Positions 1 through 64,000 of a stretch of 64,000 nt of DNA are shown piece after piece (the stretch's first letter is position 1; every line of letters begins with the position of its first letter). Both the position numbers and the translations under genes were made by a program. The stretch is taken from the sequence record KJ019152.1, one strand, 5' to 3'. A model generated the notes under the pieces. The model made no database searches. It was not told the origin of the DNA and worked only from the letters and a program-made list of their open reading frames with translations.

Positions 1-927
1 ATGAGCTTCGCAAACCTAAAGAAACAGTCCTCCCTTGGTTCTCTCACTGAGAAACTTGTGAAGGAAGTCGAGAAGATGAATAATACACAGTCCGGTGGTG
101 AAGACGACCGTTACTGGAAACTCACATGTGACAAGTCACAGAACGGATATGCAGTTATCCGTTTCCTCCCTGCACCAGACAGTGAGGATATGCCTTTCGT
201 AAAACTATACTCCCACGCCTTCCAATCAAAGGGTGGATGGTTTATCGAAAACAGTCTAACTACACTCAATCAGAAAGATCCTGTATCTGAGTATAACTCT
301 GAACTCTGGAACAACGGAACTGAAGCAGGTAAAGAACAGGCACGTAAGCAGAAACGTAAGCTCACCTATATCGCTAACATCTACGTAGTGAAGGATCCAG
401 CTAACCCCGACAATGAGGGTCGCGTATTCCTCTACAAGTTCGGTAAGAAGATCTTTGACAAACTCATGAGTGCAATGCAACCTGAGTTTGAAGATGAAGA
501 AGCCATCAACCCCTTTGATTTCTGGGAAGGTGCAAACTTCAACCTCAAGGCTAAGAGCGTTGCAGGTTATCGTAACTACGACTCCTCTGGATTCGGTAAG
601 GTTACTGCCCTCAACGATGATGATGAGGTTCTAGAAGGTGTCTGGAAGAAAGAATACTCTCTTGCTGAACTCGTAGCCCCTGATCAGTTCAAGGACTATG
701 AGACACTCAAGAAGCGTATGACTCAAGTTCTAGGACTGAGTGGTACTTCACGTCCCGCTCCACAGGAAGACACTGAAGACGATAACATTGAGTCTCAATT
801 GCGTTCTTCACGTCCTGCATTCGCTAAGGAAGAGTCTTCATACGCAGAACCTGAACTACCTTCTATGAGTTCTAGTGACGAAGACACTTCAGCCATGGAT
901 TATTTTCAATCGTTAGCTTCTGACTGA
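1..927 (+). CDS. gp32: Single-stranded DNA-binding protein (T4 gp32 family)
   Basis: MSFANLKKQSSLGSL start, GYAVIRFLPAP, HAFQ..GGWFIENSLTTL, YKFGKKIFDK motifs, acidic C-tail. Confidence 0.95.
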   Translation: MSFANLKKQSSLGSLTEKLVKEVEKMNNTQSGGEDDRYWKLTCDKSQNGYAVIRFLPAPDSEDMPFVKLYSHAFQSKGGWFIENSLTTLNQKDPVSEYNSELWNNGTEAGKEQARKQKRKLTYIANIYVVKDPANPDNEGRVFLYKFGKKIFDKLMSAMQPEFEDEEAINPFDFWEGANFNLKAKSVAGYRNYDSSGFGKVTALNDDDEVLEGVWKKEYSLAELVAPDQFKDYETLKKRMTQVLGLSGTSRPAPQEDTEDDNIESQLRSSRPAFAKEESSYAEPELPSMSSSDEDTSAMDYFQSLASD

Positions 928-953
928 TATATAACCTAGGAGAATATTTTACT

Positions 954-1277
954 ATGAAAATTGTATTAGCTATCGTAGCTGCTTTCTTTCTTGCACTTCC
1001 TGCTTATGCTGCTGATGTTCAGATGGGTTTCAACGGAAACCTGGTATTTGAACCTAATGAACTCACAATCTCCGCAGGAGATACAGTCCACTTTCTGAAC
1101 GATATGCTTCCTCCACATAATATTATTGTGGAGGCTAGACCTGACCTTTCACGAGAGTCGCTTATGTTTAACCCCGGTGAGTCACAAGATATTGTGTTCG
1201 CTGATGTAGGTGACTATGAGTTCTTCTGTGGTCCTCATCAGGGAGCCGGAATGACCGGAGTGATTCACGTTGAGTGA
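954..1277 (+). CDS. petE: Plastocyanin (phage AMG) with signal peptide
   Basis: Signal peptide ending AYA; Cu ligands in PPHNI and CGPHQGAGM; GGAG RBS. Confidence 0.95.
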   Translation: MKIVLAIVAAFFLALPAYAADVQMGFNGNLVFEPNELTISAGDTVHFLNDMLPPHNIIVEARPDLSRESLMFNPGESQDIVFADVGDYEFFCGPHQGAGMTGVIHVE

Positions 1278-1658
1278 TCAGTTCTGAACAAGATACTTTA
1301 GAGGTAGAGTCAATGCTGTCTTTACCTCTATAGTTTTTAACTCATAATACGAAGTTGCACTCTGGTTCCAGTCATACTGACGAACCTTATTTAAGTGCAT
1401 ATTATATCCAACAAACCCCCAGTTATACACTGCGTTCACCGATGTAATCGGATACTGATCGTAGAGTAGATTGGGGGTTTTTGCGTAGTAATTATAAATA
1501 TATACCTTTCCTGGTATGGGGGCGTTGACTTCAGAGTCCTTGAGTCTAGCCATCACCAAGTCCATAATATCATCAGACTTTTCTGTTCCAATTAGATTAT
1601 CTAGAATAGGTTTCAGTCTATTAGAACTCTTCTGTTCAGATCTTTTCTTCCTAGCCAT
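1278..1658 (-). CDS. gp2-like DNA end protector (short cyanophage form)
   Basis: PGKVYIYNYYAKT..YDQYP..WGFVGYNMH resembles the gp2 core motif; adjacent to gp4 as in T4. Confidence 0.55.
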   Translation of the reverse strand: MARKKRSEQKSSNRLKPILDNLIGTEKSDDIMDLVMARLKDSEVNAPIPGKVYIYNYYAKTPNLLYDQYPITSVNAVYNWGFVGYNMHLNKVRQYDWNQSATSYYELKTIEVKTALTLPLKYLVQN

Positions 1659-2091
1659 TCTTAAATAGATCCTTTTCTGTTAGTATTCTGAACTCTAACC
1701 CATTATCAAGACAGAACTCTTCTGCCGCCTTCCACTTAGCTGTATTCTGTGCGTAGAGTGACTCAGCAATCATCACATTCTTAGTTCGCTTAGTGTATTT
1801 GGGTGGACTACACTCTCGGTGGGGTTTGATTTCAATGAGACACTTTTTAATTCCACCACCCTTCTTCACATACTCCACATAGAAGTCTGGGAAATACCTG
1901 GCTACTTTTTTCTTCATAGGGTTCCAATACTTGATGGCGATTTCCTCAGAGCCCCAACGTTGGACAGTTTCTCTACTATCCAAATAAAGCATGAATTTTC
2001 TTTCCCAGCCTGATCTATACACAATCTGATTAGGATTTCCAATATACTTTTTGGGATTAGAGGGTTTATAAACACCCTTCATGCTTGCCAT
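1651..2091 (-). CDS. gp4: Head completion nuclease gp4
   Basis: YKPSNPKKYIG, YRSGWE, RYFPDF, IEIKP, KWKAA..FRILTE motifs. Confidence 0.92.
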   Translation of the reverse strand: MASMKGVYKPSNPKKYIGNPNQIVYRSGWERKFMLYLDSRETVQRWGSEEIAIKYWNPMKKKVARYFPDFYVEYVKKGGGIKKCLIEIKPHRECSPPKYTKRTKNVMIAESLYAQNTAKWKAAEEFCLDNGLEFRILTEKDLFKNG

Positions 2092-2122
2092 ATAAATAAT
2101 AATAGTCCCTAGTAGTATTTAG
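2091..2122. promoter_or_regulatory. Paired T4-type late promoters serving divergent genes
   Basis: TATAAATA on + at 2091-2098; CTAAATA on - at 2116-2122, upstream of gp4. Confidence 0.7.
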
Positions 2123-2126
2123 TAGA

Positions 2127-2873
2127 GTGAGAAGAGATCTAACCCTACAGGATGTTCGTCCTCTAATAGGGAACTTATCAAGGACAAATATCTACCAAGT
2201 GCAATTTGGTGGATTGAGTCCTGGTCTTATTGGATATCTAACTTCTAGGAGTGTTGGTTCCCAGTTTATCGCAGATGGTGCTGGTTTGATGTGCTATGAA
2301 GCTTCCCTACCAGGATCATCACTATCACAAGTTCAGAGTTCTAACTTCCACGGAGTGGTAGAGAACTTTGCACACACAAGAGTATTCACACCCATTACCT
2401 TATCATTCTATTGTGACAGTGGTTATCAAACACTGAGAATGTTGGAACACTGGATGGAGTATGTTGTCAGTGGAAATGGAACATCAGGAATGGCATATGG
2501 TGGAAATAACTATAACTATCGTCTAAAGTATCCCAATGACCCATCAGATGGGTATAAGTGTGACTCTACTAGTGTATATAAGTTTGAAGGTGACAGGGAA
2601 AATGGAAGTGTGATGGAGTATTCCTTCATTGGACTATATCCTTCCAACCTATCCTCAGTCCCTGTTAGATACGGACCCAATAATGAGATTACTAGAGTAA
2701 CTTGTAGTTTCTCCTATGATAGATATGTTGCTGGATCTAAACGAAGTTTTGATTGGATTCTTGGTAACTCCAATAACAGAGATCAATCTAACGGTAACTT
2801 TATTGACCAAACAGTTAGGAATCTTGTGGATGTTGGTGTTGACTTTGTTGGTAACATCCTAAACAGGAGATAA
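2127..2873 (+). CDS. Tail tube-fold baseplate protein (gp54/gp19-like)
   Basis: SLPG..., ITLSFYCD, LEHWMEYV, LYP..LSSVPV, VTCSFSY tube-fold pattern; GTG start; baseplate context. Confidence 0.6.
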   Translation: MRRDLTLQDVRPLIGNLSRTNIYQVQFGGLSPGLIGYLTSRSVGSQFIADGAGLMCYEASLPGSSLSQVQSSNFHGVVENFAHTRVFTPITLSFYCDSGYQTLRMLEHWMEYVVSGNGTSGMAYGGNNYNYRLKYPNDPSDGYKCDSTSVYKFEGDRENGSVMEYSFIGLYPSNLSSVPVRYGPNNEITRVTCSFSYDRYVAGSKRSFDWILGNSNNRDQSNGNFIDQTVRNLVDVGVDFVGNILNRR

Positions 2874-2881
2874 ATAGTAAT

Positions 2882-3841
2882 ATGGCAAAATCTAAGAAAC
2901 AACTAAGATACCCACTTACTAGGATTGAGTCCAACTCTGACTATCTATCTATTAATGTGTGTAAATATAATCCACCAGGTTTTGCTGGGGGTAACACTTC
3001 TGATACTATGTTCGATATCCCATCCAGCACTAGTATAGGTGGTGGTGGTAACTGCTCAAAGAAATCTATTGAGGGTAATATTTTATTGCCCATGCCTGAT
3101 TCAATCGTAGACTCAAATATAACTAACTGGGAGAGTAATGAGATTAATAGTGTAGCTGCTTCTGCTATTGGCAGTATCAAACAGGGATTGGAGGAATTTA
3201 CACTAGATAGTATGATAAACAGCCCAGGCAAAAAACTCACAGATGGGTTAGCGCGTGCGCAAACTACAGCAAGTAACGCTTTAGACGCCGCAAAGGATCC
3301 AGCTGTTTCTGCTGCTTTGGAAAACTACTTTATTGGTAATGCTGTTAATCTATTTGGTGCAAACGTAGACGCAACATCACTCCTATCCAGAGAAAGGGGT
3401 TTAGTTCTTAACCCAAACATGGAGTTTCTATTCAAAGGTGTTCAACTTCGATCTTTCGACTTCACCTTTGTCATGAACCCCAGAAGTAGACAGGAGTCTA
3501 TCGAGGTTAAATCTATCATCAATACTTTTAAGAAGAGAATGGCAGCTAAGAGTAGTGCTGAAGGATCAGGACCCAGGGGGTTATTTGTCAAAGCGCCTGA
3601 TGTATTTGAACTCCAATTTAAGAGGGGTTCTTCCAAACATCCTTTCTTATATACTATGAAGACTTGCGCACTCACAAAGATGACTGTAGATTATATGAGA
3701 ACTGGTAATTATATCACATATGAGGATAGTACCCCAGTTCAATTGGCACTGGCTTTGAGTTTCACTGAACTCAACCCAATATACGCAGAGGATTATGATA
3801 TGAATAACCTACCTGGTCCAAATGAAGGAGTTGGATTCTAA
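2882..3841 (+). CDS. gp48: Baseplate tail tube cap gp48
   Basis: LPMP, NPNMEFLFKG..LRSFDFTF..PRS.QES, PDVFELQF, CALTKMTVDY, LSFTELNPIY. Confidence 0.88.
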   Translation: MAKSKKQLRYPLTRIESNSDYLSINVCKYNPPGFAGGNTSDTMFDIPSSTSIGGGGNCSKKSIEGNILLPMPDSIVDSNITNWESNEINSVAASAIGSIKQGLEEFTLDSMINSPGKKLTDGLARAQTTASNALDAAKDPAVSAALENYFIGNAVNLFGANVDATSLLSRERGLVLNPNMEFLFKGVQLRSFDFTFVMNPRSRQESIEVKSIINTFKKRMAAKSSAEGSGPRGLFVKAPDVFELQFKRGSSKHPFLYTMKTCALTKMTVDYMRTGNYITYEDSTPVQLALALSFTELNPIYAEDYDMNNLPGPNEGVGF

Positions 3842-4500
3842 TGACTTATTTTAGAGAGCTACCAAACTTAGAGTACGAAAACTTCCTATCAGATTCCAAT
3901 GGATCTGGTGATTATATCCTAATGAAGAATATCTTCGTTAGGGGAAAACTTCGTGATGACTTACAAAATGTATTAACTCTATTCAATAAGTATATTATTG
4001 AAGAGGATGAGAGGCCAGATCAGATTGCTCTGAAACTATATGGTGATCCAGGTTTAGATTGGGTTATTCGTATGGTGGGTGAAATTACTAACATGCCCAA
4101 CGATTGGCCAATATCTTCACAACAACTCTATGAGTTCTGTGTGGAAAAGTATGATGGTGAGAAGGGTATGAATGGTGTTAAGTATTATCAAACTACTGAA
4201 GTTAAAGACTCACAGGGTAGAATCTTACTAGCAGGTGGCCTCACAGTTGATAAGAACTTCACAATCCCTGATCCCGATCCAGATCACCAGGGTAATATTA
4301 TTAATCCAACTGAACCAGTTACTAACTACGCATACGAAACCAATCTTAACGATAGTAAGAGGGAACTATATGTATTGAAGAAGTCGTTCATTGGTCAGTT
4401 TATGAGTGATATGAGAGATATTAATACATATGGATTCAACTCTGAGTTTGTGAATTCTAAAACTCTTCGTGTGGCAAACACTAGGGTAACCAATCCCTGA
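3841..4500 (+). CDS. gp53: Baseplate wedge subunit gp53
   Basis: YFRELPNLEY, ERPDQIA.KLYGD..LDWVI, WP..SQQL..F...KY. Confidence 0.9.
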   Translation: MTYFRELPNLEYENFLSDSNGSGDYILMKNIFVRGKLRDDLQNVLTLFNKYIIEEDERPDQIALKLYGDPGLDWVIRMVGEITNMPNDWPISSQQLYEFCVEKYDGEKGMNGVKYYQTTEVKDSQGRILLAGGLTVDKNFTIPDPDPDHQGNIINPTEPVTNYAYETNLNDSKRELYVLKKSFIGQFMSDMRDINTYGFNSEFVNSKTLRVANTRVTNP

Positions 4501-4536
4501 TAAATACAGCATACCTTTCTATATTATTCTTACATC

Positions 4537-5247
4537 ATGGCGTTACCTAAGATTGCCAAGATAACCTATGAACTGGTTATTCCTTCCACTGGCAAAAAGA
4601 TTAAGTATAGACCTTTTCTAGTTAAAGAAGAGAAAGTTCTTATTCTTGCACAAGAATCTGGTTCCCAAACGGAAATGACCAGAGCTATTAAAGATGTTAT
4701 CTCCGCTTGTGTTCAAACTCGTGGATTTAAGGTCGATCAGATGGCAACCTTTGATATCGAGTATGTTTTCCTAAACATCCGGGGAAGATCGGTTGGTGAA
4801 TCTGTAGATGTTATCGTCACCTGTCCAGATGATGAAAAGACTACAGTTCCCGTTACTATTTATCTAGATGAAATTGAGGTTATCTTTGATGAGAACCACG
4901 AGGCAAACATCAAGTTAGATGATACTTACTCTGTACAGATGAAGTATCCCACTATGGAACAGGTCATGGAAGCAGATGCCGACAACATCTCCATCCAAGA
5001 AAGTCTAGAACTGATTGCCAAGTGTATTGATCAGATTTATAGTGAAGAGGAATCTTTCGCCGCTTCTGATTCTTCACTGAAGGAACTTGTATCATGGGTA
5101 GAGGATCTGGAACCTAAACAGTTTACTAAACTAGAGAACTTCTTCACCACCATGCCTAAGTTATCACACACTATTAATGTGATGAACCCAGAAACAGATG
5201 TTGAAAGTTCTGTCGTATTGGAGGGACTGGGTAGTTTTTTCGCGTAA
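4537..5247 (+). CDS. gp26: Baseplate hub subunit gp26
   Basis: MALPKI, IKYRPFLVKEEKVL, FDIEYVFL.IRGRSVGE, FFTTMPKL, LEGLGSFF; TAAATA at 4501. Confidence 0.92.
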   Translation: MALPKIAKITYELVIPSTGKKIKYRPFLVKEEKVLILAQESGSQTEMTRAIKDVISACVQTRGFKVDQMATFDIEYVFLNIRGRSVGESVDVIVTCPDDEKTTVPVTIYLDEIEVIFDENHEANIKLDDTYSVQMKYPTMEQVMEADADNISIQESLELIAKCIDQIYSEEESFAASDSSLKELVSWVEDLEPKQFTKLENFFTTMPKLSHTINVMNPETDVESSVVLEGLGSFFA

Positions 5248-5249
5248 GT

Positions 5250-5429
5250 ATGGCTCACATGGATCTAGAGTCATACTATAAGACCAACTTTGCACTGATG
5301 CAACACCACAAGTACAACCTCTCCGATATTGAAGATATGATCCCATGGGAGAGGGACATCTATGTTACTCTACTCAAGAACTGGATTGAGGAAGAGGAAC
5401 AACGAATCGCACAACAGCAGAAAGGATGA
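5250..5429 (+). CDS. gp51: Baseplate hub assembly catalyst gp51 (59 aa, not in ORF track)
   Basis: My translation: MAHMDLESYYKTNFALMQHHKYNLSDIEDMIPWERDIYVTLLKNWIEEEEQRIAQQQKG. Confidence 0.88.
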   Translation: MAHMDLESYYKTNFALMQHHKYNLSDIEDMIPWERDIYVTLLKNWIEEEEQRIAQQQKG

Positions 5430-7363
5430 GTTTATTCACCTCCGCTACTTCAGGTGTAGATCCCCAAACAGGATCTTACCTCTCTAAGGAACAAAGAGTT
5501 GCGATGTTCCAATCCTCCCGTGGTCGTGGAGGTGGTGGAAGCGCTACGCCTGAAGGTAAAAGAGGTAAAGTTGCACCACAGAATGCCATTGTTGTAGCAA
5601 ACAAGATGGCACAGGTGGTTCAGACACTCCAGACAAATACACAGGAGACTGTTCAAGCTGTTAATGTAAAGGTTCAAGAGAACGCACAAAATATTGAAAA
5701 CCTCTACAAATCTGTTCAGAATAACAGATCAGCGGAGGCTAAGGAAGAAAAAGCAGAGACAAAACTACTCAGAGGTGAGAGGGAGACAGCCCTAAGATCA
5801 GGTAAGGAGAAACTTATTGAGGGCATGTCATCAGCTGTTGCTGGTCTTGTCGGTGTAGGTAGGAGTGCAGCTGATGCTGCACTTAAACCCGTTATGGGTT
5901 TCTGGGAAAAGATTAAAGGATTCTTGCTTAATATAGCAGCAGCTTGGGCTATTAAGAATCTCCCAATTATTATGGGTTATGTTGAAGATTTTGTTAGTTG
6001 GTTAGGTGACTTTAAGAGTTGGTTGCCTAAGTCTCTTACAGGTCTTCGTGGTGTATGGTCTATTGCGGATAATATTATCCGAGCAATGTGGCGCGGTTTC
6101 AGTCGTATTGGTGGCACAATATTCCGTATAGCTACATGGTTAACTAGAAAGCTATTTTCACTACTCAAGAGAATATTTGCACCTATTGGTAGATTTATTT
6201 CAAGAATAGTAGGTGGTATTGTTGACTTCCTGAGACCAATAGTATCTAGAGCACTGAGAGGTTTGGGTGATGCACTTGGTGGAATGGGGAACTCCATCAA
6301 TCGAGCTTTTGGTGGTGGTGGTGGTAGTTCCAGTAGTCTAGGTGGAGTTAAAGGTGGCGCTGGTGTTGATCCTGGTCAGAAGGCAATAGCTGGAGCTGCC
6401 GAAGAAGGTGGCGGTCTTTTTGCAAGGTTCAACAGATTCCTCAAAGGGCTGACGCAGAAAGGCAAGGCTGCTTTTTCTAAAGGTCAAGAGTTATTTGCGA
6501 GTGGTGGTAAAAAGATTCAGCAGGGTATAGGTGCAATACAGGAAACCACCACTGGAATTAAACCGCAACCCGAAAAACATGCGGGGTGGCTTAAAAAAGC
6601 ACTAACTCCTATTGGTGACCTTCTTCCCGGTATGAAGGGAGCACTTAGTGGTATAGGTAAACTAGTCAATGGTGTTCTTAAAGTTGTTCCTGGTATTGGT
6701 TTTGCTATTGATTTGGCTCTAAACAAGGGAATCAATGGTGATGACTGGACTACTGCTATTGTAGCCGCTCTTGGTTCCTCTGTCGTTGGTGGTATTGGTA
6801 TTGCTGGTGGTGCTAAGATTGGTGGTGGAGTTGGTTTTGCTCTTGGTACTGCTATTCCTGGTATAGGTAACATTGTTGGTGCCGCTATTGGTGCCGGTCT
6901 TGGTGGTATTATCGGTGGTATTGCTGGTGGTGCTCTTGGTGATACTGCAGCCAGAATGGGTCTGGATGCATTAAATATAGGAGAAAGTGCTCAGTCGGAA
7001 AACAAACCAGCTGATATAGGTTCTCCTGGCGGTGCGATGGATCTTGAGGGTGGTGCTCACGAAACAGTACCTGCTAGTTCTGTGGGAGCTACAACTAACA
7101 ATAACTCAACATCAGGTATGGTTAGTAGTGCAACCAGTGGTAGTAGCACACCAGAAGGTATGTCAGAACCAAACGGTGGTAATACTACTTCTGTTGAAAC
7201 CATTAATCTAGCTCCTAATGTTGTAGATAGTGGTAAGGAGGATAGTTCTGGAAAACTTGAAGTGCCGTCTATGATTGATGATAACCCCTTCTGGCAGACA
7301 GCAGATCCAGCTTCTGATATGTACAGGAGTTTCGCTTCAACTGAATACGAGTTGGTACACTAA
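5426..7363 (+). CDS. Tape-measure-like / hub-associated protein
   Basis: Gly/Ala-rich amphipathic helices (GAAIGAGLGG); position after gp26-gp51. Confidence 0.55.
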   Translation: MSLFTSATSGVDPQTGSYLSKEQRVAMFQSSRGRGGGGSATPEGKRGKVAPQNAIVVANKMAQVVQTLQTNTQETVQAVNVKVQENAQNIENLYKSVQNNRSAEAKEEKAETKLLRGERETALRSGKEKLIEGMSSAVAGLVGVGRSAADAALKPVMGFWEKIKGFLLNIAAAWAIKNLPIIMGYVEDFVSWLGDFKSWLPKSLTGLRGVWSIADNIIRAMWRGFSRIGGTIFRIATWLTRKLFSLLKRIFAPIGRFISRIVGGIVDFLRPIVSRALRGLGDALGGMGNSINRAFGGGGGSSSSLGGVKGGAGVDPGQKAIAGAAEEGGGLFARFNRFLKGLTQKGKAAFSKGQELFASGGKKIQQGIGAIQETTTGIKPQPEKHAGWLKKALTPIGDLLPGMKGALSGIGKLVNGVLKVVPGIGFAIDLALNKGINGDDWTTAIVAALGSSVVGGIGIAGGAKIGGGVGFALGTAIPGIGNIVGAAIGAGLGGIIGGIAGGALGDTAARMGLDALNIGESAQSENKPADIGSPGGAMDLEGGAHETVPASSVGATTNNNSTSGMVSSATSGSSTPEGMSEPNGGNTTSVETINLAPNVVDSGKEDSSGKLEVPSMIDDNPFWQTADPASDMYRSFASTEYELVH

Positions 7364-9324
7364 TGGCACAACCACAAATTGCTGCAAACAAAACTAAAGC
7401 TCTGAGAATTGGTCAGAGGTTGATGACTGGTGCCAAGAGTTTTGGTAAAGGTGTCAGGAATAGTGTTGATACTTCACAACAGGTTATCACTCAGAGTGCT
7501 CGTAAGATCAAATCAGATCAGAAAAGAATCAACACAGAGAATAGGAAGCAGCAAAGGTTTGAGGAAGCAGTACGGGAAGAAACAGAGAGAAGACAGAAAT
7601 CCCTAACAAAGGGTGCATATGGTGTTGGTAGTGCTGCCAAGAAGCTAACCGAGAAGGTTGTGGTGGATCCAATGAAAGCTATTTGGAACATTATTGCTGC
7701 TTGGGCTATTAAGAATCTCCCAACTATTGTTGATGAAGTTAGAAAATTTGTAAAGAAAGTGAGGATTGTAATAGCTGCTATTAATAACGCGTTTAGAGCA
7801 ACTGGTAACCTATTTAAGGGGTGGTTATCATATGGACAGGCTTGGCTGACAAATATGGTTACCTTTGACTGGGGTGACTCCACAGGTAGGTTGGAAGACG
7901 CACAGGCTGAAATAGATAATAGTTATGATGAATTAGATGCAAGTTGGAATACTATCTACAATGTATGGGGTAAGGAGGAAGAAGAGTTAGACAAAATGCT
8001 AACTTGGTTGGATAGTGGTAAGACTGTTAAACAGGCTACTGATGCTATTACACAAGGTATTCCATTGCCACAGACACCTGCTTTTGGTGATGGTAGTAGG
8101 GAAGGTGGCGGAGGTTATGGTGGATCAGGCATCCAAATGAGTGCTGATGAACAGCAACTTACAGAGTCATTGATTGCTGGTGAGGAGGGGGTAAGAACCA
8201 AAGCATATCAGGATAGTGAAGGTATTTGGACAATTGGTTATGGTCAGACTAGAATTAATGGTAGAGCAGTAAAACCAAGTGATACAATAACAAAAGCACA
8301 AGCATTGAGTGGTTTTAGAGGTGCTCTCGCAGAACACCAACAAAGGGCAATCAATCAACTTGGTGAGGAGAGATGGTCACAACTGGACGCAAGATCTAGA
8401 GCAGTTCTCACCTCTATAACATACAACTATGGTAGTATTCCTGGTAGAGTTCTACCTGCTGCTAAAACTGGTAATGCTGAAGACATTGCTGTAGCGATGA
8501 ATAGTTTGTATGGAGATAATAGAGGAGTTCTAAAAGGTAGAAGACAGAGAGAGCAATCTATTCTCAGGGGCGGTACTTCTTCCTACTTAGATAAAGACTT
8601 TATGGCTGGTGGTCAATTTGCAGGCTCTGGTACTGGTCCTCTAGTCATGGGTGGTGGAAATGAATCTAGTTCAGGTTCAATATCTTCATCTGGAGGTACA
8701 ACCAACACGACTGCAATGAAGAAAGGTGATATGGTTGGTGGTTTTAGTGTTAGTTCTGCATTTGGACGTAGAGCTGCACCTACTGCTGGTGCTAGTTCTA
8801 ATCATGGGGGTCTTGATATTGCTACTCCACAAGGAACATACTTAGCTTTTGATGTTGATGTTGAGATTATGTTCGCTGGTTCAGCTGGTGGATATGGATA
8901 TGTCATTGATGCTTGGTCGGCATCATTAGGAATTCAGTTCCGTTGTGCTCACATGTCAGTATTAATGTGTAACCCAGGACAGAAAGTTCGTGCTGGAACT
9001 GCTGTTGGTAGAACTGGTGGTGCAGTGGGAAGTCGTGGAGCTGGTACATCCACTGGACCTCATCTTCACTTTGAAGTGAGTAATCAGAAGGGTTCTGCTA
9101 ACTATGGTGGTTCAAATAGTGCTAGTATGTTAGCCAGATACGCAAAACACTTAATCCTTAGCTCATCTAAACCACAACCACAGTCACTCAGACCAGCTAC
9201 AGTGAGTTCTTCCTCACAGCAAACCGCTAATCAACTTAACTCTTCTGCTTCCTCCAGAAGAACTAATGGTAGGAGAACTGATCAAAAAATAATACTAATC
9301 AAGGAAAATACTATTATTAAATAA
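7363..9324 (+). CDS. Tail-associated protein with GH24 lysozyme and M23 peptidase domains
   Basis: LIAGEEGVRTKAYQDSEGIWTIGYG (T4-type lysozyme E-x8-D-x5-T); HGGLDIA and GPHLHFEV (M23 HxxxD/HxH). Confidence 0.85.
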   Translation: MAQPQIAANKTKALRIGQRLMTGAKSFGKGVRNSVDTSQQVITQSARKIKSDQKRINTENRKQQRFEEAVREETERRQKSLTKGAYGVGSAAKKLTEKVVVDPMKAIWNIIAAWAIKNLPTIVDEVRKFVKKVRIVIAAINNAFRATGNLFKGWLSYGQAWLTNMVTFDWGDSTGRLEDAQAEIDNSYDELDASWNTIYNVWGKEEEELDKMLTWLDSGKTVKQATDAITQGIPLPQTPAFGDGSREGGGGYGGSGIQMSADEQQLTESLIAGEEGVRTKAYQDSEGIWTIGYGQTRINGRAVKPSDTITKAQALSGFRGALAEHQQRAINQLGEERWSQLDARSRAVLTSITYNYGSIPGRVLPAAKTGNAEDIAVAMNSLYGDNRGVLKGRRQREQSILRGGTSSYLDKDFMAGGQFAGSGTGPLVMGGGNESSSGSISSSGGTTNTTAMKKGDMVGGFSVSSAFGRRAAPTAGASSNHGGLDIATPQGTYLAFDVDVEIMFAGSAGGYGYVIDAWSASLGIQFRCAHMSVLMCNPGQKVRAGTAVGRTGGAVGSRGAGTSTGPHLHFEVSNQKGSANYGGSNSASMLARYAKHLILSSSKPQPQSLRPATVSSSSQQTANQLNSSASSRRTNGRRTDQKIILIKENTIIK

Positions 9325-9326
9325 CC

Positions 9327-9334
9327 TATAAATA
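9327..9334 (+). promoter_or_regulatory. T4 late promoter
   Basis: TATAAATA upstream of the ORF at 9359. Similar TAAATA boxes at 2871, 4501, 13479, 19172, 25082, 31005, 58594, 59452 and 59462. Confidence 0.75.
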
Positions 9335-9358
9335 CCTAATATAGGTGTGTAAGGTGTA

Positions 9359-10708
9359 ATGTCTAAGAGACCAGCAATATATAGAAAAGTCTCAGTAGTT
9401 ACTAAAGATGGTTTTAGGGCAGATATTCGTCTTGCTTGTGTGTCAATTGACTTCTTTCAGGATATAATGTCACCTGCACTAACGGCAAAGATTATTATTG
9501 CCAATACTATGACTAATATTGAGGATGATCAGGGTGCCACCGTATCTCTCTATGAAGGATTGAAGTTGCGCGGTGGTGAGGCAGTTGAGATTGAAATAGA
9601 AGCAAATAGTGAAGATAACTTACCTATTGAATTTAATAATCCTGCGTTGTATGTCAGTGGTGTATCTGAAATGAGTAGGAAGTCACTCAAACAGTTCTTC
9701 ACTATCAACTTATACACCAAGGAGGCATATGATAATGAGACTAAGTTCCTAGAGAAAGCATATCCAAAAGAATCTAGAGTGAGTGATCATGTTAGTACTA
9801 TAGTTTCTGAGTCTTTTCCTACAACTACTCTCAATAAGGTAGATACTACCTCAAATACTTATGGTTTTTTGGGTAATCAACTCAAGCCATTCTATGCTCT
9901 TATCAGGTTAGCAAGTAAAGCAGTTCCTGAAGGTGCTGGTAGTGGTGGAAATAGTGCGACAGCTGGTTTCTTCTTCTACCAATCTATGAGTGGATTTAAC
10001 TTTAGATCCATTGATAAGATGATGGGGGAAGAACCAAAGGCACAATATACTTACACTGAAGTTAGTTCATCTGAAGAGACTGGAGATTTTGAAGCTACCC
10101 CAGAACTACCTTCTAATAGGTTTAAGATTGAGAAGTTTCACGTCACTAAAAACCAGAACCTCTTGAAGAACCTTAGTCAAGGTGTATATGCTTCTGCTAA
10201 GAAGTTCTTTAACCCTGTAGATTTTACAGTCACCCCACCACAAGAGTTCTTCAGTGGTGATAAGTACATCAGGGGTGTTAGTAACTTGGGTCAGGCTTTT
10301 GATCCACAAGACATCAGCTTAGTGGGTGATTCTTTGAGTTTCACTAATGTACCATCTAGGATTCTTAATGAGGTATATGATATTGGAACTGTTGAGAAAG
10401 AAGTGAATCAGGAACCTACACAAAACCCTGATGAGTTTCTAGCACAGAGAAAGATGAGGTATAATACATTATTCACTCAAGATGTTTATATTCAAGTTAG
10501 TGTTAATACTAATCTTGAGGCTGGTGATCTTGTTAAATGTCTATTCCCTAAAACTCAAGAGTGTCCTACTGATGATATAGATCAGGATCAGTTAAGTGGT
10601 CTATATATGATTAAGGAAATTAGACATCACTTTGATACTAGGGGTTCTTATTCATCTATGAGACTACTTCGTGACACCTTTGGTTTATATGGAGTGAATA
10701 ACAAATGA
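9359..10708 (+). CDS. Baseplate hub protein (gp27-like)
   Basis: FFFYQSMSGFNFRSID, NTNLEAGDLV, SGLYMIKEIRHHF; directly upstream of gp5. Confidence 0.55.
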   Translation: MSKRPAIYRKVSVVTKDGFRADIRLACVSIDFFQDIMSPALTAKIIIANTMTNIEDDQGATVSLYEGLKLRGGEAVEIEIEANSEDNLPIEFNNPALYVSGVSEMSRKSLKQFFTINLYTKEAYDNETKFLEKAYPKESRVSDHVSTIVSESFPTTTLNKVDTTSNTYGFLGNQLKPFYALIRLASKAVPEGAGSGGNSATAGFFFYQSMSGFNFRSIDKMMGEEPKAQYTYTEVSSSEETGDFEATPELPSNRFKIEKFHVTKNQNLLKNLSQGVYASAKKFFNPVDFTVTPPQEFFSGDKYIRGVSNLGQAFDPQDISLVGDSLSFTNVPSRILNEVYDIGTVEKEVNQEPTQNPDEFLAQRKMRYNTLFTQDVYIQVSVNTNLEAGDLVKCLFPKTQECPTDDIDQDQLSGLYMIKEIRHHFDTRGSYSSMRLLRDTFGLYGVNNK

Positions 10709-12774
10709 CAATTAAACTTGGTAGAATCGCTGACATTGAACCACAAAAGGAACAGGTCGATGGTGGTGGATGGGCGTGGAGATACAAAGTACGCATCCTA
10801 GACAAACACTCACAGGATAAGAATGTTCTTCCTGATGAGGATCTACCGTGGGCACAGGTTATTATGCCTGTCACGGCAGGTTCTGGTGCTGCTAACTATG
10901 CAGTATCACCTATGATTAACCAGGGTGACACTGTAAGAATTGAGTATTATGATCTAGACGAACAACAACCAGTTATTACAGGTATCCTCCCTAGAACTAA
11001 AAAGGTTTCTACAGGTCCAGTGGGTGAGAATAACGGATATCTACCACACACTGGTTATACAGAGAGGAGAGAGCCAAACTCCAAACAGGTAAAGGATGAG
11101 TCACATGAATCTAATAAGGAGAGTCAAGTATCCACAAGGTCAGATAGGTTCTCCAGTGTTTTTGGTGATACAACAGTTCTAGCAGATAGTTGTGATCCCA
11201 ATGCTTATAAGATTAACGCAGTAACTTCTGCTATCACTAATCTATTCAACCAGATTAATAACTTTGCTAATCAAGCGTCATACATTGAGACTATCACACA
11301 AGCAACTATTGATAGAATTCATGCCATTGTAAATCCATATGTGGGACAAATCTTCAATGGATTGTTTGAGGGATTGGTTCCTATTCTCAACCAGGGTTTG
11401 GCTGCATTATACAAGAAAATATTCGCTCAAGTATTGGCTGCCACTAATGGTAATGTAATTGCTGCCACTGCTGCCGCAGAAGCAGCACTTATCGCACTTA
11501 TGCCAGCTATTATGGCACTACAGGAAGCCATTCAGATGTTGGCATCTCTAACAGTTGAGCAAATGTTAGACGAGATTGATTCCCTAGTTAGGGATGCAGT
11601 TGATAATAATGATGACTTCTCCCGTTGTGCGGCAGAAGACTTCGCTTCTGCTATGATCAACGATATTGTTGATAAGACTGATAATGGTATGCAACCACTA
11701 CTAAACGCAGTCACTATTATTCTAGCACTCGCAAGTGTTGGTAGTGGATTCACCGCTGGTACTGCTATTCGTAGTACTTTGGATGTTCTAAAAGATCTCA
11801 CATCTGCTCTACTTGCACCAGGTCAAAGTGGTGGTGGTAATTGTGGTGGAATCACAAAGGAATATGCATTTGGTATAGGTCCTGTGAAGGATGTGGGTGA
11901 TGTTATGGATGCTCTTCTAGAGTCAGCAAACATAGCAAAGTCACTAGTAGATGAGGCAAAGAAAACACAACAGGAAGTTGATGGTCTCCTAGACACATTT
12001 GGTGACTTCCCATTTATGAGTTCCACTACAAATATTATATCTAATCTAGACAAGTGTTCCACACTAGAACCTACTACTTGTTTTGGTCCTGAAGTTGTAT
12101 TATTTGGTGGTAGAGGTGATGGTGCTAAAGCTCGTGCTATTATTGGCAACACAAAATCAAAATCAGATGATAGAATTGCTGGTAATGCGCAGGGTGGCAT
12201 TGTTGCTATTGAAGTTCTGGATGGTGGTTCAGGTTATGAGTACCCACCATATGTGGATATCAGAGACAATTGTGGTCTAGGTATTGGTGGTGTTGGTAGA
12301 GCAGTCCTAAAGGGTGATAAGGTAGATAAAATCTATATGGTGAATATTGGTGAAGACTATCCTGGAGATGCACCTGGAGATGCACCTGGGGACTTTATTG
12401 TTGATACTATTATCATCGTTGATGGTGGCATAGGATATGAACCAGGTATTACTCCTGGAGGTGAATATGAAGTTATTACTGACCCAGATGGAACAGTAAT
12501 TGATATTATTCCTACCAACCCAGTACCAATTCCTGGTCCTCCAACTATAAATATACCAGATGTATCTCCACCTATTCCACCAGGAGGTAATATCATTGAT
12601 GGTAATGTTGTAGATGAGAATGGTAAAGTAATAGCACCCGCTAAGATTGGTACTGGTTTAGTATTCTATCCAGTTATCAAACAGATACCCCCACTTAAGG
12701 ACCTCCTTGAGGGTAATGTTCCTGGATTTACACCGGAAGAAGTTGTATTCATTATTGATTGTATTCAGAGTTAG
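10705..12774 (+). CDS. gp5: Baseplate spike gp5 N-terminal (OB-fold) protein; no lysozyme domain seen
   Basis: WRYKVRIL..H, LPWAQVIMPVTAGSG, QQPVITGIL; later VLDGGSGY repeats. Confidence 0.75.
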   Translation: MTIKLGRIADIEPQKEQVDGGGWAWRYKVRILDKHSQDKNVLPDEDLPWAQVIMPVTAGSGAANYAVSPMINQGDTVRIEYYDLDEQQPVITGILPRTKKVSTGPVGENNGYLPHTGYTERREPNSKQVKDESHESNKESQVSTRSDRFSSVFGDTTVLADSCDPNAYKINAVTSAITNLFNQINNFANQASYIETITQATIDRIHAIVNPYVGQIFNGLFEGLVPILNQGLAALYKKIFAQVLAATNGNVIAATAAAEAALIALMPAIMALQEAIQMLASLTVEQMLDEIDSLVRDAVDNNDDFSRCAAEDFASAMINDIVDKTDNGMQPLLNAVTIILALASVGSGFTAGTAIRSTLDVLKDLTSALLAPGQSGGGNCGGITKEYAFGIGPVKDVGDVMDALLESANIAKSLVDEAKKTQQEVDGLLDTFGDFPFMSSTTNIISNLDKCSTLEPTTCFGPEVVLFGGRGDGAKARAIIGNTKSKSDDRIAGNAQGGIVAIEVLDGGSGYEYPPYVDIRDNCGLGIGGVGRAVLKGDKVDKIYMVNIGEDYPGDAPGDAPGDFIVDTIIIVDGGIGYEPGITPGGEYEVITDPDGTVIDIIPTNPVPIPGPPTINIPDVSPPIPPGGNIIDGNVVDENGKVIAPAKIGTGLVFYPVIKQIPPLKDLLEGNVPGFTPEEVVFIIDCIQS

Positions 12775-12776
12775 AC

Positions 12777-13478
12777 ATGGCAGAACAAAATTGGGAAAGA
12801 AGAATACTCCAGAGTTTTGGTGCTAACTTTCGACTAGATGTTAGTAACCCACAGAAGACTGTTGGTGGTGAAGATGTATATAACTTCTACTCTGTTACAG
12901 ATGAGGAGAAAGTATGTCTAATGGGACAACAACAGGATGGTCTCTGGCGCCTCTACAATGATGATAAGGTAGAGATTGTAGGTGGTGCCAAAGTTGTTGA
13001 GGATGGTGTATGTGTAACTATTGTTGGTAAGAACGGTGATGTAGTTATTAACGCTGACAACAATGGGAGGGTTAGAATCCGTGGGCAGAATATCAACCTC
13101 CAGGCAGATGAGGATGTTAATATCACTGCGGGTAGGAATGTTAATATCAAATCTGGTTCTGGTAGAACTCTCCTTGCGGGCAATACCCTGGAGAAAGACG
13201 CACTCAAAGGTAATCTATTAGACCCAGAGAAACAATGGGCATGGAGAGTATTTGAAGGAACTGGACTACCTGCTGGTATGTTCCCACAACTCATGTCACC
13301 CTTCAGTGGTATTACAGACCTAGCGGGATCTATTGTTGGTGGAGTTGGGTTCGGTGATGCAATCAGTGGGGCTGTGAGTAGTGCAGTCAGTGGGGCAGTC
13401 AGTGGTGCTGTTGGTGGTGTCGCCGGTGGTGTCGCCGGTGATATTGCTGGTGACGCAATTGGTGGTATTATACCCTGA
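12777..13478 (+). CDS. gp5 C-terminal beta-helix-like spike protein
   Basis: VVINADNNGRVRIRGQNINLQADEDVNITAGRNVNIKSG beta-strand repeats; start refined to ATG 12777. Confidence 0.5.
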   Translation: MAEQNWERRILQSFGANFRLDVSNPQKTVGGEDVYNFYSVTDEEKVCLMGQQQDGLWRLYNDDKVEIVGGAKVVEDGVCVTIVGKNGDVVINADNNGRVRIRGQNINLQADEDVNITAGRNVNIKSGSGRTLLAGNTLEKDALKGNLLDPEKQWAWRVFEGTGLPAGMFPQLMSPFSGITDLAGSIVGGVGFGDAISGAVSSAVSGAVSGAVGGVAGGVAGDIAGDAIGGIIP

Positions 13479-13516
13479 TAAATATAAGAAGCACCTATAA
13501 CTAGCACCTATTAGTA

Positions 13517-16306
13517 ATGGCAAGCATTCAATTCCCAGCAAATCCGAAAGTTGGTGATACTTACTACGACGTAGATACAAATATAACTTACACCTGGGAG
13601 GGTGAATACTGGTTTGCAACAGGACCAGGCACAGGTATTGGTGCCACTGGAGCAACTGGAGCACAAGGAAATCAAGGTTCTAGTGGTGAAAAGGGTGAGC
13701 CAGGAACTCGCGGAATTAAAGGAGATACTGGATCTACTGGTTCTACCGGTCCCACAGGTCCTGGTGGTTTTATTGGATTAACAGGTGCAACTGGTCCTCA
13801 AGGTTCTCCCGGTGGTGCTACCGGTGCTACAGGTAATATTGGTCCTTTAGGAACTACTGGTGCAACTGGTCCTGATGGTGCTAGTGGTGCTACAGGTATT
13901 CAGGGTCCTATTGGTACTCCAGGTGGTGCAACTGGCGCTACTGGTTTAGCTGGTCCTCCAGGAAATGTTGGTGCTACTGGTCCTCTCGGTCCTAATGGTA
14001 CTCCAGGTGGTGCTACTGGTCCTCTTGGTCCTGTTGGTTCTACTGGAGCCACTGGTGCTGGTGCTACTGGCTCTGATGGTGCTACTGGTTCTACAGGTAT
14101 TCAGGGACTACAAGGTTCCCCAGGTGGTGCAACTGGTGCTACTGGTATTGATGGTTTACTAGGTCCTATTGGTGCCACAGGTACTACAGGAGCTACCGGT
14201 GTTGATGGTCCTATTGGTGCCACAGGTACTACAGGTGCCACAGGTGAGACAGGTGATACAGGTTCAACCGGTGCTGCTGGTCCTACCGGTATTCCTGGAG
14301 CCACTGGATTTACTGGTCCCGAAGGTGCTACGGGTTCCAAAGGTGATGAAGGTTCTACAGGTAGTACAGGTCCTCAAGGTTCTCCAGGTGGTGCCACTGG
14401 TGCTACTGGTGTTGATGGTCCTGTAGGTTCTACAGGTGCCACAGCTGCTACTGGTGCAACTGGTCCTGACGGTCCTACTGGTCCCGCAGGTCCTACAGGT
14501 TTATTAGGTGCCACTGGTGCTACTGGTGATGATGGTTCTACCGGAGCCACTGGTGCTACTGGTTTTGGTGCTACAGGTGCTGATGGTGCTACTGGTTCTA
14601 CAGGTTCTACAGGTCCTGATGGTCCTCTTGGTTCTACTGGTGCCACTGGTATTGCAGGTGGTGTGAGTCATGTATGGTCACCAGATGTTTCTATCCTAAC
14701 TGCCAACAACTCTTTCCTATTCACCCATGATGTAGACGAAGATATTAAGATCCTAAAGATCTCCAAGTTTAGTTCAACATTCACCAATGAGGAGGCACTA
14801 CTTAATAGTTTTGCAATCGGTGATTCACTTAGACTAACATCAGGTCCAGCAACATTCCAATATACTGTTAGAGCCAATGGTGGACTCACAGTATCATCTG
14901 GTGTTGACGTGTTTATGTTACTCGTCAGTGATGGTTTCTTAGCATCTGGTAGTGGAACACTCAATGGTTCAACAGTTGTTCTTCAACGTCCCACATCATC
15001 CACCTTCGCTACATTTAACTTCGGTGTATCCACTATCAACTGGCCTACTACTGATGGTGATGTAACTATTGACTATCCATTCCTAGTAAACAATGGTCCT
15101 AGGTATGTTGCATTCAATCAGAAGGATCTACTAGGTAGGGATGATGAGCAGTTCTTCTTTGAACCTTTAGTATCTACAGACCTAAACTCATTCCAGTTCC
15201 AGGTTAAGACTACTAACTTCTTCAAATCAGAAATTGAAGGTGGTTACTACTATAGTGATATTGATGCCTATGTGTATCTAACTGATATCACCGAACTATA
15301 TTCAGATCCAAGTAATCCAGTAACCAGTGTGGGTTCACCTTGGAATGTTCAGGTTGTAGGTATTGCCTCCGCCATTCCTGGTGTTGCTGGTTCTCCAGGT
15401 GGTGCAACCGGTGCTACTGGTCCTGCTGGTCCTCCAAGTGGTGCAACTGGTGCTACAGGTGATCTTGGTCCTATTGGTCCCGGTGGTCCTACTGGTCCCG
15501 TTGGTGTTAACGGATCCCCAGGTTCACCCGGTGGTGCAACTGGTGCCACTGGTGCTGATGGTCCTGAAGGTGCTACTGGTTCTACAGGTGCAACAGGTGC
15601 ATTCGTTACTGGTAGTAATCTTGTAGCAGGTATTATCACAGCCACCACATTTGATGGTGATGCCACATCAGCTAATAAGATTAAGACTAACCGGTCCAGC
15701 AGTGCGGCTGTTAACTATCTAACTTTCGTTTCTGATGATAACACTGGTGGTGCCGTTAGTGAAACCCTCAAGACAAACTTGAATGTAAGTTTCATTCCTT
15801 CTTCTGGTGATTTTATCGCTAGTAGGATTACAGCAAGTAACAACTTCTACCTGGGTGGTACTGAGGTCAATTCTTCAGCATCTGAACTAAATGTGTTGGT
15901 TGGTGTTACTGACTTCTTAGATGAAGATAATATGGCATCCGATAGTCCTACGGCTATCCCATCACAACAATCAGTTAAGAGGTATGTTGACGCTAACGCT
16001 TTCTCTGGTATTACTACAGTTAGTATCCTAGTGGGCGCTGGTTCTAGTGATGTATACTTCGCAAGTTCTATTGTTCCAACTACTAATGAGTCTATTGATT
16101 TAGGTAGTATTGACTATAAGTTCAGAGACCTCTACCTATCAGACACAACCATATATACTAACACTGGTGAACTTAGTGTAGGTTTGAATACCACAGCACC
16201 AACCGCAAAGGTTGTTCTTGGTCCAGCACTACAAACAATTGTTCAACAGTCCACTGATTTTGATGACTTTAAGATCAGAATCGCAGCACAAAGTTGGGGT
16301 GGTTAA
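13517..16306 (+). CDS. Collagen-like fibre protein
   Basis: Long G-X-Y tracts rich in GAT/GST/GPx in two blocks; [13 protein letters not shown]-term; [14 protein letters not shown]-term. Confidence 0.85.
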
Positions 16307-16309
16307 TTA

Positions 16310-16732
16310 ATGGGTTATCGTAATGAGAAAGCTCCCCACACTGGGAGCTTATTGGTAGGAACTGGAGGTAGAGTTACTTTTACTGGTAGATCCTCTGGTG
16401 ATATGAATAAGATTGCTACTTGGGGTGAAGAAGGGGGACAAATAGAATCCACCAACTTTTCTGATCTTCTGGCACTATATGAAGAGTCTTTCGCAGTATC
16501 TATTGTTAGTGAAGATGAACCTTCGCTAAGACCCCTAGGTGAAGACCTAAAACTAGGAGATCTGTGGTATAGTACGTCAGAACGGAGACAGTATGTTTTT
16601 ACAAATGGAATTGATGACCTTCCAGTCACCTTTAGAGGCTGGACACCTGTTATTTCAGGACTTAGTACGATTGCTAACGGATTTGTTGTATCCAATGGTA
16701 TCATTGTTGGTGTGGCAGCAACAACTCCATAA
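16310..16732 (+). CDS. Fibre-associated hypothetical protein
   Basis: GDLWYSTSERRQYVF motif typical of fibre modules. Confidence 0.5.
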   Translation: MGYRNEKAPHTGSLLVGTGGRVTFTGRSSGDMNKIATWGEEGGQIESTNFSDLLALYEESFAVSIVSEDEPSLRPLGEDLKLGDLWYSTSERRQYVFTNGIDDLPVTFRGWTPVISGLSTIANGFVVSNGIIVGVAATTP

Positions 16733-16767
16733 TATGGTATAATGGTGGGTAAGTATCTTATACCCAC

Positions 16768-17331
16768 ATGAGCCACGAGCACGAAGATTACGAATTTGAA
16801 AAAGATTATTGGGGTGATTGTTGTAATACCTTCGATGAGGATCAGAAACACTATGTGTATGCCCGTCTAATGGGATTAGAACAGGCACACTATAGTTTTC
16901 GTTTGCCTGGTATTTCTGTAATTGATATTGGTGGCGGTCCTTCTTCGATGTTATTGAAGACTGAAGGACTTACTAGAGGTTTGGTTGTAGATCCTATTTC
17001 ATATCCTCAATGGACTAAAGATAGGTATTCAGTAAAGAATATTGAAGTCCATGTAGATGTTGGTGAGAATGTAACAGAGACAGGATATGATGAGGTGTGG
17101 ATATACAATTGTATGCAACACGCTATTGATCCAGAGAAGATTATTGCTAACGCAAGGGAAGCAGCACCAGTCCTAAGATTGTTTGAGTGGATTGATATTC
17201 CAGCACACGATGGTCACCCCCACGAACTAACAGAGCAATCACTAAATAAGTGGATTGGTCAAACCGGTAGTGTTACATCTCTAGCAGAGAGTGGTTGCTA
17301 TGGTAAAGCATATTATGGAGTATTTGAGTGA
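16768..17331 (+). CDS. Class I SAM-dependent methyltransferase-like protein
   Basis: VIDIGGGP motif I, VVDP, YDEVWIYNCMQHAIDP. Confidence 0.7.
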   Translation: MSHEHEDYEFEKDYWGDCCNTFDEDQKHYVYARLMGLEQAHYSFRLPGISVIDIGGGPSSMLLKTEGLTRGLVVDPISYPQWTKDRYSVKNIEVHVDVGENVTETGYDEVWIYNCMQHAIDPEKIIANAREAAPVLRLFEWIDIPAHDGHPHELTEQSLNKWIGQTGSVTSLAESGCYGKAYYGVFE

Positions 17332-18419
17332 GTAATAAGTTTCGATTTCATATTCTCGGACTCCCCCATACTGTTACGCATCCAGACTTCTCCGCATGTG
17401 CGTACACATCTAAAGTCTTAAAGTTCGGTAAGATGATGAAGGCACGTGGGCATGAAATCATTCACTATGGACACGAAGATAGTGAGTTGGTTTGTGATGA
17501 ACATGTTACAGTAACTACCAACAAAGACTTAGAGATTGCTTATGGTGATTATGACTGGAGAAAGAACTTCTTCAAGTTCAATACATCGGACCACGCATAT
17601 CAAACCTTCTACAAGAATGCTATTGAAGAAGTAGGTAAGCGCAAACAGAAGAATGATTTCATCCTACCTTTCTGGGGTAGTGGTACTCGTCCAGTTTGTG
17701 ATGCTCACCCAGAAATGATTTGTGTGGAACCTGGTATTGGTTATGCTGGTGGTCACTGGTCTCAGTGGAAAGTGTTTGAGAGTTATGCCATTCTCCACGC
17801 TTATCAGAACCTAACATCAGTAGGAACCTGTAAACAGAGTTGGTATGAGGTTGTAATCCCTAACTATTTTGACTTAGATGATTTCACCTACGCCCCAGAA
17901 ACTAAAGAAGACTATTTTCTATTCTTGGGGCGCGTATATAGTGGTAAGGGCATTGATATTGCTGTACAGGTTACTGAACACATAGGTGCTAAACTAAAAG
18001 TAGCAGGACAGAACCCAGAGAATAGAACTTTCCCACCACATGTGGAGTTTGTTGGATATGCTGATATTGAGATGAGACGGGAGTTGATGTCTAAAGCAAA
18101 GGCATCCTTTGTTGCATCACAATACCTAGAACCTTTCGGTGGTGTTCAGGTGGAGAACTTATTATCAGGAACTCCTACTATCACTACAGACTGGGGTGCT
18201 TTCGTTGAGAACAACCCAGACGGACTAACTGGTTTCCGTTGTCGTACATTCGGTGACTTTGTTGATGCCGCTAATAACATTGACCAGATATCTCCTGCAG
18301 TATGTCGCACTTTCGGTGAGCAGTTTGCACTGGAGAATATTGCTCCCAAGTACGAGAAGTATTTCCAGGATGTTCTCAATGTATATACTGGAAAGGGATG
18401 GTATGAACTAAATGAATGA
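17328..18419 (+). CDS. Glycosyltransferase, GT-B fold (GT4 / group 1)
   Basis: FLFLGRVYSGKGIDIA; EPFGGVQVENLLSGTPTITTDWGAFVE (Ex7E). Confidence 0.9.
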   Translation: MSNKFRFHILGLPHTVTHPDFSACAYTSKVLKFGKMMKARGHEIIHYGHEDSELVCDEHVTVTTNKDLEIAYGDYDWRKNFFKFNTSDHAYQTFYKNAIEEVGKRKQKNDFILPFWGSGTRPVCDAHPEMICVEPGIGYAGGHWSQWKVFESYAILHAYQNLTSVGTCKQSWYEVVIPNYFDLDDFTYAPETKEDYFLFLGRVYSGKGIDIAVQVTEHIGAKLKVAGQNPENRTFPPHVEFVGYADIEMRRELMSKAKASFVASQYLEPFGGVQVENLLSGTPTITTDWGAFVENNPDGLTGFRCRTFGDFVDAANNIDQISPAVCRTFGEQFALENIAPKYEKYFQDVLNVYTGKGWYELNE

Positions 18420-19005
18420 ACTAATACAAACGATTGATTGTATTACTCAAACTGAAATCAATACAATCAAAGAATATGTCCAAGATGATTGGTGGCAACC
18501 TACTACTATCTTTGGAATGTCTGGTTGTGAAATTAATACAGATGTTAGATCCAATGATAGAATATCTCTCCATGATGATAGTATTGCCGCTCAGATTATT
18601 CATACGGGTATGAATAAGGCACTCCTTGAGTATAGAACACAACTCTATAATGTTGATCCATACTTCAACAATTACCCAGTTCCAGGATCATATAGGACTA
18701 ATTGTCATAGGGAAGGTATTCAACTCCTTAGATATAAAGAAGGACAACACTACAACTGGCATCACGATACTGCAGCAGAACGTGCAGTAAATGAGTATCA
18801 CAGAACGATCTCTATTGTGTTATACTTATCAGATGACTTTGAGGGTGGTAGAACAGTCTTCCCCCACAGAGCATACAAACCAAAAGCAGGTCAGGCACTA
18901 ATTTTTCCCTCTAACTGGTGTTTCCCACATAAGTGTGAACCAATCACAAAGGGTGTGAAGTTAGCATCTGTTTCCTGGTACTATTCACATTATAACTATG
19001 ACTGA
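18412..19005 (+). CDS. 2OG-Fe(II) oxygenase (prolyl 4-hydroxylase-like)
   Basis: YNWHHD; RTISIVLYLSDDFEGG; ALIFPSNWCFPHKCEPI..GVK. Confidence 0.9.
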   Translation: MNELIQTIDCITQTEINTIKEYVQDDWWQPTTIFGMSGCEINTDVRSNDRISLHDDSIAAQIIHTGMNKALLEYRTQLYNVDPYFNNYPVPGSYRTNCHREGIQLLRYKEGQHYNWHHDTAAERAVNEYHRTISIVLYLSDDFEGGRTVFPHRAYKPKAGQALIFPSNWCFPHKCEPITKGVKLASVSWYYSHYNYD

Positions 19006-19174
19006 AAATAAGACTACACCACAAACAGTAGAAGAAGCAACTCATGCTGCTTTCACTGGAAAGATGAACATGATCAAGTGTGCAGAACACTGTGGGATGA
19101 CGATAAAACAGTTTAAATTAACCTTCCGTGAGTATCTAAAATACCACCCAATAGACGAAAATTATCCTATCTAA
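18998..19174 (+). CDS. Small hypothetical protein (58 aa, not in ORF track)
   Basis: MTENKTTPQTVEEATHAAFTGKMNMIKCAEHCGMTIKQFKLTFREYLKYHPIDENYPI. Confidence 0.6.
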   Translation: MTENKTTPQTVEEATHAAFTGKMNMIKCAEHCGMTIKQFKLTFREYLKYHPIDENYPI

Positions 19175-19208
19175 ATATATGTAAGCAAGTATATGATGGT
19201 ACGGAACA

Positions 19209-22200
19209 TTGCCCCTTAATAAGTTAGAGAATTTCATTAAGAATACGGATGGACGTACTCTGTATGTTAATCCAAACGATCTTAATGCTACTGATAGTAT
19301 TACAAACCAAGGCACTTCCCTTACAGAACCCTTCAGAACTATTCAGAGGGCGTTAATTGAGAGCGCGCGTTTCTCATATGTGCGTGGTGATGATAATGAT
19401 CTCATCGAGAGAACCACCATCATGGTGTATCCCGGTGAGCATCCTATCGATAACCGTCCTGGTTTCGGTATTAAGACAGTAGGTAATAGTCCGGTAGCGG
19501 TAACTCCTTCAGGTGAATTGATTGATCCGTTCCAAGCATTTAACCTGACTGATGCTAGTAACTTTGATATTGAGTCTAGTAATAACGTTCTCTATAGATT
19601 TAACAGTATCCACGGTGGTGTGATTGTTCCCCGTGGTACTTCTATCGTGGGTATGGACCTACGTAAGACAAAGATTCGTCCGATATATGTTCCCAACCCC
19701 ACTGATGATTCAGTAGATTACTCAGCGATCTTCCGTATCACAGGTACTTGCTACTTCTGGCAGTTCACCATCTTCGATGGTAATGAGAATGGTGTAGTAT
19801 TCACTGATCCAAGAGATTTCTCTGAGAATAACCAGTCCAGACCCACTTTCTCACACCACAAACTAACAGCATTTGAATACGCTGATGGTGTTAACCCAGC
19901 GGTAGAATCAGGGTTTGAACTTACTGACCTTGCTATGTATTATAGTAAGTTGTCTAACGCATATAATGAAGCATCTGGTCGTCCTATTGATGAGAAGTAT
20001 CCATCAGATCCTGGTGGTTTTTCACCACAACGTCCTGAGTTTGAGATTGTTGGTGCATTCGCAACTGACCCAATCAATATCACTCGTTTAATCTCTGGTG
20101 ATGGTTTTGTCCCTGATGCTGTCATCACAGTAGATACACAGGTCCCACATGAACTAAACACTGGAACACCAATTAAGATTCGTGGTGTTGCTATCAGTGA
20201 CTATAATATCTCTACAAAAGTATCTGCAGTTCTTAGTCCTACTAGGTTTACGTATAACCTATCATTCGTAAGACCTAACCTACCAGCAGAACCTTCAGTA
20301 TCCTCTGCAACTGTAACCGTTGAGACTGATACTGTAACAGGTGCTTCACCATACATCTTTAACTGTTCGATGAGATCAGTTTGGGGTATCAATGGAATGC
20401 ACGCCGATGGTGCCAAAGCAACTGGATTCCGTTCCATGGTTGTTGCTCAGTTCACCGCGATCTCCCTTCAAAAAGATGATAGATCCTTCGTTACTTATAA
20501 TAAACAGGCACGTAGATACGATGGTATCAATGTCAATAAGACTGTAAGGGGTGCTGAACTATCTGCACAGTCATCTTCTACCAACTCAGCAACTGTATAC
20601 CACCTAGATCCTGACGCTATCTATCGTCCTGACTGGGGTACAACTCACATCAAGATGAGTAATGATGCAGTCATTCAGATTGTGTCTGTATTCGCTATTG
20701 GTTTCAATCAACACTTTGCTTCTATTGGTGGAGCTGATGCATCAATCACAAACTCTAACTCCAACTTTGGTCAGTTTGCACTGAAAGCTGATGGATTCAA
20801 GAATGATGCTTTCCTCAAAGATGATAAAGGTTTCCTAACATCATTTGTTTCTCCTAAGAGTGCGTATAACCCAGAAACTGATGATATTGAGATCATTGAC
20901 TGGATCAACATTGACTTTGATCTAACTCGTAGTATTGCCTTTGCTAATCAACTCTATCTAACTGGTTATACTAACGCGGAAGATAAACCACCAGTAGTTA
21001 ATCAGGGTTTCCGAATTGGTGCCAACTACAAAGAGAGTCTCATTCAGAGAACAACAGTTGGTGCTGGTGCAGATGTAACCTCATCAGTAAGAATGTGTGA
21101 TAATATTCTCGGTCCTGGTAACAATCAAGCCAATGGTAGTAGTGTTGCTAGGAAAGTATATCAAGTTCTAGCAGGACCTATCAACAATACCCTCTCACTG
21201 GGTGTTCATGGACTACTTAATGGTGAGAGTGTAAGAGTATTCTCATCAACAGGTGACCTACCTGAGAACCTAGAAAGAGGTGCCCTATACTACGCAAATG
21301 TGGTTGATGGTGAGAATATTCGTATTGCTACTTCCGAGTCTAATGCACTCAACAACATCTTCCTCAACATCTATGGTGGTGTTGAACTTCGTGTTGAGTC
21401 TAGAGTTAATGATAAGGAAGCAGGTGAAAGAGGTCATCCCGTTCAGTATGACTACACTAACCAGAACTGGTTTGTTCATACTGATGCCAATAGTGATATC
21501 TATCAGTATATTGTAGCCAACCCAACCTCTACAGATGGTATTGACTTTGTATCCATATTCAAGAGATTTGGTGATAACAGGGCACTAGAAGACAAACTAT
21601 ATCGCCTCAGGTATGTTATTCCTAAGGAGTCAAGGAACGCAAAACCACCTACCCCTGGTTATGTTCTACAAGCATCAGCAACAACAGGTGCTAGGAATAA
21701 CGATGACTTTATCCTACAGGATATTGGTATCAATGACTATGAATATAACAGAAACCCACGTTATGTTGTAAGTTGTACTGTTATTGCTAATGAAGTTGAG
21801 GTTCGTAGTGAGATTCCACACAACTTGAATGTTGGTGATAAGATTAAAATAGTGAATGTTGCCAGTACAAATAACACTGGCGCATCACAAATCAAAGGTT
21901 TCAATGGTGAGTTCCTAGTTACTAGAGTTATCAACTCTCGTGAGTTTAGGTATGATATTACTGATGTAAATGGTTTTAGTAGAAATCCTGGTACCTTTAC
22001 CAACAACATCAATGAAAGAAACATTCTTCTACCTCGTTTTGAGAGAAAGGATCTACAGAGTAATGTATTCGTATATCGTATTGAAACTATCACTGATTTC
22101 CTAGAAGGTGAGAGAGATGGTATCTACCATTTATTCCTTCTTAATGGTTCTAACCCAGTAACAGAGACATTCACTGATATCCAATACAATCAACCTGTGG

Positions 22201-25076
22201 AAGATTTATATCCACAGATGGATCCTGATAACCTTATTCAGAACCCCCCTGCAACCACAACGTTTGCTAAGAGGGCACCCCTAGGTGATGTTACTATTGA
22301 TGAACAACAGAACTCCATTACTAAAGAGTCTGTTGATAAAATATACAAGACACTTAATGTTGGTATCATTGAGACTGCTACTGATGGCACTGTTGGTGCT
22401 GGTGGAACACGTACAACCACACTAACATTCCAAAGAGAGCACGAGTTCAACTCTGTGTATAGTTACACCACACTAGTTGGTGGTGGTGGATATACTGATG
22501 GTACTTTCTATGATGTTAAACTACTCAGTGAGTTTGGCACAGTATGGGGAGGTGCTTCTGCTGTTGTTACTGTTACTGCTGGTACAGTTACCGCAGTTAC
22601 TATCATGGATCCTGGTTCAGGTTATTCTGCAGGTCAGACACTATTCATCGATGGAACTACAATTGGTGGTGGTACTAACGCTACTATTAGTATTACTCAG
22701 GCAGACTTAGAGGATAACAAGCATAGTATCCTACAGATTTCTGGTGGTGCTTTGTATAACCCAGATTCATATGTAGTGATGACCAGTGTTGAGGATCAGT
22801 CTTCAGTTGGTGTTGCTAGAACTTCTGGAAGTCCTGCTATTATTCCTGGTATGTACGCATATCCAGCAGATAGTGGAACAGGTATTTCTTCAACTACATA
22901 TAACTCCGATACAGGTTTAACAACACTAGTATCTACAGGTAGTGCTGGTTTTGGTCTTCAGAGAGGTAACACTTTCGTTGTATTCAGTGATAACTATAGT
23001 TATCTTGGTAAGTTCTTTGTATCTAACGTTCCAACTCCTGACACTTTGGAGTTCTACTCATACAGAGATCTTGGAACTGTATCTATTGTAGGTAAGACAG
23101 GTTTAGATGTAAATGATGCTAACACTGGTTCCTTAGGTGAGAACGTGGGTGTTAGAGCTACACCACTATATGATAACGGTGTATTCTATCTTGAACAGTC
23201 TTCAGGTACTGGAACACAACTAACAGTTAGGGCTGAAGATGGTGGTGTGGCTGGTAATGTAGACTCTAAGATGTACCTAGGAAGATACTTCCAAATGGGT
23301 TCTGAGATTATCAGAGTTGCTAGTAAGAACTTTGATGGAGCCAATAACAATATCGTAACTGTTATCCGTGGTGCTCTTGGTACCGTTGTTAGCAACCTTC
23401 CCATTAATACTAAGGTGAAGGCAATCAGACCTTCCGCACTAGAACTTAGAAGACCTTCTATTCTACGTGCCTCAGGTCACACCTTTGAATATCTTGGTTA
23501 TGGTCCTGGTAACTATTCCACTTCATTACCACAACTACAGGTTAAGCAACTCCCAGATGATGAAATTTACCTAGTACAGGCTCAGGAACTATCCTGTGGT
23601 CAGGTTGTTTATACTGGTATGAGTGATAATGGTGACTTCTATATCGGTAATACCAAGTATTCCGCAACCTCAGGAACACAATCAACCTTTGATGTTCCCA
23701 TCCCAACTGTTGCTGGTCAACCAGGTAGTTCTAATAATGTTGTGTTTGATGAAGTTATCATCAACCGTCGTCTATTCGTATCTGGTGGTGAAACTAATGA
23801 GGTTCAGTCACAGTTTGATGGTCCTGTTAAGTTTACCCAGTCTGTTACTATTCAGAACAATCTTTTCGTAACTGGTACAACTCAACTCAATAGAATTGAG
23901 ATCACCAGTACAGAGAACGCAACCAGTTCTGCTAATGGTGGAGCACTAACTATCAGAGGTGGTGCTGCTATTGGTAAAGACTTCTATGTTGGTGGTGAAA
24001 TGTACACCAACGCATATCAAATAGAAGATACAAGTGCAGTTCTTGAAATTGGTACTAACCAGTCATCTAAGGATATCTCTGTTGGTGGTTCAACTGATAC
24101 AGATAGAGTTGTTTTTAATACAACTAAACTAGCAACAGGTGAAGGTGCTGAAGAGGTAGTTAACGCAGACGCTGGTGTTGTTGTTGAGGGTGGATTAGTT
24201 GTTCGTGATGTTATTATCGCGAAAGAGTTTAGAGGTGCTGGAACTGGTGGTGGTCCTGGTACTATCCTACTCTGGGGTGGTTCTACTAGTGCTCTCCCTG
24301 ACAGATATCTACTCTGCAACGGAGCTACTCTCAATAAAAACACATATAACAAACTATTCGAAGCCATTGGTTATATCCATGGTGGTAGTGGTAATAGTTT
24401 TAAGTTACCAGATTTGAGAAATAGGTTTATCCCTGGTGCTGGTAGTTCTTATGCGGTAGCTGCAAAAGGTGGGGATGATTCAGTTGTACTAACTGAAACG
24501 CAGATGCCACGCCACACGCACTCAACTTCAGCAGTCAACGCACCACATACTCACCCAGTATCGTTTACTAGTGGAGCGGCAAATGCACCACATAAACACC
24601 CAGCTGGCACAGGTGGCGGTGGAAATCATAACCACCCATCAGGTGGCACAGGTGGTGGTGGTAATCACAATCACCCATCAGGTGGCTCTAACAATACAGG
24701 CAACCATGGACACCCGTATAGTGCTCCGGGGCAATCCAAAACTGATGTTGCTAATTCTAACGAGAAGAATGTAACTAGCAACGTCAATGCCTCAGGTGCA
24801 GGAACCGGTGGTGGTGGAGCACACTCCCACTCTGTTTCAGTTAACAGTACATCCTCAGCTCATAATCACCCAGTAAGTGTCAACTCTGGATCTTCAGCTC
24901 ATAATCACCCTGTTAGTGTTAATTCAGCTAATGCACCACATTCCCACCCAATTAGTGGTAATGCAGGTTCTGCAAACGCACCTCACGTTCACCCAATTGG
25001 TAATACTGGTGGTACTGCTTCCTTTGACAATAGACCCAAATACTACGCTCTCTGCTATATTATCCAATCAGAGTGA
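19209..25076 (+). CDS. Large virion structural/tail fibre protein with collar domain and HxH needle
   Basis: MPLNKLENFIK start; C-terminal collar (LLCNG..YNKLFEAIG..FKLPDLR); 11 HxH motifs; RPKYYALCYII end. Confidence 0.85.
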   Translation: MPLNKLENFIKNTDGRTLYVNPNDLNATDSITNQGTSLTEPFRTIQRALIESARFSYVRGDDNDLIERTTIMVYPGEHPIDNRPGFGIKTVGNSPVAVTPSGELIDPFQAFNLTDASNFDIESSNNVLYRFNSIHGGVIVPRGTSIVGMDLRKTKIRPIYVPNPTDDSVDYSAIFRITGTCYFWQFTIFDGNENGVVFTDPRDFSENNQSRPTFSHHKLTAFEYADGVNPAVESGFELTDLAMYYSKLSNAYNEASGRPIDEKYPSDPGGFSPQRPEFEIVGAFATDPINITRLISGDGFVPDAVITVDTQVPHELNTGTPIKIRGVAISDYNISTKVSAVLSPTRFTYNLSFVRPNLPAEPSVSSATVTVETDTVTGASPYIFNCSMRSVWGINGMHADGAKATGFRSMVVAQFTAISLQKDDRSFVTYNKQARRYDGINVNKTVRGAELSAQSSSTNSATVYHLDPDAIYRPDWGTTHIKMSNDAVIQIVSVFAIGFNQHFASIGGADASITNSNSNFGQFALKADGFKNDAFLKDDKGFLTSFVSPKSAYNPETDDIEIIDWINIDFDLTRSIAFANQLYLTGYTNAEDKPPVVNQGFRIGANYKESLIQRTTVGAGADVTSSVRMCDNILGPGNNQANGSSVARKVYQVLAGPINNTLSLGVHGLLNGESVRVFSSTGDLPENLERGALYYANVVDGENIRIATSESNALNNIFLNIYGGVELRVESRVNDKEAGERGHPVQYDYTNQNWFVHTDANSDIYQYIVANPTSTDGIDFVSIFKRFGDNRALEDKLYRLRYVIPKESRNAKPPTPGYVLQASATTGARNNDDFILQDIGINDYEYNRNPRYVVSCTVIANEVEVRSEIPHNLNVGDKIKIVNVASTNNTGASQIKGFNGEFLVTRVINSREFRYDITDVNGFSRNPGTFTNNINERNILLPRFERKDLQSNVFVYRIETITDFLEGERDGIYHLFLLNGSNPVTETFTDIQYNQPVEDLYPQMDPDNLIQNPPATTTFAKRAPLGDVTIDEQQNSITKESVDKIYKTLNVGIIETATDGTVGAGGTRTTTLTFQREHEFNSVYSYTTLVGGGGYTDGTFYDVKLLSEFGTVWGGASAVVTVTAGTVTAVTIMDPGSGYSAGQTLFIDGTTIGGGTNATISITQADLEDNKHSILQISGGALYNPDSYVVMTSVEDQSSVGVARTSGSPAIIPGMYAYPADSGTGISSTTYNSDTGLTTLVSTGSAGFGLQRGNTFVVFSDNYSYLGKFFVSNVPTPDTLEFYSYRDLGTVSIVGKTGLDVNDANTGSLGENVGVRATPLYDNGVFYLEQSSGTGTQLTVRAEDGGVAGNVDSKMYLGRYFQMGSEIIRVASKNFDGANNNIVTVIRGALGTVVSNLPINTKVKAIRPSALELRRPSILRASGHTFEYLGYGPGNYSTSLPQLQVKQLPDDEIYLVQAQELSCGQVVYTGMSDNGDFYIGNTKYSATSGTQSTFDVPIPTVAGQPGSSNNVVFDEVIINRRLFVSGGETNEVQSQFDGPVKFTQSVTIQNNLFVTGTTQLNRIEITSTENATSSANGGALTIRGGAAIGKDFYVGGEMYTNAYQIEDTSAVLEIGTNQSSKDISVGGSTDTDRVVFNTTKLATGEGAEEVVNADAGVVVEGGLVVRDVIIAKEFRGAGTGGGPGTILLWGGSTSALPDRYLLCNGATLNKNTYNKLFEAIGYIHGGSGNSFKLPDLRNRFIPGAGSSYAVAAKGGDDSVVLTETQMPRHTHSTSAVNAPHTHPVSFTSGAANAPHKHPAGTGGGGNHNHPSGGTGGGGNHNHPSGGSNNTGNHGHPYSAPGQSKTDVANSNEKNVTSNVNASGAGTGGGGAHSHSVSVNSTSSAHNHPVSVNSGSSAHNHPVSVNSANAPHSHPISGNAGSANAPHVHPIGNTGGTASFDNRPKYYALCYIIQSE

Positions 25077-25118
25077 TGGTATAAATATCTATAAGGTACT
25101 CTAACCATTTTATAGATA

Positions 25119-27227
25119 ATGGCGAATTTTAATAAGGCGTTTAACTTTAGAGGTGGCTTCCAAGTTGATGAAGACACCTTTTTGGTGCGCGGTTCTAACG
25201 TTGGTATCGGATCTTCTGTTCCATCAGAAAGACTAGATGTTGACGGTGTTATTAAAGCTCGCGGTTTAATTATTGACTCCACTGATGTTGTTGCCATTAC
25301 TACCGCATATGTTGGTGTTGTAAGTGCAACTGAGGTTCAATCCGGTATATTCACTGGAACTCCAAAAAATGGTGGTATTGCTACTTACTATGGTGATGGA
25401 TCACAACTAATCAATCTCCCCACATCTCAGTGGGTTGATATTGATGTAGGATTAGGCTTCACTAGTATCTACGCAGCTGGAAATGTTGGTGTTGATACTG
25501 TAGATCCTAGGTATAAGTTTCAGGTCGGTGGAGTTCCTTTCAAAACCAAAACTGGTCCCCTCTTACAAGCACAAGATGGTGTAGGTGTTGAGGATGGTAA
25601 CATTTATTTCTCTGGTATTGCCTCTGCCAGATTCAAACCCGGTCTAGAAAAGCAGGGTTTTGTGGGTTATGGTTCATATATTAATACATTAAATGCAGCT
25701 GAACTCACCACTGGTGATATTCCTTCATATGCATATGGTGATCTTATTATCACCGAAGAAATTATAGCACCTAAACTAACAGGTATTGCATCAACTGCTA
25801 TCGGTGTTACAACTGATGCTCAGTTATCATTTGATACTGCAGTAGCAAACGAACTTAGAGCAAAGAATAGATTTATCAGTACAGAAGGTTATCTTCAGAT
25901 TGGTACTGATGAAGATGTTGCTGGTGTAGGTGATATTGAAGTAGTAAAAGATACAGATAACTCCAACATCTATTCAATATCTAATACTCGAGCACAAATT
26001 CTGGTGGGTAATGAGAGACCCGGTGGATCTAATCGTGGTATTGGTGGAATAAGGAAGGGCACATTTACTAGTGATCCACTCACATCAGCCACTGATGTAG
26101 ATTTGGTTAACTATGATGTCGGTAACCTAAACTTCTATCTCCATAACGGATCTGGTGGTCAGGGTGCAACAACTGGTAAGTTCCGTTGGATATATGGCCA
26201 GAGAGATATTTCAGTTATGGAGCTGGATAAAGATGGTCAATTAGTTCTACCTGATAATGTAGTGGTTACAGGTCCACTCCTAAGTGTTGGTGGAAGTGCA
26301 TATCTCAAGAATGGTGCTCAGTTAGATGGTGATCTAAATGTTACATCAGGTATTGGTTCTTTCGCTAATGATGTTAATATCTTTGGAGAACTCAGTGTAG
26401 GTAGTATCTCAATATCTGGTGTTGTTACATTTAGTGGTATTGACACAGATATCCTAACTGTAGGATCAGACACAGTTATTCAATCTGGCATTGCAACCAT
26501 TGCAAGAATTATGGTTGTTAATGATACAACCAATTCAGTAGATATCGATGGTTCTCTTGAGTCATCAACATTAGTAACAACTAACGCTAGTTCTTCCACA
26601 TTAGTATTCTCACAGAGTTTAACAGGACCGAATGGTTTCACAGTATCATCTGATGGTAGTGTAACAGCCTCTAGTGTGGATGTATCAGGTAATATAGGTG
26701 CTGGTGGGACTTTTGAAGGTGTTGATATTGTTACAAACACCGGAAGCATCAACGACCTCACTGTTAGTGAATTAATCGGATCTAAAGTCGATGTTAGTGA
26801 GGTCGAAACTGATAGTCTCAATGTAGCAAACTCATCCACAGTTAATGACCTAAGTGCTACTAGTATTGAGACCACATCCATTCAGGCAGACACCACTGAT
26901 TTCAATGCCATGGAAGCAACTGCCGCAAGTGTGGATAGTTTAGGTTCTAAGAGTGGATCAAAAGTAGATATATCTGATGATCTAGACTTACAGAACAACG
27001 ATATCGATGGAGTTAATGAGATAAACGTTGAGAACCTCAACGCAAACGATAGGGTTTCTAGCTCCTTTGGGCGCTATGGTATTACTAACAACAACTACGT
27101 TTCTATTGATTATGGGGACAGAGGTTTCGGTAGTCAAGATCTTCCAGCTATTACTTTCGAGGTGTTTGATGATAACAACGTTTCCCTAGGACAGACATAC
27201 TTCAAACTATATACCCCTGTCCCCTGA
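25119..27227 (+). CDS. Tail fibre-like structural protein
   Basis: MANFNKAFNFRGGFQVD; NVGIGSSVP and NVGVDT fibre repeats; late promoter at 25080. Confidence 0.7.
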   Translation: MANFNKAFNFRGGFQVDEDTFLVRGSNVGIGSSVPSERLDVDGVIKARGLIIDSTDVVAITTAYVGVVSATEVQSGIFTGTPKNGGIATYYGDGSQLINLPTSQWVDIDVGLGFTSIYAAGNVGVDTVDPRYKFQVGGVPFKTKTGPLLQAQDGVGVEDGNIYFSGIASARFKPGLEKQGFVGYGSYINTLNAAELTTGDIPSYAYGDLIITEEIIAPKLTGIASTAIGVTTDAQLSFDTAVANELRAKNRFISTEGYLQIGTDEDVAGVGDIEVVKDTDNSNIYSISNTRAQILVGNERPGGSNRGIGGIRKGTFTSDPLTSATDVDLVNYDVGNLNFYLHNGSGGQGATTGKFRWIYGQRDISVMELDKDGQLVLPDNVVVTGPLLSVGGSAYLKNGAQLDGDLNVTSGIGSFANDVNIFGELSVGSISISGVVTFSGIDTDILTVGSDTVIQSGIATIARIMVVNDTTNSVDIDGSLESSTLVTTNASSSTLVFSQSLTGPNGFTVSSDGSVTASSVDVSGNIGAGGTFEGVDIVTNTGSINDLTVSELIGSKVDVSEVETDSLNVANSSTVNDLSATSIETTSIQADTTDFNAMEATAASVDSLGSKSGSKVDISDDLDLQNNDIDGVNEINVENLNANDRVSSSFGRYGITNNNYVSIDYGDRGFGSQDLPAITFEVFDDNNVSLGQTYFKLYTPVP

Positions 27228-27234
27228 AGAATAA

Positions 27235-27293
27235 TGTGACAGTCGACAAACTGGCACAGGGGGGTTGGCAAACCCCCTTTTTTGTGCTATAAT
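27235..27293 (+). promoter_or_regulatory. Cassette 1: dyad + terminator-like hairpin + sigma70 promoter
   Basis: TGTGACAGTC-GACA-AACTGGCACA; TTGGCA-17-TATAAT; GGGGGGTT/AACCCCC hairpin with T6. Confidence 0.9.
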
Positions 27294-27326
27294 AACAGGG
27301 TAGTCAAACAGAGAGGTTGGGTTCTA

Positions 27327-27677
27327 GTGGGTTTCCTGAGGTCTCTGTTTGCTACTGCCTTGGTGGGTATTGTTGGTGTGGTGTCTCCCGCCGAGGCAAG
27401 TGTGGGTGGTAATATGTCCCCAGTCGTAGAGGGTATGTGTATAAAGTACACACCCTTTGGCAATCTGCCATGTAAGATTAGAGTAGATGATAGTAAAGAA
27501 TTAGTGTATATTACAGACGGATATAACACTATGACATATACCAAGCACCCATTCATACCATATGCGTGGACAATGTATGTGAATGAACAAAGAATATCTA
27601 ACATGTTATGCTCCCTAGATAAGTATAACTTCTCTTGTTTTACTTCAATCAATTTTGTTCCTGATTATGAAAACTAA
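27327..27677 (+). CDS. Exported hypothetical protein
   Basis: GTG start after GAGAGG; signal peptide ending AEA; 4 Cys. Confidence 0.6.
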   Translation: MGFLRSLFATALVGIVGVVSPAEASVGGNMSPVVEGMCIKYTPFGNLPCKIRVDDSKELVYITDGYNTMTYTKHPFIPYAWTMYVNEQRISNMLCSLDKYNFSCFTSINFVPDYEN

Positions 27678-27999
27678 ATCATTGATGCTCACCAGTTTGA
27701 TGGTGGCAACGATAACCGCATCACCTGTCATGGCGTACGGATATCGCCAACCATACTATCAACAACCCCCAGTTGTTATTCAACAGCCAGCACCTGTTAT
27801 CATTCAACAACCAAGACCAAGTACCCTAGAAACTGTTTTGGGTATTGCAGTTATTGGTGCAGGTTTATACTGGAATAGTCCAGCATATCAGAACGATCAT
27901 GGATATTATAATGGAAATAGAAACCACCATCACAACCAATACCAAGGTGGCAAAACATATGTAATTTGTAATGATTACGGACGGAGGTATTACTGCTGA
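27667..27999 (+). CDS. Hypothetical protein with signal peptide and Gln/Pro repeats
   Basis: MKTKSLMLTSL..VMA; PVVIQQPAPVIIQQP. Confidence 0.6.
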   Translation: MKTKSLMLTSLMVATITASPVMAYGYRQPYYQQPPVVIQQPAPVIIQQPRPSTLETVLGIAVIGAGLYWNSPAYQNDHGYYNGNRNHHHNQYQGGKTYVICNDYGRRYYC

Positions 28000-28208
28000 T
28001 GGATTTTGTGGCATTTATGATTGATAAGGAAAACGCCTTATCACTGATACAATCACTTCACGAATCTGCCGATAAGTGTAGTAAAGATGGAAGACGAATT
28101 ATGGAAGCAAACTATACCAAACTAGCAGACATGATGATGGAACAATACCTAGTATCAGAGAGTATCCACAGGAAGAGAAAAAGAAATAACGGAGATTATA
28201 TCGGCTAA
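27999..28208 (+). CDS. Hypothetical protein
   Basis: Translationally coupled ORF (TGATG). Confidence 0.5.
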   Translation: MDFVAFMIDKENALSLIQSLHESADKCSKDGRRIMEANYTKLADMMMEQYLVSESIHRKRKRNNGDYIG

Positions 28209-28780
28209 TGATTGACTATCTTACCATCCCTAATAGCTTATCAGACAAACTTTGTGACGACATCATTCACAAGTTTGACAGTGATGATAGAGTTGATTAT
28301 GGTAAAATTAATATGGGAGATGTTGATACTGAGGTCAAAAGATGTAAAGAGTTGTTCATATCAATCCTAGATAACTGGCGAGATCTTGACAATCAGGTAT
28401 TCAATGCGTCGGTGAAAGGGTTAAGTCAATACCGTGAGTACATTAATGAGTTATACGATGCCGATTATCTTCTAGGATCAGATAATTCTGATCAAGGTTA
28501 CCGGGTAAAGAGATACGATATTGGTGAAGATTACTTTCATTGGCATCATGATCTACGTATAGATGAAAACCGTAGGATGAGATCAGTTGCCTTCATATGG
28601 TATCTAAATGATGTGGAAGAGGGTGGTGAAACAGAATTTAGTAATGGTCTAAAGATACGTCCAGAGAAAGGTAAACTACTTCTATTTCCATCTACATGGA
28701 ACAACGTACACAGAGGGAATACACCAATAAGTAATACGAAGTATGCTATTACTAGTTTCCTCTATTCCTCCTACGATTAG
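28208..28780 (+). CDS. 2OG-Fe(II) oxygenase
   Basis: FHWHHD; FIWYLNDVEEGGETEF; LLFPSTWNNVHRG..KY. Confidence 0.92.
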   Translation: MIDYLTIPNSLSDKLCDDIIHKFDSDDRVDYGKINMGDVDTEVKRCKELFISILDNWRDLDNQVFNASVKGLSQYREYINELYDADYLLGSDNSDQGYRVKRYDIGEDYFHWHHDLRIDENRRMRSVAFIWYLNDVEEGGETEFSNGLKIRPEKGKLLLFPSTWNNVHRGNTPISNTKYAITSFLYSSYD

Positions 28781-28809
28781 GTGATATATACTAAGTATGG
28801 GATACTTCA

Positions 28810-29364
28810 GTGGCAAAGGGTTATCGAATCAGGGGAGACTTTATTGCAAGTCTCATTAAACAACACGACTGTAAGATTGGTTATGAAATTGGGGTATCCA
28901 ATGGTGCAACTTTTGGTAAGATCTTAAAGAAATGTGATAATATTGAGTGGCATGGTGTAGATCCATGGGTTGTATGTTCCGAGTATGATAAACGCCCCAA
29001 TGGTAAGGGTAAGTGGAATCATGATGCTAACTATGAGAAAGTTCAGGAGATTGTTAGTAAGTATCCAAAGCGTGCATATACCCACCGCATGACCTCTGTA
29101 GAGGCTGCAAAGGAGGTAGAGGATAGAAGTATTGATATTATCTTTATAGACGGTCTGCACACCTACGAGGGGGTGAAGGAAGATCTAGAGGCTTGGGTGC
29201 CAAAGATCAAAATAGGTGGTATAATCTCTGGACATGACTATAAAGGTATGAAGAGACATGAGGGTGTGACTATACGAGTGAATGAAGTATTTGGTGAAGA
29301 AAACATTACTACTGGTCCAGATGTGACCTGGTGGTTATACAAAACGGAGGAACACGATGACTGA
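28810..29364 (+). CDS. SAM-dependent methyltransferase (Methyltransf_24-like)
   Basis: YEIGVSNG, GVDPW, IDIIFIDGLHTYEGV, GGIISGHDY. Confidence 0.85.
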   Translation: MAKGYRIRGDFIASLIKQHDCKIGYEIGVSNGATFGKILKKCDNIEWHGVDPWVVCSEYDKRPNGKGKWNHDANYEKVQEIVSKYPKRAYTHRMTSVEAAKEVEDRSIDIIFIDGLHTYEGVKEDLEAWVPKIKIGGIISGHDYKGMKRHEGVTIRVNEVFGEENITTGPDVTWWLYKTEEHDD

Positions 29365-30118
29365 GGGTTATGTTGTTATTGCACTTGGCGATAAGTATGT
29401 TCAACTCGCCAAGAACTTTGAAGATACACTAAGACAAAACGGTGACAATCGTCCTGTTCATGTTGTAACTGAAGACATGATTGATAAGGATAATGATAAG
29501 TATAGGGACTGTGATGTTCCCAACGAAAGGTATAACTGCTACCCCAAACTTCACTTCAATGAGTATGCGATATTTGATCATAGTATCCTAATCGATGCCG
29601 ATGTTCTGTGCGTAGGTGATACCCAACACGTTTGGGATATGTGTAAAGAACAGGAACAGTTTATTCTTCACCGTGGGTGGGGACAAGTTACTAAATGGAA
29701 TAGAGAACTACAGAAGAAAGTGTGGGACGTTCATGGGTTCGTACCTCCTCGCATTCACGGAGCTTTCTGTTATCTAAGGAAGGCAGATATCAATGAAGAC
29801 TTCTTTGAATTTATCCAAAATAATGTGTGGTTTCAGTATACTGAATGGTGTACGGAAGATGTCAAAGCAAGACATCACAGGTTAAGTAGATCAGACCAGG
29901 TGATATATGCTATTGGTTATGGTAAGTTTGATCTCATGCCCTGTCAGTTAATGGAAGTCCCTATTATGACTCATATATTGACAGCGGCACACGTTAATCC
30001 TCCATACGATAGAATCACTTTTAAGGATCAAATTGGACCCGATTTACAACATCCAGTGGCATTTGCCCATATCGAACAACTATTTCAGGAGAGCACCCCA
30101 GAAAGTTTTCTAAGGTGA
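29357..30118 (+). CDS. GT-A fold glycosyltransferase (GT8-like)
   Basis: YPKLH..FDHSILIDADVL (DxD); SDQVIY motif. Confidence 0.7.
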   Translation: MTEGYVVIALGDKYVQLAKNFEDTLRQNGDNRPVHVVTEDMIDKDNDKYRDCDVPNERYNCYPKLHFNEYAIFDHSILIDADVLCVGDTQHVWDMCKEQEQFILHRGWGQVTKWNRELQKKVWDVHGFVPPRIHGAFCYLRKADINEDFFEFIQNNVWFQYTEWCTEDVKARHHRLSRSDQVIYAIGYGKFDLMPCQLMEVPIMTHILTAAHVNPPYDRITFKDQIGPDLQHPVAFAHIEQLFQESTPESFLR

Positions 30119-30172
30119 CAGTCCACAAACTGGCACACAGGGCTTGGCAACCCTCCAAAAAGGTGCTATACT
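30114..30172 (+). promoter_or_regulatory. Cassette 2
   Basis: GGTGACAGTC-CACA-AACTGGCACA; TTGGCA-17-TATACT; upstream stop TGA inside dyad. Confidence 0.9.
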
Positions 30173-30198
30173 ATCCAAGTAACCAAAGGAAATGATTT

Positions 30199-30420
30199 AT
30201 GAAACCAGCAGAAATTCTCTACGAAATGCAATCCATTCGTAAAGTCTGGCATAATAATAATTTCGTTATCAGTCCCGAACTAAACCGTCGCTATTGTGAA
30301 CTTCTTAAACTCCGCCGTGAACGAGTTTCTCAATTCTATAAAGAGGGAAGGGTCGCTACAGGATCACAGACCCCCGACCTCAAAGCCCGAGAAGCAGCCA
30401 GACAAGCCGAGGTTGGTTGA
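30199..30420 (+). CDS. Hypothetical early protein
   Basis: AAGGA RBS after cassette 2. Confidence 0.7.
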   Translation: MKPAEILYEMQSIRKVWHNNNFVISPELNRRYCELLKLRRERVSQFYKEGRVATGSQTPDLKAREAARQAEVG

Positions 30421-30424
30421 GCCT

Positions 30425-30664
30425 ATGCAGGAACTTCTAGATACTTTCTATACAACCCCCTATGGTGATTTTGCCATTAGAAAGACTCGTTTCGGTGTTC
30501 ATACCTCATATGATCGAGAGGGAACCGATTTGGTGACAGGTTTAGAGTGGATTGACGTATTCACCACCACACCTTGTCACCTACAATGGGAGAAGGAGGG
30601 TTACAAACCCCCCGAAGGTACAGTTCAAGCAACCTATGATAGTGTAGTCTCTGGAAAACTCTAA
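30425..30664 (+). CDS. Hypothetical protein
   Basis: Start refined to ATG 30425; TRFGVHTSYD..VTGL, YDSVVSGKL. Confidence 0.6.
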   Translation: MQELLDTFYTTPYGDFAIRKTRFGVHTSYDREGTDLVTGLEWIDVFTTTPCHLQWEKEGYKPPEGTVQATYDSVVSGKL

Positions 30665-31011
30665 TGGAAGACCGAAAATCACAACTATACAGCATCATGT
30701 ATGATGCCATCAGTGAATTAACTGAGCACGAGAGTGCTGAGGATATCTTTGACAATATTGTAGAGTATTTTGCTCTACGTGTTGAAGAAGCCCGTACTGA
30801 GGTTGATACTTACACGGATATGTTAAACGTATTCCGCAAAGACAACCCAGTGAGAGACGTTCCTAGTGCAGATCCATACAAGAGAACTGAATGGGAACAC
30901 GCATTTGGTGATATGGATGACATCAATCAAACATACATGCCATCAAACCAACACATCTGGAACGAGTTTCTTAAGAATATAAAATTCACGGACAATCAAG
31001 ATACTAAATAA
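30664..31011 (+). CDS. Hypothetical protein
   Basis: Coupled ORF (TAATG). Confidence 0.6.
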   Translation: MEDRKSQLYSIMYDAISELTEHESAEDIFDNIVEYFALRVEEARTEVDTYTDMLNVFRKDNPVRDVPSADPYKRTEWEHAFGDMDDINQTYMPSNQHIWNEFLKNIKFTDNQDTK

Positions 31012-31031
31012 ACACTATCAGGAGAAAAGAG

Positions 31032-31229
31032 ATGACTACTGACCCAAACGATAAGTACGCTAAGTTCAAAGTACCATTTGGCACTAATGAACATCACGAA
31101 GATGATGAATGGGATCCCACAACTGAGGGTAAAATCTCTGATTGGCACAACCGACATCAAGATAAACTCTTAGATGAGTTTTGTGACACTCACCCAGGCG
31201 CACCCCAGTGTAAGGTGTTTGACGACTAA
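31032..31229 (+). CDS. CP12-like protein (C-terminal Cys pair)
   Basis: Ends DEFCDTHPGAPQCKVFDD, like the CP12 C-terminal C-x8-C motif; AGGAG RBS; CTAAATA at 31004. Confidence 0.55.
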   Translation: MTTDPNDKYAKFKVPFGTNEHHEDDEWDPTTEGKISDWHNRHQDKLLDEFCDTHPGAPQCKVFDD

Positions 31230-31231
31230 CA

Positions 31232-31277
31232 AAGTGGCACAAGACCACTTGACAGTACCACATTATTAGGTTACAGT
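31232..31277 (+). promoter_or_regulatory. Cassette 3 (right half-site only)
   Basis: AAGTGGCACA-7-TTGACA-17-TACAGT. Confidence 0.65.
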
Positions 31278-31281
31278 ACAT

Positions 31282-31470
31282 TTGTTCAAGAGGTTTCTCA
31301 TGACTACCGTTGTTGATTCAGAGGTTATCTTTGCTGACGCTTTCAGTGAAGATGGTATAGACTACGGAACTGGTTATTATGTAACTAAGTTCTATAGCAA
31401 TGGTATGACCGACCTATTTGGACCATACAATTTTGAGGAAGACGCCCTCAATCTTGCCACTGTTTATTGA
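31282..31470 (+). CDS. Hypothetical protein
   Basis: ORF track; probable start at ATG after AGAGG. Confidence 0.5.
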   Translation: MFKRFLMTTVVDSEVIFADAFSEDGIDYGTGYYVTKFYSNGMTDLFGPYNFEEDALNLATVY

Positions 31471-31645
31471 TTCCTTCCTTTTTATTATGACTTTTGACAC
31501 CTACGAAGACGAAAGTATCTTCACTATTCTCGGTATTGCCGAAGAAGGTGAAGAAGAAACAGAAAACCCCTATTCCACTGAGGATACTAAAACACTAAAA
31601 GAATATGGCTATTGATTTCTCGTTCATTCTAGGTTTAGTTTTCAT

Positions 31646-31975
31646 TTGGTTGGGACTAAATATCCGTATAGTGAGAGAGGTGGAATAGTGGATTTCAGGG
31701 TAACAGTAAGAACACACACCGGGGCAGTTAGAGTTGTCGAGGTGAGCAACATGCCGAACGAGGAGGCAGCCAGAGCGGAAGCTGTTGGTATGACTTTCGG
31801 TAGGGTTCTGCAGGTTGAGTGTTTAGATGAGATCCCAGAACAATCCAAACCTAAAAAGAAAAGAGGACCAGTTCAAGAGATTGAACGAGAACTTAGACCA
31901 GGTGAAACCGAAACAATTGTAACAGGTTACAATAGCAACCCGTTAGCAGTGTTCTTCACTTTAGATGTTTTTTAG
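31646..31975 (+). CDS. Hypothetical protein
   Basis: ORF track; GAGG RBS suggests a start near 31687. Confidence 0.5.
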   Translation: MVGTKYPYSERGGIVDFRVTVRTHTGAVRVVEVSNMPNEEAARAEAVGMTFGRVLQVECLDEIPEQSKPKKKRGPVQEIERELRPGETETIVTGYNSNPLAVFFTLDVF

Positions 31976-32007
31976 GGGTTGACACACCCCTTTTTTTGTG
32001 CTATACT
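31974..32007 (+). promoter_or_regulatory. Cassette 4 (hairpin promoter without dyad)
   Basis: AGGGGT-TGACAC-ACCCCT hairpin with T-run; TTGACA-17-TATACT. Confidence 0.85.
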
Positions 32008-32028
32008 TATACCAATCGCAGGAGATCA

Positions 32029-32295
32029 ATGGAAGAAAACATGTCGATTTCGACAGAACTTCTAACCAGCATAAACGACGCCATGTATGTTGCCACTAAC
32101 AACGCAGCTACTTACATGCACGGTGATAGAGGTGCTGACGCTATGTGTCTCCTAAACGAGTGGACTACAGAGGATGGTGAATGTTTACTCACACAATATG
32201 CAAAGGGTGAAGTATGTGAGCACATGGGAACTTTCATGTTTATCAACCTAGAAGAAGAAACATGGGGTGAGTTTATTATATCCGATGATGAGTAA
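32029..32295 (+). CDS. Hypothetical early protein
   Basis: AGGAG RBS; start refined. Confidence 0.65.
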   Translation: MEENMSISTELLTSINDAMYVATNNAATYMHGDRGADAMCLLNEWTTEDGECLLTQYAKGEVCEHMGTFMFINLEEETWGEFIISDDE

Positions 32296-32542
32296 ACTAT
32301 ATACTACAGACAATTATTCAGGTACAATGAACCTAACTGAACATCAAAAGATTCAACTCTCACAATTTATTCATGAGTCGTTCTCTACATTCTATGAGGA
32401 GGAACTAAAGTTTCAAGTAGAAACTCTAAAAGATGATGATAAGTTGGATTGGACTTATACAATCACACCAAGAGACTCAGGGGAGATTTATGATAAGGTT
32501 CAGGAATTATTCACACTGGAAAGGCGTGTGACAGTCGAATAA
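32288..32542 (+). CDS. Hypothetical protein ending in the cassette 5 dyad
   Basis: C-term RRVTVE encoded by the dyad. Confidence 0.55.
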   Translation: MSKLYTTDNYSGTMNLTEHQKIQLSQFIHESFSTFYEEELKFQVETLKDDDKLDWTYTITPRDSGEIYDKVQELFTLERRVTVE

Positions 32543-32586
32543 GTGACACAAGGGGGGTTGGCAAACCCCCTTTTTGCTGCCATAAT
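32527..32586 (+). promoter_or_regulatory. Cassette 5
   Basis: TGTGACAGTC-GAAT-AAGTGACACA; TTGGCA-17-CATAAT; G-run/C-run hairpin with T5. Confidence 0.9.
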
Positions 32587-32608
32587 ATACTCATACACAC
32601 AAAGACCC

Positions 32609-32737
32609 ATGAACGTCCCCAACTGGCAGAAGCACTCCAAGAAAGACCAGAAGGGTCGCGGAGTGAGCAAGGGTCAGATGAGAGCCCGCAAACAGGCTCT
32701 ACGTGCCCTGAAGGCAAAGCTCCTTGTGACAGTCTAG
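32609..32737 (+). CDS. Small basic hypothetical protein
   Basis: MNVPNWQKHSKKDQKG...; stop inside cassette 6 dyad. Confidence 0.65.
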   Translation: MNVPNWQKHSKKDQKGRGVSKGQMRARKQALRALKAKLLVTV

Positions 32738-32784
32738 GAAGTGGCACAAGCCCCCTAGGCAAGACCCCCAAACCCTGCTATACT
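32725..32784 (+). promoter_or_regulatory. Cassette 6
   Basis: TGTGACAGTC-TAGG-AAGTGGCACA; TAGGCA-17-TATACT. Confidence 0.9.
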
Positions 32785-32807
32785 AAACACATACAAAGGA
32801 AACCACC

Positions 32808-33218
32808 ATGGCTCGTCACTCTGAAGTTCTCATCCAAGGCACCGAGGTTCCCGGTCTTCGTATGATCGTAACCGTTCCAGTCGATCACACCTGGGCATCA
32901 GAAACCGCCCGTAGCATCTACGGATTCGGTGGCAACACCCAATACATCTGGCGGAAGTCTTGGGAGACTAACAAACCCGCTCCCCGTGGTGGTGGTGGTT
33001 CGTCCTCCTCCTCTGGCATGGGTCCTGGAGCTATCCTGATGGGGATGATTGGTCTTATCCTGGTTGCTGGTATTGGTTCCGCCTTCGAGGGTAACGACAC
33101 CCCCTCAGCTCCTTCCTATGACGCTCCCGCACCTGTTGAGAGGTCATACGTTCCACAGGCACCCGCAGCCTCCTATGACAATGGCCCTTGTCTCACCGCT
33201 AACTTCGAACCTTGTTAA
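32808..33218 (+). CDS. Membrane-anchored hypothetical protein
   Basis: GGGGSSSSS linker, then hydrophobic GAILMGMIGLILVAGIG. Confidence 0.65.
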   Translation: MARHSEVLIQGTEVPGLRMIVTVPVDHTWASETARSIYGFGGNTQYIWRKSWETNKPAPRGGGGSSSSSGMGPGAILMGMIGLILVAGIGSAFEGNDTPSAPSYDAPAPVERSYVPQAPAASYDNGPCLTANFEPC

Positions 33219-33219
33219 T

Positions 33220-33393
33220 ATGAATGACTTTCGCCCCCCGCATCACACCACTACTAAAGAAGAGTGGGAGTTTATTTTCCAAACACAGATACATAACTGC
33301 GCCCAACTAAAGAACACAGAACTCCAACGTTTTGTGTGTGTAGATAGTACGGGCAACAAAACTACCAAATATGTTATAGAATACAATGACTGA
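33220..33393 (+). CDS. Hypothetical protein
   Basis: Start refined to ATG 33220. Confidence 0.5.
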   Translation: MNDFRPPHHTTTKEEWEFIFQTQIHNCAQLKNTELQRFVCVDSTGNKTTKYVIEYND

Positions 33394-33676
33394 AAAAGAA
33401 GTAGAGCTACACTTTGGGAGTGAGTATGAGGCTGGCATTGACTATGGGGATAGTGATGATTCAGACATTTTAGACTACACCAAAGAAGTAAGTGTCACAC
33501 TAACCCGTTCAGATTGGAATTGGTTTGTTACACTGATGTCAGACTCCGTTAATAAGATGGAGGCTGCAGTTTCTGCACAAGGTATGGATGCTGAGTCCTT
33601 CCTTTCTATTGATGTTCTTCGCACTATTCGTAATGAAATCGCAACTCAGAGTGGGCTCACTCAATACATTGATTGA
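33386..33676 (+). CDS. Hypothetical protein
   Basis: Operon-like packing. Confidence 0.6.
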   Translation: MTEKEVELHFGSEYEAGIDYGDSDDSDILDYTKEVSVTLTRSDWNWFVTLMSDSVNKMEAAVSAQGMDAESFLSIDVLRTIRNEIATQSGLTQYID

Positions 33677-33677
33677 G

Positions 33678-33950
33678 ATGCCAGTAGTGGCACCTAAAGG
33701 TTATCACTATGAGGCAGTAGAACACAAACAAAACGTAGTGGCTATTTGGTTATGTGGAGGTCCAACATACCTCTACAAGATGGGAGAAACTGCTAGAACT
33801 ATTCACTCCTTCTATAATATTAAGAAGAAAACCTGGTATGCACCTATCAACTGCAAGAAGCCAGGTAAGGAGGTATCAGTGGATAAGATACGACCTTACA
33901 CATCAATGCAACTGAACTACAACCCTCTGGAGATGCTACTATATGGCTAA
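33678..33950 (+). CDS. Hypothetical cyanophage protein
   Basis: APKGYHYE..IWL..WYAPIN.KKPGKEV..RPYTSMQLN. Confidence 0.7.
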   Translation: MPVVAPKGYHYEAVEHKQNVVAIWLCGGPTYLYKMGETARTIHSFYNIKKKTWYAPINCKKPGKEVSVDKIRPYTSMQLNYNPLEMLLYG

Positions 33951-33985
33951 ATATATGTTATAATATCATAACATATATCACGAAT

Positions 33986-34207
33986 ATGAAGTCCAAAGAC
34001 CAATACAAGAAAGAGTTTCAATTCACACTGAATACATCTGATGATAAGATCGCGGAAGAGAATATTCTTCACGATTTCGCCAGAGAGGTTTCAGTTATTG
34101 ATGCTTTCCTACAAGGTGGGAAGGTATCACTAAAGGAGGCAAAACAGCGTATCAAAGATGTATACAAAGTGTGGAAGAACTCACTGAAAAACAACAACCA
34201 AATGTAA
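33986..34207 (+). CDS. Hypothetical protein
   Basis: GGKVS..EAKQRIK..YKVWK. Confidence 0.6.
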   Translation: MKSKDQYKKEFQFTLNTSDDKIAEENILHDFAREVSVIDAFLQGGKVSLKEAKQRIKDVYKVWKNSLKNNNQM

Positions 34208-34594
34208 ATGGAACCTTTCCTGCTAATGGCTGTTGATGTAGCTGAATCTTCACCTTCTAGAAAGAAGGTTGGAGCTGTTCTAATGAATAAGAACAAAGTT
34301 ATAGCAACAGCCACAAATCATGATTGTAAATCACACCCTCTACAAGCAAAGTGGGCAGAACGTGTGGGACTATCTGAAAAGATATATCTACACGCTGAAA
34401 TGTCAGCAATGATCAAAGCTCGTGATGACTCAGACAAAATCGTTGTAGTTAGACTAGGAGGACATTCTGGTCACGAACTACGACAATCTCGTCCTTGTCC
34501 TATATGTGAATCATACCTGAAACATTCAGGCATTGAACATGTATATTATTCCACTGGGAATAACAAATTTACCTATGAATACTGGGGGAAATGA
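34208..34594 (+). CDS. Cytidine/dCMP deaminase-fold zinc protein
   Basis: HAE and PCPIC zinc motifs; KVGAVL. Confidence 0.85.
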   Translation: MEPFLLMAVDVAESSPSRKKVGAVLMNKNKVIATATNHDCKSHPLQAKWAERVGLSEKIYLHAEMSAMIKARDDSDKIVVVRLGGHSGHELRQSRPCPICESYLKHSGIEHVYYSTGNNKFTYEYWGK

Positions 34595-34791
34595 TGGAAA
34601 CGTTCACAGCAACTTGTCCCAAAGACTACGACAGACATCACTATTCAGTTGTCAACAAAGACGGCACGAATAGGATGTTTAGTAGTTGGGAACTCGCACA
34701 GAGTTACTGGTGGCATACTAACAAACTTGGCACACTATCACACATCGATGTGATAGACTATAAAGAACAATCAAGAGGTTTTGGAGCATGA
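34591..34791 (+). CDS. Hypothetical protein
   Basis: YDRHHYSVV..WELAQSYWW; overlapping start/stop. Confidence 0.6.
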   Translation: MMETFTATCPKDYDRHHYSVVNKDGTNRMFSSWELAQSYWWHTNKLGTLSHIDVIDYKEQSRGFGA

Positions 34792-35006
34792 ACATGTTGG
34801 GTAAACAATCAGAGACTGGGATGAAAGTAACCTTTCTTGGTTATATCCCAGAACAAGTGAAGTTCGCAGGATCTGACACACCAGACAAACTGAATACCAC
34901 TACAACATATACCATTGAACAGGTAAAACGATTCAACTCGTATACCAAGATCAAACTAGTTGGTGATGATCTGTGGTATAATTCAGTTCACTTTAGAGTT
35001 ACTTAA
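34788..35006 (+). CDS. Hypothetical protein
   Basis: ATGA coupling. Confidence 0.6.
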   Translation: MNMLGKQSETGMKVTFLGYIPEQVKFAGSDTPDKLNTTTTYTIEQVKRFNSYTKIKLVGDDLWYNSVHFRVT

Positions 35007-35206
35007 TGGATAACATCTATGGGCGTGAGTATCACAGACATGCTGTTGATTACGCTCTGATGATAGGTGAGTTAGAAGGAACTTACACTCACCTGAAACG
35101 AATGTCTTACTTTGAGGATGCTGCTATCCTTGAAGAAATGAAGAAACGTTACTACAAGATCTACTTCCGTACCTTACGTGAAGAAAGAGAAAAAGCAGAA
35201 AACTAA
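35006..35206 (+). CDS. Hypothetical protein
   Basis: TAATG coupling. Confidence 0.6.
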   Translation: MDNIYGREYHRHAVDYALMIGELEGTYTHLKRMSYFEDAAILEEMKKRYYKIYFRTLREEREKAEN

Positions 35207-35224
35207 CCTAATTGAGGATTTTGA

Positions 35225-35533
35225 ATGGTGTTAACTTGGACCGACGAAGAGAAAGTAAACCTAACCCGTGCAGAGGTTAGTATTCATGGGGAGAATATCA
35301 CTCCAGATAAACTAGACAACAAAACTCTACCAACAGATATTCATGTCATTGAATATGAGATGGAAGGTGTAACTTACTACGACGCGGTTCGTGCCTACAA
35401 AATGGTTAGCATCTTTGATGTATATCACGATAAGCTAAAAGGTGGTGGTAAAGTTGTTAGAATCACCAATGGGTATGGTAGCATTAGACCTAACCTGTGG
35501 AACAACAATAAGAGTGAGAAAGGTGATGAGTGA
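35225..35533 (+). CDS. Hypothetical cyanophage protein
   Basis: GAGG RBS; LPTD..IFDVYHD..GYGSIRPNLW. Confidence 0.7.
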   Translation: MVLTWTDEEKVNLTRAEVSIHGENITPDKLDNKTLPTDIHVIEYEMEGVTYYDAVRAYKMVSIFDVYHDKLKGGGKVVRITNGYGSIRPNLWNNNKSEKGDE

Positions 35534-35705
35534 GAGGAAGTCTGAGGACTGGATTAGTGAGTGGAAAGGAATGAATGATGAGTTCATTGAAGAAGACACT
35601 ATGTTCAGACTTGACATTCCTTCCACTGAAAAGACACAAGAATGGATGGATAGAGAACCATTAATCTTAAAAGTAGATCACTCGAAGTATTATTTTGATG
35701 ACTGA
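35526..35705 (+). CDS. Hypothetical protein
   Basis: Start refined to ATG 35526. Confidence 0.5.
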   Translation: MSERKSEDWISEWKGMNDEFIEEDTMFRLDIPSTEKTQEWMDREPLILKVDHSKYYFDD

Positions 35706-35901
35706 AGAAGATCCAATGATCAACTGGAAACAGAAGATGATGAAACATTGCACCCACGATTGGGAAAAGCAACTATTACGTGAAGGTGCCACATCATCTG
35801 TGACAGCAATGGGTATAATGTCACTAAAGAAACGATACAAAAGGATTATGGGTATTGATGATGATCCAAAGCCACCTGTAGTTCAGTACGCCTCCTATTG
35901 A
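35695..35901 (+). CDS. Hypothetical protein
   Basis: ORF track; packed in operon. Confidence 0.55.
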   Translation: MMTEEDPMINWKQKMMKHCTHDWEKQLLREGATSSVTAMGIMSLKKRYKRIMGIDDDPKPPVVQYASY

Positions 35902-35907
35902 TACTTT

Positions 35908-36312
35908 ATGAATAAGAACAAGCACAATGAGACTGTAGGATCTACAGTAGAAAGATCAGACGAGAGGATCAAAGACACTGGGGAGGTATTCACTCCCCTA
36001 GAACTGTGTCGTGAGATGGTGAACGAGATCCCTGAATCTACCCTACAAGATCCCAACTCCACCTTTTTAGATAATTCTGCTGGCTGTGGTAACTTCCTCA
36101 TCGCCCTCAGGGACCGGCTATTGGAATATCATGAGTTATCACATATCGTAGACAATATGATCTACTGTGTGGAACTTATGGAGGATAATCATAAGGAAAT
36201 CTGTAAGACAATGGGGGTATCTACCGATCATCCACACTATGTAAGGGCAAATGCACTGGAATACGATTATAGCTTCGGCAACCCCGTTGGGTTGGAAGGT
36301 TTCTTCGTGTGA
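35908..36312 (+). CDS. Short N6-adenine MTase-like protein (SAM-binding half only)
   Basis: GEVFTP, FLDNSAGCGNFL, YCVELMEDN; no NPPY; stop in cassette 7 dyad. Confidence 0.75.
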   Translation: MNKNKHNETVGSTVERSDERIKDTGEVFTPLELCREMVNEIPESTLQDPNSTFLDNSAGCGNFLIALRDRLLEYHELSHIVDNMIYCVELMEDNHKEICKTMGVSTDHPHYVRANALEYDYSFGNPVGLEGFFV

Positions 36313-36367
36313 CACCTGAATAACTGGCACAAGGGGGGTAGGCACCCCCCTTTTTTTGTGCCATAAT
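36308..36367 (+). promoter_or_regulatory. Cassette 7
   Basis: TGTGACACCT-GAAT-AACTGGCACA; TAGGCA-17-CATAAT; G6/C6 hairpin with T7. Confidence 0.9.
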
Positions 36368-36393
36368 ACAGAGGTAAACAACGGGAACCACCC

Positions 36394-36771
36394 ATGCAAC
36401 TACCTACCCCCCTGCTAAACAGAGGTTACACTATAAACGGCAATACTGCCAGTAGGGTATATCAGCACGGTTTTAGAGTAGAGTTAGAGGCACTAACTAC
36501 CCTAAACATGCCCATAGGTTTACTAAACTATATTATAAACGAAAACGATATAGAGTGCCCCTGGGCACCATCAGATGTAGAGCAGTTTGATACTATCTGG
36601 CACTATACTGTTACAGATATTAGAGGTGAGATACTAGATAATACATATGGTTTTACAACCTATTATATGTTTGACTCTATTAGAGAGATACATAACGCAC
36701 TAACAGATATTACAGTAGATAATGCGTTAGATATTATGAATGGCACATCTGAACTATATGCCACCTGCTAA
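36394..36771 (+). CDS. Hypothetical early protein
   Basis: Follows cassette 7; stop in cassette 8 dyad. Confidence 0.7.
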   Translation: MQLPTPLLNRGYTINGNTASRVYQHGFRVELEALTTLNMPIGLLNYIINENDIECPWAPSDVEQFDTIWHYTVTDIRGEILDNTYGFTTYYMFDSIREIHNALTDITVDNALDIMNGTSELYATC

Positions 36772-36816
36772 ACTGGCACAGGGGGGCTAGGCACAGCCCC
36801 CTATACCTGCTACACT
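36757..36816 (+). promoter_or_regulatory. Cassette 8
   Basis: TATGCCACCT-GCTA-AACTGGCACA; TAGGCA-17-TACACT. Confidence 0.85.
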
Positions 36817-36838
36817 AAACACATACCAAACCAATACT

Positions 36839-37015
36839 ATGTTTGAATTGATGTTACTGGCGGGGGTGGCATTCACACCTCTCCAAGGATCAGAAACTAT
36901 CAACCAATTTTGTTCTGAAGTTGTTGGTATCCCATACGCCAGTGATAACTTCACTGATGAAGAATGGGAACGTTTTACTTATTGTCGTGAATCTATCAAG
37001 GTACCTCAAAAATGA
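36839..37015 (+). CDS. Small exported-type protein (58 aa, not in ORF track)
   Basis: MFELMLLAGVAFTPLQG..FCSEVVGIPYASDNFTDEEWERFTYCRES. Confidence 0.65.
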   Translation: MFELMLLAGVAFTPLQGSETINQFCSEVVGIPYASDNFTDEEWERFTYCRESIKVPQK

Positions 37016-37299
37016 AAGAATCAATTATCTCTGGCATCAAAGGTGGTTTAATAGGCACAGGTTCTGCACTCGTTGTGTTTGCTGGAATTGAGTTCTTCTT
37101 CCCCACTCCAGATACATACACAATCGATCTCAACAAAAGAGAAACTATCTCCCTAAAGATGTCTGTTATTCGCACACCCTGTGGATATGATTATTGTTTC
37201 ATTCCTGCCATCAAAGAAGGAGAAGCAATTGAGATTGAAACACATAACCCAAACCCTGAGCCCGGTTTCCTTCGCCCTGTAGAATCTACTGATTACTGA
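37012..37299 (+). CDS. Membrane hypothetical protein
   Basis: N-terminal hydrophobic segment. Confidence 0.55.
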   Translation: MKESIISGIKGGLIGTGSALVVFAGIEFFFPTPDTYTIDLNKRETISLKMSVIRTPCGYDYCFIPAIKEGEAIEIETHNPNPEPGFLRPVESTDY

Positions 37300-37300
37300 T

Positions 37301-37510
37301 ATGGATTATCAACCCCCAACTCTCTGTATTCGGAGTATTGAACCAGCTGCAACTCCCGGTAGGTTCCTGTTAGATATGCCTTCACTTTGGAGAGAACCAG
37401 GAGCATTAGAGGTGGATCAATATACCATCGATTATGTTACTGGTGGGAAATATGAGGTTCCTAAATGTCCCCCAGGTTATCCAAATCCACCAACCCCTGA
37501 TACACAATGA
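37301..37510 (+). CDS. Hypothetical protein
   Basis: ORF track. Confidence 0.55.
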   Translation: MDYQPPTLCIRSIEPAATPGRFLLDMPSLWREPGALEVDQYTIDYVTGGKYEVPKCPPGYPNPPTPDTQ

Positions 37511-37577
37511 CACCCGAAGAATTTGAAGAAAACGCAAGAATTATCACGGGTGACCCAACATGGTCACTAGATGATGA

Positions 37578-37637
37578 TGTGACAGTTGAGGAAGTGTCAC
37601 AAGCCCCCTTGGCAAACCCCCTGAAACCTGTTATCTT
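37578..37637 (+). promoter_or_regulatory. Cassette 9
   Basis: TGTGACAGTT-GAGG-AAGTGTCACA; TTGGCA-17-TATCTT. Confidence 0.85.
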
Positions 37638-37697
37638 ATAGGAGTGGGAGAGATACACCCCCCACACCAAACAAACCCCCTACAACCCCTTCTAAGT

Positions 37698-38048
37698 ATG
37701 AATCTCAAGGCACTGGCACTCACTTCCGTTCTCGCCGTTGGTGGTATCTTTGGATCAGTTGCACCAGCATCAGCTGGCACCTGTTGGTTTGAAAACTACA
37801 GTGGTAGTTTGTCTCCAACATATTGTTCCACATATGTTAGGACTAACGCTAACGGACACAGGGTTGTGGATGTTGTTGACTATGAAGGAACCGCGATGAC
37901 GTTAGTATTCTGGACTGATAGTTCAGTTGAGATTCTCTACACTAACGGACAATACAATGGTAACCGAGTTGTGGCAACTTGGTACTTCGATGATGATGGT
38001 GACCGTCGCATCTATGTTGGTGACTTTGAAATGAGTCTCCGAGTTTGA
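37698..38048 (+). CDS. Exported hypothetical protein
   Basis: Signal peptide MNLKALALTSVLAVGG..APASA; Cys pair. Confidence 0.7.
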   Translation: MNLKALALTSVLAVGGIFGSVAPASAGTCWFENYSGSLSPTYCSTYVRTNANGHRVVDVVDYEGTAMTLVFWTDSSVEILYTNGQYNGNRVVATWYFDDDGDRRIYVGDFEMSLRV

Positions 38049-38055
38049 TAACACT

Positions 38056-38080
38056 GGAGGGTTTACAACCCTCCTTTTTT
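38056..38080 (+). terminator. Rho-independent terminator
   Basis: GGAGGGTT-TAC-AACCCTCC-TTTTTT. Confidence 0.8.
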
Positions 38081-38088
38081 ATGCCATG

Positions 38089-38117
38089 TTGCCACTACAG
38101 TGAATATGTGTTATAAT
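38089..38117 (+). promoter_or_regulatory. Non-cassette sigma70 promoter
   Basis: TTGCCA-17-TATAAT. Confidence 0.6.
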
Positions 38118-38142
38118 ACCTTTGTCAGGATCAGTAGGGATT

Positions 38143-38409
38143 ATGAAACGCAAAGCAACCAGGAACTTCGACCTTAGAATAAGGTTAGACGGCAACAAGT
38201 GGAAGGTAGTTCAGTTAGAAGAAGGTAAGATTATTACCCCAGCTAAGTTGAAAGAACTGAACGCTAGACAGATAAGAGATTATACAGAAGAAGTTAAAGA
38301 GGTTGACTTAAGTTTTCTATCACCAGAAGATAAGCGTTACTACCGTAAACATAAGTCTAATCCAGATATGGATTGGGCTCTAGATATTCTCTCCTACCCC
38401 CCCAACTAA
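38143..38409 (+). CDS. Basic hypothetical protein
   Basis: Start refined to ATG 38143 after AGGGA. Confidence 0.55.
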   Translation: MKRKATRNFDLRIRLDGNKWKVVQLEEGKIITPAKLKELNARQIRDYTEEVKEVDLSFLSPEDKRYYRKHKSNPDMDWALDILSYPPN

Positions 38410-38574
38410 ATGAAAAGCAAGTATGTAGAGCTTATGTCCTTATGGAAAAGAGCTATGTCAATGAACAACAAAGAGGAAGCATTCCGTCTAAAGAGTGAGG
38501 CTAACCAACTCATTATAGAAGGGAAGGTAACAGATAGGGAGATAACAGCAGGTAAGTTTATTGGTTGGCGTTGA
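38410..38574 (+). CDS. Hypothetical protein (54 aa, not in ORF track)
   Basis: MKSKYVELMSLWKRAM..GKFIGWR. Confidence 0.5.
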   Translation: MKSKYVELMSLWKRAMSMNNKEEAFRLKSEANQLIIEGKVTDREITAGKFIGWR

Positions 38575-38584
38575 TTGATATAAA

Positions 38585-38746
38585 CTGATTTTCTCATATC
38601 CAGGGAGCACGGGGTGACCTGTTCTCCCTTTCTTTATGCCGATATGGTTTTTTATGAGTTTGGGTCTAGTGCCTGACTGGGTTCTCAGGGGGCAACAAAC
38701 CCCATATCACCCTGATACCACCCCCCTACACCAAACCACAAACCAT
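38585..38746. repeat. Non-coding element copy A (~160 bp)
   Basis: Blocks CTGATTTT, CCGATATGG, GTCTAGTGCCTGACTGGGTTCTCAG and AACCAT shared with the 48414 copy at the same spacing. Confidence 0.75.
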
Positions 38747-38806
38747 TGTGCCAGTTGGACTAGTGGCACAACCCCCCTTGGCAAACCCACAGCAGTCGTG
38801 TATTGT
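38747..38806 (+). promoter_or_regulatory. Cassette 10
   Basis: TGTGCCAGTT-GGAC-TAGTGGCACA; TTGGCA-17-TATTGT. Confidence 0.85.
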
Positions 38807-38852
38807 ATAGAAGTGGAGGGGAGACCCACCACACAAACCATTCACCAAAACA

Positions 38853-39044
38853 ATGACTGAGATTTACACACAACCAACATTCTCAGTTCATTACTCAAGT
38901 GATGAACACGATCAAATCTTAACTGAAACTGATTCTCTCTTTGAAGCAACTTGTGAGTACTACGAGATGATCGAAGATTTAGAAGATGATGAATGGATTT
39001 CAATCTACAATGAAGATTACAAAATCCTCAAGATTTCAGAATGA
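38853..39044 (+). CDS. Acidic hypothetical protein
   Basis: Follows cassette 10. Confidence 0.65.
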   Translation: MTEIYTQPTFSVHYSSDEHDQILTETDSLFEATCEYYEMIEDLEDDEWISIYNEDYKILKISE

Positions 39045-39079
39045 GGGGAGACCCACCACACAAACCACTAACTAACCAA

Positions 39080-39262
39080 ATGAACCGTATCCAAATCAAC
39101 AAAGAACTCACACAACTTCGCGAAGAACGTGAAAAAGCACAGCGTGAAGTTGATAACATTCAAGCATGTATGAATGAGTTGATGAAGAAGCGTAATGAGT
39201 TGGATATGGAACAAGAAGAGCGTTCAGGTCAGATGTTATTCGACCAGATGTTCGGAGGTTGA
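39080..39262 (+). CDS. Coiled-coil hypothetical protein
   Basis: Start refined; ends LFDQMFGG. Confidence 0.6.
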   Translation: MNRIQINKELTQLREEREKAQREVDNIQACMNELMKKRNELDMEQEERSGQMLFDQMFGG

Positions 39263-39291
39263 GTTAGTAACACAAACTATTCACTAAAACA

Positions 39292-39537
39292 ATGAACACA
39301 ACAACAATCAACATTCTCAAATCACTGGACATTCTTTCCACTTTGATTCAGGCATTCTATGAGATTGGATATGAACTTGGCACCTTCTATCGCAACCATC
39401 TTCATTCACATGTGAAGTTTGCTATTGAATACTCTGGTCTTGTTATTCGTGAGACCTATGGTAACCGTCAAGAGTATTTCACAAAACTGAATAACTTCCG
39501 CAACCAAGCTGGTTCATACTTTGTCTATAGCGTGTGA
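39292..39537 (+). CDS. Hypothetical protein
   Basis: Stop TGA in cassette 11 dyad. Confidence 0.65.
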   Translation: MNTTTINILKSLDILSTLIQAFYEIGYELGTFYRNHLHSHVKFAIEYSGLVIRETYGNRQEYFTKLNNFRNQAGSYFVYSV

Positions 39538-39592
39538 CAGTTGAGGAAGTGGCACAACCCCCCTTGGCAAACCCCTCAGGGGGTGCTATACT
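39533..39592 (+). promoter_or_regulatory. Cassette 11
   Basis: TGTGACAGTT-GAGG-AAGTGGCACA; TTGGCA-17-TATACT. Confidence 0.92.
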
Positions 39593-39617
39593 ATATTCAT
39601 ACCAAAGGGAACCACCC

Positions 39618-39860
39618 ATGACTCATCTTTCCTTCACTCAGACCACACAAAACGCACTCCGTGAGTTAGATCGTTTAGAGGGAATTAAAGTTAGACTCGC
39701 TGGTCTGATTGTTGATCTTAAAGAGACACCATCAGCTAACTCTGAGACTTGGGTCAGGATGTATACTGACCGCCTCGTTTCTAATGTTATCCCAGCCATC
39801 AAGGAAGTTAAAGAATATCTCACTAGTCAGGATGCACTAGTTACCAAAGCATCCAACTGA
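39618..39860 (+). CDS. Hypothetical early protein
   Basis: Start refined to ATG 39618 after AAGGGA. Confidence 0.65.
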   Translation: MTHLSFTQTTQNALRELDRLEGIKVRLAGLIVDLKETPSANSETWVRMYTDRLVSNVIPAIKEVKEYLTSQDALVTKASN

Positions 39861-39862
39861 CA

Positions 39863-39908
39863 AACTGGCACAAGGGGGGTTGGCAAGACCCCCCAAAACC
39901 CCTATACT
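39863..39908 (+). promoter_or_regulatory. Cassette 12 (right half-site)
   Basis: AACTGGCACA-7-TTGGCA-17-TATACT. Confidence 0.85.
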
Positions 39909-39937
39909 AAACACATACCAAACAAAGGGAACAACCC

Positions 39938-40189
39938 ATGGCTCAACAAATTAAAATGAGAACACGAGTTTATTCTGATGTGACAGTAAGAGATCCACAG
40001 AAATATTATGATAGTGTGTTTCAGGGTTATAATGAGTACTGGACACTATTAGATTCAGAAGATCCACAATGTATCTTAGTTGAGACTACAGCACAATATG
40101 ATCTAAACCCAGAGGGTTTGGATAACTTATACGACTTGATTACTCCTGAAATGTATCAGTCAACATCAAGGACTTATGTGAAAGTATAA
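39938..40189 (+). CDS. Hypothetical early protein
   Basis: AAGGGA RBS. Confidence 0.7.
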   Translation: MAQQIKMRTRVYSDVTVRDPQKYYDSVFQGYNEYWTLLDSEDPQCILVETTAQYDLNPEGLDNLYDLITPEMYQSTSRTYVKV

Positions 40190-40191
40190 GG

Positions 40192-40250
40192 TGTGACAGT
40201 TGGAGAAGTGGCACACGCTTCCCCGCAAACCACCCCACACCTGCTATACT
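40192..40250 (+). promoter_or_regulatory. Cassette 13 (CCCGCA subtype)
   Basis: TGTGACAGTT-GGAG-AAGTGGCACA-6-CCCGCA-17-TATACT. Confidence 0.88.
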
Positions 40251-40271
40251 ATATTCATACCAAAGGAACCA

Positions 40272-40439
40272 ATGTTTAAGTCACAAGTTCAGCGAATCGT
40301 CCGCGACACTGTTATTGGTCAGAGTGCTTCACTCACACGCGAAGAGAAGTGGTCCGTGTTCATCCAAGTCTGTGATGGTCTCTACAGTGACGGTCGCATC
40401 ACACTCAAGCAACATGAAAGTTGGACATCCCCTTTCTGA
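40272..40439 (+). CDS. Hypothetical early protein
   Basis: MFKSQVQRIVR..DGRITLKQHESWTSPF. Confidence 0.7.
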   Translation: MFKSQVQRIVRDTVIGQSASLTREEKWSVFIQVCDGLYSDGRITLKQHESWTSPF

Positions 40440-40448
40440 TTACCCTGA

Positions 40449-40508
40449 TGTGACAGTTGGACTAGTGGCACAAGCCCCCTAGGCAAACCCCTCCACACCT
40501 GCTATACT
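40449..40508 (+). promoter_or_regulatory. Cassette 14
   Basis: TGTGACAGTT-GGAC-TAGTGGCACA; TAGGCA-17-TATACT. Confidence 0.92.
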
Positions 40509-40532
40509 ATATTCATACCAAAGGAACCCAAC

Positions 40533-40730
40533 ATGGTTATCGACACTGACAACTATTTCACCACTGACAACGATCTTCTTCAGGCAGTATCACAATTCAT
40601 TCTCTCACTGAATAATAAATTGATCAGTCAGAATGAGAACTTCCAGAGGGATACTGGTATCACTACTCTTGATAGTTTCAATGAGTGTCTTATCGCTGAA
40701 TGTGAAGAATACAAGTGTTATGATGTATAA
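40533..40730 (+). CDS. Hypothetical early protein
   Basis: AAGGA RBS. Confidence 0.65.
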   Translation: MVIDTDNYFTTDNDLLQAVSQFILSLNNKLISQNENFQRDTGITTLDSFNECLIAECEEYKCYDV

Positions 40731-40890
40731 TGAGATTACTTATTCTCTTCTTGTTTGTCACTGGGTTTCTAGTCCTTAGATTCGGAGTTGTCCCCCATGA
40801 CAACTACGTATTTGATTGTGACAACATCCCACAAACAACAATCAACACCATCGCCTGTGGTGGTTAACACTCAACCTCAACTATTTCATC

Positions 40891-41400
40891 ATGACTGATA
40901 CTAACAAGGCTCAAACAATTGAAGAGCTGAAAGCTGAAGTTTCTGAACTGAAGGCAGCTAGGAAGGAAGAACTTCTGGCACAGGCAGAACAACGAAAGCA
41001 AGATGAGGAACTTCGTTCACTCGAACTTCAGAAACAAGCTCTAGAAAGTGGTTCCCTCCCCTCCCCCACAGGCACACCCCAGTCACTACAACGTAGGATG
41101 ACTGATATTGAAAACGCACGAGTTCGCACCTGGGCATATGCACTAGGAGCTTATTTCACTGGTCCTATCATGCCAGCTGTGGTGGCTAATCGTACTAAGA
41201 ACTGGACACCTTTCTGGGCTGGATTGGGTCTTGGCATTGTATCTCTCCCCCTAGCATTTGCTGACCTTGGTATCATCTCCTCTGTTCCTGCAGCTGCTTT
41301 AGGAACTGTACTTCAGGCTCAGAAATCTAACAAGAAGCGTGAGGAGTTGGGTATTGTTTCCCCTGAGGAAGCTGACCTCCTCCGGTTCAAACAGTTCTGA
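40891..41400 (+). CDS. Coiled-coil + transmembrane hypothetical protein
   Basis: N-terminal coiled coil; hydrophobic FWAGLGLGIVSLPLAFA.. Confidence 0.7.
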   Translation: MTDTNKAQTIEELKAEVSELKAARKEELLAQAEQRKQDEELRSLELQKQALESGSLPSPTGTPQSLQRRMTDIENARVRTWAYALGAYFTGPIMPAVVANRTKNWTPFWAGLGLGIVSLPLAFADLGIISSVPAAALGTVLQAQKSNKKREELGIVSPEEADLLRFKQF

Positions 41401-41497
41401 TTAAGTTACATCTCTGACCTCCTCAGTTTATACTGACGACTAAACCAACCGAGAGCGCTGGTCCCCTCTCACAACTCACCTTATCTAACTATCTACT

Positions 41498-42043
41498 ATG
41501 GCTATTTTCTCCGAAGAGTTCACCAACAGCATCAAGTCTAAAGTTGATTCAGCAAAGAACAAAATCTCTAACATCAACATTGGGAAACAGAGTGTCGTTG
41601 CTATTGTGGGGGGCACGTTGGTATTCTCTACCCTCGCAGTTGGTGCAGTTGGTGCTACAGTTCGTCAGGTTGTTGGTTCTAACATTGGCAAAGAATGTAA
41701 TGTGGCTGTTGGTGACTATGTGAGGTTGGCTGAAGTTCAAGAGACACAACTACTCAAGGCTAATGGATATATTCAATCGGTTCTAGAAAACCCTTGGAGC
41801 GCCCTAGTCCTTGGTGCTAGGATGTCTGAGATGGCAGACGAGATGAGTGCTCGTTGGGATGAGATTGGTGAAGCTGATGACACTTACCTTGAATCATGTG
41901 TTCTTGATGGTGACTTCAAGCGTTGGGTATTTGGTGGATATGTTCAAGAGGATCGTGAAGTGAAGTGGGAAGCTCAAGCTAACCTAGAGGAAACTCGTCA
42001 GGTTACAGTTAAACTCTCTGAGCAACTAGATAGCCGGTACTGA
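41498..42043 (+). CDS. Membrane-anchored hypothetical protein
   Basis: TM segment VVAIVGGTLVFSTLAVGAVG; stop abuts cassette 15. Confidence 0.7.
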   Translation: MAIFSEEFTNSIKSKVDSAKNKISNINIGKQSVVAIVGGTLVFSTLAVGAVGATVRQVVGSNIGKECNVAVGDYVRLAEVQETQLLKANGYIQSVLENPWSALVLGARMSEMADEMSARWDEIGEADDTYLESCVLDGDFKRWVFGGYVQEDREVKWEAQANLEETRQVTVKLSEQLDSRY

Positions 42044-42103
42044 TGTGACAGTTGAATAAGTGGCACAAGGGGGGTTCGCAACCCTCCTTTTTTATGCTAT
42101 ACT
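42044..42103 (+). promoter_or_regulatory. Cassette 15
   Basis: TGTGACAGTT-GAAT-AAGTGGCACA; TTCGCA-17-TATACT; hairpin with T6. Confidence 0.9.
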
Positions 42104-42127
42104 ATATTCATACCAAAGGAACCACAC

Positions 42128-42379
42128 ATGCCCAACCCTTTCGAGTCACTGACCTCTGAGGAGTTTTCGTTTCTATCTGACGCATGTGCCCTCTCTGAGC
42201 AAATGTGGAGGGAGCGCTCCCGTTCTATAAAAGTAGGGGAGCCACGTTGGTTTCTAGATGGTGAGCCCATGTTCACTGAAGAGGAATGTCGCTCAGAAAT
42301 GAAACGATACCGTGAGCTACAGAAGCGAGTTTCCTGGTTCACCCTCACACCAGAGGAGAGGGAGGGTGTGCCAGTCTAG
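42128..42379 (+). CDS. Hypothetical early protein
   Basis: AAGGA RBS; stop in cassette 16 dyad. Confidence 0.7.
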   Translation: MPNPFESLTSEEFSFLSDACALSEQMWRERSRSIKVGEPRWFLDGEPMFTEEECRSEMKRYRELQKRVSWFTLTPEEREGVPV

Positions 42380-42426
42380 AAACTGGCACAAGCCCCCTAG
42401 GCAAACCCCTCCTTTTCTGCTATACT
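42367..42426 (+). promoter_or_regulatory. Cassette 16
   Basis: TGTGCCAGTC-TAGA-AACTGGCACA (near-perfect dyad); TAGGCA-17-TATACT. Confidence 0.92.
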
Positions 42427-42448
42427 ATTCACATACAGACAAAACACT

Positions 42449-43354
42449 ATGGCTAAGAATCTCCACCTAGAACACCCAGAAGACCAGCTCCTCACTGGTG
42501 ATGATAGTGTCATCAGTTGGTTCTATGCAACCTCTAGTTCCTCTGTGAAGATGGATGGTAGTCCTGCAATAGTTTGGGGAACTAACCCAGAAAATGGTGA
42601 GTTCTTTGTGGGAACTAAGTCAGTCTTCAATAAGAAGAAGATCAAGATATGTTATACCCAGAAAGATATTACAACCTTATATGGTCATCAACCTAATGTG
42701 GTTGCTATCCTTACCGCCTGTTTGGCATACCTCCCCCGCACTGATGTAGTGTATCAGGGTGACTTTATTGGGTTTGGTGGTGATGATACCTACACCCCAA
42801 ATACTGTCACCTATGTGTTCCCTGAGGTTATTCAGGAACGTGTTATCATGGCACCCCACACTTTCTATGTGGGTGAGAAGATGACTGAGATGGATGCCTT
42901 CCCTATCTTATCCACTCTAGATGAATCACGTCATGTTCACTTTGTTCAACCCACTGTAGATATCTACAACGATAAGGCAAACTGGGAAGAGTTTCAGCGT
43001 TGTTATGATGAAGTGAAAGAGGTAGATGGTTTCCTAGGTATCAAGAGAGCCGCAGAGGCAAAGATCATCATCAACCAGTTACTTCGTAACAACAAGTATC
43101 TCAGTATCCCACTATTGACTGAGATCTTTGGTACTAAAGAGATGGCTATTCTGTACACCTTCGCACTACATGAGAAGTTCAGAATCCTTGAGGATGCTAT
43201 CTACTACGATGGTCCTCAGTGTTTGTTAGATGGTGATGATGTAGAGTCTGAGGGTATTGTTAGAACCAATCAGTTTGGTTCTATGAAACTCGTCAATCGT
43301 TACATCTTCAGTGTAGCAAACTTCAACAACAGCAAGTTCAGAGAGGTGAAGTAA
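42449..43354 (+). CDS. Putative ligase-fold nucleotidyltransferase (KxDG)
   Basis: HLEHPED, SVKMDGSPAI (motif I), FFVGTKSVFNK, ESEGIV..MKLVNR (motifs IV/V). Confidence 0.55.
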   Translation: MAKNLHLEHPEDQLLTGDDSVISWFYATSSSSVKMDGSPAIVWGTNPENGEFFVGTKSVFNKKKIKICYTQKDITTLYGHQPNVVAILTACLAYLPRTDVVYQGDFIGFGGDDTYTPNTVTYVFPEVIQERVIMAPHTFYVGEKMTEMDAFPILSTLDESRHVHFVQPTVDIYNDKANWEEFQRCYDEVKEVDGFLGIKRAAEAKIIINQLLRNNKYLSIPLLTEIFGTKEMAILYTFALHEKFRILEDAIYYDGPQCLLDGDDVESEGIVRTNQFGSMKLVNRYIFSVANFNNSKFREVK

Positions 43355-43548
43355 TGATTGACTTCGATACTCTAACTCACGAAGAACTAGAGAGACTATC
43401 TGATGACTGTGAAGACTTTCTTCTTCATAGAAATATACCTCTAAGGTCACATTCCTATGAGAATATCATCAGACATGCTATTTTGGAAGGATACCAACTC
43501 TCTCGGTATCCTGGTGTGACACCTGGGAAACTGGCACAAGACCCCTAG
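43354..43548 (+). CDS. Hypothetical protein reading through cassette 17 dyad
   Basis: C-term GVTPGKLAQDP encoded by the dyad. Confidence 0.6.
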   Translation: MIDFDTLTHEELERLSDDCEDFLLHRNIPLRSHSYENIIRHAILEGYQLSRYPGVTPGKLAQDP

Positions 43549-43574
43549 ACAAACCAGACCACACCTGCTATACT
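43515..43574 (+). promoter_or_regulatory. Cassette 17
   Basis: TGTGACACCT-GGGA-AACTGGCACA; TAGACA-17-TATACT. Confidence 0.9.
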
Positions 43575-43598
43575 ATATTCATACCAAACAAACAACCC

Positions 43599-43856
43599 AT
43601 GCAACTCACAGCACAACACGCAAACATCGTTGTTGATTTCTACCCTGTAAAGTATTCTGATGGTACTATCAGTGAGCGTCTAATGTATAAAACAGTGAAG
43701 TTCGTTGGTTCACCCCCATCCAAGTCATATATCAACAAAGAATCCTTCGAAAAGGAAGTTGATTCCCGTGTTTATGGTTTTGGTTATGAGGTGACTGCTC
43801 TACATACAGAGCCACAACTCTTCAACTCTGCACTTGTTCAAACTCGCTGGTCATAA
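43599..43856 (+). CDS. Hypothetical early protein
   Basis: VVDFYPVKYSDG..YGFGYEV. Confidence 0.7.
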   Translation: MQLTAQHANIVVDFYPVKYSDGTISERLMYKTVKFVGSPPSKSYINKESFEKEVDSRVYGFGYEVTALHTEPQLFNSALVQTRWS

Positions 43857-43858
43857 GT

Positions 43859-44050
43859 ATGAATTATACACAACGGTTGTATGAAGCTGAACAACTCTCC
43901 ACTATGTGTTACCTCCAGGATATTGATCTAATGGATTGTATCATGGAGGTACGTGATTATCTAGAGTTGGGTTATAATGAAAGTAAAGATATTGCCTCAG
44001 GTACATATAAAGTTCTCTCATCAATGAATCCCAATGAGCCTATCAAATGA
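43859..44050 (+). CDS. Hypothetical protein
   Basis: Operon packing. Confidence 0.55.
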   Translation: MNYTQRLYEAEQLSTMCYLQDIDLMDCIMEVRDYLELGYNESKDIASGTYKVLSSMNPNEPIK

Positions 44051-44405
44051 ATCAATGAAGAAACTTGTGGAAAACGTTGGACCTGATGTTTTCCATCTAA
44101 TTGCTTCTGACCCATACTATACTGAGACCTTTATGAACCTATTACCTGGTGCAATCACTGAGGTTATTGGTGACACTTCCCCTGAACTTATTGGTGCTTT
44201 GGGTATCAGTATCATGAACAGAATTGAGTTTGTTGGTGACGATGATGGTGGTGATAATAAAGCCGCTAAAGTGTGGGAGGAGAGATATAGATCTCTGTTT
44301 CGTTATGTCAAAAACACATACGCATCAGAGTATGTTGATGGGGCAGAATATGGTCAGATGGGTACAATGTATGGAGATTTTACTAGTACCTCGGAGTTAG
44401 ACTGA
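44034..44405 (+). CDS. Hypothetical protein
   Basis: Operon packing. Confidence 0.6.
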   Translation: MSLSNESMKKLVENVGPDVFHLIASDPYYTETFMNLLPGAITEVIGDTSPELIGALGISIMNRIEFVGDDDGGDNKAAKVWEERYRSLFRYVKNTYASEYVDGAEYGQMGTMYGDFTSTSELD

Positions 44406-44608
44406 TGCCATCATTTACACCCTATGGTAGATACCAACTAACATCAGTTCAGGTAGATTTGATCCTACACTGCATGAGTGAGTATAAAGGACTCACCACA
44501 CAGGAAGATAACGAGAGGAGAAAGATTGTAGAAGAACTTAGCAACTCTTTTGCTGATACTGACCCATCAGATCCTTACCTAGATCATTACTATACTTGTG
44601 ACTATTGA
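44405..44608 (+). CDS. Hypothetical protein
   Basis: TGATG coupling. Confidence 0.55.
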   Translation: MPSFTPYGRYQLTSVQVDLILHCMSEYKGLTTQEDNERRKIVEELSNSFADTDPSDPYLDHYYTCDY

Positions 44609-44982
44609 TGAATGAACTCTTTCCTTTTCCTGGTTTCCAGTATAGGCTAGACTATACAGATAACGGAACTCCAAAGCTATGTTGGTTTGAATGTGAGGAT
44701 CATTTAGCCAAACATATATCTAGATACAAACTAACAAAGAAAACTCACAGGGCAAAGATACAAACCCCTCGCGGTGTGAAGTTGGCGAAAGACCCCCTAG
44801 CCACCAAACCAGCCAGGAAACGGAAAACCACCCCACCAAACCCCAGTGGTGGCGGGGGTTCTAAAGTATCAAAAACACAAAAATCCATAACGAAGGGTAA
44901 GAAGGTAGAAACACCCACCCCCTCCCGTAGGAAAGCGAAGAAATCAGTTTTTAGTACCGTGGAGGACTTCTTTACCAAATGA
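44605..44982 (+). CDS. Basic hypothetical protein
   Basis: FPFPGFQYRL..CWFECEDHLAKHISRY; Lys-rich tail. Confidence 0.65.
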   Translation: MMNELFPFPGFQYRLDYTDNGTPKLCWFECEDHLAKHISRYKLTKKTHRAKIQTPRGVKLAKDPLATKPARKRKTTPPNPSGGGGSKVSKTQKSITKGKKVETPTPSRRKAKKSVFSTVEDFFTK

Positions 44983-45170
44983 TTGTACCTAACGAATCAG
45001 AATTGCTCCACATGAAGATACAGGCTGCTATGAGAGAGAATAACTTTCCTCACAATCAGTTGATGTATCTGGGAGTGAGAGAAGAACAACACTGGTATCT
45101 AATAGCAGGGAAACACGAAGTGCCAGTAACAATGTTAGAGGGATTTGAGAGGATTGATGATGAAGAATGA
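44979..45170 (+). CDS. Hypothetical protein
   Basis: HWYLIAGKHEVPV. Confidence 0.6.
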   Translation: MIVPNESELLHMKIQAAMRENNFPHNQLMYLGVREEQHWYLIAGKHEVPVTMLEGFERIDDEE

Positions 45171-45308
45171 TAAACTAAAGACATATCACCTAAAGGTAAA
45201 GTTTATGGATGAACTAACCTATGGTCAGTTTATTACAGCACCCAGTGAAGAGGAAGCCATGAGACTTTTCATTGAGGAGTATATCTACATCGCATCGGAG
45301 AGAGACAC

Positions 45309-45500
45309 ATGAACCACAATAAGGTAGCAGAGGCTCTTCATGAAGAAGTAACTGATTATATCTTTAAGAACCATTATCGCCATATCAAATCAGTTTATAC
45401 TGATGTTGTTGAGGAATACATAGAGAGGGAAGTGGGTCCTCTAACTGAGAGGAACCACAAACAACTAGTTAAACAACTCGTTAAATTCTACATCTCCTGA
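45309..45500 (+). CDS. Hypothetical protein
   Basis: GGAG RBS. Confidence 0.55.
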   Translation: MNHNKVAEALHEEVTDYIFKNHYRHIKSVYTDVVEEYIEREVGPLTERNHKQLVKQLVKFYIS

Positions 45501-45514
45501 TTGAGCTTTTCGTT

Positions 45515-45724
45515 ATGTCTTCACCATCAGCATTCACACCAGCATTAGGTCTAGAAGTTGAATACAGGGGCTTTGTGGGTTATATCAAGTTTATAGATGA
45601 AGAATATTTAACAGTGTGTGTGAAGAAGAAAGAGCACCAAATGTTTGGTGATGTTTGTATGGTTGTGTATCCAAGTCAGTGGGAACACATTAAACTAATG
45701 GGCGGACCTCACAGAGACCGCTAG
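45515..45724 (+). CDS. Hypothetical protein
   Basis: GLEVEYRGFVGYIKFID.EYLTVCV; stop in cassette 18 dyad. Confidence 0.65.
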   Translation: MSSPSAFTPALGLEVEYRGFVGYIKFIDEEYLTVCVKKKEHQMFGDVCMVVYPSQWEHIKLMGGPHRDR

Positions 45725-45781
45725 GACAGTTGGGGAAGTGTCACAAGGGGGCTAGGCAAGCCCCCTTTGTCGTGCTATACT
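45722..45781 (+). promoter_or_regulatory. Cassette 18
   Basis: TAGGACAGTT-GGGG-AAGTGTCACA; TAGGCA-17-TATACT; GGGGGCT/AGCCCCC hairpin. Confidence 0.88.
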
Positions 45782-45808
45782 ATATTCATACCAAAGGGAA
45801 CCACCCCC

Positions 45809-45955
45809 ATGACTATCAACTTTAAAAGTCTATTCATCACCACTTGTGTGGGTCTCACCCTAATACTAGGGAGCTTCGCTTTTACCAGTGATTATGGTAC
45901 TGAGACCGGGCGTGGCGAACAGACTGAGAGCCCTTACTACGGACCCGCTTTCTAA
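45809..45955 (+). CDS. Small membrane/exported peptide
   Basis: MTINFKSLFITTCVGLTLILGSFA. Confidence 0.6.
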   Translation: MTINFKSLFITTCVGLTLILGSFAFTSDYGTETGRGEQTESPYYGPAF

Positions 45956-46000
45956 AGTGGCACAAGGGGGGTTGGCAATACCCTCTACACCTGCTATACT
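45955..46000 (+). promoter_or_regulatory. Cassette 19 (right half-site)
   Basis: AAGTGGCACA-7-TTGGCA-17-TATACT. Confidence 0.85.
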
Positions 46001-46023
46001 AAACACATACCAAACAAAGAACC

Positions 46024-46200
46024 ATGTTCAAACTTCAACTCAAGTGGCAGAAAGAAGGTGAGTGGATTGATACAGTATACGCTCCTACAGAATACGCAAC
46101 AGCTTTCTTTCGTTGGAGACAGTACCAAGAGCTTTGGGGTGATACTCACACCTATCGCCTCCTCGATGTGACACCTCAGGAAGTGGCACAAGCCTCCTAG
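46024..46200 (+). CDS. Hypothetical early protein (58 aa, not in ORF track)
   Basis: MFKLQLKWQKEGEWIDTVY..LLDVTPQEVAQAS; reads through cassette 20 dyad. Confidence 0.65.
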   Translation: MFKLQLKWQKEGEWIDTVYAPTEYATAFFRWRQYQELWGDTHTYRLLDVTPQEVAQAS

Positions 46201-46226
46201 GCAAACCACCCCACACCTGCTATACT
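46167..46226 (+). promoter_or_regulatory. Cassette 20
   Basis: TGTGACACCT-CAGG-AAGTGGCACA; TAGGCA-17-TATACT. Confidence 0.9.
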
Positions 46227-46249
46227 AAACACATACCAAACAAAGAACC

Positions 46250-46531
46250 ATGAATTTCAAGTCCTTCCTTCTTTCCTCACTCATCGTCACCACCGGGCTA
46301 GTAGCCTCAGCACCAGGAGCCAAAGCCGCTGAATGTTTCATGGGTGATGGCTATCGGGTTTGTATGGAGAGCTTAGGCATGAACCGTTGGGAAGTATCCT
46401 TCGAGAACAACCATGGCTCAGAGTTTATGGAGGTTCAGTGTATTGGCAAGAGTGTGAGTGATTGGACATCACGAGGTGATTTGAGTCAGTCTGAGGCAAA
46501 CTATCTCGCAGAACAGTTCTGTTCCTGGTAA
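46250..46531 (+). CDS. Exported 4-Cys protein
   Basis: Signal peptide ending AKA; 4 Cys; similar to 51409. Confidence 0.75.
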   Translation: MNFKSFLLSSLIVTTGLVASAPGAKAAECFMGDGYRVCMESLGMNRWEVSFENNHGSEFMEVQCIGKSVSDWTSRGDLSQSEANYLAEQFCSW

Positions 46532-46564
46532 GATATAACAACTAACCAACTCTACACTATTATC

Positions 46565-46723
46565 ATGTTTGTATCCTTCACTGAAATCCAAGACTACATT
46601 CGCGAAGATCAATACACATATAGTGAGCGCCAGTTCCGCTCACGCAAGTATAAAAAGAACGAACGTCGTTATCAGCGTCGTCAGAAGCAACAACAAAGAG
46701 AACGCAACTACGATAGCGTGTGA
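46565..46723 (+). CDS. Small basic protein (52 aa, not in ORF track)
   Basis: MFVSFTEIQDYIRED..RKYKKNERRYQRRQKQ; stop in cassette 21 dyad. Confidence 0.55.
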   Translation: MFVSFTEIQDYIREDQYTYSERQFRSRKYKKNERRYQRRQKQQQRERNYDSV

Positions 46724-46777
46724 CAGTTGGAGAAGTGGCACACACTTCTCCGCAAACCCCTCAGGGGGTGCTATACT
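46719..46777 (+). promoter_or_regulatory. Cassette 21 (TCCGCA subtype)
   Basis: TGTGACAGTT-GGAG-AAGTGGCACA-6-TCCGCA-17-TATACT. Confidence 0.88.
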
Positions 46778-46802
46778 ATATTCATACCAAAGGGAACCAC
46801 CC

Positions 46803-47027
46803 ATGACCACCACCACTCCAAACCTCTACAACGAAGCTATCCGTCGTTTGGCTGACGGGTTCTCCTCAGAGTTCGCTGAGTTCTGTGCAGGAGACGAGAG
46901 GGTTCACGAGATCATGATGGACCTCGCTAGTGAGTTCGTAGAAACCAATATCCCTGTAGTGAGTGAGGATAGCCAGCACGACGTGGCTTCTGAGCTCCTC
47001 ATGAGTATCACAGTCACCAAGGTGTGA
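46803..47027 (+). CDS. Hypothetical early protein
   Basis: Start refined; stop in cassette 22 dyad. Confidence 0.7.
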   Translation: MTTTTPNLYNEAIRRLADGFSSEFAEFCAGDERVHEIMMDLASEFVETNIPVVSEDSQHDVASELLMSITVTKV

Positions 47028-47082
47028 CAGTCTAGGAACTGGCACAAGGGGGGTTGGCAACACCCCCCAAAACCTCTATACT
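47023..47082 (+). promoter_or_regulatory. Cassette 22
   Basis: TGTGACAGTC-TAGG-AACTGGCACA; TTGGCA-17-TATACT. Confidence 0.92.
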
Positions 47083-47107
47083 AAACACATACCAAACAAC
47101 CCAGACC

Positions 47108-47656
47108 ATGAACTTCAAGAAACTCCTTCTTTCCACTCTCGCACTTGGTTCAGTTGTAGCCCCTTCAGCAAACGCTGGTTATACCTATGAGGGTTATCAC
47201 TTGATGGATGGTTCTGACTTTCCTGGTTATGAGAGGGTGGCAACCCCAATGATTCAGGCTCTCAATGAAATGGGTGTTCCTGTTGTTGATGGTGGTAAGA
47301 ATAACGTAGAAATGTGTATTCCTGAAGAGGAAAAGATGACTCTTGGTTTCTACGTTCCAGCATCCAATGTGATGGTTATCTGTACCAAGTCTATCCCAGG
47401 TTGGCTCCAGATGGAGACACTTACCCACGAAACAGTTCATGTCATCCAAGACGCACGGGCTGGTATTGATAACGGAGATTTGGGAGAGGCACCAACTGAT
47501 CACCTTATCACCCTCGCTAATGAGATGGATCCCGATAAGATGAATATCATCTACAGCCTCTACGATGAGTCTGATTACGCAGTAGAGATTGAAGCTTTCT
47601 ACTTTGAAACAGAACCCCAGGTGGTTATGAATGAGATCCAACGTTGGGCATTCTGA
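47108..47656 (+). CDS. Exported zinc metallopeptidase-like protein (HExxH)
   Basis: Signal peptide ending ANA; TLTHETVHVIQD; later EIEAF. Confidence 0.7.
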   Translation: MNFKKLLLSTLALGSVVAPSANAGYTYEGYHLMDGSDFPGYERVATPMIQALNEMGVPVVDGGKNNVEMCIPEEEKMTLGFYVPASNVMVICTKSIPGWLQMETLTHETVHVIQDARAGIDNGDLGEAPTDHLITLANEMDPDKMNIIYSLYDESDYAVEIEAFYFETEPQVVMNEIQRWAF

Positions 47657-47698
47657 TACACTAAGTAACACTCACCAAACACACTAACTAACAACATC

Positions 47699-48085
47699 AT
47701 GGGCACACGTTCACGCATCGGTTATCAACTTCCAACTGGCAATATCGTTTCTGTGTATCATCATTGGGATTCCTATCCTACGTGGTTGGGTAAGAGACTC
47801 ACCAAAAACTATATCACTGATAAAACTATCACCGAACTGATTGATGGTGGTGATATGTCATCTATCGAGAGTAATCGCGACTGGGATCTTAATGAAGTTG
47901 CCCCACATGTTCAGTATTATTCACAACGTGGTGACACTGGATGTGAACCCCTCCTTCACAAAAACCAAAGAGAGTTTATCAAAACCACTGTAGACTGTTG
48001 GGGTGAGTATTCCTACCTATACAGGAATGGACGTTGGTTCTGTTATGATGAGAAGGGTAAGTCTGTTTCACTGAAGAACTTATGA
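47699..48085 (+). CDS. Hypothetical phage protein
   Basis: MGTRSRIG..YHHWDSYP.WLGK..GGDMSSI. Confidence 0.7.
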   Translation: MGTRSRIGYQLPTGNIVSVYHHWDSYPTWLGKRLTKNYITDKTITELIDGGDMSSIESNRDWDLNEVAPHVQYYSQRGDTGCEPLLHKNQREFIKTTVDCWGEYSYLYRNGRWFCYDEKGKSVSLKNL

Positions 48086-48417
48086 TTAGCAAACTGTTTT
48101 CACTATCTCTTGTTCTTGCGGGTTCTATCTTACCCGCACAGGCATACCCCAATATCATATATTGGGAACGCATTGATTGTAACCTCATCACCGAAACTAT
48201 CCAGAAGTGTGATAGGTACAATGGGCAGAATGGAGTTTTCATCGAATCATACTACCTGGACATATACACAAACGAACATAGCTTTATAGATCCACGAGGA
48301 CCTGAAATAGTTGTACCTGATGTAATAGAAGAAGAGACACTAGATGATATCCAACCTGATGTAGAATACAACGAACCGATAACAACAACAGACCCACTCC
48401 TGAATGATAGTTACTGA
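48082..48417 (+). CDS. Exported hypothetical protein
   Basis: Signal peptide ending AQA; Cys pair. Confidence 0.6.
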   Translation: MISKLFSLSLVLAGSILPAQAYPNIIYWERIDCNLITETIQKCDRYNGQNGVFIESYYLDIYTNEHSFIDPRGPEIVVPDVIEEETLDDIQPDVEYNEPITTTDPLLNDSY

Positions 48418-48574
48418 TTTTTCCATATTCCTGTCGGCAACCACCTCCTACCATACCCCCTGCCAAACCGATATGGATTTTTCACCTTTTCCGTCTAGTG
48501 ACTCACTGGGTTCTCAGTGGGACCAAAATGAGAATCCACCCCCATACCCCCAGACAGAGCAAAACTCATAACCA
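48414..48574. repeat. Non-coding element copy B (~160 bp)
   Basis: CTGATTTT, CCGATATGG, GTCTAGTGACTCACTGGGTTCTCAG and AACCAT at the same spacing as copy A. Confidence 0.75.
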
Positions 48575-48633
48575 TGTGACAGTTGGATTAGTGGCACACG
48601 AAAGCCCGCAAACCCCTCAGGGGGTGCTATACT
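48575..48633 (+). promoter_or_regulatory. Cassette 23 (CCCGCA subtype)
   Basis: TGTGACAGTT-GGAT-TAGTGGCACA-6-CCCGCA-17-TATACT. Confidence 0.88.
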
Positions 48634-48655
48634 AAACCCATACACAACAAAACCA

Positions 48656-49012
48656 ATGATCTACTCTATCACTCACCAGGAGACTGGCATTACGTATTCA
48701 GTTAGCACTGAAGATATTCGTAAAGTTGCTAACATCCTCCCAATGAACTCCGAGGAGTTGGCTGACATGATGACAGGTCTGAATTGTGACTCATATGCAG
48801 ATATGGCAGAAGAGTATATTGAAGAAGTTGCGGATATGTATGATGATGTGGCACTGGCAACTGATAAGTTTATGAGTAGCACTGATGAAAGGGCACAAAC
48901 AACGTTCGCCTACTATCGTATCATGAACTGTGATAACTCTGATGAAGTATGTGAGCAGTATTGGCGTGATGACGCTATGGCTATGATCACTGACTACAAT
49001 GATCGCAAATGA
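48656..49012 (+). CDS. Acidic hypothetical early protein
   Basis: Follows cassette 23. Confidence 0.7.
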   Translation: MIYSITHQETGITYSVSTEDIRKVANILPMNSEELADMMTGLNCDSYADMAEEYIEEVADMYDDVALATDKFMSSTDERAQTTFAYYRIMNCDNSDEVCEQYWRDDAMAMITDYNDRK

Positions 49013-49320
49013 AACGCTACGGACTTTATTGGCTGAGAGCTATAACCCTAGGGGCTGGTCTAAACTTTGTTTTGACTGGTTATCTCATGGGTCACCAAAA
49101 GTGGAAGTTTCAACATGCAGCTCCACTCTCAGCGTTTATCTGTGTGAATCTATCGTATGTGGCGGATCGTCTTATCTTTGGTGATAAGAAGGAACCTGAA
49201 GATTTAGATCCAGATACTATTGTTATATCAACCCCACATTGTTGCCCCGTATGTTCAGAGTATCCTTGCACTTGTGACAGTTGGGAAAGTGGCACAACCC
49301 CCCTAGGCAACACCCTCTGA
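49009..49320 (+). CDS. Membrane protein with Cys cluster, reading through cassette 24
   Basis: Two hydrophobic segments; CCPVCSEYPCTC. Confidence 0.55.
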   Translation: MKRYGLYWLRAITLGAGLNFVLTGYLMGHQKWKFQHAAPLSAFICVNLSYVADRLIFGDKKEPEDLDPDTIVISTPHCCPVCSEYPCTCDSWESGTTPLGNTL

Positions 49321-49332
49321 ACCTGCTATACT
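49273..49332 (+). promoter_or_regulatory. Cassette 24
   Basis: TGTGACAGTT-GGGA-AAGTGGCACA; TAGGCA-17-TATACT. Confidence 0.92.
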
Positions 49333-49356
49333 AAACACATACCAAAGGAACCAACC

Positions 49357-49554
49357 ATGAAAGTCTCTCAGGAAGTTTTCAAGAGTTACATTCAGATACT
49401 GGATGAAAACACACAAACATCATGGGATATCCTAAATGTTTTGAATGATATTGTTAGAGGTGACTGGGATAACTCAGTCCAGTATTGTTTGGAAAATCCA
49501 TCAGGCGACCCTATGGATGATTTCAACTACGCAGGCAGTCGCCACCACTATTGA
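49357..49554 (+). CDS. Hypothetical early protein
   Basis: AAGGA RBS; ends DDFNYAGSRHHY. Confidence 0.7.
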   Translation: MKVSQEVFKSYIQILDENTQTSWDILNVLNDIVRGDWDNSVQYCLENPSGDPMDDFNYAGSRHHY

Positions 49555-49583
49555 TCACTAACTCACCACACTAACTAACAACT

Positions 49584-49865
49584 ATGACACGCACTCCAAT
49601 CACAGTTACCCTCAAGCGTAGCGAATGGGAATGTTATACAGACACTCCTGATACTATCATCGAAACTATCAACTCATACTTCTCTTATGTGTTATCAACT
49701 AAAGATAACGCGTTTGATGCACAGTCTGAGATATTCAAGTTTCTGAATATGTTTAGTGAGTTTGGGTTTATGGATAGTGAGTGCCTAGAATGTGCAACTA
49801 GAGTCATCAACAGATATTTCGATTCATACCTCTCCCGATGGAGCCAGATAGGTGTGACAGTCTAG
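49584..49865 (+). CDS. Hypothetical protein
   Basis: FSEFGFMDSE; stop in cassette 25 dyad. Confidence 0.65.
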   Translation: MTRTPITVTLKRSEWECYTDTPDTIIETINSYFSYVLSTKDNAFDAQSEIFKFLNMFSEFGFMDSECLECATRVINRYFDSYLSRWSQIGVTV

Positions 49866-49912
49866 GAACTGGCACAAGGGGGGTTGGCAAGACCCTCCAC
49901 ACCTGCTATACT
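49853..49912 (+). promoter_or_regulatory. Cassette 25
   Basis: TGTGACAGTC-TAGG-AACTGGCACA; TTGGCA-17-TATACT. Confidence 0.92.
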
Positions 49913-49937
49913 ATATTCATACCAAAGGGAACCACCC

Positions 49938-50528
49938 ATGACCATTTTTCTAGAAGACTACCTCCTCACCTCTTTCGCCAATAACCGTTCATCAAAGAGA
50001 ACTGATGATCTGAATGTGGCTCTTCTAAATGAGTTTCTAAATGAGTATCCTGAATACGCTGAACTAGAATGGAAGTTTGAAATACCTCTACCCGATGCCT
50101 ACGGTGCTACCTTCAAAGTAGATGCTGTGGGGTTTGAAGGTGATACACCTAAAATCGTTCTTCTCAATAAAAACGCTAACTCTAACTTCGCTCAGAATAT
50201 GAAAAACTACGCTAATACCAGCGTAGGTGAAGCCGCCCGAGTTCTGTTAGGCCCCATTGGTGAAGATGTAGAGAAAGTGTTCTTTATTACTGTTCATCCT
50301 AACTACTCACCTTTTTTCAAAAGTGATGGTTCTGTGAGTAGAATTGAAAATGTATGGAAGGCTAAAAAGAGAACCAATGTTGAATCTGTTCTGAAAAAGT
50401 TGTATGGTAGTAAAGTATCTACAATTACCTATTCATTTGATATCAACGAAATCAATGAGTTCTCTACTAAAACTCAGTTTCAGGATGGTATTACTATCTC
50501 TAACCTAAACTTTCATCAATGTGTATGA
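49938..50528 (+). CDS. Putative restriction endonuclease-like (PD-(D/E)xK-fold) protein
   Basis: FEIPL..FKVDAV..LLNKNANSNFAQN; directly upstream of a DNA MTase. Confidence 0.35.
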   Translation: MTIFLEDYLLTSFANNRSSKRTDDLNVALLNEFLNEYPEYAELEWKFEIPLPDAYGATFKVDAVGFEGDTPKIVLLNKNANSNFAQNMKNYANTSVGEAARVLLGPIGEDVEKVFFITVHPNYSPFFKSDGSVSRIENVWKAKKRTNVESVLKKLYGSKVSTITYSFDINEINEFSTKTQFQDGITISNLNFHQCV

Positions 50529-50540
50529 TATAATAAAGAT

Positions 50541-51311
50541 ATGAAGAATCAACTAATCAACGGCGAATGTTTAGAAGTCATGTCCACACTTCCTGATGGT
50601 TGTGTGGACATGGTGTTCTGCGATCTTCCTTATGGGACAACCCAAAATCATTGGGATGTTGTTATACCCTTTGATGATTTGTGGAAGCAATACAATAGAG
50701 TCGTAAAGGAAAATGGTGCTATTGTTCTCACAGCACAGTCGCCCTTCGACAAGGTGCTTGCCTGCTCTAATCTGAAAGAATTTCGTTATGAATGGATATG
50801 GGAAAAGAATAAGGCGACAGGACACTTAAACGCTAAAAAGATGCCAATGAAGGCACATGAGAATGTGTTAGTTTTCTATCGCAAACTACCCACATACAAT
50901 CCACAGAAAACAACAGGACATAAGCCTTTTGGTGCTGTTAAACCGAGAGATAATATCCCTGAGCCAGAGAAGAAGAGAAACTACAATCACCTCAGCAAAA
51001 CATATGGAAACGATGGCAATACCACTGATAGGTATCCTCGTTCTGTTCAGAAGTTTCCTGTTATTAACAATGATGACCCTCGTAAGTTTCATCCAACCCA
51101 GAAGCCAATTGGAATGATAGAATACTTTATAAAGACATATTCCAATGAGGGTGATATTGTGTTAGATAATTGTATGGGTTCAGGTTCTACCTGTATCGCT
51201 GCCAATAACCTAAACAGAGGATACATTGGAATTGAAAAAGATAAAGACATTTATCAGATGGCATCTGATTGGTTCAAAACAGAAACAACGCTAACACAGT
51301 TCATGTCATAA
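50541..51311 (+). CDS. DNA N6-adenine/N4-cytosine methyltransferase (beta class)
   Basis: DMVFCDLPYGTT (motif IV), HPTQKP, VLDNCMGSGST (motif I). Confidence 0.93.
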   Translation: MKNQLINGECLEVMSTLPDGCVDMVFCDLPYGTTQNHWDVVIPFDDLWKQYNRVVKENGAIVLTAQSPFDKVLACSNLKEFRYEWIWEKNKATGHLNAKKMPMKAHENVLVFYRKLPTYNPQKTTGHKPFGAVKPRDNIPEPEKKRNYNHLSKTYGNDGNTTDRYPRSVQKFPVINNDDPRKFHPTQKPIGMIEYFIKTYSNEGDIVLDNCMGSGSTCIAANNLNRGYIGIEKDKDIYQMASDWFKTETTLTQFMS

Positions 51312-51326
51312 TAGGAAGGATACCCA

Positions 51327-51386
51327 TGTGACAGTTGGAGAAGTGGCACAAGCCCCCTAGGCAAACCCCTCAGGGGGTGCTATACT
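51327..51386 (+). promoter_or_regulatory. Cassette 26
   Basis: TGTGACAGTT-GGAG-AAGTGGCACA; TAGGCA-17-TATACT. Confidence 0.92.
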
Positions 51387-51408
51387 ATATTCATACCAAA
51401 GGAACCAA

Positions 51409-51726
51409 ATGAATTTCAGAACACTAGCACTCACCACCACCCTGGCTCTCTCCACTGTCCTAGGTGGTTTGGCTCCTGAAGCTAAGTCAGCTGACTTTTG
51501 TGACAACATCCCCGGCAACTCGGGATACGTTTGTGTTACCATGGGTCTCTGGTTCGACTTGGTTGAGGCAGACATACCCGCCTTTGGTGGTAAAGAGTCA
51601 TTACACATCACCTGTGACGGTGGCTGGTCCTACCGTTCGAATGGCAACTGGAACAAAGACGCCGCTTCCCTTGTGGCTAAGGAATACTGTGAAGGTGCTG
51701 GCTGGAACAGCCACTCCGAGGTGTGA
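51409..51726 (+). CDS. Exported 4-Cys protein
   Basis: Signal peptide ending AKSA; similar to 46250; stop in cassette 27 dyad. Confidence 0.75.
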   Translation: MNFRTLALTTTLALSTVLGGLAPEAKSADFCDNIPGNSGYVCVTMGLWFDLVEADIPAFGGKESLHITCDGGWSYRSNGNWNKDAASLVAKEYCEGAGWNSHSEV

Positions 51727-51781
51727 CAGTTGAGGAAGTGGCACAAGCCCCCTAGGCAAACCCCTCCATACCTGCTATACT
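51722..51781 (+). promoter_or_regulatory. Cassette 27
   Basis: TGTGACAGTT-GAGG-AAGTGGCACA; TAGGCA-17-TATACT. Confidence 0.92.
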
Positions 51782-51803
51782 ATATTCATACCAAAGGAAA
51801 CCA

Positions 51804-52070
51804 ATGTTCCCACACCTCCACATCTCTGAATCAAACCTCGGACCTCACACCTCCATGTTTTTCAAAGTATCATCACAACCACAAGATGAGTGGCAGAATG
51901 GCATTTTCCATAACTCACCTTATGGCATCTTTCACCTTCATTCTGAGAAAGGTGTTTATAAGTTGGAACTATCTTCCTCAGGTTTGAATACTCCTAAGTT
52001 TCGCAAGTGTAAGTGTGAAGATGAACTTACCGCACTCACTAAGATTCGTCAGTGGATGGATAAGTTCTGA
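51804..52070 (+). CDS. Hypothetical cyanophage protein
   Basis: EWQNGIFHNSPYGIF..KLELSSSG..PKFRKCK. Confidence 0.75.
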   Translation: MFPHLHISESNLGPHTSMFFKVSSQPQDEWQNGIFHNSPYGIFHLHSEKGVYKLELSSSGLNTPKFRKCKCEDELTALTKIRQWMDKF

Positions 52071-52105
52071 TATTATCTAACACAAACCACTCACAACAAA
52101 CTATC

Positions 52106-52279
52106 ATGAACCGACTAGAACTACTGACCCAACGTGAACAACTGATGGAGAGGATTGACTCTATCTGTGATGAATTCTTTTATAAGAACTATAATGGAGA
52201 TACGTCAGAAGCAGATGAATTAGTTCGTATTCTATGTGATGCTGTTTGTGAAACCATAGACCCAGCGGGCATGGTGTGA
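52106..52279 (+). CDS. Hypothetical protein (57 aa, not in ORF track)
   Basis: MNRLELLTQREQLMERID..LCDAVCE; stop in cassette 28 dyad. Confidence 0.6.
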   Translation: MNRLELLTQREQLMERIDSICDEFFYKNYNGDTSEADELVRILCDAVCETIDPAGMV

Positions 52280-52333
52280 CAGTTGGACTAGTGGCACACG
52301 TTTCTCCGCAAACCCCTCCTCACCTGCTATACT
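52275..52333 (+). promoter_or_regulatory. Cassette 28 (TCCGCA subtype)
   Basis: TGTGACAGTT-GGAC-TAGTGGCACA-6-TCCGCA-17-TATACT. Confidence 0.88.
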
Positions 52334-52358
52334 ATATTCATACCAAAGGAAACCGACC

Positions 52359-52622
52359 ATGTTCCAAGTCTGTACCGAAGACGCTCTAGATCACCGCTAC
52401 ACAATTGATGAGTTTGAGACACTGGAAGAAGCCCAATCTTGTTATAACGAGTGTGTGAAGGTTGGAGCTGAGGGTTATGAGATTTCGGTTGAGTTAGAGG
52501 AAATCATTGGCGATCATGATGATTACGTTTCCATCGAGTTCACCGAGTGGTTTACACAAGAGAGTTGGGAGGAAGCACATCCATGGAATGATAAGGAAGG
52601 AGTTTGGGAGAACGTTGACTGA
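52359..52622 (+). CDS. Acidic hypothetical early protein
   Basis: AAGGA RBS. Confidence 0.7.
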   Translation: MFQVCTEDALDHRYTIDEFETLEEAQSCYNECVKVGAEGYEISVELEEIIGDHDDYVSIEFTEWFTQESWEEAHPWNDKEGVWENVD

Positions 52623-52623
52623 C

Positions 52624-52683
52624 TGTGACAGTTGGAGAAGTGGCACAAGCCCCCTAGGCAAACCCCTCCATACCTGCTATACT
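52624..52683 (+). promoter_or_regulatory. Cassette 29
   Basis: TGTGACAGTT-GGAG-AAGTGGCACA; TAGGCA-17-TATACT. Confidence 0.92.
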
Positions 52684-52710
52684 AAACACATACCAAACAA
52701 AGGAAACCAA

Positions 52711-53052
52711 ATGACCACCACCCAAACCAAAACCGAGTTCCTCACCGAGGCAATGATCGAACAGGTGAACAACCTCTGGAAGGTTTATAACGTGGAGTCA
52801 GGTCACACCATCACCCCACTTCTTAAGTATGAAGTGGCTAAGAAGTACATCAAGGTCTATCGTTTAGACGTTGTGAATGGTGAGATTCGTGACGGTCGTT
52901 CAGTGTTTATGTTTATCGATAAGGAGACTGGTGCAGTTCTGAAACCAGCCTCATGGAGAGCACCCGCTAAGGGTATCCGGTTCTACATTGAACAGTTGGC
53001 TGAGTCTCCTGAGCTCGTGGATCAGTATGGTAGTTTCCTCTACCGTCGCTGA
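52711..53052 (+). CDS. Hypothetical phage protein
   Basis: KKYIKVY..RSVFMFIDKETGAVLKPASWRAPAKGIRF; start refined. Confidence 0.75.
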   Translation: MTTTQTKTEFLTEAMIEQVNNLWKVYNVESGHTITPLLKYEVAKKYIKVYRLDVVNGEIRDGRSVFMFIDKETGAVLKPASWRAPAKGIRFYIEQLAESPELVDQYGSFLYRR

Positions 53053-53112
53053 TGTGACAGCCACCAAAGTGGCACAGGGGGGCTAGGCAGCTCCCCCTCT
53101 TTATGCTATACT
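53053..53112 (+). promoter_or_regulatory. Cassette 30
   Basis: TGTGACAGCC-ACCA-AAGTGGCACA; TAGGCA-17-TATACT. Confidence 0.88.
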
Positions 53113-53134
53113 ATATTCATACCAAAGGAACCCG

Positions 53135-54388
53135 ATGAGCTTCACCCTTCGCCCTCACCAAACAGAAGCACTTCAGGCGATGGCTGAGACCCGTCTTGGC
53201 ACGGTGTTAGTTCCAACTGGAGGAGGCAAAACACTGATAGCCATCATGGACGTTGTTCGTTCCCTAGAGACCGCAGGAACCCCTCAGACTATCGTTGTCG
53301 TCGCTCCCCGTATCCTTCTAGCCCAGCAACTCTGTAGTGAGTATATGGAGGTTCTGAGTGATAGGTTCGCCAACGTTATCCCCGCCCATATCCATTCAGG
53401 TCATACACCCCACTTCTCTACCACTAACATTCAGAAGATTCATCTCTTTGAGAAGATGATGGATACCGCCAACCTTCACCGTATATACTTCACCACATAC
53501 AACTCACTTCCACGTTTAGCAGAAGCAGGTGTAAGTGTCGATACTATTATGTTTGATGAGGCACATAACTCGACTCGTAATGACTTCTATCCCGCTACTA
53601 AGTATTTCTCACAAACCGCTAGTCGTTGTTACTACTTTACAGCAACTCCCCGCCACTCTGTAACATCCAAGAGACACGGAATGAACGAGTCTGATGTATA
53701 TGGTCAGGTCATCTACAATGTTCCTGCCCCTACACTTGTACAAGGTGGTTTCATCATCCCCCCACAGGTTCGTGTTAAAGAGATGGAGTTCGTAGCTAAA
53801 CATGAGCTCATCTCACAACGTGATACAAACCACCTCATCTCCTGTATTGATGACAACCACACGAGCAAAGTTCTAGTTTGTGCTAAGTCAGTCAAACAGA
53901 TCATGCGTATGTTTAGTGAGACCGATATCAGCCAACAACTTGATGATCGTGGTTTCTCCTATATGTACATCTCAGCTAAGACTGGTGGTGTTATCAATGG
54001 CAAGAAAGTATCACGTACTATGTTCTTCGATACTCTAAACGAGTGGGGTAAGGATAACAACAAGAAGTTCATTGTTCTTCATCATTCTATTCTCTCTGAG
54101 GGTATCAATGTAAGTGGTCTAGAGTCCGCTATCTTCTTACGTACTATGGATCATATCACTATCTCCCAAACGATTGGAAGAGTAATAAGATTACATAAGG
54201 ATGATGCCCAAGGTATGAGAGATGGTTCTATTCGCCCTGGTGATCTTAACTCCTACACCAAGTCGTTTGGTTTGTGTATTGTTCCAGTTTATTCTAAAAC
54301 ACAACAAACAGTTGCCAAGTCTCTTCAGGCAGTTGTTAATACCGTCTTTGTGGAAGGTGAAGCAGCAACCACAGTTGTGAGGCGTTAG
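53135..54388 (+). CDS. Superfamily 2 DEAH helicase (ResIII-like)
   Basis: LRPHQ Q-motif, PTGGGKT Walker A, DEAH, TATP, SEGINV, QTIGRVIR. Confidence 0.92.
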   Translation: MSFTLRPHQTEALQAMAETRLGTVLVPTGGGKTLIAIMDVVRSLETAGTPQTIVVVAPRILLAQQLCSEYMEVLSDRFANVIPAHIHSGHTPHFSTTNIQKIHLFEKMMDTANLHRIYFTTYNSLPRLAEAGVSVDTIMFDEAHNSTRNDFYPATKYFSQTASRCYYFTATPRHSVTSKRHGMNESDVYGQVIYNVPAPTLVQGGFIIPPQVRVKEMEFVAKHELISQRDTNHLISCIDDNHTSKVLVCAKSVKQIMRMFSETDISQQLDDRGFSYMYISAKTGGVINGKKVSRTMFFDTLNEWGKDNNKKFIVLHHSILSEGINVSGLESAIFLRTMDHITISQTIGRVIRLHKDDAQGMRDGSIRPGDLNSYTKSFGLCIVPVYSKTQQTVAKSLQAVVNTVFVEGEAATTVVRR

Positions 54389-54496
54389 TATGAATTATCA
54401 AAACCAAGCTCTTGTGATACTTCTAGGTCTAATGTTCATAGCTGGTATTAACGTACTTCACTATGAACAACAATGGCAATGTAGGATGCATCAAAC

Positions 54497-55207
54497 CTAT
54501 TGTTTTGTTTCTGAATAATACCATAGGTAACCCTTCCAACGCGAACCCCATTTGATAGAAGTACAAATACCCTTCCCACGATCCTCCTCATTAAAGGATC
54601 TCATCGCATCACTAATAGAATCAAAGACGGGAGTAACATGACCAGTCTTATGAACTCCATAGACTTGTTTCTTATTCTTAGCGTGTTTATGAATCCACCA
54701 TTTGTAACCATATGCCGAACCCTCTCTTGTGATACTTCTCCTGATATTTGATGGCCTACCATTCACATACTCAGCGGCAGCAACCCAACCATGAAAGGTT
54801 TTGATCTTACCCGTTTCCAAGCACCTACACTTGATGACGTTCTTATCATGTTTCTTAGGTTTCTTCTTTCGTTGATAACCCCATCTCCTATCCCCTTTAT
54901 GATATGACTCTTTATTATTCAGCTTCCTAGTCTTATGTTCTAACACCAAATTGTTATACTCAGGGTTATACTTATTCATCCAATATTCCACTCGTTCAGT
55001 AAGCTTATTCTCATTCACTTCTTCTAGTATACGTATAGTAAAGTCATCGGAGTTATAGTAAGATAAGGCATTACTCAGTGGAGTATTTTCCTCCTTATGA
55101 TTTTCCAATATCCCAGCCCAAACTTTATTCAGGGGAAGCGTATCATAACCGATGTATTTGTGAGAGGTTTGTCTATTCAAGATGATGTAGATGTTTGTGA
55201 TGCTCAC
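54497..55207 (-). CDS. GIY-YIG family protein with C-terminal NUMOD1-like repeats (Seg-like, probably inactive)
   Basis: NIYIILN..HKYIG and YN motifs; two C-terminal HTH-like repeats ending GYKW/GYLW; only - strand gene in the region. Confidence 0.7.
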   Translation of the reverse strand: MSITNIYIILNRQTSHKYIGYDTLPLNKVWAGILENHKEENTPLSNALSYYNSDDFTIRILEEVNENKLTERVEYWMNKYNPEYNNLVLEHKTRKLNNKESYHKGDRRWGYQRKKKPKKHDKNVIKCRCLETGKIKTFHGWVAAAEYVNGRPSNIRRSITREGSAYGYKWWIHKHAKNKKQVYGVHKTGHVTPVFDSISDAMRSFNEEDRGKGICTSIKWGSRWKGYLWYYSETKQ

Positions 55208-55587
55208 GGGAAATAGTCTCTATTCTGGTTGTATATATAAACATTATCTTTTTTTATCACATGTGTTTGTTTATCTCCCTTATGAATGTTATAATAGAAA
55301 GGAAGAGATAAAGATGAATAACCAATGGAATTACCTAGGTAAGAGTTATCTAATAGAAGGAACTAATGAATACAATAACCAATGTAATCACCTAAGAGAA
55401 GGTAACACTAATCCCCTATACAATACCCCTTATAATAGTATCATATAACGAGGTCTTTACAGCTCACTAAGCTCCTCCTAAACTCCACTGCCCGTTGCAA
55501 CCTAAGCCCGTTATAACACGGGACTTCGGAAAAGTCAAGGGATCTCCGAAAAACTTAATATTTCCGAGACACCCCAGACACCCACGG

Positions 55588-55633
55588 AACTGGCACAAAC
55601 CCCCTTGGCAAACCCCCCGAAATGGCATATACT
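55588..55633 (+). promoter_or_regulatory. Cassette 31 (right half-site)
   Basis: AACTGGCACA-7-TTGGCA-17-TATACT. Confidence 0.85.
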
Positions 55634-55658
55634 ATATTCATACACAAGGGAACCACCC

Positions 55659-55892
55659 ATGGAATTCATCCAAACTGACTACCCCGCTAACATGGCTCCC
55701 AATGTTATGGAGAGGAACTATGGTCGGGGTATCATCCTGACTCAGGTCAATGAGGATGGTGTCATTCCATTCTCAGTATTCAATTTCAAAAAAGAGGATT
55801 GGAACTGGGGAGCTGACTACTACATGACCGAGCATAACTTTTATACACTAGAAGAGGCAGAGGCGGTAGTGACTCAGCTCGTAGCCAGCTGA
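55659..55892 (+). CDS. Hypothetical early protein
   Basis: Start refined; stop in cassette 32 dyad. Confidence 0.65.
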   Translation: MEFIQTDYPANMAPNVMERNYGRGIILTQVNEDGVIPFSVFNFKKEDWNWGADYYMTEHNFYTLEEAEAVVTQLVAS

Positions 55893-55940
55893 ACCACTGT
55901 CACATGGGGGCTAGGCACAGCCCCCTCTATACCCTATACT
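55881..55940 (+). promoter_or_regulatory. Cassette 32
   Basis: GTAGCCAGCT-GAAC-CACTGTCACA; TAGGCA-17-TATACT. Confidence 0.82.
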
Positions 55941-55966
55941 ATATTCATACACAAGGGAACACCCCC

Positions 55967-56125
55967 ATGACCAAAGCAACTCAGAGACCTTCCACCCAGA
56001 GCCGTTACACCAGCCAGGTAGCCCGGGACCGTAAGGCGGCAGCACTCCAGAGGGCTGAGGAGCGTCGCCTCACTGGCTCATGTGGAGTGGATCAGGTGAA
56101 CCGCCTCTACACTGTGACACTCTGA
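55967..56125 (+). CDS. Small basic early protein
   Basis: Start refined; stop in cassette 33 dyad. Confidence 0.6.
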   Translation: MTKATQRPSTQSRYTSQVARDRKAAALQRAEERRLTGSCGVDQVNRLYTVTL

Positions 56126-56172
56126 TAACTGGCACACAGGGGGTTGACAATACACCCCCATGGCTCTATACT
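56113..56172 (+). promoter_or_regulatory. Cassette 33
   Basis: TGTGACACTC-TGAT-AACTGGCACA; TTGACA-17-TATACT. Confidence 0.9.
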
Positions 56173-56196
56173 ACACTCATACACAGATCCAACCCC

Positions 56197-56358
56197 ATGA
56201 ACAGCCAACAGCATCTAGACTCCCTGGTATCCTCACTAGCCCAGGACGGTTGCCAAGAGATCGCAGTTATCAAGCTCCCCTCCCAGGCAAAGAGGAACCA
56301 CAAGACCCTGTTCAGCCCACCAAACCGTAAAGGACCCCGGGCTAAGGTTTCAGCCTAA
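56197..56358 (+). CDS. Small hypothetical early protein
   Basis: Start refined to ATG 56197. Confidence 0.55.
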   Translation: MNSQQHLDSLVSSLAQDGCQEIAVIKLPSQAKRNHKTLFSPPNRKGPRAKVSA

Positions 56359-56396
56359 CTCCCCCATTCACTCATCCCCCTTACACTCTGAGAACT

Positions 56397-56588
56397 ATGA
56401 ACAACATCGACAACCTGGCAATGGACCGTTTGGATCAGCTGGCTTCCATGGTTATCCATCACACGGCGAATGGAAACGAATCACTCGCTGAACTCTGTGA
56501 CCAGGAGGCACGGGACCTACTGAACGAACTGGAATCCGATGACTATACCTTCTGGACAATGCAAGACCTCAGCGGGCTGGAAGCCTAG
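56397..56588 (+). CDS. Hypothetical protein
   Basis: Last ORF of the early-type region. Confidence 0.6.
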   Translation: MNNIDNLAMDRLDQLASMVIHHTANGNESLAELCDQEARDLLNELESDDYTFWTMQDLSGLEA

Positions 56589-57069
56589 GGACAGGTTAGG
56601 GGGCTAACCGACAGTCCCCCGTTTCGACAGTTGTTGGCGGCGGTACCCCGATACCCCCGGATCGCGATACCGAAAAGCAATAGGGGACCCAACTCGCAAC
56701 CTACAAACGTTTCCCAGCGGGCTATAATTATCGATCTCAATTTATTTTTCCCAGGGTCACCGAGCCCCAGAGGTCGCCTATATTATTACCCCCCGAAGGG
56801 GATCTTCCTCTTAGTTTCCCAGGGTCTCCCAAAATTTCCCCCAGTAAAAATATTCCCCATAAGGTTACGCAGTAAACACGGAGTGTTTCTCGTAGGGAAT
56901 CCGTAGAGGAACAATCTGTTTCTCTTCAAGGGAACTTCAAGTATCTCTCCGTCTCTCCCATATCTATTATAACACACTACATTACATACAGTTACTCTGA
57001 GAATACAAACACAGAGATATAGTATAAAATGTAGAAGTTCTATATACACCAGTTGTTACCCCTATATGA

Positions 57070-57234
57070 ATGAAAAAGGAAAACACGTTTATCACTGAGT
57101 TACAAGAGAATGTCTCCACGGGAGATCTAATGGCTTCTATTCCTCCACAGGTCCTCTCAGAGATGGGATGGTATGAAGGTACAGAGGTCCGTTGGGTCAT
57201 CGATGGAAACGAGTTAGTTCTTATGGAGGCTTGA
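57070..57234 (+). CDS. AbrB/SpoVT-like small DNA-binding protein (54 aa, not in ORF track)
   Basis: MKKENTFITELQENVSTGDLMASIPPQVLSEMGWYEGTEVRWVIDGNELVLMEA (IP..l..lgw..G..v pattern). Confidence 0.65.
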   Translation: MKKENTFITELQENVSTGDLMASIPPQVLSEMGWYEGTEVRWVIDGNELVLMEA

Positions 57235-57281
57235 TGTCTTCTAGAAGTTAGAAATCTTATGGAGTCTTAGAGACTAAAAAA

Positions 57282-57473
57282 ATGGCACAAAAAACATCCC
57301 TGTATCATATCTACGTCAACAAAGAGCCCATCTATGTCAATCTAGATGAGGATGATTTTAAGCGAGAATATAGTTACCTGTTGGGGTTTTTGGAGTTGAC
57401 TAATCTAAAGAAAGATGCTACAATAGAGTATGAGGAATGTGAGACTATTCTTGGTTTAGAATCGTCTTACTAA
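57282..57473 (+). CDS. Hypothetical cyanophage protein
   Basis: YHIYVNKEPIYVNLDEDDF..IEYEE. Confidence 0.65.
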   Translation: MAQKTSLYHIYVNKEPIYVNLDEDDFKREYSYLLGFLELTNLKKDATIEYEECETILGLESSY

Positions 57474-57514
57474 TCCTCTACATACTAGTATGAACACATT
57501 AATGGAGTATTGAA

Positions 57515-58282
57515 ATGGCAAAGGGTTTCACCGTGAAGGCGAAGACACCCCCTAAAGGAACCGAAGCTAAAAAGGCATCGGAATGGGATTATGATAAGGC
57601 TAAGGAGATTATGCGTGGTAAGAGCGTAGTATTCTGTCTCCCTGGTCGTGGCGTTAGTTATACGTATCTAAAGAACTTTGTTCAACTATGTTTTGACTTA
57701 GTTCAAATGGGAGCTTCGATTCAGATCTCTCAAGACTACAGTTCAATGGTTAACTTTGCACGTTGTAAGTGCTTAGGTGCCAACGTCCTACGGGGTCCTG
57801 ATCAGATTCCATGGGATGGTCGACTTAAGTACGATTACCAACTCTGGATTGATAGTGATATCGTATTCAACACTGAGAAGTTCCTACAACTTGTTCTAAT
57901 GGACAAGGACATCGCTTCTGGTTGGTATTGTACTGAAGACGGACGTACCTCCTCTGTAGCCCACTGGCTAGAGGAAGATGACTTCGCCAAGAATGGTGGT
58001 GTTATGAACCATGAGAACCTAGAAACAATGGCTAAGCGTAAGAAGCCTTTCACGGTTGACTACACTGGCTTTGGTTGGGTCCTTATCAAGAATGGTGTCT
58101 TTGAGCACCCTGAGATGAAGTATCCATGGTTCGCACCTAAGATGCAGATCTTTGAATCTGGTGATGTACAAGATATGTGTGGTGAAGATGTTAGCTTCTG
58201 TTTAGATGCTATCGAAGCTGGATTTGAGATCTGGTGTGATCCCCGTATCCGTGTTGGACATGAGAAGTCACGAGTGATCTAA
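57515..58282 (+). CDS. GT-A fold (glycosyltransferase family 2-like) protein
   Basis: VFCLPG, VNFARCKCL, YQLWIDSDIVF (DxD), GFGWVLIK, GEDVSFC, VGHEK. Confidence 0.75.
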   Translation: MAKGFTVKAKTPPKGTEAKKASEWDYDKAKEIMRGKSVVFCLPGRGVSYTYLKNFVQLCFDLVQMGASIQISQDYSSMVNFARCKCLGANVLRGPDQIPWDGRLKYDYQLWIDSDIVFNTEKFLQLVLMDKDIASGWYCTEDGRTSSVAHWLEEDDFAKNGGVMNHENLETMAKRKKPFTVDYTGFGWVLIKNGVFEHPEMKYPWFAPKMQIFESGDVQDMCGEDVSFCLDAIEAGFEIWCDPRIRVGHEKSRVI

Positions 58283-58446
58283 TGGACCACTTGTATGATA
58301 TAATCATAGAAGGTCAGGTTATTCATAAGGGAGTATGTGAAGAGGAGTTTCTAGATCTTATGGAGATCTTCTCTTCCAACTATTATGAATGTGGGTTCCC
58401 CCATCCTGACACCATCTCTCACACAATGTATACTAAGGAGAACTAA
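58282..58446 (+). CDS. Hypothetical protein (54 aa, not in ORF track)
   Basis: MDHLYDIIIEGQVIHKGVCEEEFLDLME.. Confidence 0.6.
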   Translation: MDHLYDIIIEGQVIHKGVCEEEFLDLMEIFSSNYYECGFPHPDTISHTMYTKEN

Positions 58447-58577
58447 TGTACGGAAACACTAAGACTCAGGATGCGGCAAGACCTAAGAGAACCTCTCAAG
58501 GTCGTTCAGCAAACACTAAGATGAGTGCTACCTCACGAAACTCTCGTAAGAAGCGTTACCGCGGACAAGGTAGATAA
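58446..58577 (+). CDS. Small very basic peptide (43 aa, not in ORF track)
   Basis: MYGNTKTQDAARPKRTSQGRSANTKMSATSRNSRKKRYRGQGR. Confidence 0.65.
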   Translation: MYGNTKTQDAARPKRTSQGRSANTKMSATSRNSRKKRYRGQGR

Positions 58578-58584
58578 GATATCT

Positions 58585-58615
58585 AACCACCTCTAAATAC
58601 TAGGGGTGGTTTTTT
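58585..58615 (+). terminator. Terminator hairpin overlapping a late promoter
   Basis: AACCACCTCT-AAATACT-AGGGGTGGTT-TTTT, containing CTAAATA. Confidence 0.7.
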
Positions 58616-58629
58616 AGTGCTATTTCTTT

Positions 58630-59238
58630 ATGGAAGTGTTGCATGAGTTTTTGAATGTACATCCAGATGACATGTGGGTGTATAACAAACTACAACTTTG
58701 TCGTAAGTTGGAGTATATCTGTGGACCTCTAGGGGCACCAGTACCCTTTCCTGGTTGGTATATCCTTAAGCCTGCTATAAACTTCCTTGGTATGGGAAGG
58801 AACTCAAGAAAGATATGGTTAACTCCTGAAGATAAGACAGAAAACTTTGGAATACCGGGTGAGTTTTGGTCTGAGTTCTTTGTAGGGGAACATATTAGTA
58901 TAGATTATCACAAAAGACATCAGATATTAACTGTCAAGGGATACCCAGAGGATAAGAAACACATCTCTGAGTGCTCTAGATGGAAGAAGTGGACTAAAGT
59001 TGATAGAGAAGTACCATTCCCAGAAGTATTAGGGGATGTATGGAGGAACTATGCTACTATTAACATTGAATGCATTGGTGGAAATATGATTGAAGCCCAT
59101 GTTAGAGGTAACCCTGACTTTGTTTGGGGTAATGAAGAAGCTATTCCAGTGTGGAAAGGTGATAGAATAGATCCACCGGATGGTTATACATATGTCAAGA
59201 GTCCAGATTACGAAAGAGTTGGGTTCTACATCAAGTAA
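58630..59238 (+). CDS. Hypothetical protein, possible ATP-grasp fold
   Basis: YILKP..N..GMG, WSEFFVGEHISIDY, INIECIGG..IE.H.R.NPDF. Confidence 0.55.
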   Translation: MEVLHEFLNVHPDDMWVYNKLQLCRKLEYICGPLGAPVPFPGWYILKPAINFLGMGRNSRKIWLTPEDKTENFGIPGEFWSEFFVGEHISIDYHKRHQILTVKGYPEDKKHISECSRWKKWTKVDREVPFPEVLGDVWRNYATINIECIGGNMIEAHVRGNPDFVWGNEEAIPVWKGDRIDPPDGYTYVKSPDYERVGFYIK

Positions 59239-59305
59239 ATAAAGTATCAGGGGATAGAAACCCCCTTAAAAGTTCTATAACTGTTGTTTTTAGGACTATA
59301 GTACT

Positions 59306-59443
59306 ATGGGAAGACCAGTAGATCGTTCAGAAGGAGTTCTTTTAGTCACCGATTATGGTGCTCTTGAGTGGGCATTGAAGAAAAAGAAGGAAATGTCTAA
59401 GAGATGTCCGTCATGTTCTTGTCAGACAAAGGCAACTTCCTGA
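59306..59443 (+). CDS. Small hypothetical protein (45 aa, not in ORF track)
   Basis: MGRPVDRSEGVLLVTDYGALEW..RCPSCSCQ. Confidence 0.55.
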   Translation: MGRPVDRSEGVLLVTDYGALEWALKKKKEMSKRCPSCSCQTKATS

Positions 59444-59477
59444 TAATACACTAAATACAACTAAATACGCAACAATA

Positions 59478-59882
59478 ATGGCAGAAGTCACACGTATTTC
59501 TAGGGCATTTAAGGACATTAGTCTCTCGTTCAAACCTCATCCGGTTACGGGAGATATTTCTGTGCTCAAAAACGAGAGAGCGATCAACAAATCTGTTCAG
59601 AATATCGTCGAAACCATTCCTGGTGAGAAGTTTTTCAATCCTAACTTTGGTTCTGACGTTAGATCAATGCTTTTTGAGTTAGTTGACTTTGGTAGTTCCG
59701 CATTAATTGAGGATCAGATCCTAACTTCCATTAATAACTACGAACCAAGAGTTAATAAAGTAAAAGTATCGGTAGATCCGAGACCTGATACTAATGAATT
59801 CGAGGTTACTGTTAATTATGAAATCATAGGACAACCATTTCCTTCCCAAACATTCACATTCATCTTAGAGGCAACTAGGTAA
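59478..59882 (+). CDS. gp25: Baseplate wedge subunit gp25
   Basis: FKDISLSF..HP, TIPGEKFFNPNFGS, YEPRV. Confidence 0.93.
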   Translation: MAEVTRISRAFKDISLSFKPHPVTGDISVLKNERAINKSVQNIVETIPGEKFFNPNFGSDVRSMLFELVDFGSSALIEDQILTSINNYEPRVNKVKVSVDPRPDTNEFEVTVNYEIIGQPFPSQTFTFILEATR

Positions 59883-61807
59883 TGGCATTTACTAAGTTCA
59901 CTAACCTAGATTACGACCAGATTAAGGCGTCTATTAAGGATTATCTAAGAGCAAACTCAGATTTCACTGGGTTTGACTTTGATGGTTCTAACTTTTCTGT
60001 GCTAATTGATACTTTAGCATACAACGCCTACATCAACTCAGTAAATGCCAACATGATTGTCAATGAATCCTTTTTGGATTCAGCAGTCGTTAGGAGAAAC
60101 GTGGTTTCTCTTGCTGGAAATATCGGATATCTACCAAGATCAAAGAAAGCAGCACAAGCAAAGATTACACTTACTATTGCAACCGCCTCAGATACTCCTA
60201 CGCTCACCCTGAAGGCGGGTTTGGTGTGTGTTGGGGCACAAGATAACACAAACTATGTGTTCTCCATTCCAGAGGATATTACGACACTAGTAAATGATGG
60301 GGTTGCTCAGTTTGGAACTACTGAAGATCCCATTACTGTCTACCAAGGAACATATTTACAGAACTCCTTTACCTATGATGGGTCCTTAGATCAGAGATTC
60401 ATCATTACCAACTCCAATATGGACTACAGTACCCTTGTGGTGCGTGTTAAAGATCAAAATGAACAGACTCCTGGTAAAGTCTGGAACAGGGTAGAGAATA
60501 TTATCAAGATCAATAGGGATAGTGAGATATATTTCTTAGCAGAAGTTGAAAAGGAGTACTATGAACTCCTATTTGGTGATGGAATCTTTGGTAAGAAGCT
60601 AAAACAGGGACAACAACCTGTTGCGAGTTACATTTTGACTGATGGGTCATCAGGAAATGGACCTTCTAAGTTCAGTTATTCGGGTTCTGTGGTTAGTTCG
60701 ACTGGTGGAGTGATAATCCCTACCAATACCATCGATATAACCACTGTAGAGAGTGCTAGGAATGGTGCAAATATTGAATCTGTTGACTCTGTAAGGTATT
60801 ATGCACCCAAACTCTATGGTGCTCAGTATAGAAGTGTAACTGCTCGTGATTACGAGGGTATTATTAAGGAAATTTACCCAAATACGGAGTCTGTCTCTGT
60901 TGTTGGTGGTGAAGAACTCGATCCACCCCAGTTTGGTAACGTTTTAATCAGTATCAAACCGGTAAATGGTACCGAAGTCTCTGATTTTGACAAAAAGAAC
61001 ATATTGGAGGGGTTGAAACAGTACACAATCGCTGGAATCAACCAACAACTAGTGGATCTTAAGATTCTATTCGTCGAATTGGACTCTTATGTCTATTATG
61101 ATGTAACTAAAGTGGCATCTGCTGACTCTTTGAAGACAGAAGTCATTGGTTCACTCAATACTTACGCAAAATCAGTCGATCTCAACAAGTTTGGCGGTAG
61201 ATTCAAGTATTCGAAGGCACAGAAGGTAATTGACGACACCAGTATCGCTGTTACATCCAATATTACTCGTGTTGTTATCCGTAGAAACCTATCTGCAGCG
61301 ATTGGGCAGTTTGCACAGTATGAATTGTGCTTTGGTAACGGTTTTCACATCAAAGCATCAGGTGGAAACATCAAAACCACTGGTTTCCGCATTACTGGGT
61401 TGAATGATGTTGTATACTTAACAGATACACCAAATAAAGATGCAAATGGAAATGTAGATAACTCAGGGAAGGGTAAGATTTCCGTAATTACTGGAATTGC
61501 CGATGATAATGGTAGTTTCCGATATACTGTTGTTATTGATAAGGCAGGAACAGTGGATTATACAAAAGGAGAGATAATGTTGAACACTTTACAGATAAGT
61601 TCTACTGTTAAACCCAATAGAATTGTTGAAGTGCAGGCATACCCAACATCTAATGATATTATTGGTTTGAAGGACCTTTATGTGTCACTAGCTGTTCCTG
61701 ATAGTGAGATAAATATGGTTAAGGATACTATTACCAGTGGTGAGCAAATCTCTGGTGTAGGATTCAAAGTAACCTCCAGTTACGGCAACGGCAAGTTAAC
61801 ACGGTAA
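59882..61807 (+). CDS. gp6: Baseplate wedge subunit gp6
   Basis: LDYDQIK..FDGSNFSVLID.LAYN, AGNIGYLPRS, YELLFGDG, QYRSVTARDY. Confidence 0.95.
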   Translation: MAFTKFTNLDYDQIKASIKDYLRANSDFTGFDFDGSNFSVLIDTLAYNAYINSVNANMIVNESFLDSAVVRRNVVSLAGNIGYLPRSKKAAQAKITLTIATASDTPTLTLKAGLVCVGAQDNTNYVFSIPEDITTLVNDGVAQFGTTEDPITVYQGTYLQNSFTYDGSLDQRFIITNSNMDYSTLVVRVKDQNEQTPGKVWNRVENIIKINRDSEIYFLAEVEKEYYELLFGDGIFGKKLKQGQQPVASYILTDGSSGNGPSKFSYSGSVVSSTGGVIIPTNTIDITTVESARNGANIESVDSVRYYAPKLYGAQYRSVTARDYEGIIKEIYPNTESVSVVGGEELDPPQFGNVLISIKPVNGTEVSDFDKKNILEGLKQYTIAGINQQLVDLKILFVELDSYVYYDVTKVASADSLKTEVIGSLNTYAKSVDLNKFGGRFKYSKAQKVIDDTSIAVTSNITRVVIRRNLSAAIGQFAQYELCFGNGFHIKASGGNIKTTGFRITGLNDVVYLTDTPNKDANGNVDNSGKGKISVITGIADDNGSFRYTVVIDKAGTVDYTKGEIMLNTLQISSTVKPNRIVEVQAYPTSNDIIGLKDLYVSLAVPDSEINMVKDTITSGEQISGVGFKVTSSYGNGKLTR

Positions 61808-61819
61808 TAGGTATTAAAC

Positions 61820-64000
61820 ATGATCGGTACTGAGCTAGGTATTGACGTGAGAGTTAAGATTCAGGATGTGGTTTCCTCACAACTTCCTGATTATATTTTA
61901 AGTGAAGCTCCACTCACCGACGATTTTCTAAAACAGTTTTACATATCTCAGGAATACCAAGGCGGTACTGTAGATTTTGCGTCAAACCTAGATCAATACC
62001 TCTCTCTGACAACACTTGGCAGTGAGAATCTTTATACTGCCTTTGAACTTACACAAGATGTAAGTATTGATGATACTATTATTCATGTTAATACTACAAG
62101 TACCTTCCCCAACGAATGGGGTCTTCTAAAGATTGATGATGAGATTGTCACCTATACCGGTCTCACCACAAACACCTTCACTGGAGTTGTAAGAGGTTTT
62201 AGTGGCATTTCTAGTTACAGAGATTCTGATAATCCTTCCGAACTTGTATTTGAAACCACAACCGCTGCCACTCACACTACAGAAACCAATGTTGAGAATC
62301 TATCAACACTCTTCCTAAAGAATTTCTACGACAAACTCAAGTATACCTTTGCTCCTGGTTTTGAGAACCTAGAGTTCAATAGTGAAGTTAGTGTTGGTCA
62401 GTGGATTCGTCAGGCAAGATCATTCTACCAATCTAAGGGTAGTGAAGAGTCCTTCAAGATTCTATTCAGAGTATTATATGGTGAAGATCCTCTAGTTATT
62501 GATCTAGAGCAGTTCCTTATCAAACCTTCCCAAGCAGAGTACTCTAGAAGGGACTATGCGGTTGCTATTCCAGTCAGTGGTAACCCTATAACCCTCAAGG
62601 GTAAGACAGTGTATCAGAGTGATGCAGAGGACGTGTTTGGTGCCATCTCAGAGATTGAGACATTTACTAGAGATAACAAATTATATTACAGAATCTACTT
62701 CTTTGTTAGTAATGATGAAATTGCTAATGAGAGAAAACTATTCACTATCCCTGGTAGATCAAGAACACAGAGAGGATGGAATCAGGGTGACACTACAATC
62801 ACTGTAGATACTACTCTTGGGTTTAGGGATAACAACGAGTTTATCACTGAAGATGGAACTAAGTTTACTTACTTGGAAAGGACTGTTAATCAGTTCCTAG
62901 GTGTTGAATGTAGTGATACAGAGAAAACACTAGGTACTAATGAAGATATCATTGATGATATTACTATCTTTGGTATTAATGATGATGGTGAGACTGTCTC
63001 ACTACGTATGACTGGTGTTATCTCTGATATTGAGTTCCCCGATGAAGTCCCATTCACTACACCTGGGGAGAAGATATCTGTAGATACCTTAGGTGAGAAT
63101 ATCATCTCTGCTGATGTAACTAGAAGTGAGCCTACACAGAGACAGATCATTGCTAATAGTTTCATCTATAACACTTCAGTAAGAATGGAAGTAGATGAAC
63201 TCAATGGTTCTGATTTCCAAATCAATACTGCCTACTTAGATAAAGCTTTCATTTCTCCTGGTGACTCTGTTGATATTCTCCAAAGAGGCTCGCAGCTTGT
63301 CTATGTCGCTAATCGCAAAGTAACCTCAGTTGACTATCTCAATAGTATTATAACAATCAATGACTCATTTGGCATCCCTTTAGATCAATCACTTGATATC
63401 AGAAGGAATCAGAACTATGCAAAGAGTAGCACTACAGATATTGAGTATGGTCAGAACTCTGTTCTATCCAATGTTCTGAACCTTTATGATGCAACAGAGT
63501 TTGATGGTAACTTCTATGTTGCAACTAACTCCCTACCTTCCTATGATATGGAAGTTAAAGTTGTTGAGAGTATTCTTACTGGAGTTACTACTTCTAACTT
63601 TGAAGGATATAACTCATTCACTGATCAGTACTCAACAATTATCTTTGATTCTGCCACTTCATTCATAACTGGTGATCTAATTTCATATAGAGTTATCTCA
63701 GTAGAAAGAACAGGTATTCCCCTTATCACTGAAGGTGAATACTTTGTAGAGGTTCTCAGCAACCCCAGAAAGATTAAACTATATGTATCACCTTCCTTTA
63801 TTGGAAGTGATAACTTTGTTGGATTCGTATATAACGATGCAGTAGGTGCTCATGCATTCACTCTAGAGGAACAGAAAGATAGAAGAATCAATACTAAGAA
63901 TGTATTCAAGAAGATTCCCTTCACAGCAACCAAACAGAATATCACTATCCCTAGAACACCCGATGTAACCCCCTCAGGTTCCCCTGTGGCAGTTCTTACT
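61820..64000 (+). CDS. gp7: gp7-like baseplate wedge initiator / large structural protein (partial, runs off the window)
   Basis: MIGTELGIDVRVKIQDVVSSQLP..FLKQFY.SQEYQGG; later FYQSKGSEESFKILFRVLYG; follows gp6. Confidence 0.75.
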   Translation, partial: MIGTELGIDVRVKIQDVVSSQLPDYILSEAPLTDDFLKQFYISQEYQGGTVDFASNLDQYLSLTTLGSENLYTAFELTQDVSIDDTIIHVNTTSTFPNEWGLLKIDDEIVTYTGLTTNTFTGVVRGFSGISSYRDSDNPSELVFETTTAATHTTETNVENLSTLFLKNFYDKLKYTFAPGFENLEFNSEVSVGQWIRQARSFYQSKGSEESFKILFRVLYGEDPLVIDLEQFLIKPSQAEYSRRDYAVAIPVSGNPITLKGKTVYQSDAEDVFGAISEIETFTRDNKLYYRIYFFVSNDEIANERKLFTIPGRSRTQRGWNQGDTTITVDTTLGFRDNNEFITEDGTKFTYLERTVNQFLGVECSDTEKTLGTNEDIIDDITIFGINDDGETVSLRMTGVISDIEFPDEVPFTTPGEKISVDTLGENIISADVTRSEPTQRQIIANSFIYNTSVRMEVDELNGSDFQINTAYLDKAFISPGDSVDILQRGSQLVYVANRKVTSVDYLNSIITINDSFGIPLDQSLDIRRNQNYAKSSTTDIEYGQNSVLSNVLNLYDATEFDGNFYVATNSLPSYDMEVKVVESILTGVTTSNFEGYNSFTDQYSTIIFDSATSFITGDLISYRVISVERTGIPLITEGEYFVEVLSNPRKIKLYVSPSFIGSDNFVGFVYNDAVGAHAFTLEEQKDRRINTKNVFKKIPFTATKQNITIPRTPDVTPSGSPVAVLT

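Follow-up and report, generated by a model that had tools for sequence, protein, structure and literature searches.

Sequence comparison places the window in Synechococcus phage ACG-2014f isolate Syn7803C25 (KJ019152.1), a T4-like cyanomyovirus: it is 100% identical to the first 64 kb of that record, with the same coordinates. It contains a collagen-like fibre gene followed by genes for a methyltransferase, a glycosyltransferase and an oxygenase, all on the same strand, and the last enzyme gene ends 2.7 kb past the fibre stop codon. The initial annotation had placed these four genes correctly, but overlooked a 140-residue open reading frame (ORF) between the fibre and methyltransferase genes.

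The fibre protein gp15 (13517-16306, plus strand; 929 residues) matches the Pfam Collagen family (E=3.4e-41) and PHROG tail-fibre families, and is presumably a component of the virion. Its N-terminus bears the motif FPxNPxxGDxY...W. The collagen tracts occupy residues 42-383 and 629-696, and the middle and the C-terminal region are globular. The 132 G-X-Y triplets are distributed over 12 tracts. Threonine occupies the Y position of 59 triplets (45%) and proline that of 11, and 30 triplets carry proline at X. The counts of GAT (33), GST (13) and GPT (5) agree with the long tracts of such repeats described earlier. The repeats are nearly lysine-free (0.02 per triplet), and the junction motif G(S/T)PGGATGATG is present in six copies. 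The 140-residue ORF (16310-16732, plus strand) matches phrog_3608 end to end and has no Pfam match. Its N-terminus is similar to that of the 635-residue collagen-like protein gp015 of phage S-CAM7 (41% over 49 residues, E=1e-8). Judging from its sequence, the ORF is probably a shortened second fibre gene.

The first enzyme gene (16768-17331, plus strand) encodes a 187-residue protein, P0003, with 692 metagenomic relatives. The protein has no match in Pfam or NCBIfam and no significant sequence match in the PDB. Its AlphaFold2 model has a pLDDT of 92 and a pTM of 0.87. The matches listed by Foldseek in the PDB are SAM methyltransferases (E about 1e-6, TM 0.5-0.65), with the sole exception of SpnF, a cyclase that shares this fold. 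Across 43 homologues, motif I (D53, G55-G57) and D75 show little or no variation. The confidently predicted fold identifies P0003 as a putative class I SAM-dependent methyltransferase; the earlier assignment is thus backed by the model and motif I, and not by a sequence-family match.

The glycosyltransferase gene (17328-18419, plus strand) begins with a GTG codon that overlaps the methyltransferase stop codon (GTGA). The 363-residue protein is a GT-B enzyme (Glycos_transf_1, PF00534, 1.8e-12; PF13692, 2.5e-10), and both glutamates of its EX7E motif (E268-x7-E276) are invariant. Among solved structures, its best relative is glucosylsucrose synthase (7fg9, 7e-18), a retaining GT-B enzyme that aligns over the C-terminal half.

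The oxygenase gene (18412-19005, plus strand) overlaps the glycosyltransferase stop codon by 8 nt, so that within the enzyme run each start overlaps the stop of the preceding enzyme gene. It encodes a 197-residue 2OG-Fe(II) oxygenase of the prolyl-hydroxylase fold (PF13640, 3.8e-18), in which the HxD...H...K site, formed by H117, D119, H173 and K183, is invariant in 21 orthologues. The top Foldseek matches of the AlphaFold2 model (pLDDT 90) are PHD2, the collagen prolyl hydroxylase of PBCV-1 (vCPH, 5c5t), algal P4H and PiuC, and almost all of the closest solved structures are protein prolyl hydroxylases. Together with a sequence match to Bacillus anthracis P4H (1e-8), the fold upholds the earlier description of the protein as P4H-like. 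A paralogue elsewhere in the window is equally P4H-like.

The oxygenase stop codon is overlapped by a 58-residue ORF (18998-19174, plus strand). Small ORFs occur at the same place in related phages, and ORFs of 63-93 residues directly follow the oxygenase gene in S-CAM7, P-SSM2 and many contigs. The next gene (19209-25076, plus strand) encodes a giant tail fibre of 1955 residues with a Phage Tail Collar domain at residues 1684-1741 (PF07484, 6.1e-17). A T4-type late-promoter-like core, ATAAATA (13478-13484, plus strand), is located 33 nt upstream of the fibre ATG and is a putative late promoter. The same motif is positioned 12-40 nt upstream of the structural gene starts at 2092, 2870, 4500, 9328 and 25081, and a motif scan of the window found no copy from 13484 until 25081. 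The enzyme genes have this putative promoter upstream and the gene of the giant tail fibre downstream. An extended -10-like element, TGGTATAAT (16735-16743, plus strand), read off the sequence as a consensus match, is located 24 nt upstream of the methyltransferase ATG and may give rise to a separate transcript of the enzyme cassette.

Collagen ORFs, defined by at least 20 G-X-Y triplets, were counted within 8-10 kb of each locus. Among the best 80 of 470 glycosyltransferase relatives in IMG/VR, 44 loci have a collagen ORF nearby (7.1 per 100 kb of viral contigs), compared with none of 80 gp32 control loci (0 per 100 kb) and 2 of 79 loci of a paralogous P4H-like oxygenase (0.23 per 100 kb), in statistics that take no account of shared ancestry. 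The collagen ORF is at most three genes away in 13 of 25 glycosyltransferase clusters and is the immediate neighbour in seven. Collagen ORFs close to the glycosyltransferase are on the same strand in every case and occur in several different gene orders. All ten long glycosyltransferase-bearing contigs tested carry collagen genes, as do two of five gp32-control contigs lacking the glycosyltransferase, those two being near-duplicates. Eleven of the 25 clusters have no visible collagen ORF, about six of them with incomplete flanks, and in three analysed contigs the two genes are 18-27 kb apart. Just three cultured phages have the glycosyltransferase: ACG-2014f, S-CAM7 and an unrelated one, S-CBWM1. 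Directly upstream of it, S-CAM7 and S-CBWM1 carry a collagen-like fibre gene with GAT/GPT repeats; in ACG-2014f the fibre gene is three genes upstream.

The Y-position residue of the neighbouring collagens fits the enzyme type. In glycosyltransferase loci without the oxygenase, the fraction of triplets with Thr or Ser at Y has a median of 0.65 and is at least 0.45 in 95% of the collagens. The median in oxygenase-only loci is 0.17, and 75% of their collagens have at least 0.08 Pro at Y or at least 0.2 Lys per triplet. Background GC content as the cause of this difference was ruled out by a GC comparison. The association of glycosyltransferase and collagen is replicated independently in bacteria: a collagen-like ORF is present in 13 of 46 glycosyltransferase loci in metagenome-assembled genomes from several phyla. 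These collagens are all Thr/Ser-rich with at most 0.04 Pro at Y, and several are encoded directly upstream of the glycosyltransferase.

Cyanophage glycosyltransferases are usually assigned to the modification of the host cell wall or DNA (PMC12801897). In line with that literature, the glycosyltransferase and the methyltransferase, perhaps along with the oxygenase, could be auxiliary enzymes that during infection act on host envelope glycans such as LPS or produce a methylated glycoside or small molecule, and their proximity to the fibre gene would be incidental. The closest solved homologues of the glycosyltransferase are cyanobacterial small-molecule glucosyltransferases with sucrose and tetrahydrobiopterin as substrates, but the likeness is limited to the half that binds the nucleotide-sugar donor. 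In one locus (L061), the glycosyltransferase is 27 kb from collagen genes; its cluster there also contains a second glycosyltransferase, a methyltransferase, a 2OG oxygenase and a desaturase-like gene, and resembles a pathway for a small molecule or glycan. Separate transcription from the -10-like element would also agree with an auxiliary role. However, such a role would not explain why collagen ORFs are enriched close to the glycosyltransferase, adjoin it on the same strand across several gene orders, and are restricted to Thr/Ser-rich types, in the bacterial genomes too. We therefore consider it unlikely.

The genomic partner of the methyltransferase is the glycosyltransferase and not collagen. 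Methyltransferases of five types, including P0003-type, Methyltransf_23/11, FkbM and MTS-type, are beside or fused to the glycosyltransferase in 15 of 25 clusters. P0003-type proteins adjoin it in about 12 loci and are fused to it in one (L040); further fusions with methyltransferases occur in L008, L031 and L013. A role of the methyltransferase in serving the fibre, as proposed in the initial annotation, draws support from these fusions and adjacencies involving several methyltransferase types, but not from any link of its own to collagen.

Loci of the oxygenase orthologues have a collagen-like ORF within 8-10 kb in 55 of 80 cases (11.7 per 100 kb), and a collagen ORF is at most four genes away in 25 of 26 informative clusters. 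Since the glycosyltransferase is present in just 3 of 32 oxygenase clusters, the association of the oxygenase with collagen is independent of that of the glycosyltransferase. One contig (G002) carries a Pro-rich collagen with no oxygenase close by. The earlier proposal that prolines of the collagen tract are hydroxylated is doubtful, because eight oxygenase clusters adjoin collagens almost devoid of Pro and Lys; they include the sister clade, whose neighbours are (GAQ/GAT)n collagens. In the oxygenase tree, Pro-type and Lys-type collagen neighbours are interleaved. For the most part, the oxygenase-collagen association derives from a single viral family whose synteny is conserved.

Virion proteins outside the collagen tracts, namely the giant tail-collar fibre, the FPxNP module conserved at the N-terminus of the fibre proteins, or baseplate proteins, could be the targets instead. 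The giant fibre is a constant downstream neighbour of the oxygenase, with a homologue in 28 of 32 oxygenase clusters, and the order of oxygenase, small ORF and giant fibre is shared by ACG-2014f, S-CAM7, P-SSM2 and most contigs. Three oxygenase loci (L221, L241, L253) have the giant fibre and no visible collagen ORF, and the nearly Pro- and Lys-free collagens beside the sister clade point in the same direction. Both collagen-like and tail-collar proteins have been proposed as substrates of bacterial dioxygenases (Iyer et al. 2010, PMC2938197). However, the giant fibre is missing from most glycosyltransferase loci, whereas Thr-rich collagens are present, and a collagen ORF rather than the giant fibre directly follows the oxygenase in L240, L243-245 and L224. 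Targets restricted to such proteins are rather improbable.

It is more doubtful still that the oxygenase belongs to the cyanophage expansion of 2OG oxygenases, with a metabolic, stress or secondary-metabolite role and an inherited synteny, so that only the glycosyltransferase and methyltransferase would be fibre-related. A closely related record (G001) has eight PF13640 oxygenase genes (seven paralogues) versus one collagen gene, and cyanophage dioxygenase arrays have been read as secondary-metabolite genes (Iyer et al. 2010, PMC2938197). The equally P4H-like paralogue, and the poor tracking of the oxygenase tree by neighbouring collagen types, are also compatible with such a role. However, members of the orthologue group retain their place beside collagen and fibre genes even at 40% identity, despite variation in collagen number and type, the paralogue rarely has a collagen ORF nearby, and the oxygenase gene overlaps its neighbours within a structural gene block. 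Glycosylation of phage DNA as an anti-restriction hypermodification is highly improbable: GT-B enzymes of other phages, related by fold to the same solved structure, have been proposed as DNA glycosyltransferases (PMC13326640), but the gene is inside the structural block, no pyrimidine hydroxymethylase or hydroxylase was seen adjoining it, and the collagen link and composition would be unexplained.

The glycosyltransferase and the oxygenase each specifically accompany collagen-like fibre genes, and therefore the phage probably decorates its own fibre. The three enzymes do not form a conserved triad. P0003, the glycosyltransferase and the oxygenase orthologue are combined in ACG-2014f only; in S-CAM7 the methyltransferase is replaced by a second glycosyltransferase, and P-SSM2, with the oxygenase and as many as five collagen-like genes, lacks a glycosyltransferase. 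The fibre modification suggested in the initial annotation is partly supported, by the enzyme-collagen associations and the fit of collagen composition, and is weakened by the giant tail-collar fibre being an equally constant neighbour of the oxygenase. On balance, the genomic comparisons favour fibre modification over the alternatives. A literature search found no publication describing a cyanophage collagen-fibre modification cassette.

We hypothesize, with roughly even confidence, that the locus is a late-expressed tail-fibre module in which phage enzymes mature the phage's own collagen-like fibre. The protein gp15 would form a trimeric fibre with (G-A/S/P-T)n tracts, which, because they are Pro-poor, would do without the usual hydroxyproline stabilisation. 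Before or during assembly of the fibre, the GT-B enzyme would O-glycosylate Thr and Ser at the Y position in the cytoplasm, and the small methyltransferase, translationally coupled to it, would methylate the transferred sugar. The oxygenase may hydroxylate a residue in some protein of the fibre module. In ACG-2014f, the Pro residue within the G(S/T)-P-G-G-A-T-G-A-T-G junction motif, present six times, is the best candidate site; the FPxNP motif at the N-terminus or the giant tail-collar fibre could be the target instead. Each chemical step, the sugar and the modified residues are parts of the mechanism that we infer. Glycosylated Thr could stabilise and shield the triple helix, by analogy with the cuticle collagen of Riftia, and alter the fibre surface towards hosts, proteases and grazers.

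The gene arrangement is similar to that of the Bacillus BclA exosporium glycoproteins and of Clostridioides difficile, where SgtA, encoded next to bclA3, transfers GlcNAc onto Thr of GPT repeats (PMC7157674): a glycosyltransferase gene adjoins a collagen-like gene with G-x-T repeats. SgtA, however, is of the GT-A type and contains TPR repeats. Because the phage enzyme belongs to GT-B (Glycos_transf_1), the two are analogous and not homologous. The phage module additionally contains the methyltransferase and the prolyl-hydroxylase-fold oxygenase, and its predicted target is a phage fibre instead of a spore surface. Giant viruses encode collagen-like proteins and their own 2OG oxygenase and glycosyltransferase enzymes (PMC9546862, PMC12279948). 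The Mimivirus lysyl hydroxylase/glucosyltransferase L230, R699 and PBCV-1 vCPH, the last being a close structural neighbour of the phage oxygenase, share with ACG-2014f the combination of virus-encoded collagens and modifying enzymes. They differ in their eukaryote hosts and hydroxylysine-linked chemistry, whereas in ACG-2014f, with its nearly Lys-free gp15 repeats, the sugar would sit directly on Thr, and the enzymes are separate and small.

Mycobacteriophages Che8, Corndog and Myrna, as reported in PMC12619734 from Freeman et al. 2023, O-glycosylate their own virion proteins with phage-encoded glycosyltransferases, whose genes are located near the structural genes. That account describes actinobacterial hosts and the C-termini of capsid and tail-tube subunits as targets, as opposed to collagen-like fibres, and names no methyltransferase or oxygenase partner. 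The cuticle collagen of Riftia pachyptila, which also has G-X-Thr repeats, is described in PMC11766948, citing Mann et al. 1996, as carrying glycosylated Thr rather than hydroxyproline at the helix-stabilising Y position. This extracellular animal collagen, whose enzymes are unrelated, offers a physical analogy only. A further parallel is found in the predicted bacterial operons of Iyer, Abhiman, de Souza and Aravind 2010 (PMC2938197), which combine a dioxygenase, a sulfotransferase and a collagen-like or tail-collar protein. Theirs is likewise a genomic prediction that a co-encoded 2OG dioxygenase hydroxylates a collagen-like or tail-collar protein and that the hydroxyl is then modified, but the oxygenases are of the beta-hydroxylase and PhyH types, and the enzyme that follows is a sulfotransferase.

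Bases 13517–19005 match Synechococcus phage ACG-2014f isolate Syn7803C25 (KJ019152.1) with 100% identity and equal coordinates. ACG-2014f is a T4-like cyanomyovirus (Kyanoviridae, Atlauavirus) of about 221 kb, and the locus lies in its baseplate/tail-fibre block. GenBank names the products 'collagen triple helix repeat protein', 'group 1 glycosyl transferase' and 'PiuC', and lists the remaining cassette genes as 'hypothetical'. The collagen-like fibre protein gp15 (13517–16306, + strand, 929 aa) matches Pfam Collagen (PF01391) in five stretches with an E-value of 3.4e-41. It contains 132 G-X-Y triplets in 12 tracts broken by one-residue register shifts, which bears out the initial annotation of a collagen-like fibre. 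Threonine occupies position Y in 45% of the triplets, position X is mostly alanine or proline, and lysine amounts to 0.02 per triplet. Proline is found at Y in 10–11 triplets, most of them held by six copies of the motif G(S/T)PGGATGATG, each positioned at a one-residue shift of the repeat register. We infer that gp15 forms a trimeric triple helix and is a component of the virion, because its gene is placed among baseplate and fibre genes, the protein has PHROG tail-fibre matches, and it shares an N-terminal motif with other fibre ORFs.

This motif, FPxNPxxGDxY..W.W.G..W (13517–13630), is common to collagen-like fibre ORFs with GAT, GAQ, GPP and GDK repeats, including those at database loci L084, L208, L229, L256 and others, and probably serves as a baseplate-attachment module. 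Contigs from marine metagenomes and metatranscriptomes align to the collagen region (13741–15568) with many internal skips of 93–1368 nt, which reflect either varying repeat numbers among wild relatives or errors of assembly within the repeats. The N-terminus of a 140-aa ORF (16310–16732) matches that of S-CAM7 gp015, a second collagen-like protein of 635 aa, and the ORF may represent what is left of a second fibre gene, or an abbreviated form of one. The initial annotation listed the fibre and three enzyme genes correctly, and overlooked this ORF and a 58-aa ORF (18998–19174) after the oxygenase gene.

The first enzyme of the cassette is a 187-aa protein (16768–17331), for which Pfam and NCBIfam searches gave no match and a PDB sequence search no significant one; PDB matches to designed 'Cake' propellers were discarded as repeated sub-threshold stretches. 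In the PHROG search, its sole family match is phrog_3603, of unknown function. The AlphaFold2 model, calculated from an alignment of 43 among 692 metagenomic relatives, has a pLDDT of 92 and a Rossmann-like α/β fold. The PDB neighbours listed by Foldseek are SAM methyltransferases (probability 1.0, TM 0.5–0.65), with the single exception of the cyclase SpnF, which has the same fold. Residues D53, G55, G57 and D75 are invariant among the 43 homologues and G56 is nearly so, which fits motif I (D/E-x-G-x-G-x-G) and the ribose-binding acid after strand 2. By its predicted fold, the protein is a class I SAM-dependent methyltransferase; the earlier assignment stands on fold and motif I, and a curated sequence-family match does not accompany it.

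The 363-aa protein (17328–18419) scores 47.6 bits against PF00534 (cut-off 26.4) and 41.2 bits against PF13692 (cut-off 27). Residues E268 and E276 of the EX7E motif in its C-terminal domain are invariant in the alignment of three cultured-phage homologues, and its closest solved relative is the retaining GT-B enzyme 7fg9. Its sequence identifies it as a GT-B glycosyltransferase (GT) of the Glycos_transf_1 family, which is mostly CAZy GT4, in agreement with the GT-B type given initially; the GT4 label is a candidate assignment. The 197-aa oxygenase (18412–19005) matches PF13640 (2OG-FeII_Oxy_3) with 66.7 bits. The iron triad H117, D119 and H173, together with K183, the basic 2OG-binding residue, is invariant in 21 orthologues. 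In sequence, the solved structure closest to it is the P4H of Bacillus anthracis (1e-8), followed by algal and PBCV-1 P4H. The nearest folds to its model (pLDDT 90) are mostly protein prolyl hydroxylases, and the neighbours comprise PHD2, the chlorella-virus collagen prolyl hydroxylase PBCV-1 vCPH, Chlamydomonas P4H, Dictyostelium PHD, Pseudomonas PPHD and PiuC. The description of the enzyme as P4H-like is therefore correct. It says little by itself, because G001 (ACG-2014f_Syn7803US26), a record closely related to ACG-2014f, has eight PF13640 genes and one collagen gene, and because a paralogue at 28208–28780 of the window also has the B. anthracis P4H as its best match. The seven further PF13640 genes of G001 are dispersed (at 28478, 109441, 123409, 126870, 127537, 145382 and 148029). 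Relatives of the 28208–28780 paralogue, the one examined of the seven, are almost never near collagen genes.

The cassette genes are tightly packed. The methyltransferase stop and GT start overlap in GTGA, and 8-nt overlaps join GT to oxygenase and oxygenase to the 58-aa ORF. Downstream lies a giant fibre of 1955 aa (19209–25076) with a Phage Tail Collar domain. The heptamer ATAAATA, which we take to be the core of T4-type late promoters, occurs ten times in the window, nine of them on the + strand. Six + strand copies (2092, 2870, 4500, 9328, 13478 and 25081) are located 12–40 nt upstream of structural gene starts, the one at 13478 being 33 nt 5' of the fibre ATG, and look like the late-promoter set of ACG-2014f. 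Shuffled sequence is expected to contain TATAAATA 3.5 times, and the 5 copies observed are no enrichment; what is informative is only where the sites lie. The window scan detected no ATAAATA between 13484 and 25081, and the genes from the fibre through the giant fibre may therefore form a single late transcript. An extended -10-like element, TGGTATAAT, 5' of the methyltransferase gene could give the methyltransferase side an extra transcript of its own. Short contigs from two oligo-dT marine metatranscriptomes, 90–99% identical, cover parts of the fibre gene, the junction of the 140-aa ORF and methyltransferase, and the GT and oxygenase genes; being assembled, they are no proof of transcription, strand or level. 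Further downstream, a strong terminator-like hairpin (27258–27293; 9 bp stem, then a T run) 3' of a tail-fibre-like gene overlaps a near-consensus sigma-70 promoter (TTGGCA, 17 nt, TATAAT, with TG), and marks the point at which the late structural genes give way abruptly to a small-ORF region.

Many marine and freshwater phages have collagen-like fibres. Among cultured phages, the GT is restricted to three: ACG-2014f itself; S-CAM7, which belongs to another genus and has an 85% identical GT; and the unrelated myovirus S-CBWM1 (31%). A GAT/GPT collagen-like gene lies directly upstream of it in S-CAM7 and S-CBWM1, and three genes upstream in ACG-2014f. In the best 80 of 470 IMG/VR relatives, with collagen ORFs defined by runs of at least five G-X-Y and at least 15–20 triplets in total, a collagen ORF with 20 or more triplets is present at 44 loci, at a density of 7.1 per 100 kb. 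Collagen ORFs were found in 0 of 80 gp32 loci (712 kb), and at 0.23 per 100 kb around a paralogous oxygenase (79 loci). These two served as controls because single-sequence baseplate/tail-module queries returned too few loci: one for the gp5-like gene (10705–12774) and three for the tail-tube cap (2882–3841). When the 80 GT loci are grouped at 85% identity into 25 clusters, a collagen ORF is located within three genes of the GT in 13 and directly adjacent in seven, always on the same strand. The gene order takes several arrangements among clusters, which argues against one inherited arrangement. Collagen genes are present on each of the ten long GT-bearing contigs that were searched over their full length, within about 6 kb of the GT in seven and 18–27 kb away in three; of five GT-less control contigs, only two, near-duplicates of each other, also have them. 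Contigs in these counts are samples with shared ancestry and not independent.

The GT family also extends to bacteria, with 46 loci from many phyla in one set of species-representative genomes; a collagen-like ORF is present at 13 of them, often directly upstream of the GT. Bacterial loci with Thr/Ser-rich collagen-like ORFs include L361, L365–L367, L369, L372, L373, L378 and L384, from metagenome-assembled genomes and Kaistia nematophila. Their host groups are Clostridia, Lachnospiraceae, Oscillospiraceae, Acidiferrales, Saccharibacteria and an alphaproteobacterial isolate. On a 164-kb contig (L061:4779–11632), the GT clusters with a fatty-acid-desaturase-like gene, an MTS-type methyltransferase, a PF13640 oxygenase different from that of the cassette (25% identical) and a second glycosyltransferase, 27 kb from three Thr-rich collagen genes.

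The methyltransferase belongs, by gene neighbourhood, with the GT. About a dozen loci have a protein of its type next to the GT, and in one (L040:3465–5096) the two are fused; elsewhere, an FkbM or MTS-type gene follows the GT. Some methyltransferase is found in 15 of the 25 GT clusters. In seven clusters, a second glycosyltransferase follows. The GT is also fused to Methyltransf_23/11 (L008:7998–9641 and L031:5109–6797), FkbM (L013:1954–3750) and second GT1 (L018:64–2097) domains. The swaps among methyltransferase types point to a required methylation step, and on the simplest reading the enzyme would methylate the transferred sugar.

The oxygenase has full-length relatives, 40–58% identical, in S-CAM7, P-SSM2, P-SSM5 and AG-345-L05. 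In S-CAM7, P-SSM2 and AG-345-L05 its gene is positioned just 5' of a small ORF and a giant fibre, with collagen-like ORFs upstream, and only in S-CAM7 is a GT nearby. Collagen ORFs are present in 55 of 80 IMG/VR orthologue loci (11.7 per 100 kb) and no more than four genes away in 25 of 26 informative clusters; a GT is also present in only 3 of 32. The association is therefore specific to the orthologue group and independent of the GT. Pro- or Lys-rich collagens adjoin the oxygenase in 17 of 25 orthologue clusters, and collagens with almost no Pro or Lys in eight, including the sister clade of the ACG-2014f oxygenase clade, which neighbours (GAQ/GAT/GHQ)n collagens. Specialization of subclades on Pro-type or Lys-type collagens was not borne out by a quick tree, in which the types are interleaved. 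Lys-rich collagen-like fibre ORFs, built of (GDK/GQK/GEK)n repeats and reaching 0.68 Lys per triplet, adjoin orthologues at L212, L240, L224, L257 and on other marine contigs, and suggest possible lysyl hydroxylation as in Mimivirus.

Collagen composition differs with the co-encoded enzyme. At loci with a GT and no oxygenase, Y is Thr/Ser in a median of 65% of triplets and 95% of collagen ORFs reach 45%; at oxygenase-orthologue loci without a GT, the median is 17%, and three quarters of collagen ORFs have either much Pro at Y or much Lys. Shared ancestry is not taken into account by the Mann-Whitney P values (3e-20 and 1e-10), which are read only as indicating a large effect. On GT-bearing contigs, 14 of 15 collagen ORFs located far from the GT are Thr/Ser-rich as well, and those of the GT-less phages G012, P-SSM2 and AG-345-L05 are not. 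Collagens of P-SSM2, which has the oxygenase, are Pro-rich; S-CBWM1 has the GT and no oxygenase. At bacterial GT loci, all 13 collagen-like ORFs are rich in Thr/Ser and have Y=Pro values no higher than 0.04. GC content was discarded as a cause, since the backgrounds are 0.39 and 0.35 and the correlation within the GT set is opposite in sign. The sole Pro-rich collagen on GT-bearing contigs (G002, about 158 kb) lacks the predicted adjoining oxygenase; the only PF13640 gene is 23 kb away.

Most likely, the locus is a fibre-maturation cassette within the late structural gene block, all evidence for this being by association. The GT would attach O-linked sugar to Thr/Ser at position Y in the collagen-like fibre, and the methyltransferase would cap the added sugar, a reading towards which we lean slightly. 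The oxygenase would hydroxylate a protein of the fibre module; this falls a little short of an even chance and ranks somewhat below the GT/methyltransferase reading. Action of all three enzymes on gp15 itself, as initially proposed, is less likely than not. Among rivals, synthesis of host glycans or small molecules by the cassette enzymes has to be weighed against the collagen association; modification of the host cell wall or of DNA is the role that current cyanophage papers give to glycosyltransferases of this kind (PMC12801897). The enzymes may instead act on other virion targets. As a neighbour of the oxygenase, the giant tail-collar fibre is as constant as collagen (28 of 32 clusters), and the N-terminal FPxNPxxGDxY...W motif of fibre ORFs is a possible alternative oxygenase target. 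A role of the oxygenase unrelated to the fibre would suit a genome rich in PF13640 genes, and has to be set against the orthologue-specific collagen link; Iyer et al. 2010 read cyanophage dioxygenases as secondary-metabolite genes, while predicting that bacterial ones modify co-encoded collagen-like or tail-collar proteins (PMC2938197). Glycosylation of phage DNA by the GT, for which one paper ties the same PDB fold to DNA glycosyltransferases, gives no account of the collagen link.

We speculate, more tentatively than for the GT, that the fibre-maturation cassette represents hitherto undescribed collagen-fibre maturation systems widespread in aquatic phages and prophage-like loci of many bacterial phyla, with repeat chemistry matched by a dedicated co-encoded enzyme. 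GT-B and methyltransferase would serve (G-A-T)n fibres, in which methyl-glycosylated Thr would replace hydroxyproline as helix stabiliser; the prolyl-hydroxylase-fold oxygenase would serve Pro-rich and Lys-rich fibres; and ACG-2014f and S-CAM7 would be rare phages combining both enzyme types. In that case, cyanophages would owe their stability and host range in part to fibre glycans, a hidden determinant. The cassette bears on how proline-poor (GAT)n tracts form stable helices and whether phage fibres carry glycans. If it modifies the fibre, a glycan coat invisible to genome annotation may govern how cyanophages adsorb, which hosts they infect, how their particles decay and how many are lost to grazing, some host-envelope 'auxiliary metabolic genes' would be reclassified as virion-maturation genes, and part of the long-unexplained 2OG oxygenase expansion in cyanophages would gain a function. 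Pairing of enzymes and fibre also provides a compact means, of bacterial type, for making stabilised recombinant collagens.

A full-text literature search found no description of a collagen-fibre modification module of a tailed phage; the parts are already annotated, and what appears new is the functional link, how widely it occurs, and the rule on composition. Collagen of Riftia is stabilised by glycosylated Thr (PMC11766948). Mycobacteriophages use enzymes of their own to glycosylate capsid and tail-tube proteins, according to the citations of Freeman et al. 2023 in PMC12619734 and PMC12801897. Giant viruses have genes for collagen hydroxylases and for glycosyltransferases (PMC9546862, PMC12279948); the L230 type of Mimivirus, however, is a fused hydroxylase-glycosyltransferase acting on Lys, whereas gp15 has next to no Lys in its repeats and the phage enzymes are separate genes. 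The nearest working analogue is SgtA of Clostridioides difficile, encoded beside bclA3, which transfers GlcNAc onto Thr of GPT repeats (PMC7157674); in the phage too, a GT gene accompanies a G-x-T collagen-like gene. SgtA is a GT-A enzyme with TPR repeats (PMC7157674), whereas the phage enzyme is GT-B by Pfam, so that the two may work alike without common membership, and the systems are analogous, not homologous.

Follow-up and report, generated by a model that had tools for sequence, protein, structure and literature searches.

The window analysed here, bases 1-64000 of the marine Synechococcus phage ACG-2014f (KJ019152.1), contains an array of promoter cassettes bordered by a tail-fibre-like gene (end 27227) on one side and the baseplate gp25 block on the other. 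A profile search of the whole window (nhmmer, seeded with 23 cassette copies) yields 33 cassettes at 27232..56189, all on the + strand, with E of 4e-5 to 1e-27 (Table 1). The profile finds zero further cassettes in the rest of the 64-kb window, and matches on the - strand are weak palindrome echoes only. The remaining 157 kb of the genome hold just three cassettes, upstream of cobS, ORF216, and psbA, so that 33 of the 36 genome copies reside in the array. The preliminary description of this array from the sequence is confirmed, its count of 33 copies on the + strand exactly; its range of 1-10 ORFs per copy is to be corrected to 1-13 annotated genes per cassette (a single gene for 16 cassettes).

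The elements of a cassette follow in the order 24-bp dyad, 6-7 nt linker, weak -35, 17 nt, -10, leader, and ATG. The -35/-10 spacer is 17 nt in all 33 copies; the -10 box is TATACT in 25 of them, usually preceded by TGn (extended -10, TGnTATACT); the conserved leader of ~22-30 nt includes a ribosome site of AGGA type, and in 29/33 copies 22-30 nt separate the -10 from the annotated ATG. The cassettes are compact and occupy the entire intergenic gap, the stop of the upstream ORF usually falling within the dyad. The shorter, 6-nt linker is seen in six copies, not in four as counted earlier. A G-run/C-run hairpin encloses the -35 in 14/33 copies; five of these have four or more consecutive T and would, therefore, also terminate upstream transcription. 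All four combinations of the cassette sub-modules are present. The promoter geometry noted before (-35, 17-nt spacer, mostly TATACT with TG) holds across the 33 copies, and their reading as sigma-70-type promoter cassettes before small + strand ORFs is supported; judging from sequence, the repeats would be promoters of a presumably early type. One terminator with a promoter (38056..38117) is excluded from the 33.

Table 1. Cassettes and related features of the array, with their genes and with differences in relatives.
Feature	Coordinates	Strand	Elements (-35/-10)	Genes	Differences in relatives
Whole array	27232..56189	+	33 cassettes	82 annotated small ORFs	
Cassette 1	27232..27295	+	dyad, TTGGCA/TATAAT; hairpin G7/C5 + T6, terminator-like, encloses -35	6	
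Cassette 2	30110..30191	+	dyad, TTGGCA/TATACT	4	
Cassette 3	31218..31284	+	left arm degenerate, TTGACA/TACAGT	3	
Cassette 4	31975..32022	+	without dyad; hairpin + T7, TTGACA/TATACT	2	
Cassette 5	32524..32612	+	dyad, hairpin + T5, TTGGCA/CATAAT	1	
Cassette 6	32721..32808	+	dyad, TAGGCA/TATACT	13 (cassette-poor block)	collinear with S-CAM7
Cassette 7	36302..36393	+	dyad, hairpin + T7, TAGGCA/CATAAT		3.5-kb replacement, 559-nt insertion
Cassette 8	36754..36844	+	dyad (left arm TATGCCA), G/C hairpin, TAGGCA/TACACT	4	
Cassette 9	37572..37662	+	dyad, TTGGCA/TATCTT, then leader hairpin	3	
Extra terminator-like hairpin	38056..38117	+	GGAGGG..CCCTCC + T6, then TTGCCA-N17-TATAAT; without dyad		
Cassette 10	38743..38840	+	perfect-arm dyad, TTGGCA/TATTGT; leader hairpin GTGGAGGG-GAGA-CCCACCAC	3	
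Cassette 11	39529..39620	+	dyad, TTGGCA/TATACT		2.76-kb deletion (KJ019148), left end
Cassette 12	39854..39928	+	right arm only, G/C hairpin, TTGGCA/TATACT		
Cassette 13	40188..40271	+	dyad, 6-nt linker, CCCGCA/TATACT		ORF65 deletion, left end
Cassette 14	40444..40537	+	dyad, TAGGCA/TATACT	4	ORF65 deletion, right end
Cassette 15	42039..42131	+	dyad, hairpin + T6, TTCGCA/TATACT		cassette itself absent in 5; its two flanking ORFs there overlap at ATGA
Cassette 16	42363..42451	+	perfect dyad, TAGGCA/TATACT	drives DUF6267 gene	2.76-kb deletion, right end
Cassette 17	43509..43601	+	dyad, TAGACA/TATACT	9	
Cassette 18	45718..45806	+	left arm TAGGACA, G/C hairpin, TAGGCA/TATACT		
Cassette 19	45945..46024	+	right arm only, TTGGCA/TATACT		
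Cassette 20	46162..46249	+	dyad, TAGGCA/TATACT	2	
Cassette 21	46716..46805	+	dyad, 6-nt linker, TCCGCA/TATACT		
Cassette 22	47020..47108	+	dyad, G/C hairpin, TTGGCA/TATACT	3	
Cassette 23	48571..48661	+	dyad, 6-nt linker, CCCGCA/TATACT		missing jointly with ORF90 in 6
Cassette 24	49267..49359	+	dyad, TAGGCA/TATACT	2	
Cassette 25	49848..49940	+	dyad, G/C hairpin, TTGGCA/TATACT		left end of 1.39-kb deletion (ORF94 + Dam) and of 1.78-kb replacement
Cassette 26	51322..51413	+	dyad, TAGGCA/TATACT		1.39-kb deletion, right end
Cassette 27	51718..51808	+	dyad, TAGGCA/TATACT		1.78-kb replacement, right end
Cassette 28	52270..52360	+	dyad, 6-nt linker, TCCGCA/TATACT		following gene: no megablast (high-identity) match in 6/8
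Cassette 29	52621..52707	+	dyad, TAGGCA/TATACT		cassette-flanked insertions of 304 nt and 880 nt
Cassette 30	53048..53140	+	dyad, G/C hairpin, TAGGCA/TATACT	drives helicase gene	
Cassette 31	55577..55661	+	left arm degenerate, TTGGCA/TATACT		ORF103 deletion, left end
Cassette 32	55884..55965	+	left arm degenerate, G/C hairpin, TAGGCA/TATACT		ORF103 deletion, right end
Cassette 33	56111..56189	+	dyad, TTGACA/TATACT		start of ~450-510 nt insertions in 6

The dyad has the form TGTGMCA-N10-TGKCACA (24 bp). The array holds 23 exact copies, 26 at no more than one mismatch, and 29 at no more than two, in agreement with an earlier estimate of ~28 full dyads, ~4 copies with the right arm only, and one with none (the copy at 31975). 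Shuffling of the whole 221-kb genome gives 0 dyads at 0-1 mismatch; exact dyads number 25 genome-wide, vs 0 in shuffles, and each is promoter-linked. Beyond this genome, 97 non-redundant dyads are found in 79 loci whose sole common feature is a DUF6267 gene (40-51% identical), vs 2 in shuffles, and 489 in 198 IMG/VR loci, the contigs of which match cyanomyovirus records. Here, -10 hexamers peak sharply 29-30 nt downstream of the dyad (290/489), and the -35 region is variable. Hence the dyad, noted earlier as an addition of this array, is not special to it: hundreds of cyanomyovirus promoters carry it with constant spacing to the -10, as do the single psbA and cobS promoters of the same genome.

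With its centre near -54, a span of roughly -65 to -42, and the -10 box 29-30 nt downstream, the dyad is, by its sequence, a phage-restricted promoter element. Its promoter-proximal arm, TGGCACA, would be the foremost part of a group-specific promoter element, and the whole dyad is most likely a putative binding site of a protein working with host RNA polymerase. Dyad variants are present in Syn9 and S-CAM7. In Syn9, TGTGACA-N10-TGTCCAC precedes the helicase gp75 as well as two small ORFs, gp63 and gp68, and gp73 has an exact dyad next to it at 48558, with a -10 box ~29 nt downstream in each case. The 2016 work of Doron and colleagues on Syn9 reportedly describes a non-T4 regulatory element of early genes, which is conserved and found in abundance across T4-like cyanophages; the dyad is probably this element.

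Comparison of eight of the 45 relatives with one reference genome shows gains, losses, and replacements that break within cassettes; events (indels or replacements of at least 50 bp, n=17) are unpolarised, i.e., gain or loss. Selection for intact genes alone would shift surviving breakpoints to intergenic DNA, most of which is cassette in this region. All window breakpoints lie within cassettes in 10/17 events, and one end does in 3/17; four events are cassette-independent, including two HNH endonuclease insertions. The ten all-in-cassette events exceed both a uniform null (mean 0.57, P<5e-5) and a null restricted to gene junctions (3.9 expected, P about 0.001-0.004), the latter being a rough control for intact-gene selection, with the 17 events incompletely independent. 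The cassette-rich 20.4 kb contain 17 events vs 0 in the cassette-poor 8.7 kb; at the ~29 junctions without a cassette in the block from 27.2 to 35.9 kb, the eight relatives show zero events. Gene order relative to S-CAM7 is likewise shuffled solely in the cassette-rich part, and identity to each relative differs from one segment between cassettes to the next.

Flanking alignments overlap by 42-84 nt, up to one cassette length; deletions leave exactly one cassette, insertions in relatives have a duplicated cassette on their flanks, and a hybrid cassette is visible at the 39602-42363 deletion. Crossover positions vary (dyad arm, -10/leader region, left-arm microhomology, leader repeat), one of them mapping to the dyad right arm or linker; microhomology or another repeat is used in three events. 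Pfam reveals no integrase, recombinase, or transposase among the 83 array proteins; the genome annotation includes the recombination genes UvsX, UvsY, gp46, and gp47. Judging from the overlaps and the hybrid cassette, the probable process is homologous recombination, as in the repeated promoter stem-loop elements (PeSLs) of T4-type phages. The array had been interpreted as a self-contained platform for gene capture and shuffling, and this is partly supported: PeSL-like shuffling at cassettes stands, given the breakpoints, overlaps, hybrid cassette, and S-CAM7 order, whereas self-contained capture does not, since crossovers fall at differing cassette positions and a dedicated capture machine is unsupported, given that no integrase was found.

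The best explanation, and in our view a likely one, is that early-type promoter repeats act as substrates of homologous recombination. The copies are nearly identical over 60-90 nt and lie as direct repeats, because of which phage general recombination, with presumed enzymology, may cross over between cassettes; such crossovers would delete, insert, or swap whole promoter-plus-gene units, leaving neighbouring genes unbroken, and the array would work in the manner of PeSL arrays in T4-type coliphages and vibriophages. Plasticity would then be a by-product of repeated regulatory DNA, and not the task of a dedicated capture machine.

It is quite improbable that the repeats are promoters only and that the breakpoint match is survivorship, cassette homology having no mechanistic role. 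Viable breakpoints would often be expected in cassettes, as 33 of ~83 gene junctions hold them, and the cassette-independent events fit as well; however, the excess persists under the junction-restricted null, and the single cassette left per deletion, the overlaps, the hybrid cassette, the duplicates around insertions, and the event-free cassette-less junctions argue against it. Highly improbable is an integron-like platform, with the dyad as an attC-like site at which a dedicated site-specific recombinase captures and excises cassettes. Cassette-bounded gains and losses, upstream ORFs that each carry an imperfect palindrome at their 3' end, and the single crossover at the right arm/linker are consistent with it; the Pfam result and the scatter of crossovers are not. 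Moreover, the dyad is kept in sequence and not in pairing, its constant distance to the -10 among the 489 dyads is a promoter property, it also occurs at the lone psbA and cobS promoters, and every unit has its own promoter, which integron cassettes do not.

Two further alternatives concern the dyad itself. It might act as RNA, as a stem-loop at the 3' end of the upstream transcript that serves termination, stability, or processing and is equivalent to the "SL" of the classical PeSL. In favour of this, upstream ORFs terminate inside it; its fold is ~-4 to -8 kcal/mol vs ~-2 to -3 when shuffled (mean z -1.9), and PeSLs are defined by a stem-loop beside a promoter. Nevertheless, compensatory changes are absent: complementary pairs number 48 vs 45.5 expected at dyad positions 5/20, where the commonest state is the non-pairing A/G, and 21 vs 38 expected (depleted) at 8/17. 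Since the arms do not covary, the dyad carries no hairpin signal; several copies keep the right arm alone, the constant distance to the -10 box links the dyad to what lies downstream of it and not upstream, and a separate G/C hairpin already supplies a terminator in the five copies with at least 4 T, so that we give this alternative a low probability. An operator of a host transcription factor, its regulon hijacked as with NtcA or PhoB boxes, seems rather unlikely. Early transcription requires a pre-existing factor, host NtcA and PhoB sites are known to serve cyanophages, and fixed phasing fits an activator. In contrast, a scan for the dyad plus -10 through 185,579 species of bacteria and archaea, one genome per species (strict consensus, which may miss weaker sites) found 31 stretches vs an estimated ~17 by chance, 0/31 of them on the chromosome of a marine Synechococcus or Prochlorococcus at this strict consensus; multi-dyad loci resemble mis-binned phage contigs, and the spacing appears unlike that of CRP/NtcA-type sites.

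The closest counterparts of recombining promoter repeats are the PeSLs known in the T4-type phages RB49/phi1, T4/PST, and KVP40/nt-1 (Arbiol 2010, PMC2839356; Comeau 2014, PMC4122927). Similar to the cassettes, these comprise a repeated sigma-70-like early promoter, N17, a ribosome site, and ATG in intergenic gaps of a hyperplastic region; they bound indels and replacements between close relatives, each unit being a self-expressed ORFan module, and their GGGG...CCCC stem-loop recurs in a subset here. Unlike in PeSLs, where the stem-loop lies upstream of the -35, the G/C stem-loop is present in 14/33 cassettes only and encloses the -35; the best-conserved upstream part is the 24-bp non-covarying dyad, absent from the PeSL descriptions examined; and the host is a cyanobacterium. 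Cyanophage S-PM2 has been searched for PeSLs in the sole such open paper found, and no dense array was reported. The recombination-substrate role and the 33-copy regional density lie outside the description of the Syn9 early element in the literature searched.

More distant systems share single properties. Integron cassettes with attC sites also form series of small single-gene units, which are set apart by imperfect palindromes and gained or lost one by one, but the array is integrase-free, has a promoter per unit, keeps its palindrome by sequence, and varies in crossover point. NtcA-/CRP-dependent extended -10 promoters and T4 early UP-element promoters likewise combine a variable or weak -35 with a TGn extended -10 and have a conserved upstream element at constant -10 distance; unlike in the former, where the centre would be at -41.5 or -61.5, the dyad is centred near -54, with half-sites 17 bp apart centre to centre, and unlike the A/T-rich UP element of T4, it contains G/C. 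Halovirus HF2 has intergenic repeats that carry promoters (PMC8707807), i.e., classes of repeated, promoter-bearing intergenic sequence in a virus genome; HF2 is an archaeal virus, and the sequences are unrelated.

The window covers bases 1–64000 of Synechococcus phage ACG-2014f, isolate Syn7803C25 (KJ019152.1, 221,396 bp; Kyanoviridae, genus Atlauavirus), and record and window coordinates coincide. Between the tail-fibre-like gene and the baseplate block, GenBank annotates 82 small + strand ORFs, nearly all "hypothetical", and one minus-strand homing-endonuclease-like gene. By a Pfam scan, the majority of the array ORFs have no family or only a DUF; the matches are to methylases, dCMP deaminase, 2OG-Fe(II) oxygenase, helicase and DUFs and, weakly, to CP12 and NUMOD1. 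The same scan finds no integrase, recombinase or transposase among the 83 array proteins, and no DNA-binding regulator among them.

A direct-repeat search of the array region yields repeat families of 77–105 nt in 13–23 copies. The nhmmer profile built from 23 copies and run on the whole window returns exactly 33 matches, all on the + strand, from 27232 to 56189 (E from 4e-5 down to 1e-27); no other + strand match occurs in the window, and minus-strand matches are weak echoes of the palindromic part only. These are the 33 promoter cassettes of the preliminary description, numbered here by position, and anchoring the copies on the promoter reproduces its layout of dyad, linker, −35, 17 nt, −10, leader, and ATG. 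The repeat array is confirmed with minor corrections; the number of annotated genes per cassette ranges from 1 to 13, rather than from 1 to 10, and 16 cassettes have a single gene.

The linker between the dyad and the −35 box is 7 nt long (6 nt in six copies); the −35 hexamer is TTGGCA, TAGGCA, TTGACA, TAGACA, TTCGCA, or YCCGCA; the −35 to −10 spacer is exactly 17 nt in all 33 copies; the −10 hexamer is TATACT in 25 of the 33 and TATAAT-like otherwise, mostly preceded by TGn; and the conserved leader is CATACCAAAGGAACC-like, with ATG 22–30 nt downstream of −10 in 29 of the 33. Per-column information content places the conservation in both arms of the dyad, the final bases of −35, the TGCTATACT block, and the leader, and the variation in the dyad spacer, linker, and promoter spacer. 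The upstream ORF has its stop codon within the dyad or a few bases off in approximately 26 copies, hence the cassette occupies the entire intergenic gap. Linkers (G-run or C-run) and leaders (ATATTC or AAACAC) are seen in all four pairings, and so the cassettes are themselves mosaic. A general sigma-70 consensus scan is too permissive to assess enrichment, with 65 sites where 45.7 are expected and 27 where 29.7 are. The genome holds 36 copies, 33 of them in 29 kb of small ORFs; the positions of the other three (listed in the table) suggest that cobS, ORF216, and psbA, as metabolic genes, have an early-type promoter in common with the array.

The dyad is a 24-bp element, TGTGMCA-N10-TGKCACA, at the upstream end of the cassette. 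The 221-kb genome has 25 exact dyads (0 in shuffles), none without a promoter. Its predicted fold as RNA is of modest stability only, at about −4 to −8 kcal/mol (mean z about −1.9). For covariation analysis, we searched IMG/VR with the DUF6267 protein (ORF71), retrieving 79 loci with 40–51% identical copies; 97 non-redundant dyads occur in these loci, whereas shuffles yield 2. The position pair 5/20 is A/G in 43, C/G in 38, A/T in 10, and C/T in 6 dyads, that is, complementary in 48 against 45.5 expected under independence; the pair 8/17 is complementary in 21 against 38 expected. As the variable pairs have no complementary excess, the dyad is conserved in sequence, not in pairing, and we reject a hairpin on these counts, the modest folding energy notwithstanding. 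The right, promoter-proximal arm is better conserved than the left, and is the sole surviving arm in several copies.

We also pooled the DUF6267 loci with an IMG/VR scan for the dyad pattern (at least 120 stretches), obtaining at least 489 non-redundant dyads in at least 198 cyanomyovirus-like loci. Among the matches listed, a −10 hexamer (at least 5 of 6 bases matching) most often begins 29 nt (200 cases) or 30 nt (90 cases) downstream of the dyad, over a per-position background of 0–9; the −35 region of these promoters is frequently not conserved. The dyad lies at approximately −42 to −65, with its center near −54. Such a rigid distance to −10 is the expectation for a site acting jointly with RNA polymerase; we read the dyad as a promoter element and a putative protein site, not a hairpin.

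The known sites compared do not fit it. CRP/FNR-type operators (TGTGA-N6-TCACA) and NtcA sites (GTA-N8-TAC) are centered at −41.5 or −61.5, whereas the dyad arms are N10 apart (N16 from TGTG to CACA) around a center near −54. As read from the sequence, CRP, NtcA, LexA, LysR-type, and HLR1 sites are mismatched in spacing or orientation. A sigma-54 promoter reading of TGGCAC is rejected, since its spacing to any TTGC does not fit and cyanobacteria are not known to have sigma-54.

Beyond this genome, the dyad occurs in the IMG/VR loci counted here and, as variants, in Syn9 and S-CAM7. Contigs with dyads match Synechococcus, Prochlorococcus, and cyanophage records (S-IOM18, S-RIM2, S-RIM50, S-SRM01, ACG-2014f). 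Syn9 has a variant with the right arm TGTCCAC upstream of gp63, gp68, and the helicase gene gp75, and an exact dyad at 48558, adjoining gp73; in S-CAM7 (genus Mazuvirus), an array at the same place in the genome contains both variants. With the strict pattern, S-CAM7 yields a single site and the first 50 kb of Syn9 a single exact one; the TGTCCAC arm, the main form in both phages, is revealed only by reading upstream regions.

To test for a host regulon, we scanned one genome per species for the strict dyad with −10 (185,579 bacterial and archaeal species). This gave 31 stretches against approximately 17 that we estimate by chance, i.e., chance-level matches, and none in marine picocyanobacterial chromosomes; a host regulon for the dyad finds no support in this strict scan. 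At strict-pattern stringency the element is phage-restricted. Loci with multiple dyads filed under cellular genomes look like mis-binned phage contigs. The contigs concerned, likely phage (JBJBBP010000001.1, loci L215/L241; NZ_RMVE01000006.1, locus L217; loci L228 and L244), are filed as a 194-kb "Synechococcus MAG", a 188-kb contig from the assembly of a Nonlabens xiamenensis isolate, a 3.3-kb "Nanopelagicaceae" contig (7 dyads), and "Flavobacteriales TMED113".

Doron and colleagues reportedly described, in 2016, a novel regulatory element that governs the transcription of early genes in Syn9 and P-TIM40 and is abundant and conserved among T4-like cyanophages. The dyad is probably that element. 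Conservation upstream of genes across T4-like cyanophages is seen for the dyad (at least 198 loci; variants in Syn9 and S-CAM7); the literature searched, citing papers included, gave no usable match for the dyad sequence or a description of the Syn9 early motif. If the dyad simply is the published Syn9 element, the novelty lies in the PeSL-like recombination role.

For this role, the evidence comes from relatives. The phage collection has 45 records with 92–100% identity over 39–47 kb of the window, in differing numbers of alignment pieces; 8 of these 45 relatives were compared by chaining blastn alignments against window 25001–60500. With a size threshold of 50 bp, the array shows 17 distinct events. 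In 10, all window breakpoints are in cassettes (see the table); three, the presence or absence of cassette 15 among them, have one end in a cassette, and four have none, two of these being insertions of HNH endonucleases.

Genes flanking the array, cassette-bounded events in relatives, and cassettes outside the array (coordinates of KJ019152.1)
Feature	Coordinates	Remark
Stretch that holds the array	tail-fibre-like gene end 27227 to baseplate gp25/gp6 block start 59478	GenBank annotation
Replacement, 3.5 kb	36368–36771	cassette-bounded; introduces methyltransferase and helicase
Insertion, 559 nt	36.3 kb	cassette-bounded
Deletion, 2.76 kb	39602–42363	cassette-bounded; KJ019148
ORF65 deletion	40270–40448	cassette-bounded
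Deletion, 1.39 kb (ORF94 plus Dam)	49934–51326	cassette-bounded
Replacement	49937–51715	cassette-bounded
Insertions, 304 nt and 880 nt	52.6 kb	cassette-bounded
ORF103 deletion	55661–55930	cassette-bounded
Insertions	start 56136	cassette-bounded
Extra-array cassette	114483–114571	immediately upstream of cobS
Extra-array cassette	156410–156471	immediately upstream of ORF216
Extra-array cassette	171124–171203	immediately upstream of psbA

Cassettes cover 12.5% of the array. Under a uniform null, the mean is 0.57 fully cassette-bounded events, and none of 20,000 trials reaches 10 (P < 5e-5); with breakpoints restricted to gene junctions (33 of 83 with a cassette), 3.9 events are expected (P about 0.001); counted per breakpoint, 19 of 29 are in cassettes (P = 0.004). 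The anticipated coincidence of gain and loss breakpoints with cassettes is thus observed above both the uniform and the junction nulls. All 17 events are in the cassette-rich 35.9–56.25 kb part (27 cassettes); against the 8 relatives, none is seen in the cassette-poor 27.2–35.9 kb part (6 cassettes).

In cassette-to-cassette events the flanking alignments overlap by 42–84 nt, a length reaching that of the cassette they share, and the cassette surviving the KJ019148 deletion is a hybrid of the upstream dyad with the downstream promoter and leader. Cassette 15 (42027–42133) is precisely absent from five relatives, where ORF69 and ORF70 overlap at ATGA; hence, a lone cassette can come or go between coupled genes. 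The remaining events likewise exploit repeated regulatory DNA: at the ORF51 junctions, a TGA inside the left dyad arm is shared, and the loss of ORF60 (four relatives) is between two copies of a leader hairpin. Additional HNH or GIY-YIG endonuclease genes of relatives, at 38.6, 52.1, and approximately 58.3 kb, are insertions not bounded by cassettes.

Identity to each relative, and the closest relative too, shifts segment by segment between cassettes, and some cassette-bounded genes have no match by megablast, a high-identity search, in most relatives. ORF99 (52359–52622, between cassettes 28 and 29) has none in six of eight, in which an annotated ORF of equal length takes its position; this points to a divergent allele, apparently swapped between cassettes. 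Of the 82 array proteins, 36 have homologues in the equivalent region of S-CAM7; their order is conserved (collinear) within the cassette-poor block, but they are scattered in the cassette-rich part: ORF94 and ORF95, neighbors here, are 14 kb apart in S-CAM7, and the helicase gene is at the opposite end of the array.

PeSL (promoter-early stem-loop) arrays are an established feature of T4-type phages that infect enterobacteria and vibrios, where they are proposed to shuffle promoter-plus-gene units by homologous recombination without harm to neighbors (PMC2839356, PMC4122927). The array has the promoters, the hyperplastic-region/ORFan location, and the breakpoints of a PeSL array, and the cassette sequences carry a predicted sigma-70-like promoter, ribosome site, and ATG. 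The G-run/C-run hairpin around −35 would correspond to the "GGGG...CCCC" stem-loop of classical PeSLs; it encloses −35 in only 14 of 33 copies (−8.9 kcal/mol or lower). Five of the 14 have a run of at least four T and score as intrinsic-terminator-like; of the 19 copies lacking it, 13 show either C-runs flanking −35 or, within the spacer, a short CCCCTCAGGGGG hairpin. The array also differs in its dyad, conserved in the cyanophage lineage and absent from the PeSL descriptions compared. The likeness drawn in the preliminary description is borne out, as the array works like a PeSL array (10 of 17 events cassette-bounded; a hybrid cassette). The recombination result is solid, yet it would be expected by analogy. 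In the open literature searched, PeSLs and cyanophages come up together in two papers only, and the one that looked for such elements, in S-PM2, reported no dense array and dismissed the mechanism there.

A self-contained gene-capture platform, as proposed earlier, is not supported. A dedicated capture system is unlikely because Pfam finds no integrase or transposase among the array proteins, the crossovers have no single fixed point, and the dyad behaves like a promoter element, also at isolated promoters. Compared with integrons, an adjacent tyrosine-recombinase integrase was not found among the 83 array proteins (Pfam), and the dyad palindrome is conserved in sequence, whereas attC is conserved in structure (pairing). 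The best-supported reading is that the cassettes are early-type promoters whose long, near-identical DNA would make them substrates for homologous recombination. The breakpoint pattern is read directly from the genomes compared; we infer the transcription starts, their early timing, and the binding of a protein to the dyad. The phage's own homologous recombination, presumably through UvsX, UvsY, gp46, and gp47, all annotated in the genome, would act on the cassettes, and crossover between them would delete, insert, or exchange promoter-plus-gene units, leaving neighbors undamaged. More tentatively, and as a possibility rather than our expectation, the dyad with extended −10 may be a distinct, phage-restricted Kyanoviridae promoter class, read by a putative factor (virion-delivered, or a host protein without a comparable chromosomal regulon), its 60–90 nt unit doubling as portable homology to give an integrase-free gene-shuffling early-region array in wild cyanophages.

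T4-like cyanophages are among the ocean's most abundant viruses, and a role in setting host range and counter-defence is ascribed to their variable small genes. The array is relevant to the turnover of such genes and to the switching-on of early transcription in the absence of T4's Alt, Mod, AsiA, and MotA; it offers a sequence-level mechanism by which genes would be gained, lost, and replaced unit by unit in a natural population (45 sequenced isolates). The dyad, the 29–30 nt gap, and the extended −10 form a sharply defined cis element with natural variants by the hundreds, and thus a search for the early transcription factor becomes directly testable.

Some observations concern single loci. 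Downstream of cassettes 9 and 10, both with atypical −10 boxes, is a short leader hairpin (GTGGAGGG-GAGA-CCCACCAC, at 37637–37680 and 38806–38840) whose loop is of the GNRA type; a partial third copy is at approximately 39040–39060, leaders resembling it (gagtggagggagcaagtcccaccc) come after dyads in distant IMG/VR contigs (loci L105, L113, L116), and no Rfam family matches anywhere in the window, leader hairpin included. The CP12-domain match, a weak one (E = 2.7e-4), is to one of 73 small array proteins; CP12 is already known as an auxiliary gene of cyanophages. The sole minus-strand gene (54497–55207), homing-endonuclease-like and annotated "cox1-i7 protein", probably accounts for the weak NUMOD1 match, and adjoins approximately 370 nt of unannotated DNA (55208–55576). 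A sigma-70-family RpoD subunit gene (annotated, 230 aa) lies outside the window at 139000–139692, amid methylase/cytidylyltransferase genes. The largest repeat families of the window (9-nt period) are long, collagen-like Gly-X-Y repeats of a structural gene (13640–14668 and 15372–15616).

Follow-up and report, generated by a model that had tools for sequence, protein, structure and literature searches.

A conserved palindrome ends putative promoter cassettes in the hyperplastic region of a T4-like cyanophage

Results

A palindrome that recurs through a 64,000-nucleotide stretch of DNA (the window; bases 1-64000 of KJ019152.1, from Synechococcus phage ACG-2014f, a T4-like cyanomyovirus) is the upstream, distal end of a regulatory cassette of 80-87 bp that stands before about 30 small gene groups. 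We consider it likely, overall, that the dyad ends a promoter cassette, that tight packing of genes explains the stop codons found in it, and that homologous recombination between copies explains gene gain and loss. The setting is a hyperplastic region of about 90 small ORFs on the plus strand (27228..59477, between a tail-fiber-like gene and gp25), where 30 of the 33 dyad-promoter units in the genome are found; such units also precede cobS and psbA.

A search with the pattern TGTGMCAS-N8-STGKCACA, allowing up to two mismatches, returned 27 dyads, all within 27235-56136, against 0.31 expected from shuffled sequence. The dyad itself thus exceeds chance by a wide margin. Three additional degenerate copies, at 31218, 55574 and 55881, carry three mismatches, and three half dyads keep the right arm only. 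The original prediction had described 8-bp arms around an 8-bp spacer. Across 167 copies, however, T occupies position 9 in 85% and position 10 in 74%, and A occupies position 15 in 85% and position 16 in 92%. None of these four positions belonged to the search pattern. The dyad is a 24-bp palindrome with 10-bp arms and a 4-bp centre. Sequence homology among the copies starts sharply at dyad position 1.

Downstream of the palindrome the anatomy is fixed across 30 copies, and 25 of 27 copies have their ATG 80-87 nt from the start of the dyad. A sigma70-type -35 element (TTGGCA or TAGGCA) lies 7 nt past the palindrome, followed by a 17-bp spacer, often with TG ahead of the -10 element (TATACT), and then by the ATG after a leader that is about 25 nt long and contains a ribosome-binding site. 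By this layout the palindrome would span about -66 to -43 of the cassette promoter. From their sequence we infer that the cassettes serve as promoters of the small gene groups in the hyperplastic region and of cobS and psbA, and they may also have terminator and early-timing roles. About one-third of the copies carry, separate from the dyad, a GC hairpin and T run around the -35 element, which may terminate upstream transcripts. Cassette 27235..27326 is an example (dyad 27235-27258, -35 at 27265, -10 at 27288, with hairpin and T run), and a promoter at 31976..32028 has the hairpin and T run without a dyad. Two of the half cassettes, each a right arm plus promoter, are 39861..39937 (-35 at 39880), where the TGA of the upstream gene replaces the left arm, and 45956..46023 (-35 at 45972). 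All of these units, and all those named below, are on the plus strand.

We compared stop positions with the annotated CDS ends of KJ019152.1. The original prediction had placed the ends of upstream genes in or at the dyad, and all 21 positions that it listed were correct. Seven are TGA codons at dyad positions 3-5, ending at 30118, 36312, 39537, 46723, 47027, 51726 and 52279 (respectively cassettes 30114..30198, whose dyad has one mismatch; 36308..36393, with hairpin and T run; 39533..39617; 46719..46802; 47023..47107; 51722..51803; and 52275..52358). Eight stops lie deeper: 32542 (32527..32608, with hairpin and T run; protein tail VTVE), 32737 (32725..32807; tail VTV), 36771 (36757..36838; one mismatch), 42379 (42367..42448; tail VPV), 45724 (45722..45808; two mismatches, with TAG replacing the first three dyad bases), 49865 (49853..49937; tail VTV), 55892 (55881..55966, a degenerate dyad with three mismatches) and 56125 (56113..56196, which has the best -35 match, TTGACA, and precedes an unannotated 53-codon ORF at 56197). 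Beyond that list, a stop at 31229 lies inside the dyad of cassette 31218..31299, whose left arm has decayed to three mismatches.

Stops abut the dyad at 42043 and 53052 (0 nt; cassettes 42044..42127, with hairpin and T run, and 53053..53134, before the helicase gene) and at 52622 (1 nt; 52624..52710), and we add a near-abutting one at 40189, 2 nt before the dyad of 40192..40271. Read-through tails end at 43548 (43515..43598), 46200 (46167..46249) and 49320 (49273..49356, where ORF 49009-49320 passes through both the dyad and the -35 region). Other upstream stops end short of the dyad, at 27227 (7 nt before the first cassette), 40439 (9 nt before 40449..40532) and 51311 (15 nt before 51327..51408). 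Cassette 48575..48655 follows 157 nt of annotated non-coding DNA, and 38747..38852, which has a long leader, follows 172 nt of non-coding DNA. Another long leader, with 120 nt to the ATG, belongs to 37578..37697; the annotated CDS that reads through this cassette, 37507-37641, is doubtful. A further degenerate dyad, with three mismatches, heads cassette 55574..55658.

These overlaps had been taken as the signature of a special junction, but they do not exceed what genome compaction produces. Of 27 gene pairs with a dyad, 18 have the stop inside it, and the gap is zero or negative in 25 of 52 dyad-free pairs of the same region (Fisher p=0.15). Upstream ORFs reach or enter the palindrome because the genome leaves almost no spacer, and they do so in all three frames (8:7:5, counted over overlapping ORFs), so that TGA at positions 3-5 represents merely one frame in three. 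An ORF entering the palindrome ends at the first stop offered: one frame meets a TGA, and another often meets a TAG or TAA in the centre. ORFs meeting neither read through. The shared dyad-encoded C-termini are real (VTV, VTVE, VPV, TPQEVAQAS and TPGKLAQDP), and these tails are incidental: in US52, a 3-nt indel gives one gene the ending ...VM, where the window has ...GVTV. Nor were C-termini truncated and replaced at the dyad in the single family compared, that of gene 49009-49320, whose last 15 residues are cassette-encoded in the window; its conserved core reaches the dyad intact, and variable tails of 0-15 residues extend beyond.

The dyad-promoter layout recurs in P-RSM4 (11 copies in 19 kb) and S-RIM8, in both of which the helicase gene also has an upstream unit, and in many uncultured cyanophage contigs the dyad holds the same position ahead of lineage-specific promoters. 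Among 167 units from unrelated cyanophage contigs, the -35 element begins 5-8 nt (mode 7) past the dyad in 147. The arm sequence is kept across lineages, and identity over the 58 nt downstream of the dyad is 49-59% within a lineage and 28-48% between lineages (four compared). The fixed distance between dyad and promoter before helicase, psbA and cobS across genera points to a role in transcription.

One alternative is that the upstream transcript closes with an RNA stem-loop formed by the dyad, serving as a terminator, stabilizer or processing site, like the "SL" of the promoter-early stem-loops (PeSLs) of other T4-like phages. The position of the dyad at ORF 3' ends, directly before a promoter, resembles that of PeSLs (PMC2839356, PMC4122927), and some variants can form eight pairs with one mismatch (segment 49843-49886). 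However, folding of the dyad was no more stable than that of shuffles (z = +0.67, -0.07 and +0.12), it has no U tract, and it matched no Rfam family. Base-pair covariation was not found in the dyad (78.6% of cells paired, versus 78.3% in shuffles); of 49 distinct copies, 28 lack a pair at positions 5/20 and 32 lack one at 8/17, and in the 167 copies A/C and G/T at positions 5/20 match independence. Lineages conserve the arm sequence itself rather than just its pairing, and the separate strong GC hairpin and T run of some copies suits a terminator role better. We therefore regard a stem-loop as unlikely, and the palindrome is probably not an RNA hairpin. With neither covariation nor a stable fold, and with its constant position before promoters, the palindrome looks like a protein-binding site, most likely a putative double-stranded site for a dimeric host or phage factor. 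No HTH protein was detected among the 20 ORFs scanned.

To follow gene exchange, we compared the window with six relatives. Of 62 indel ends, 22 fell in cassette zones, which cover 9.5% of the region (p=3e-8), with the proviso that events shared by descent are not independent. Both ends lay in cassettes in 8 of 31 indel events, and neither end did in 17. The dyads had been proposed as borders of exchangeable modules, and differences in gene presence or replacement do often end inside cassettes. Their left edge had also been proposed as a precise crossover point; instead, crossovers are spread over the whole cassette, with intervals in either dyad arm, past the -10 element and within the leader; several cassettes are three-way mosaics.

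Individual cassettes illustrate this exchange. Cassette 36308..36393 is the site of a one-gene insertion in isolate C34, with its crossover in the left dyad arm, and of a 3.5-kb replacement in C90; four relatives lack the gene just upstream (35908-36312), and their junction falls at the left-arm TGA. Both this loss and the C34 insertion have their junctions precisely on the left arm or its TGA, and they count against our main explanation. A 2.8-kb deletion in C19 has cassettes 39533..39617 (left) and 42367..42448 (right) as partners, and a 212-bp deletion in US52 and US13 has 40192..40271 (left) and 40449..40532 (right). Cassette 42044..42127 is wholly absent in US52, US13 and US42, where the flanking genes overlap by ATGA; this cassette-free junction of gene 41498-42043 diverges from 17 nt before the dyad, off its edge. 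Four relatives lack cassette 48575..48655 together with gene 48656-49012, an isolate-specific Dam module (49938-51311) lies exactly between cassettes 49853..49937 and 51327..51408, and 52624..52710 is a one-gene insertion site in C19 and US42. Across the seven genomes we saw no module that had moved to another position.

Discussion

The exchange pattern at the cassettes supports cassette-mediated gene shuffling, and homologous recombination is the mechanism that we infer for it. About 30 direct copies of an approximately 85-bp sequence within 30 kb would supply portable homology, which the recombination system encoded by the phage (UvsX, UvsY, UvsW, gp46/47 and gp32) would use. Exchanges anywhere in the cassette would delete, insert or swap the intervening genes, as has been proposed for PeSLs.

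Two other mechanisms would give the palindrome itself a role in the exchange. If it were the core site of a tyrosine or serine recombinase (of the phage, or host XerCD), cassettes would be inserted and excised precisely; the format of arms around a central spacer, the sharp onset of homology at position 1, the two left-arm junctions and the cassette-flanked Dam module all fit such a reading, and the three right-arm-only half dyads could also be products of crossover inside the dyad. The scattered crossovers and three-way mosaics argue against it, as do the cassette-free junction 17 nt ahead of the dyad, the fixed distance from dyad to -35 and -10 before conserved genes across genera, the absence of displaced modules, and the presence in each unit of its own promoter, unlike integron cassettes. 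The earlier observation that the window shows no recombinase also holds: the annotation of 289 CDS includes no tyrosine or serine recombinase, and Pfam detected none in the region's ten largest ORFs. We judge site-specific recombination very unlikely; scattered crossovers, the negative search for a recombinase and fixed promoter spacing leave the integron-like, precise-site reading of the original prediction unsupported. Alternatively, the palindrome could be the target of a dimeric nuclease, for example of the homing type, whose breaks drive repair-mediated exchange of neighbouring genes. A 10+4+10 pseudo-palindrome is the target format of homodimeric homing endonucleases, HNH and NUMOD1 genes are present in the region and differ between isolates, and indel ends are enriched at cassettes. 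However, a phage carrying about 30 targets would destroy itself unless they were protected, the dyad is conserved across genera while endonuclease genes are sporadic, and the fixed promoter spacing is left unexplained; we know of no nuclease with this specificity and give this reading hardly any credence.

Dimeric bacterial regulators bind operators upstream of -35 elements, including 24-bp TetR-type palindromes and the TGTGA/TCACA half-sites of the CRP type. By analogy, the cyanophage dyad may resemble such operators in its palindromic form (10-bp arms, 4-bp centre), in conserving arm sequence rather than pairing, and in its fixed position relative to the promoter, although its half-site spacing does not fit CRP (N6). 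As in integron attC cassettes, the upstream stop often lies in the repeat, and the repeats bound exchangeable, mostly single-gene modules of unknown function. Unlike integrons, the cyanophage system lacks an annotated integrase, a folded single-strand attC structure and one fixed crossover point; each unit has a promoter, whereas integrons use one common promoter, and the repeat is 24 bp rather than the 57-141 bp of attC.

The closest known elements are the PeSL cassettes of coliphages RB49 and phi1 (Arbiol et al. 2010, PMC2839356), for which the authors had already drawn the integron analogy. Both are short composite units that span from the upstream stop to the next ATG, with a sigma70-type promoter and a ribosome-binding site, and occur as many direct repeats in hyperplastic regions of a T4-like genome. 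In both, indels and replacements between relatives end inside the units, with crossovers at various points, and no dedicated recombinase is known. They differ in that the cyanophage dyad makes a poor terminator hairpin (weak fold, no U tract, no covariation) and is a 24-bp palindrome conserved over several genera at a fixed distance from the -35 element, and in that the terminator-like GC hairpin is separate, optional and wraps the -35. For RB49/phi1, mini-circles have been shown, as has promoter or terminator activity (PMC2839356); for the cyanophage cassettes, such activity is predicted from sequence. The PeSL and PmSL papers cover T-even, pseudo-T-even and schizo-T-even phages, unlike the present cassettes; in cyanophage S-PM2, PeSL density was judged too low to matter (PMC4503421), and our literature search found no description of these cassettes or of the palindrome in cyanophages. 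With the PeSL/PmSL elements of T4/PST and KVP40/nt-1 (Comeau et al. 2014, PMC4122927), the cyanophage cassettes share a common architecture built from lineage-specific sequence, half or degraded elements beside indels, and highest density in the most variable segments.

Palindrome-promoter cassettes in the hyperplastic region

KJ019152.1 is the 221,396-bp genome of Synechococcus phage ACG-2014f isolate Syn7803C25, a T4-like cyanomyovirus (Kyanoviridae, Atlauavirus). The window comprises its bases 1-64000, since positions 30000-50000 agree with it at 100% identity and under equal numbering. Its hyperplastic region consists of about 90 small plus-strand ORFs extending from a tail-fiber-like gene (ending at 27227) to gp25 (starting at 59478). 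The 24-bp palindromic repeat at the center of the original prediction (the dyad) is borne out: 27 copies with no more than two mismatches all lie within 27235-56136, against 0.31 expected from shuffles, with three more, degenerate copies at 31218, 55574 and 55881. The whole 221-kb genome contains 33 dyad-promoter units, 30 of them between 27.2 and 56.2 kb. Only three lie outside the hyperplastic region, at 114488 (preceding cobS), 156412 and 171127 (preceding psbA), and at all three the stop codon of the upstream gene abuts or lies within the dyad.

A common layout was found in 30 units, which we refer to as cassettes and name by the start coordinate of the dyad. The -35 element (TTGGCA or TAGGCA) starts 7 nt past the dyad, at dyad+30/31, and the -10 element (TATACT) lies at dyad+53/54 after a 17-bp spacer, often with TG ahead of it; a leader with a ribosome-binding site (Shine-Dalgarno) and then the ATG follow downstream. 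The promoter, terminator and operator functions of cassette parts discussed below are putative assignments made from the sequence. Dyad start and ATG are 80-87 nt apart in 25 of 27 copies. Longer leaders occur in the cassettes at 37578-37697 and 38747-38852, where the ATG lies at 120 and 106 nt, respectively; these two have in common a G-rich segment after a weak -10, and a similar variant occurs in S-RIM8. Two cassettes follow a similar non-coding stretch of about 130 nt, at 38639-38770 and 48468-48598 (74% identity across 134 nt including the dyad), and in no other cassette does the upstream non-coding DNA exceed 150 nt. An unannotated 53-codon ORF (56197-56358) has its ATG at the standard distance after cassette 56113.

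Stop codons in the dyad and the C-termini of upstream proteins

All stop coordinates in the original prediction are annotated CDS ends. The TGA occupies dyad positions 3-5 in seven cases; the stop lies deeper within the dyad in eight of the cases first reported and also at 31229, abuts it in three (with a further stop, 40189, at 2 nt distance), and is preceded by read-through of the dyad in three. The shared dyad-encoded tails VTV, VTVE, VPV and TPQEVAQAS are likewise real. These overlaps had been taken to indicate integron-like insertion junctions, with the proviso that a frequency matching that of a compact genome would count against the idea. Such a match was found: the stop lies inside the dyad in 18 of 27 dyad-bearing pairs, and the gap is zero or less in 25 of 52 dyad-free neighbor pairs (Fisher p=0.15). 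Moreover, overlapping ORFs enter the dyad in all frames (8:7:5), so that the TGA class is merely the one-in-three frame in which TGTGA gives a stop. In the second frame many copies have TAG or TAA in the center, and the third frame is open, which gives rise to the read-through tails. Homologous genes in different isolates enter the dyad in different frames, and the gene at 49584-49865 ends in ...GVTV here and in ...VM in the ACG-2014f isolate US52. Overlap is also common elsewhere, since the annotated upstream CDS overlaps 9 of 11 dyads in P-RSM4, and in uncultured cyanophage contigs the nearest long ORF ends more than 2 nt upstream in only 16 of 161 dyad-promoter units.

The further proposal that C-termini were truncated and replaced at the dyad is contradicted in the one family tested. 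The gene at 49009-49320 reads through both the dyad and the -35, its last 15 residues being cassette-encoded. The protein collection contains 46 relatives of it, of which most are 87-94 residues long and cover 86-91% of the query. In the family alignment an invariant core ends at a Cys encoded by dyad positions 1-3, and the tails beyond it vary from 0 to 15 residues. Among distant relatives, the codon for this Cys is followed by a decayed dyad, by a left arm that lacks its right arm, or by unrelated sequence and then a terminator-like hairpin. This pattern indicates that the protein was extended by read-through, with its core intact. For the gene at 29357-30118, a tblastn search against phages gave no relatives outside the ACG-2014f isolates, so that its C-terminus lacks an outgroup. 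Residues that the dyad or promoter adds to a C-terminus are a by-product of read-through and should not be interpreted as conserved protein motifs.

Recombination at cassettes

Comparison of the region in KJ019152.1 and in six further ACG-2014f isolates (C19, C34, C90, US13, US42 and US52) identified 31 distinct events of at least 100 bp, and 22 of their 62 ends fall in cassette zones that span 9.5% of the region (binomial p=3e-8, although events related by shared descent are not independent). Both ends lie in cassettes in 8 events, one end in 6 and neither in 17. The module at 49938-51311 (a hypothetical gene and a Dam methylase), for example, is bounded by cassettes 49853 and 51327; it was not found in any other of 50,697 phage records, and variable modules were not found at other positions in the seven genomes or elsewhere in KJ019152.1. 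The segment 56589-57069, 481 nt without an annotated gene or an Rfam match, is also replaced between isolates. A single gene of the region lies on the minus strand, 54497-55207 (-). It carries the annotation 'cox1-i7 protein', matches NUMOD1 weakly and differs in length among isolates (711, 636 and 522 bp); its product is probably a free-standing homing endonuclease.

The left dyad edge had been proposed as a precise crossover point, but crossovers also occur in the right arm, past the -10 and in the leader. Three-way alignment of hybrid cassettes places the crossover of a 2.8-kb deletion in C19 in or just after the right arm. Those of a 212-bp deletion in US52 and of the left side of a replacement in C90 lie between the -10 and the ribosome-binding site, and that of a one-gene insertion in C34 lies in the left arm. 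At 49.9-51.3 kb and 52.6 kb the junctions are mosaic and include a third -35 segment variant. In general, the upstream gene carries along the left arm and center, and the downstream gene carries the promoter and leader. Half dyads that retain only the right arm (39861, 45956 and 31230) imply that the left arm can be replaced by upstream coding sequence at various points. One junction does favor the left edge: the gene at 35908-36312 is missing in four relatives, in which the gene before it has its TGA fused to that of the dyad. This junction is a 3-nt microhomology that leaves an imperfect left arm, and is therefore most simply explained as a deletion. Pointing the other way, cassette 42044 is absent in US52, US13 and US42, and divergence begins 17 nt before the dyad; the protein encoded upstream ends in ...SEQLG without the cassette, overlapping the next ATG, and in ...SEQLDSRY with it.

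The dyad was also compared with two site-specific systems. Integron cassettes are promoterless and read from a common promoter, in contrast to the units described here, each of which has its own -35 and -10. Nor does the dyad resemble attC, an imperfect palindrome of 57-141 nt that is folded as a single strand, as it comprises only 24 bp and its pairing is unsupported; and instead of the single conserved crossover point of integrons, the left arm, the right arm, the sequence past the -10 and the leader are all used. No IntI-type tyrosine recombinase was found next to the array: the annotation of the whole genome (289 CDS) lists no integrase or recombinase, and Pfam detected none in the region's ten largest ORFs. 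Recombination genes that are encoded are UvsX, UvsY, UvsW, gp46, gp47, gp32 and gp59. The core of an Xer/dif-type site, two arms around a 6-8-bp spacer, is superficially similar to the dyad; however, the dyad has 10-bp arms and a 4-bp center, and crossovers are not confined to this center. Half dyads also occur.

The dyad as a putative protein-binding site

At least 120 IMG/VR loci matched the dyad in a scan, and among those listed 70 have three or more dyads and no megablast similarity to the window; three loci that were checked are relatives of S-RIM8, P-TIM40, S-TIM4/P-RSM4, S-SRM01 and S-SKS1. Dyad positions 9-10 and 15-16, which were left free in the search pattern, proved to be conserved among 167 oriented units, with T in 85% and 74% and A in 85% and 92%, respectively. 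The site is therefore organized as 10+4+10, rather than as the 8-bp arms and 8-bp spacer originally suggested. The -35 begins 5-8 nt past the dyad in 147 of the 167 units.

A palindrome of this kind could act either as an RNA hairpin or as a double-stranded site. Positions 5/20 and 8/17 vary independently in the 167 units, paired combinations being as frequent as independence predicts, and no covariation was found among 55 copies from five lineages (78.6% paired cells vs 78.3% in shuffles). Predicted RNA folds of the dyad were no better than those of shuffled sequence (z = +0.67, -0.07 and +0.12), and the dyad has neither a U tract nor the GC-rich stem and U tract of an intrinsic terminator. 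The arm sequence is kept across genera. For the 58 nt past the dyad, identity is 49-59% among units of one lineage and 28-48% among units of different lineages, four lineages having been compared. P-RSM4 has a poor -35, yet the distance from dyad to -10 is preserved. In three genera a dyad-promoter unit stands in front of the helicase gene, and the gene upstream of the unit differs in each. From this pattern we infer that the dyad is probably not a hairpin but a double-stranded binding site of a dimeric factor, centered near -54.5. More specifically, and with a little less than an even chance in our judgment, the palindrome would be the operator of one regulator, of host or phage, that turns the full set of early-type promoters on or off in many marine T4-like cyanophages. 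Because each small gene group has a copy of the unit in front of it, the unit would double as portable homology for the exchange of accessory genes.

In cassette 46719, the dyad center and right arm can pair with sequence just 3' of the dyad (46728-46751; 9-bp stem, z=-3.3), and this stem was not found in other copies of the same -35 variant. A separate GC hairpin was detected in 9 of 30 cassettes by a simple G-run/C-run test, and 13-15 elements were counted by eye, half and dyad-less elements included. Its loop is the -35, and a T run follows in about six elements. This hairpin folds strongly and is detected by a terminator scan, and around the -35 at 27259, 32551, 36332 and 42068 it has the predicted form of an intrinsic terminator (GC-rich stem and U tract).

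MotA, AsiA, Alt and Mod, on which T4 relies, are not known from marine T4-like cyanophages. A sigma-70-family protein of 230 residues with Pfam regions 2 and 4 is encoded outside the window, at 139000-139692. The -35 (TAGGCA/TTGGCA) and -10 (TATACT) of the cassettes deviate from consensus, and this phage protein is a candidate reader. A sigma-54 reading of TGGCAC...GCA was rejected, as the GG-to-GC spacing is 13 rather than 10 and as sigma-54 is, as far as we know, absent from cyanobacteria. CRP or NtcA sites were rejected for the wrong half-site spacing. An extension of the motif to position -1 was rejected as well, as G, present there in the six ...V-TGA cases, occurs in only 34% of 201 copies. 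Rfam gave no match at a relaxed threshold across 27-60 kb. In bacterial genomes, exact matches to the palindrome pattern number more than 120, with about 17 expected by chance as a rough estimate. Among the matches listed, many are in Acidobacteriota (Terracidiphilus, Pyrinomonadaceae, Bryobacterales) and Nostocales; the genes beside them belong to small recurrent families, with no recognizable regulator and no informative Pfam match.

Relationship to known systems

Marine T4-like cyanophages are some of the ocean's most abundant viruses, and most of their unknown genes sit in hyperplastic regions. The cassette provides a concrete, sequence-defined unit at which such genes are gained and lost, and across several genera its conserved palindrome lies at a constant position ahead of early-type promoters. 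If the palindrome is the binding site of a regulator, the timing of early transcription in these phages would become directly testable.

In the literature searched, neither the cassettes nor the palindrome was described for cyanophages, apart from two remarks: a report of uninterpreted motifs upstream of psbA in cyanomyoviruses (PMC5931967), and the judgment that promoter-early stem-loops (PeSLs) in the cyanophage S-PM2 are too sparse to matter and such shuffling unlikely (PMC4503421). Shuffling of the PeSL type is known so far from enterobacterial and vibrio phages. Among known systems, the most similar one is the PeSL cassette of RB49/phi1, T4/PST and KVP40/nt-1 (PMC2839356, PMC4122927), for which an analogy to integrons has already been drawn (PMC2839356). 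Adjacent PeSLs of RB49/phi1 also recombine to give small circles. Like PeSLs, the 30 units here are composite intergenic elements (dyad, sigma70-like promoter, Shine-Dalgarno and ATG) concentrated in the hyperplastic region of a T4-like genome; indels and replacements between close relatives end in them at variable crossover points, without a known dedicated recombinase. Unlike the PeSL, the cyanophage dyad does not appear to be a credible terminator stem-loop. The GC hairpin and T run are instead a separate feature here, present only in a subset of copies, whereas the dyad is a sequence-conserved palindrome common to several cyanophage genera.
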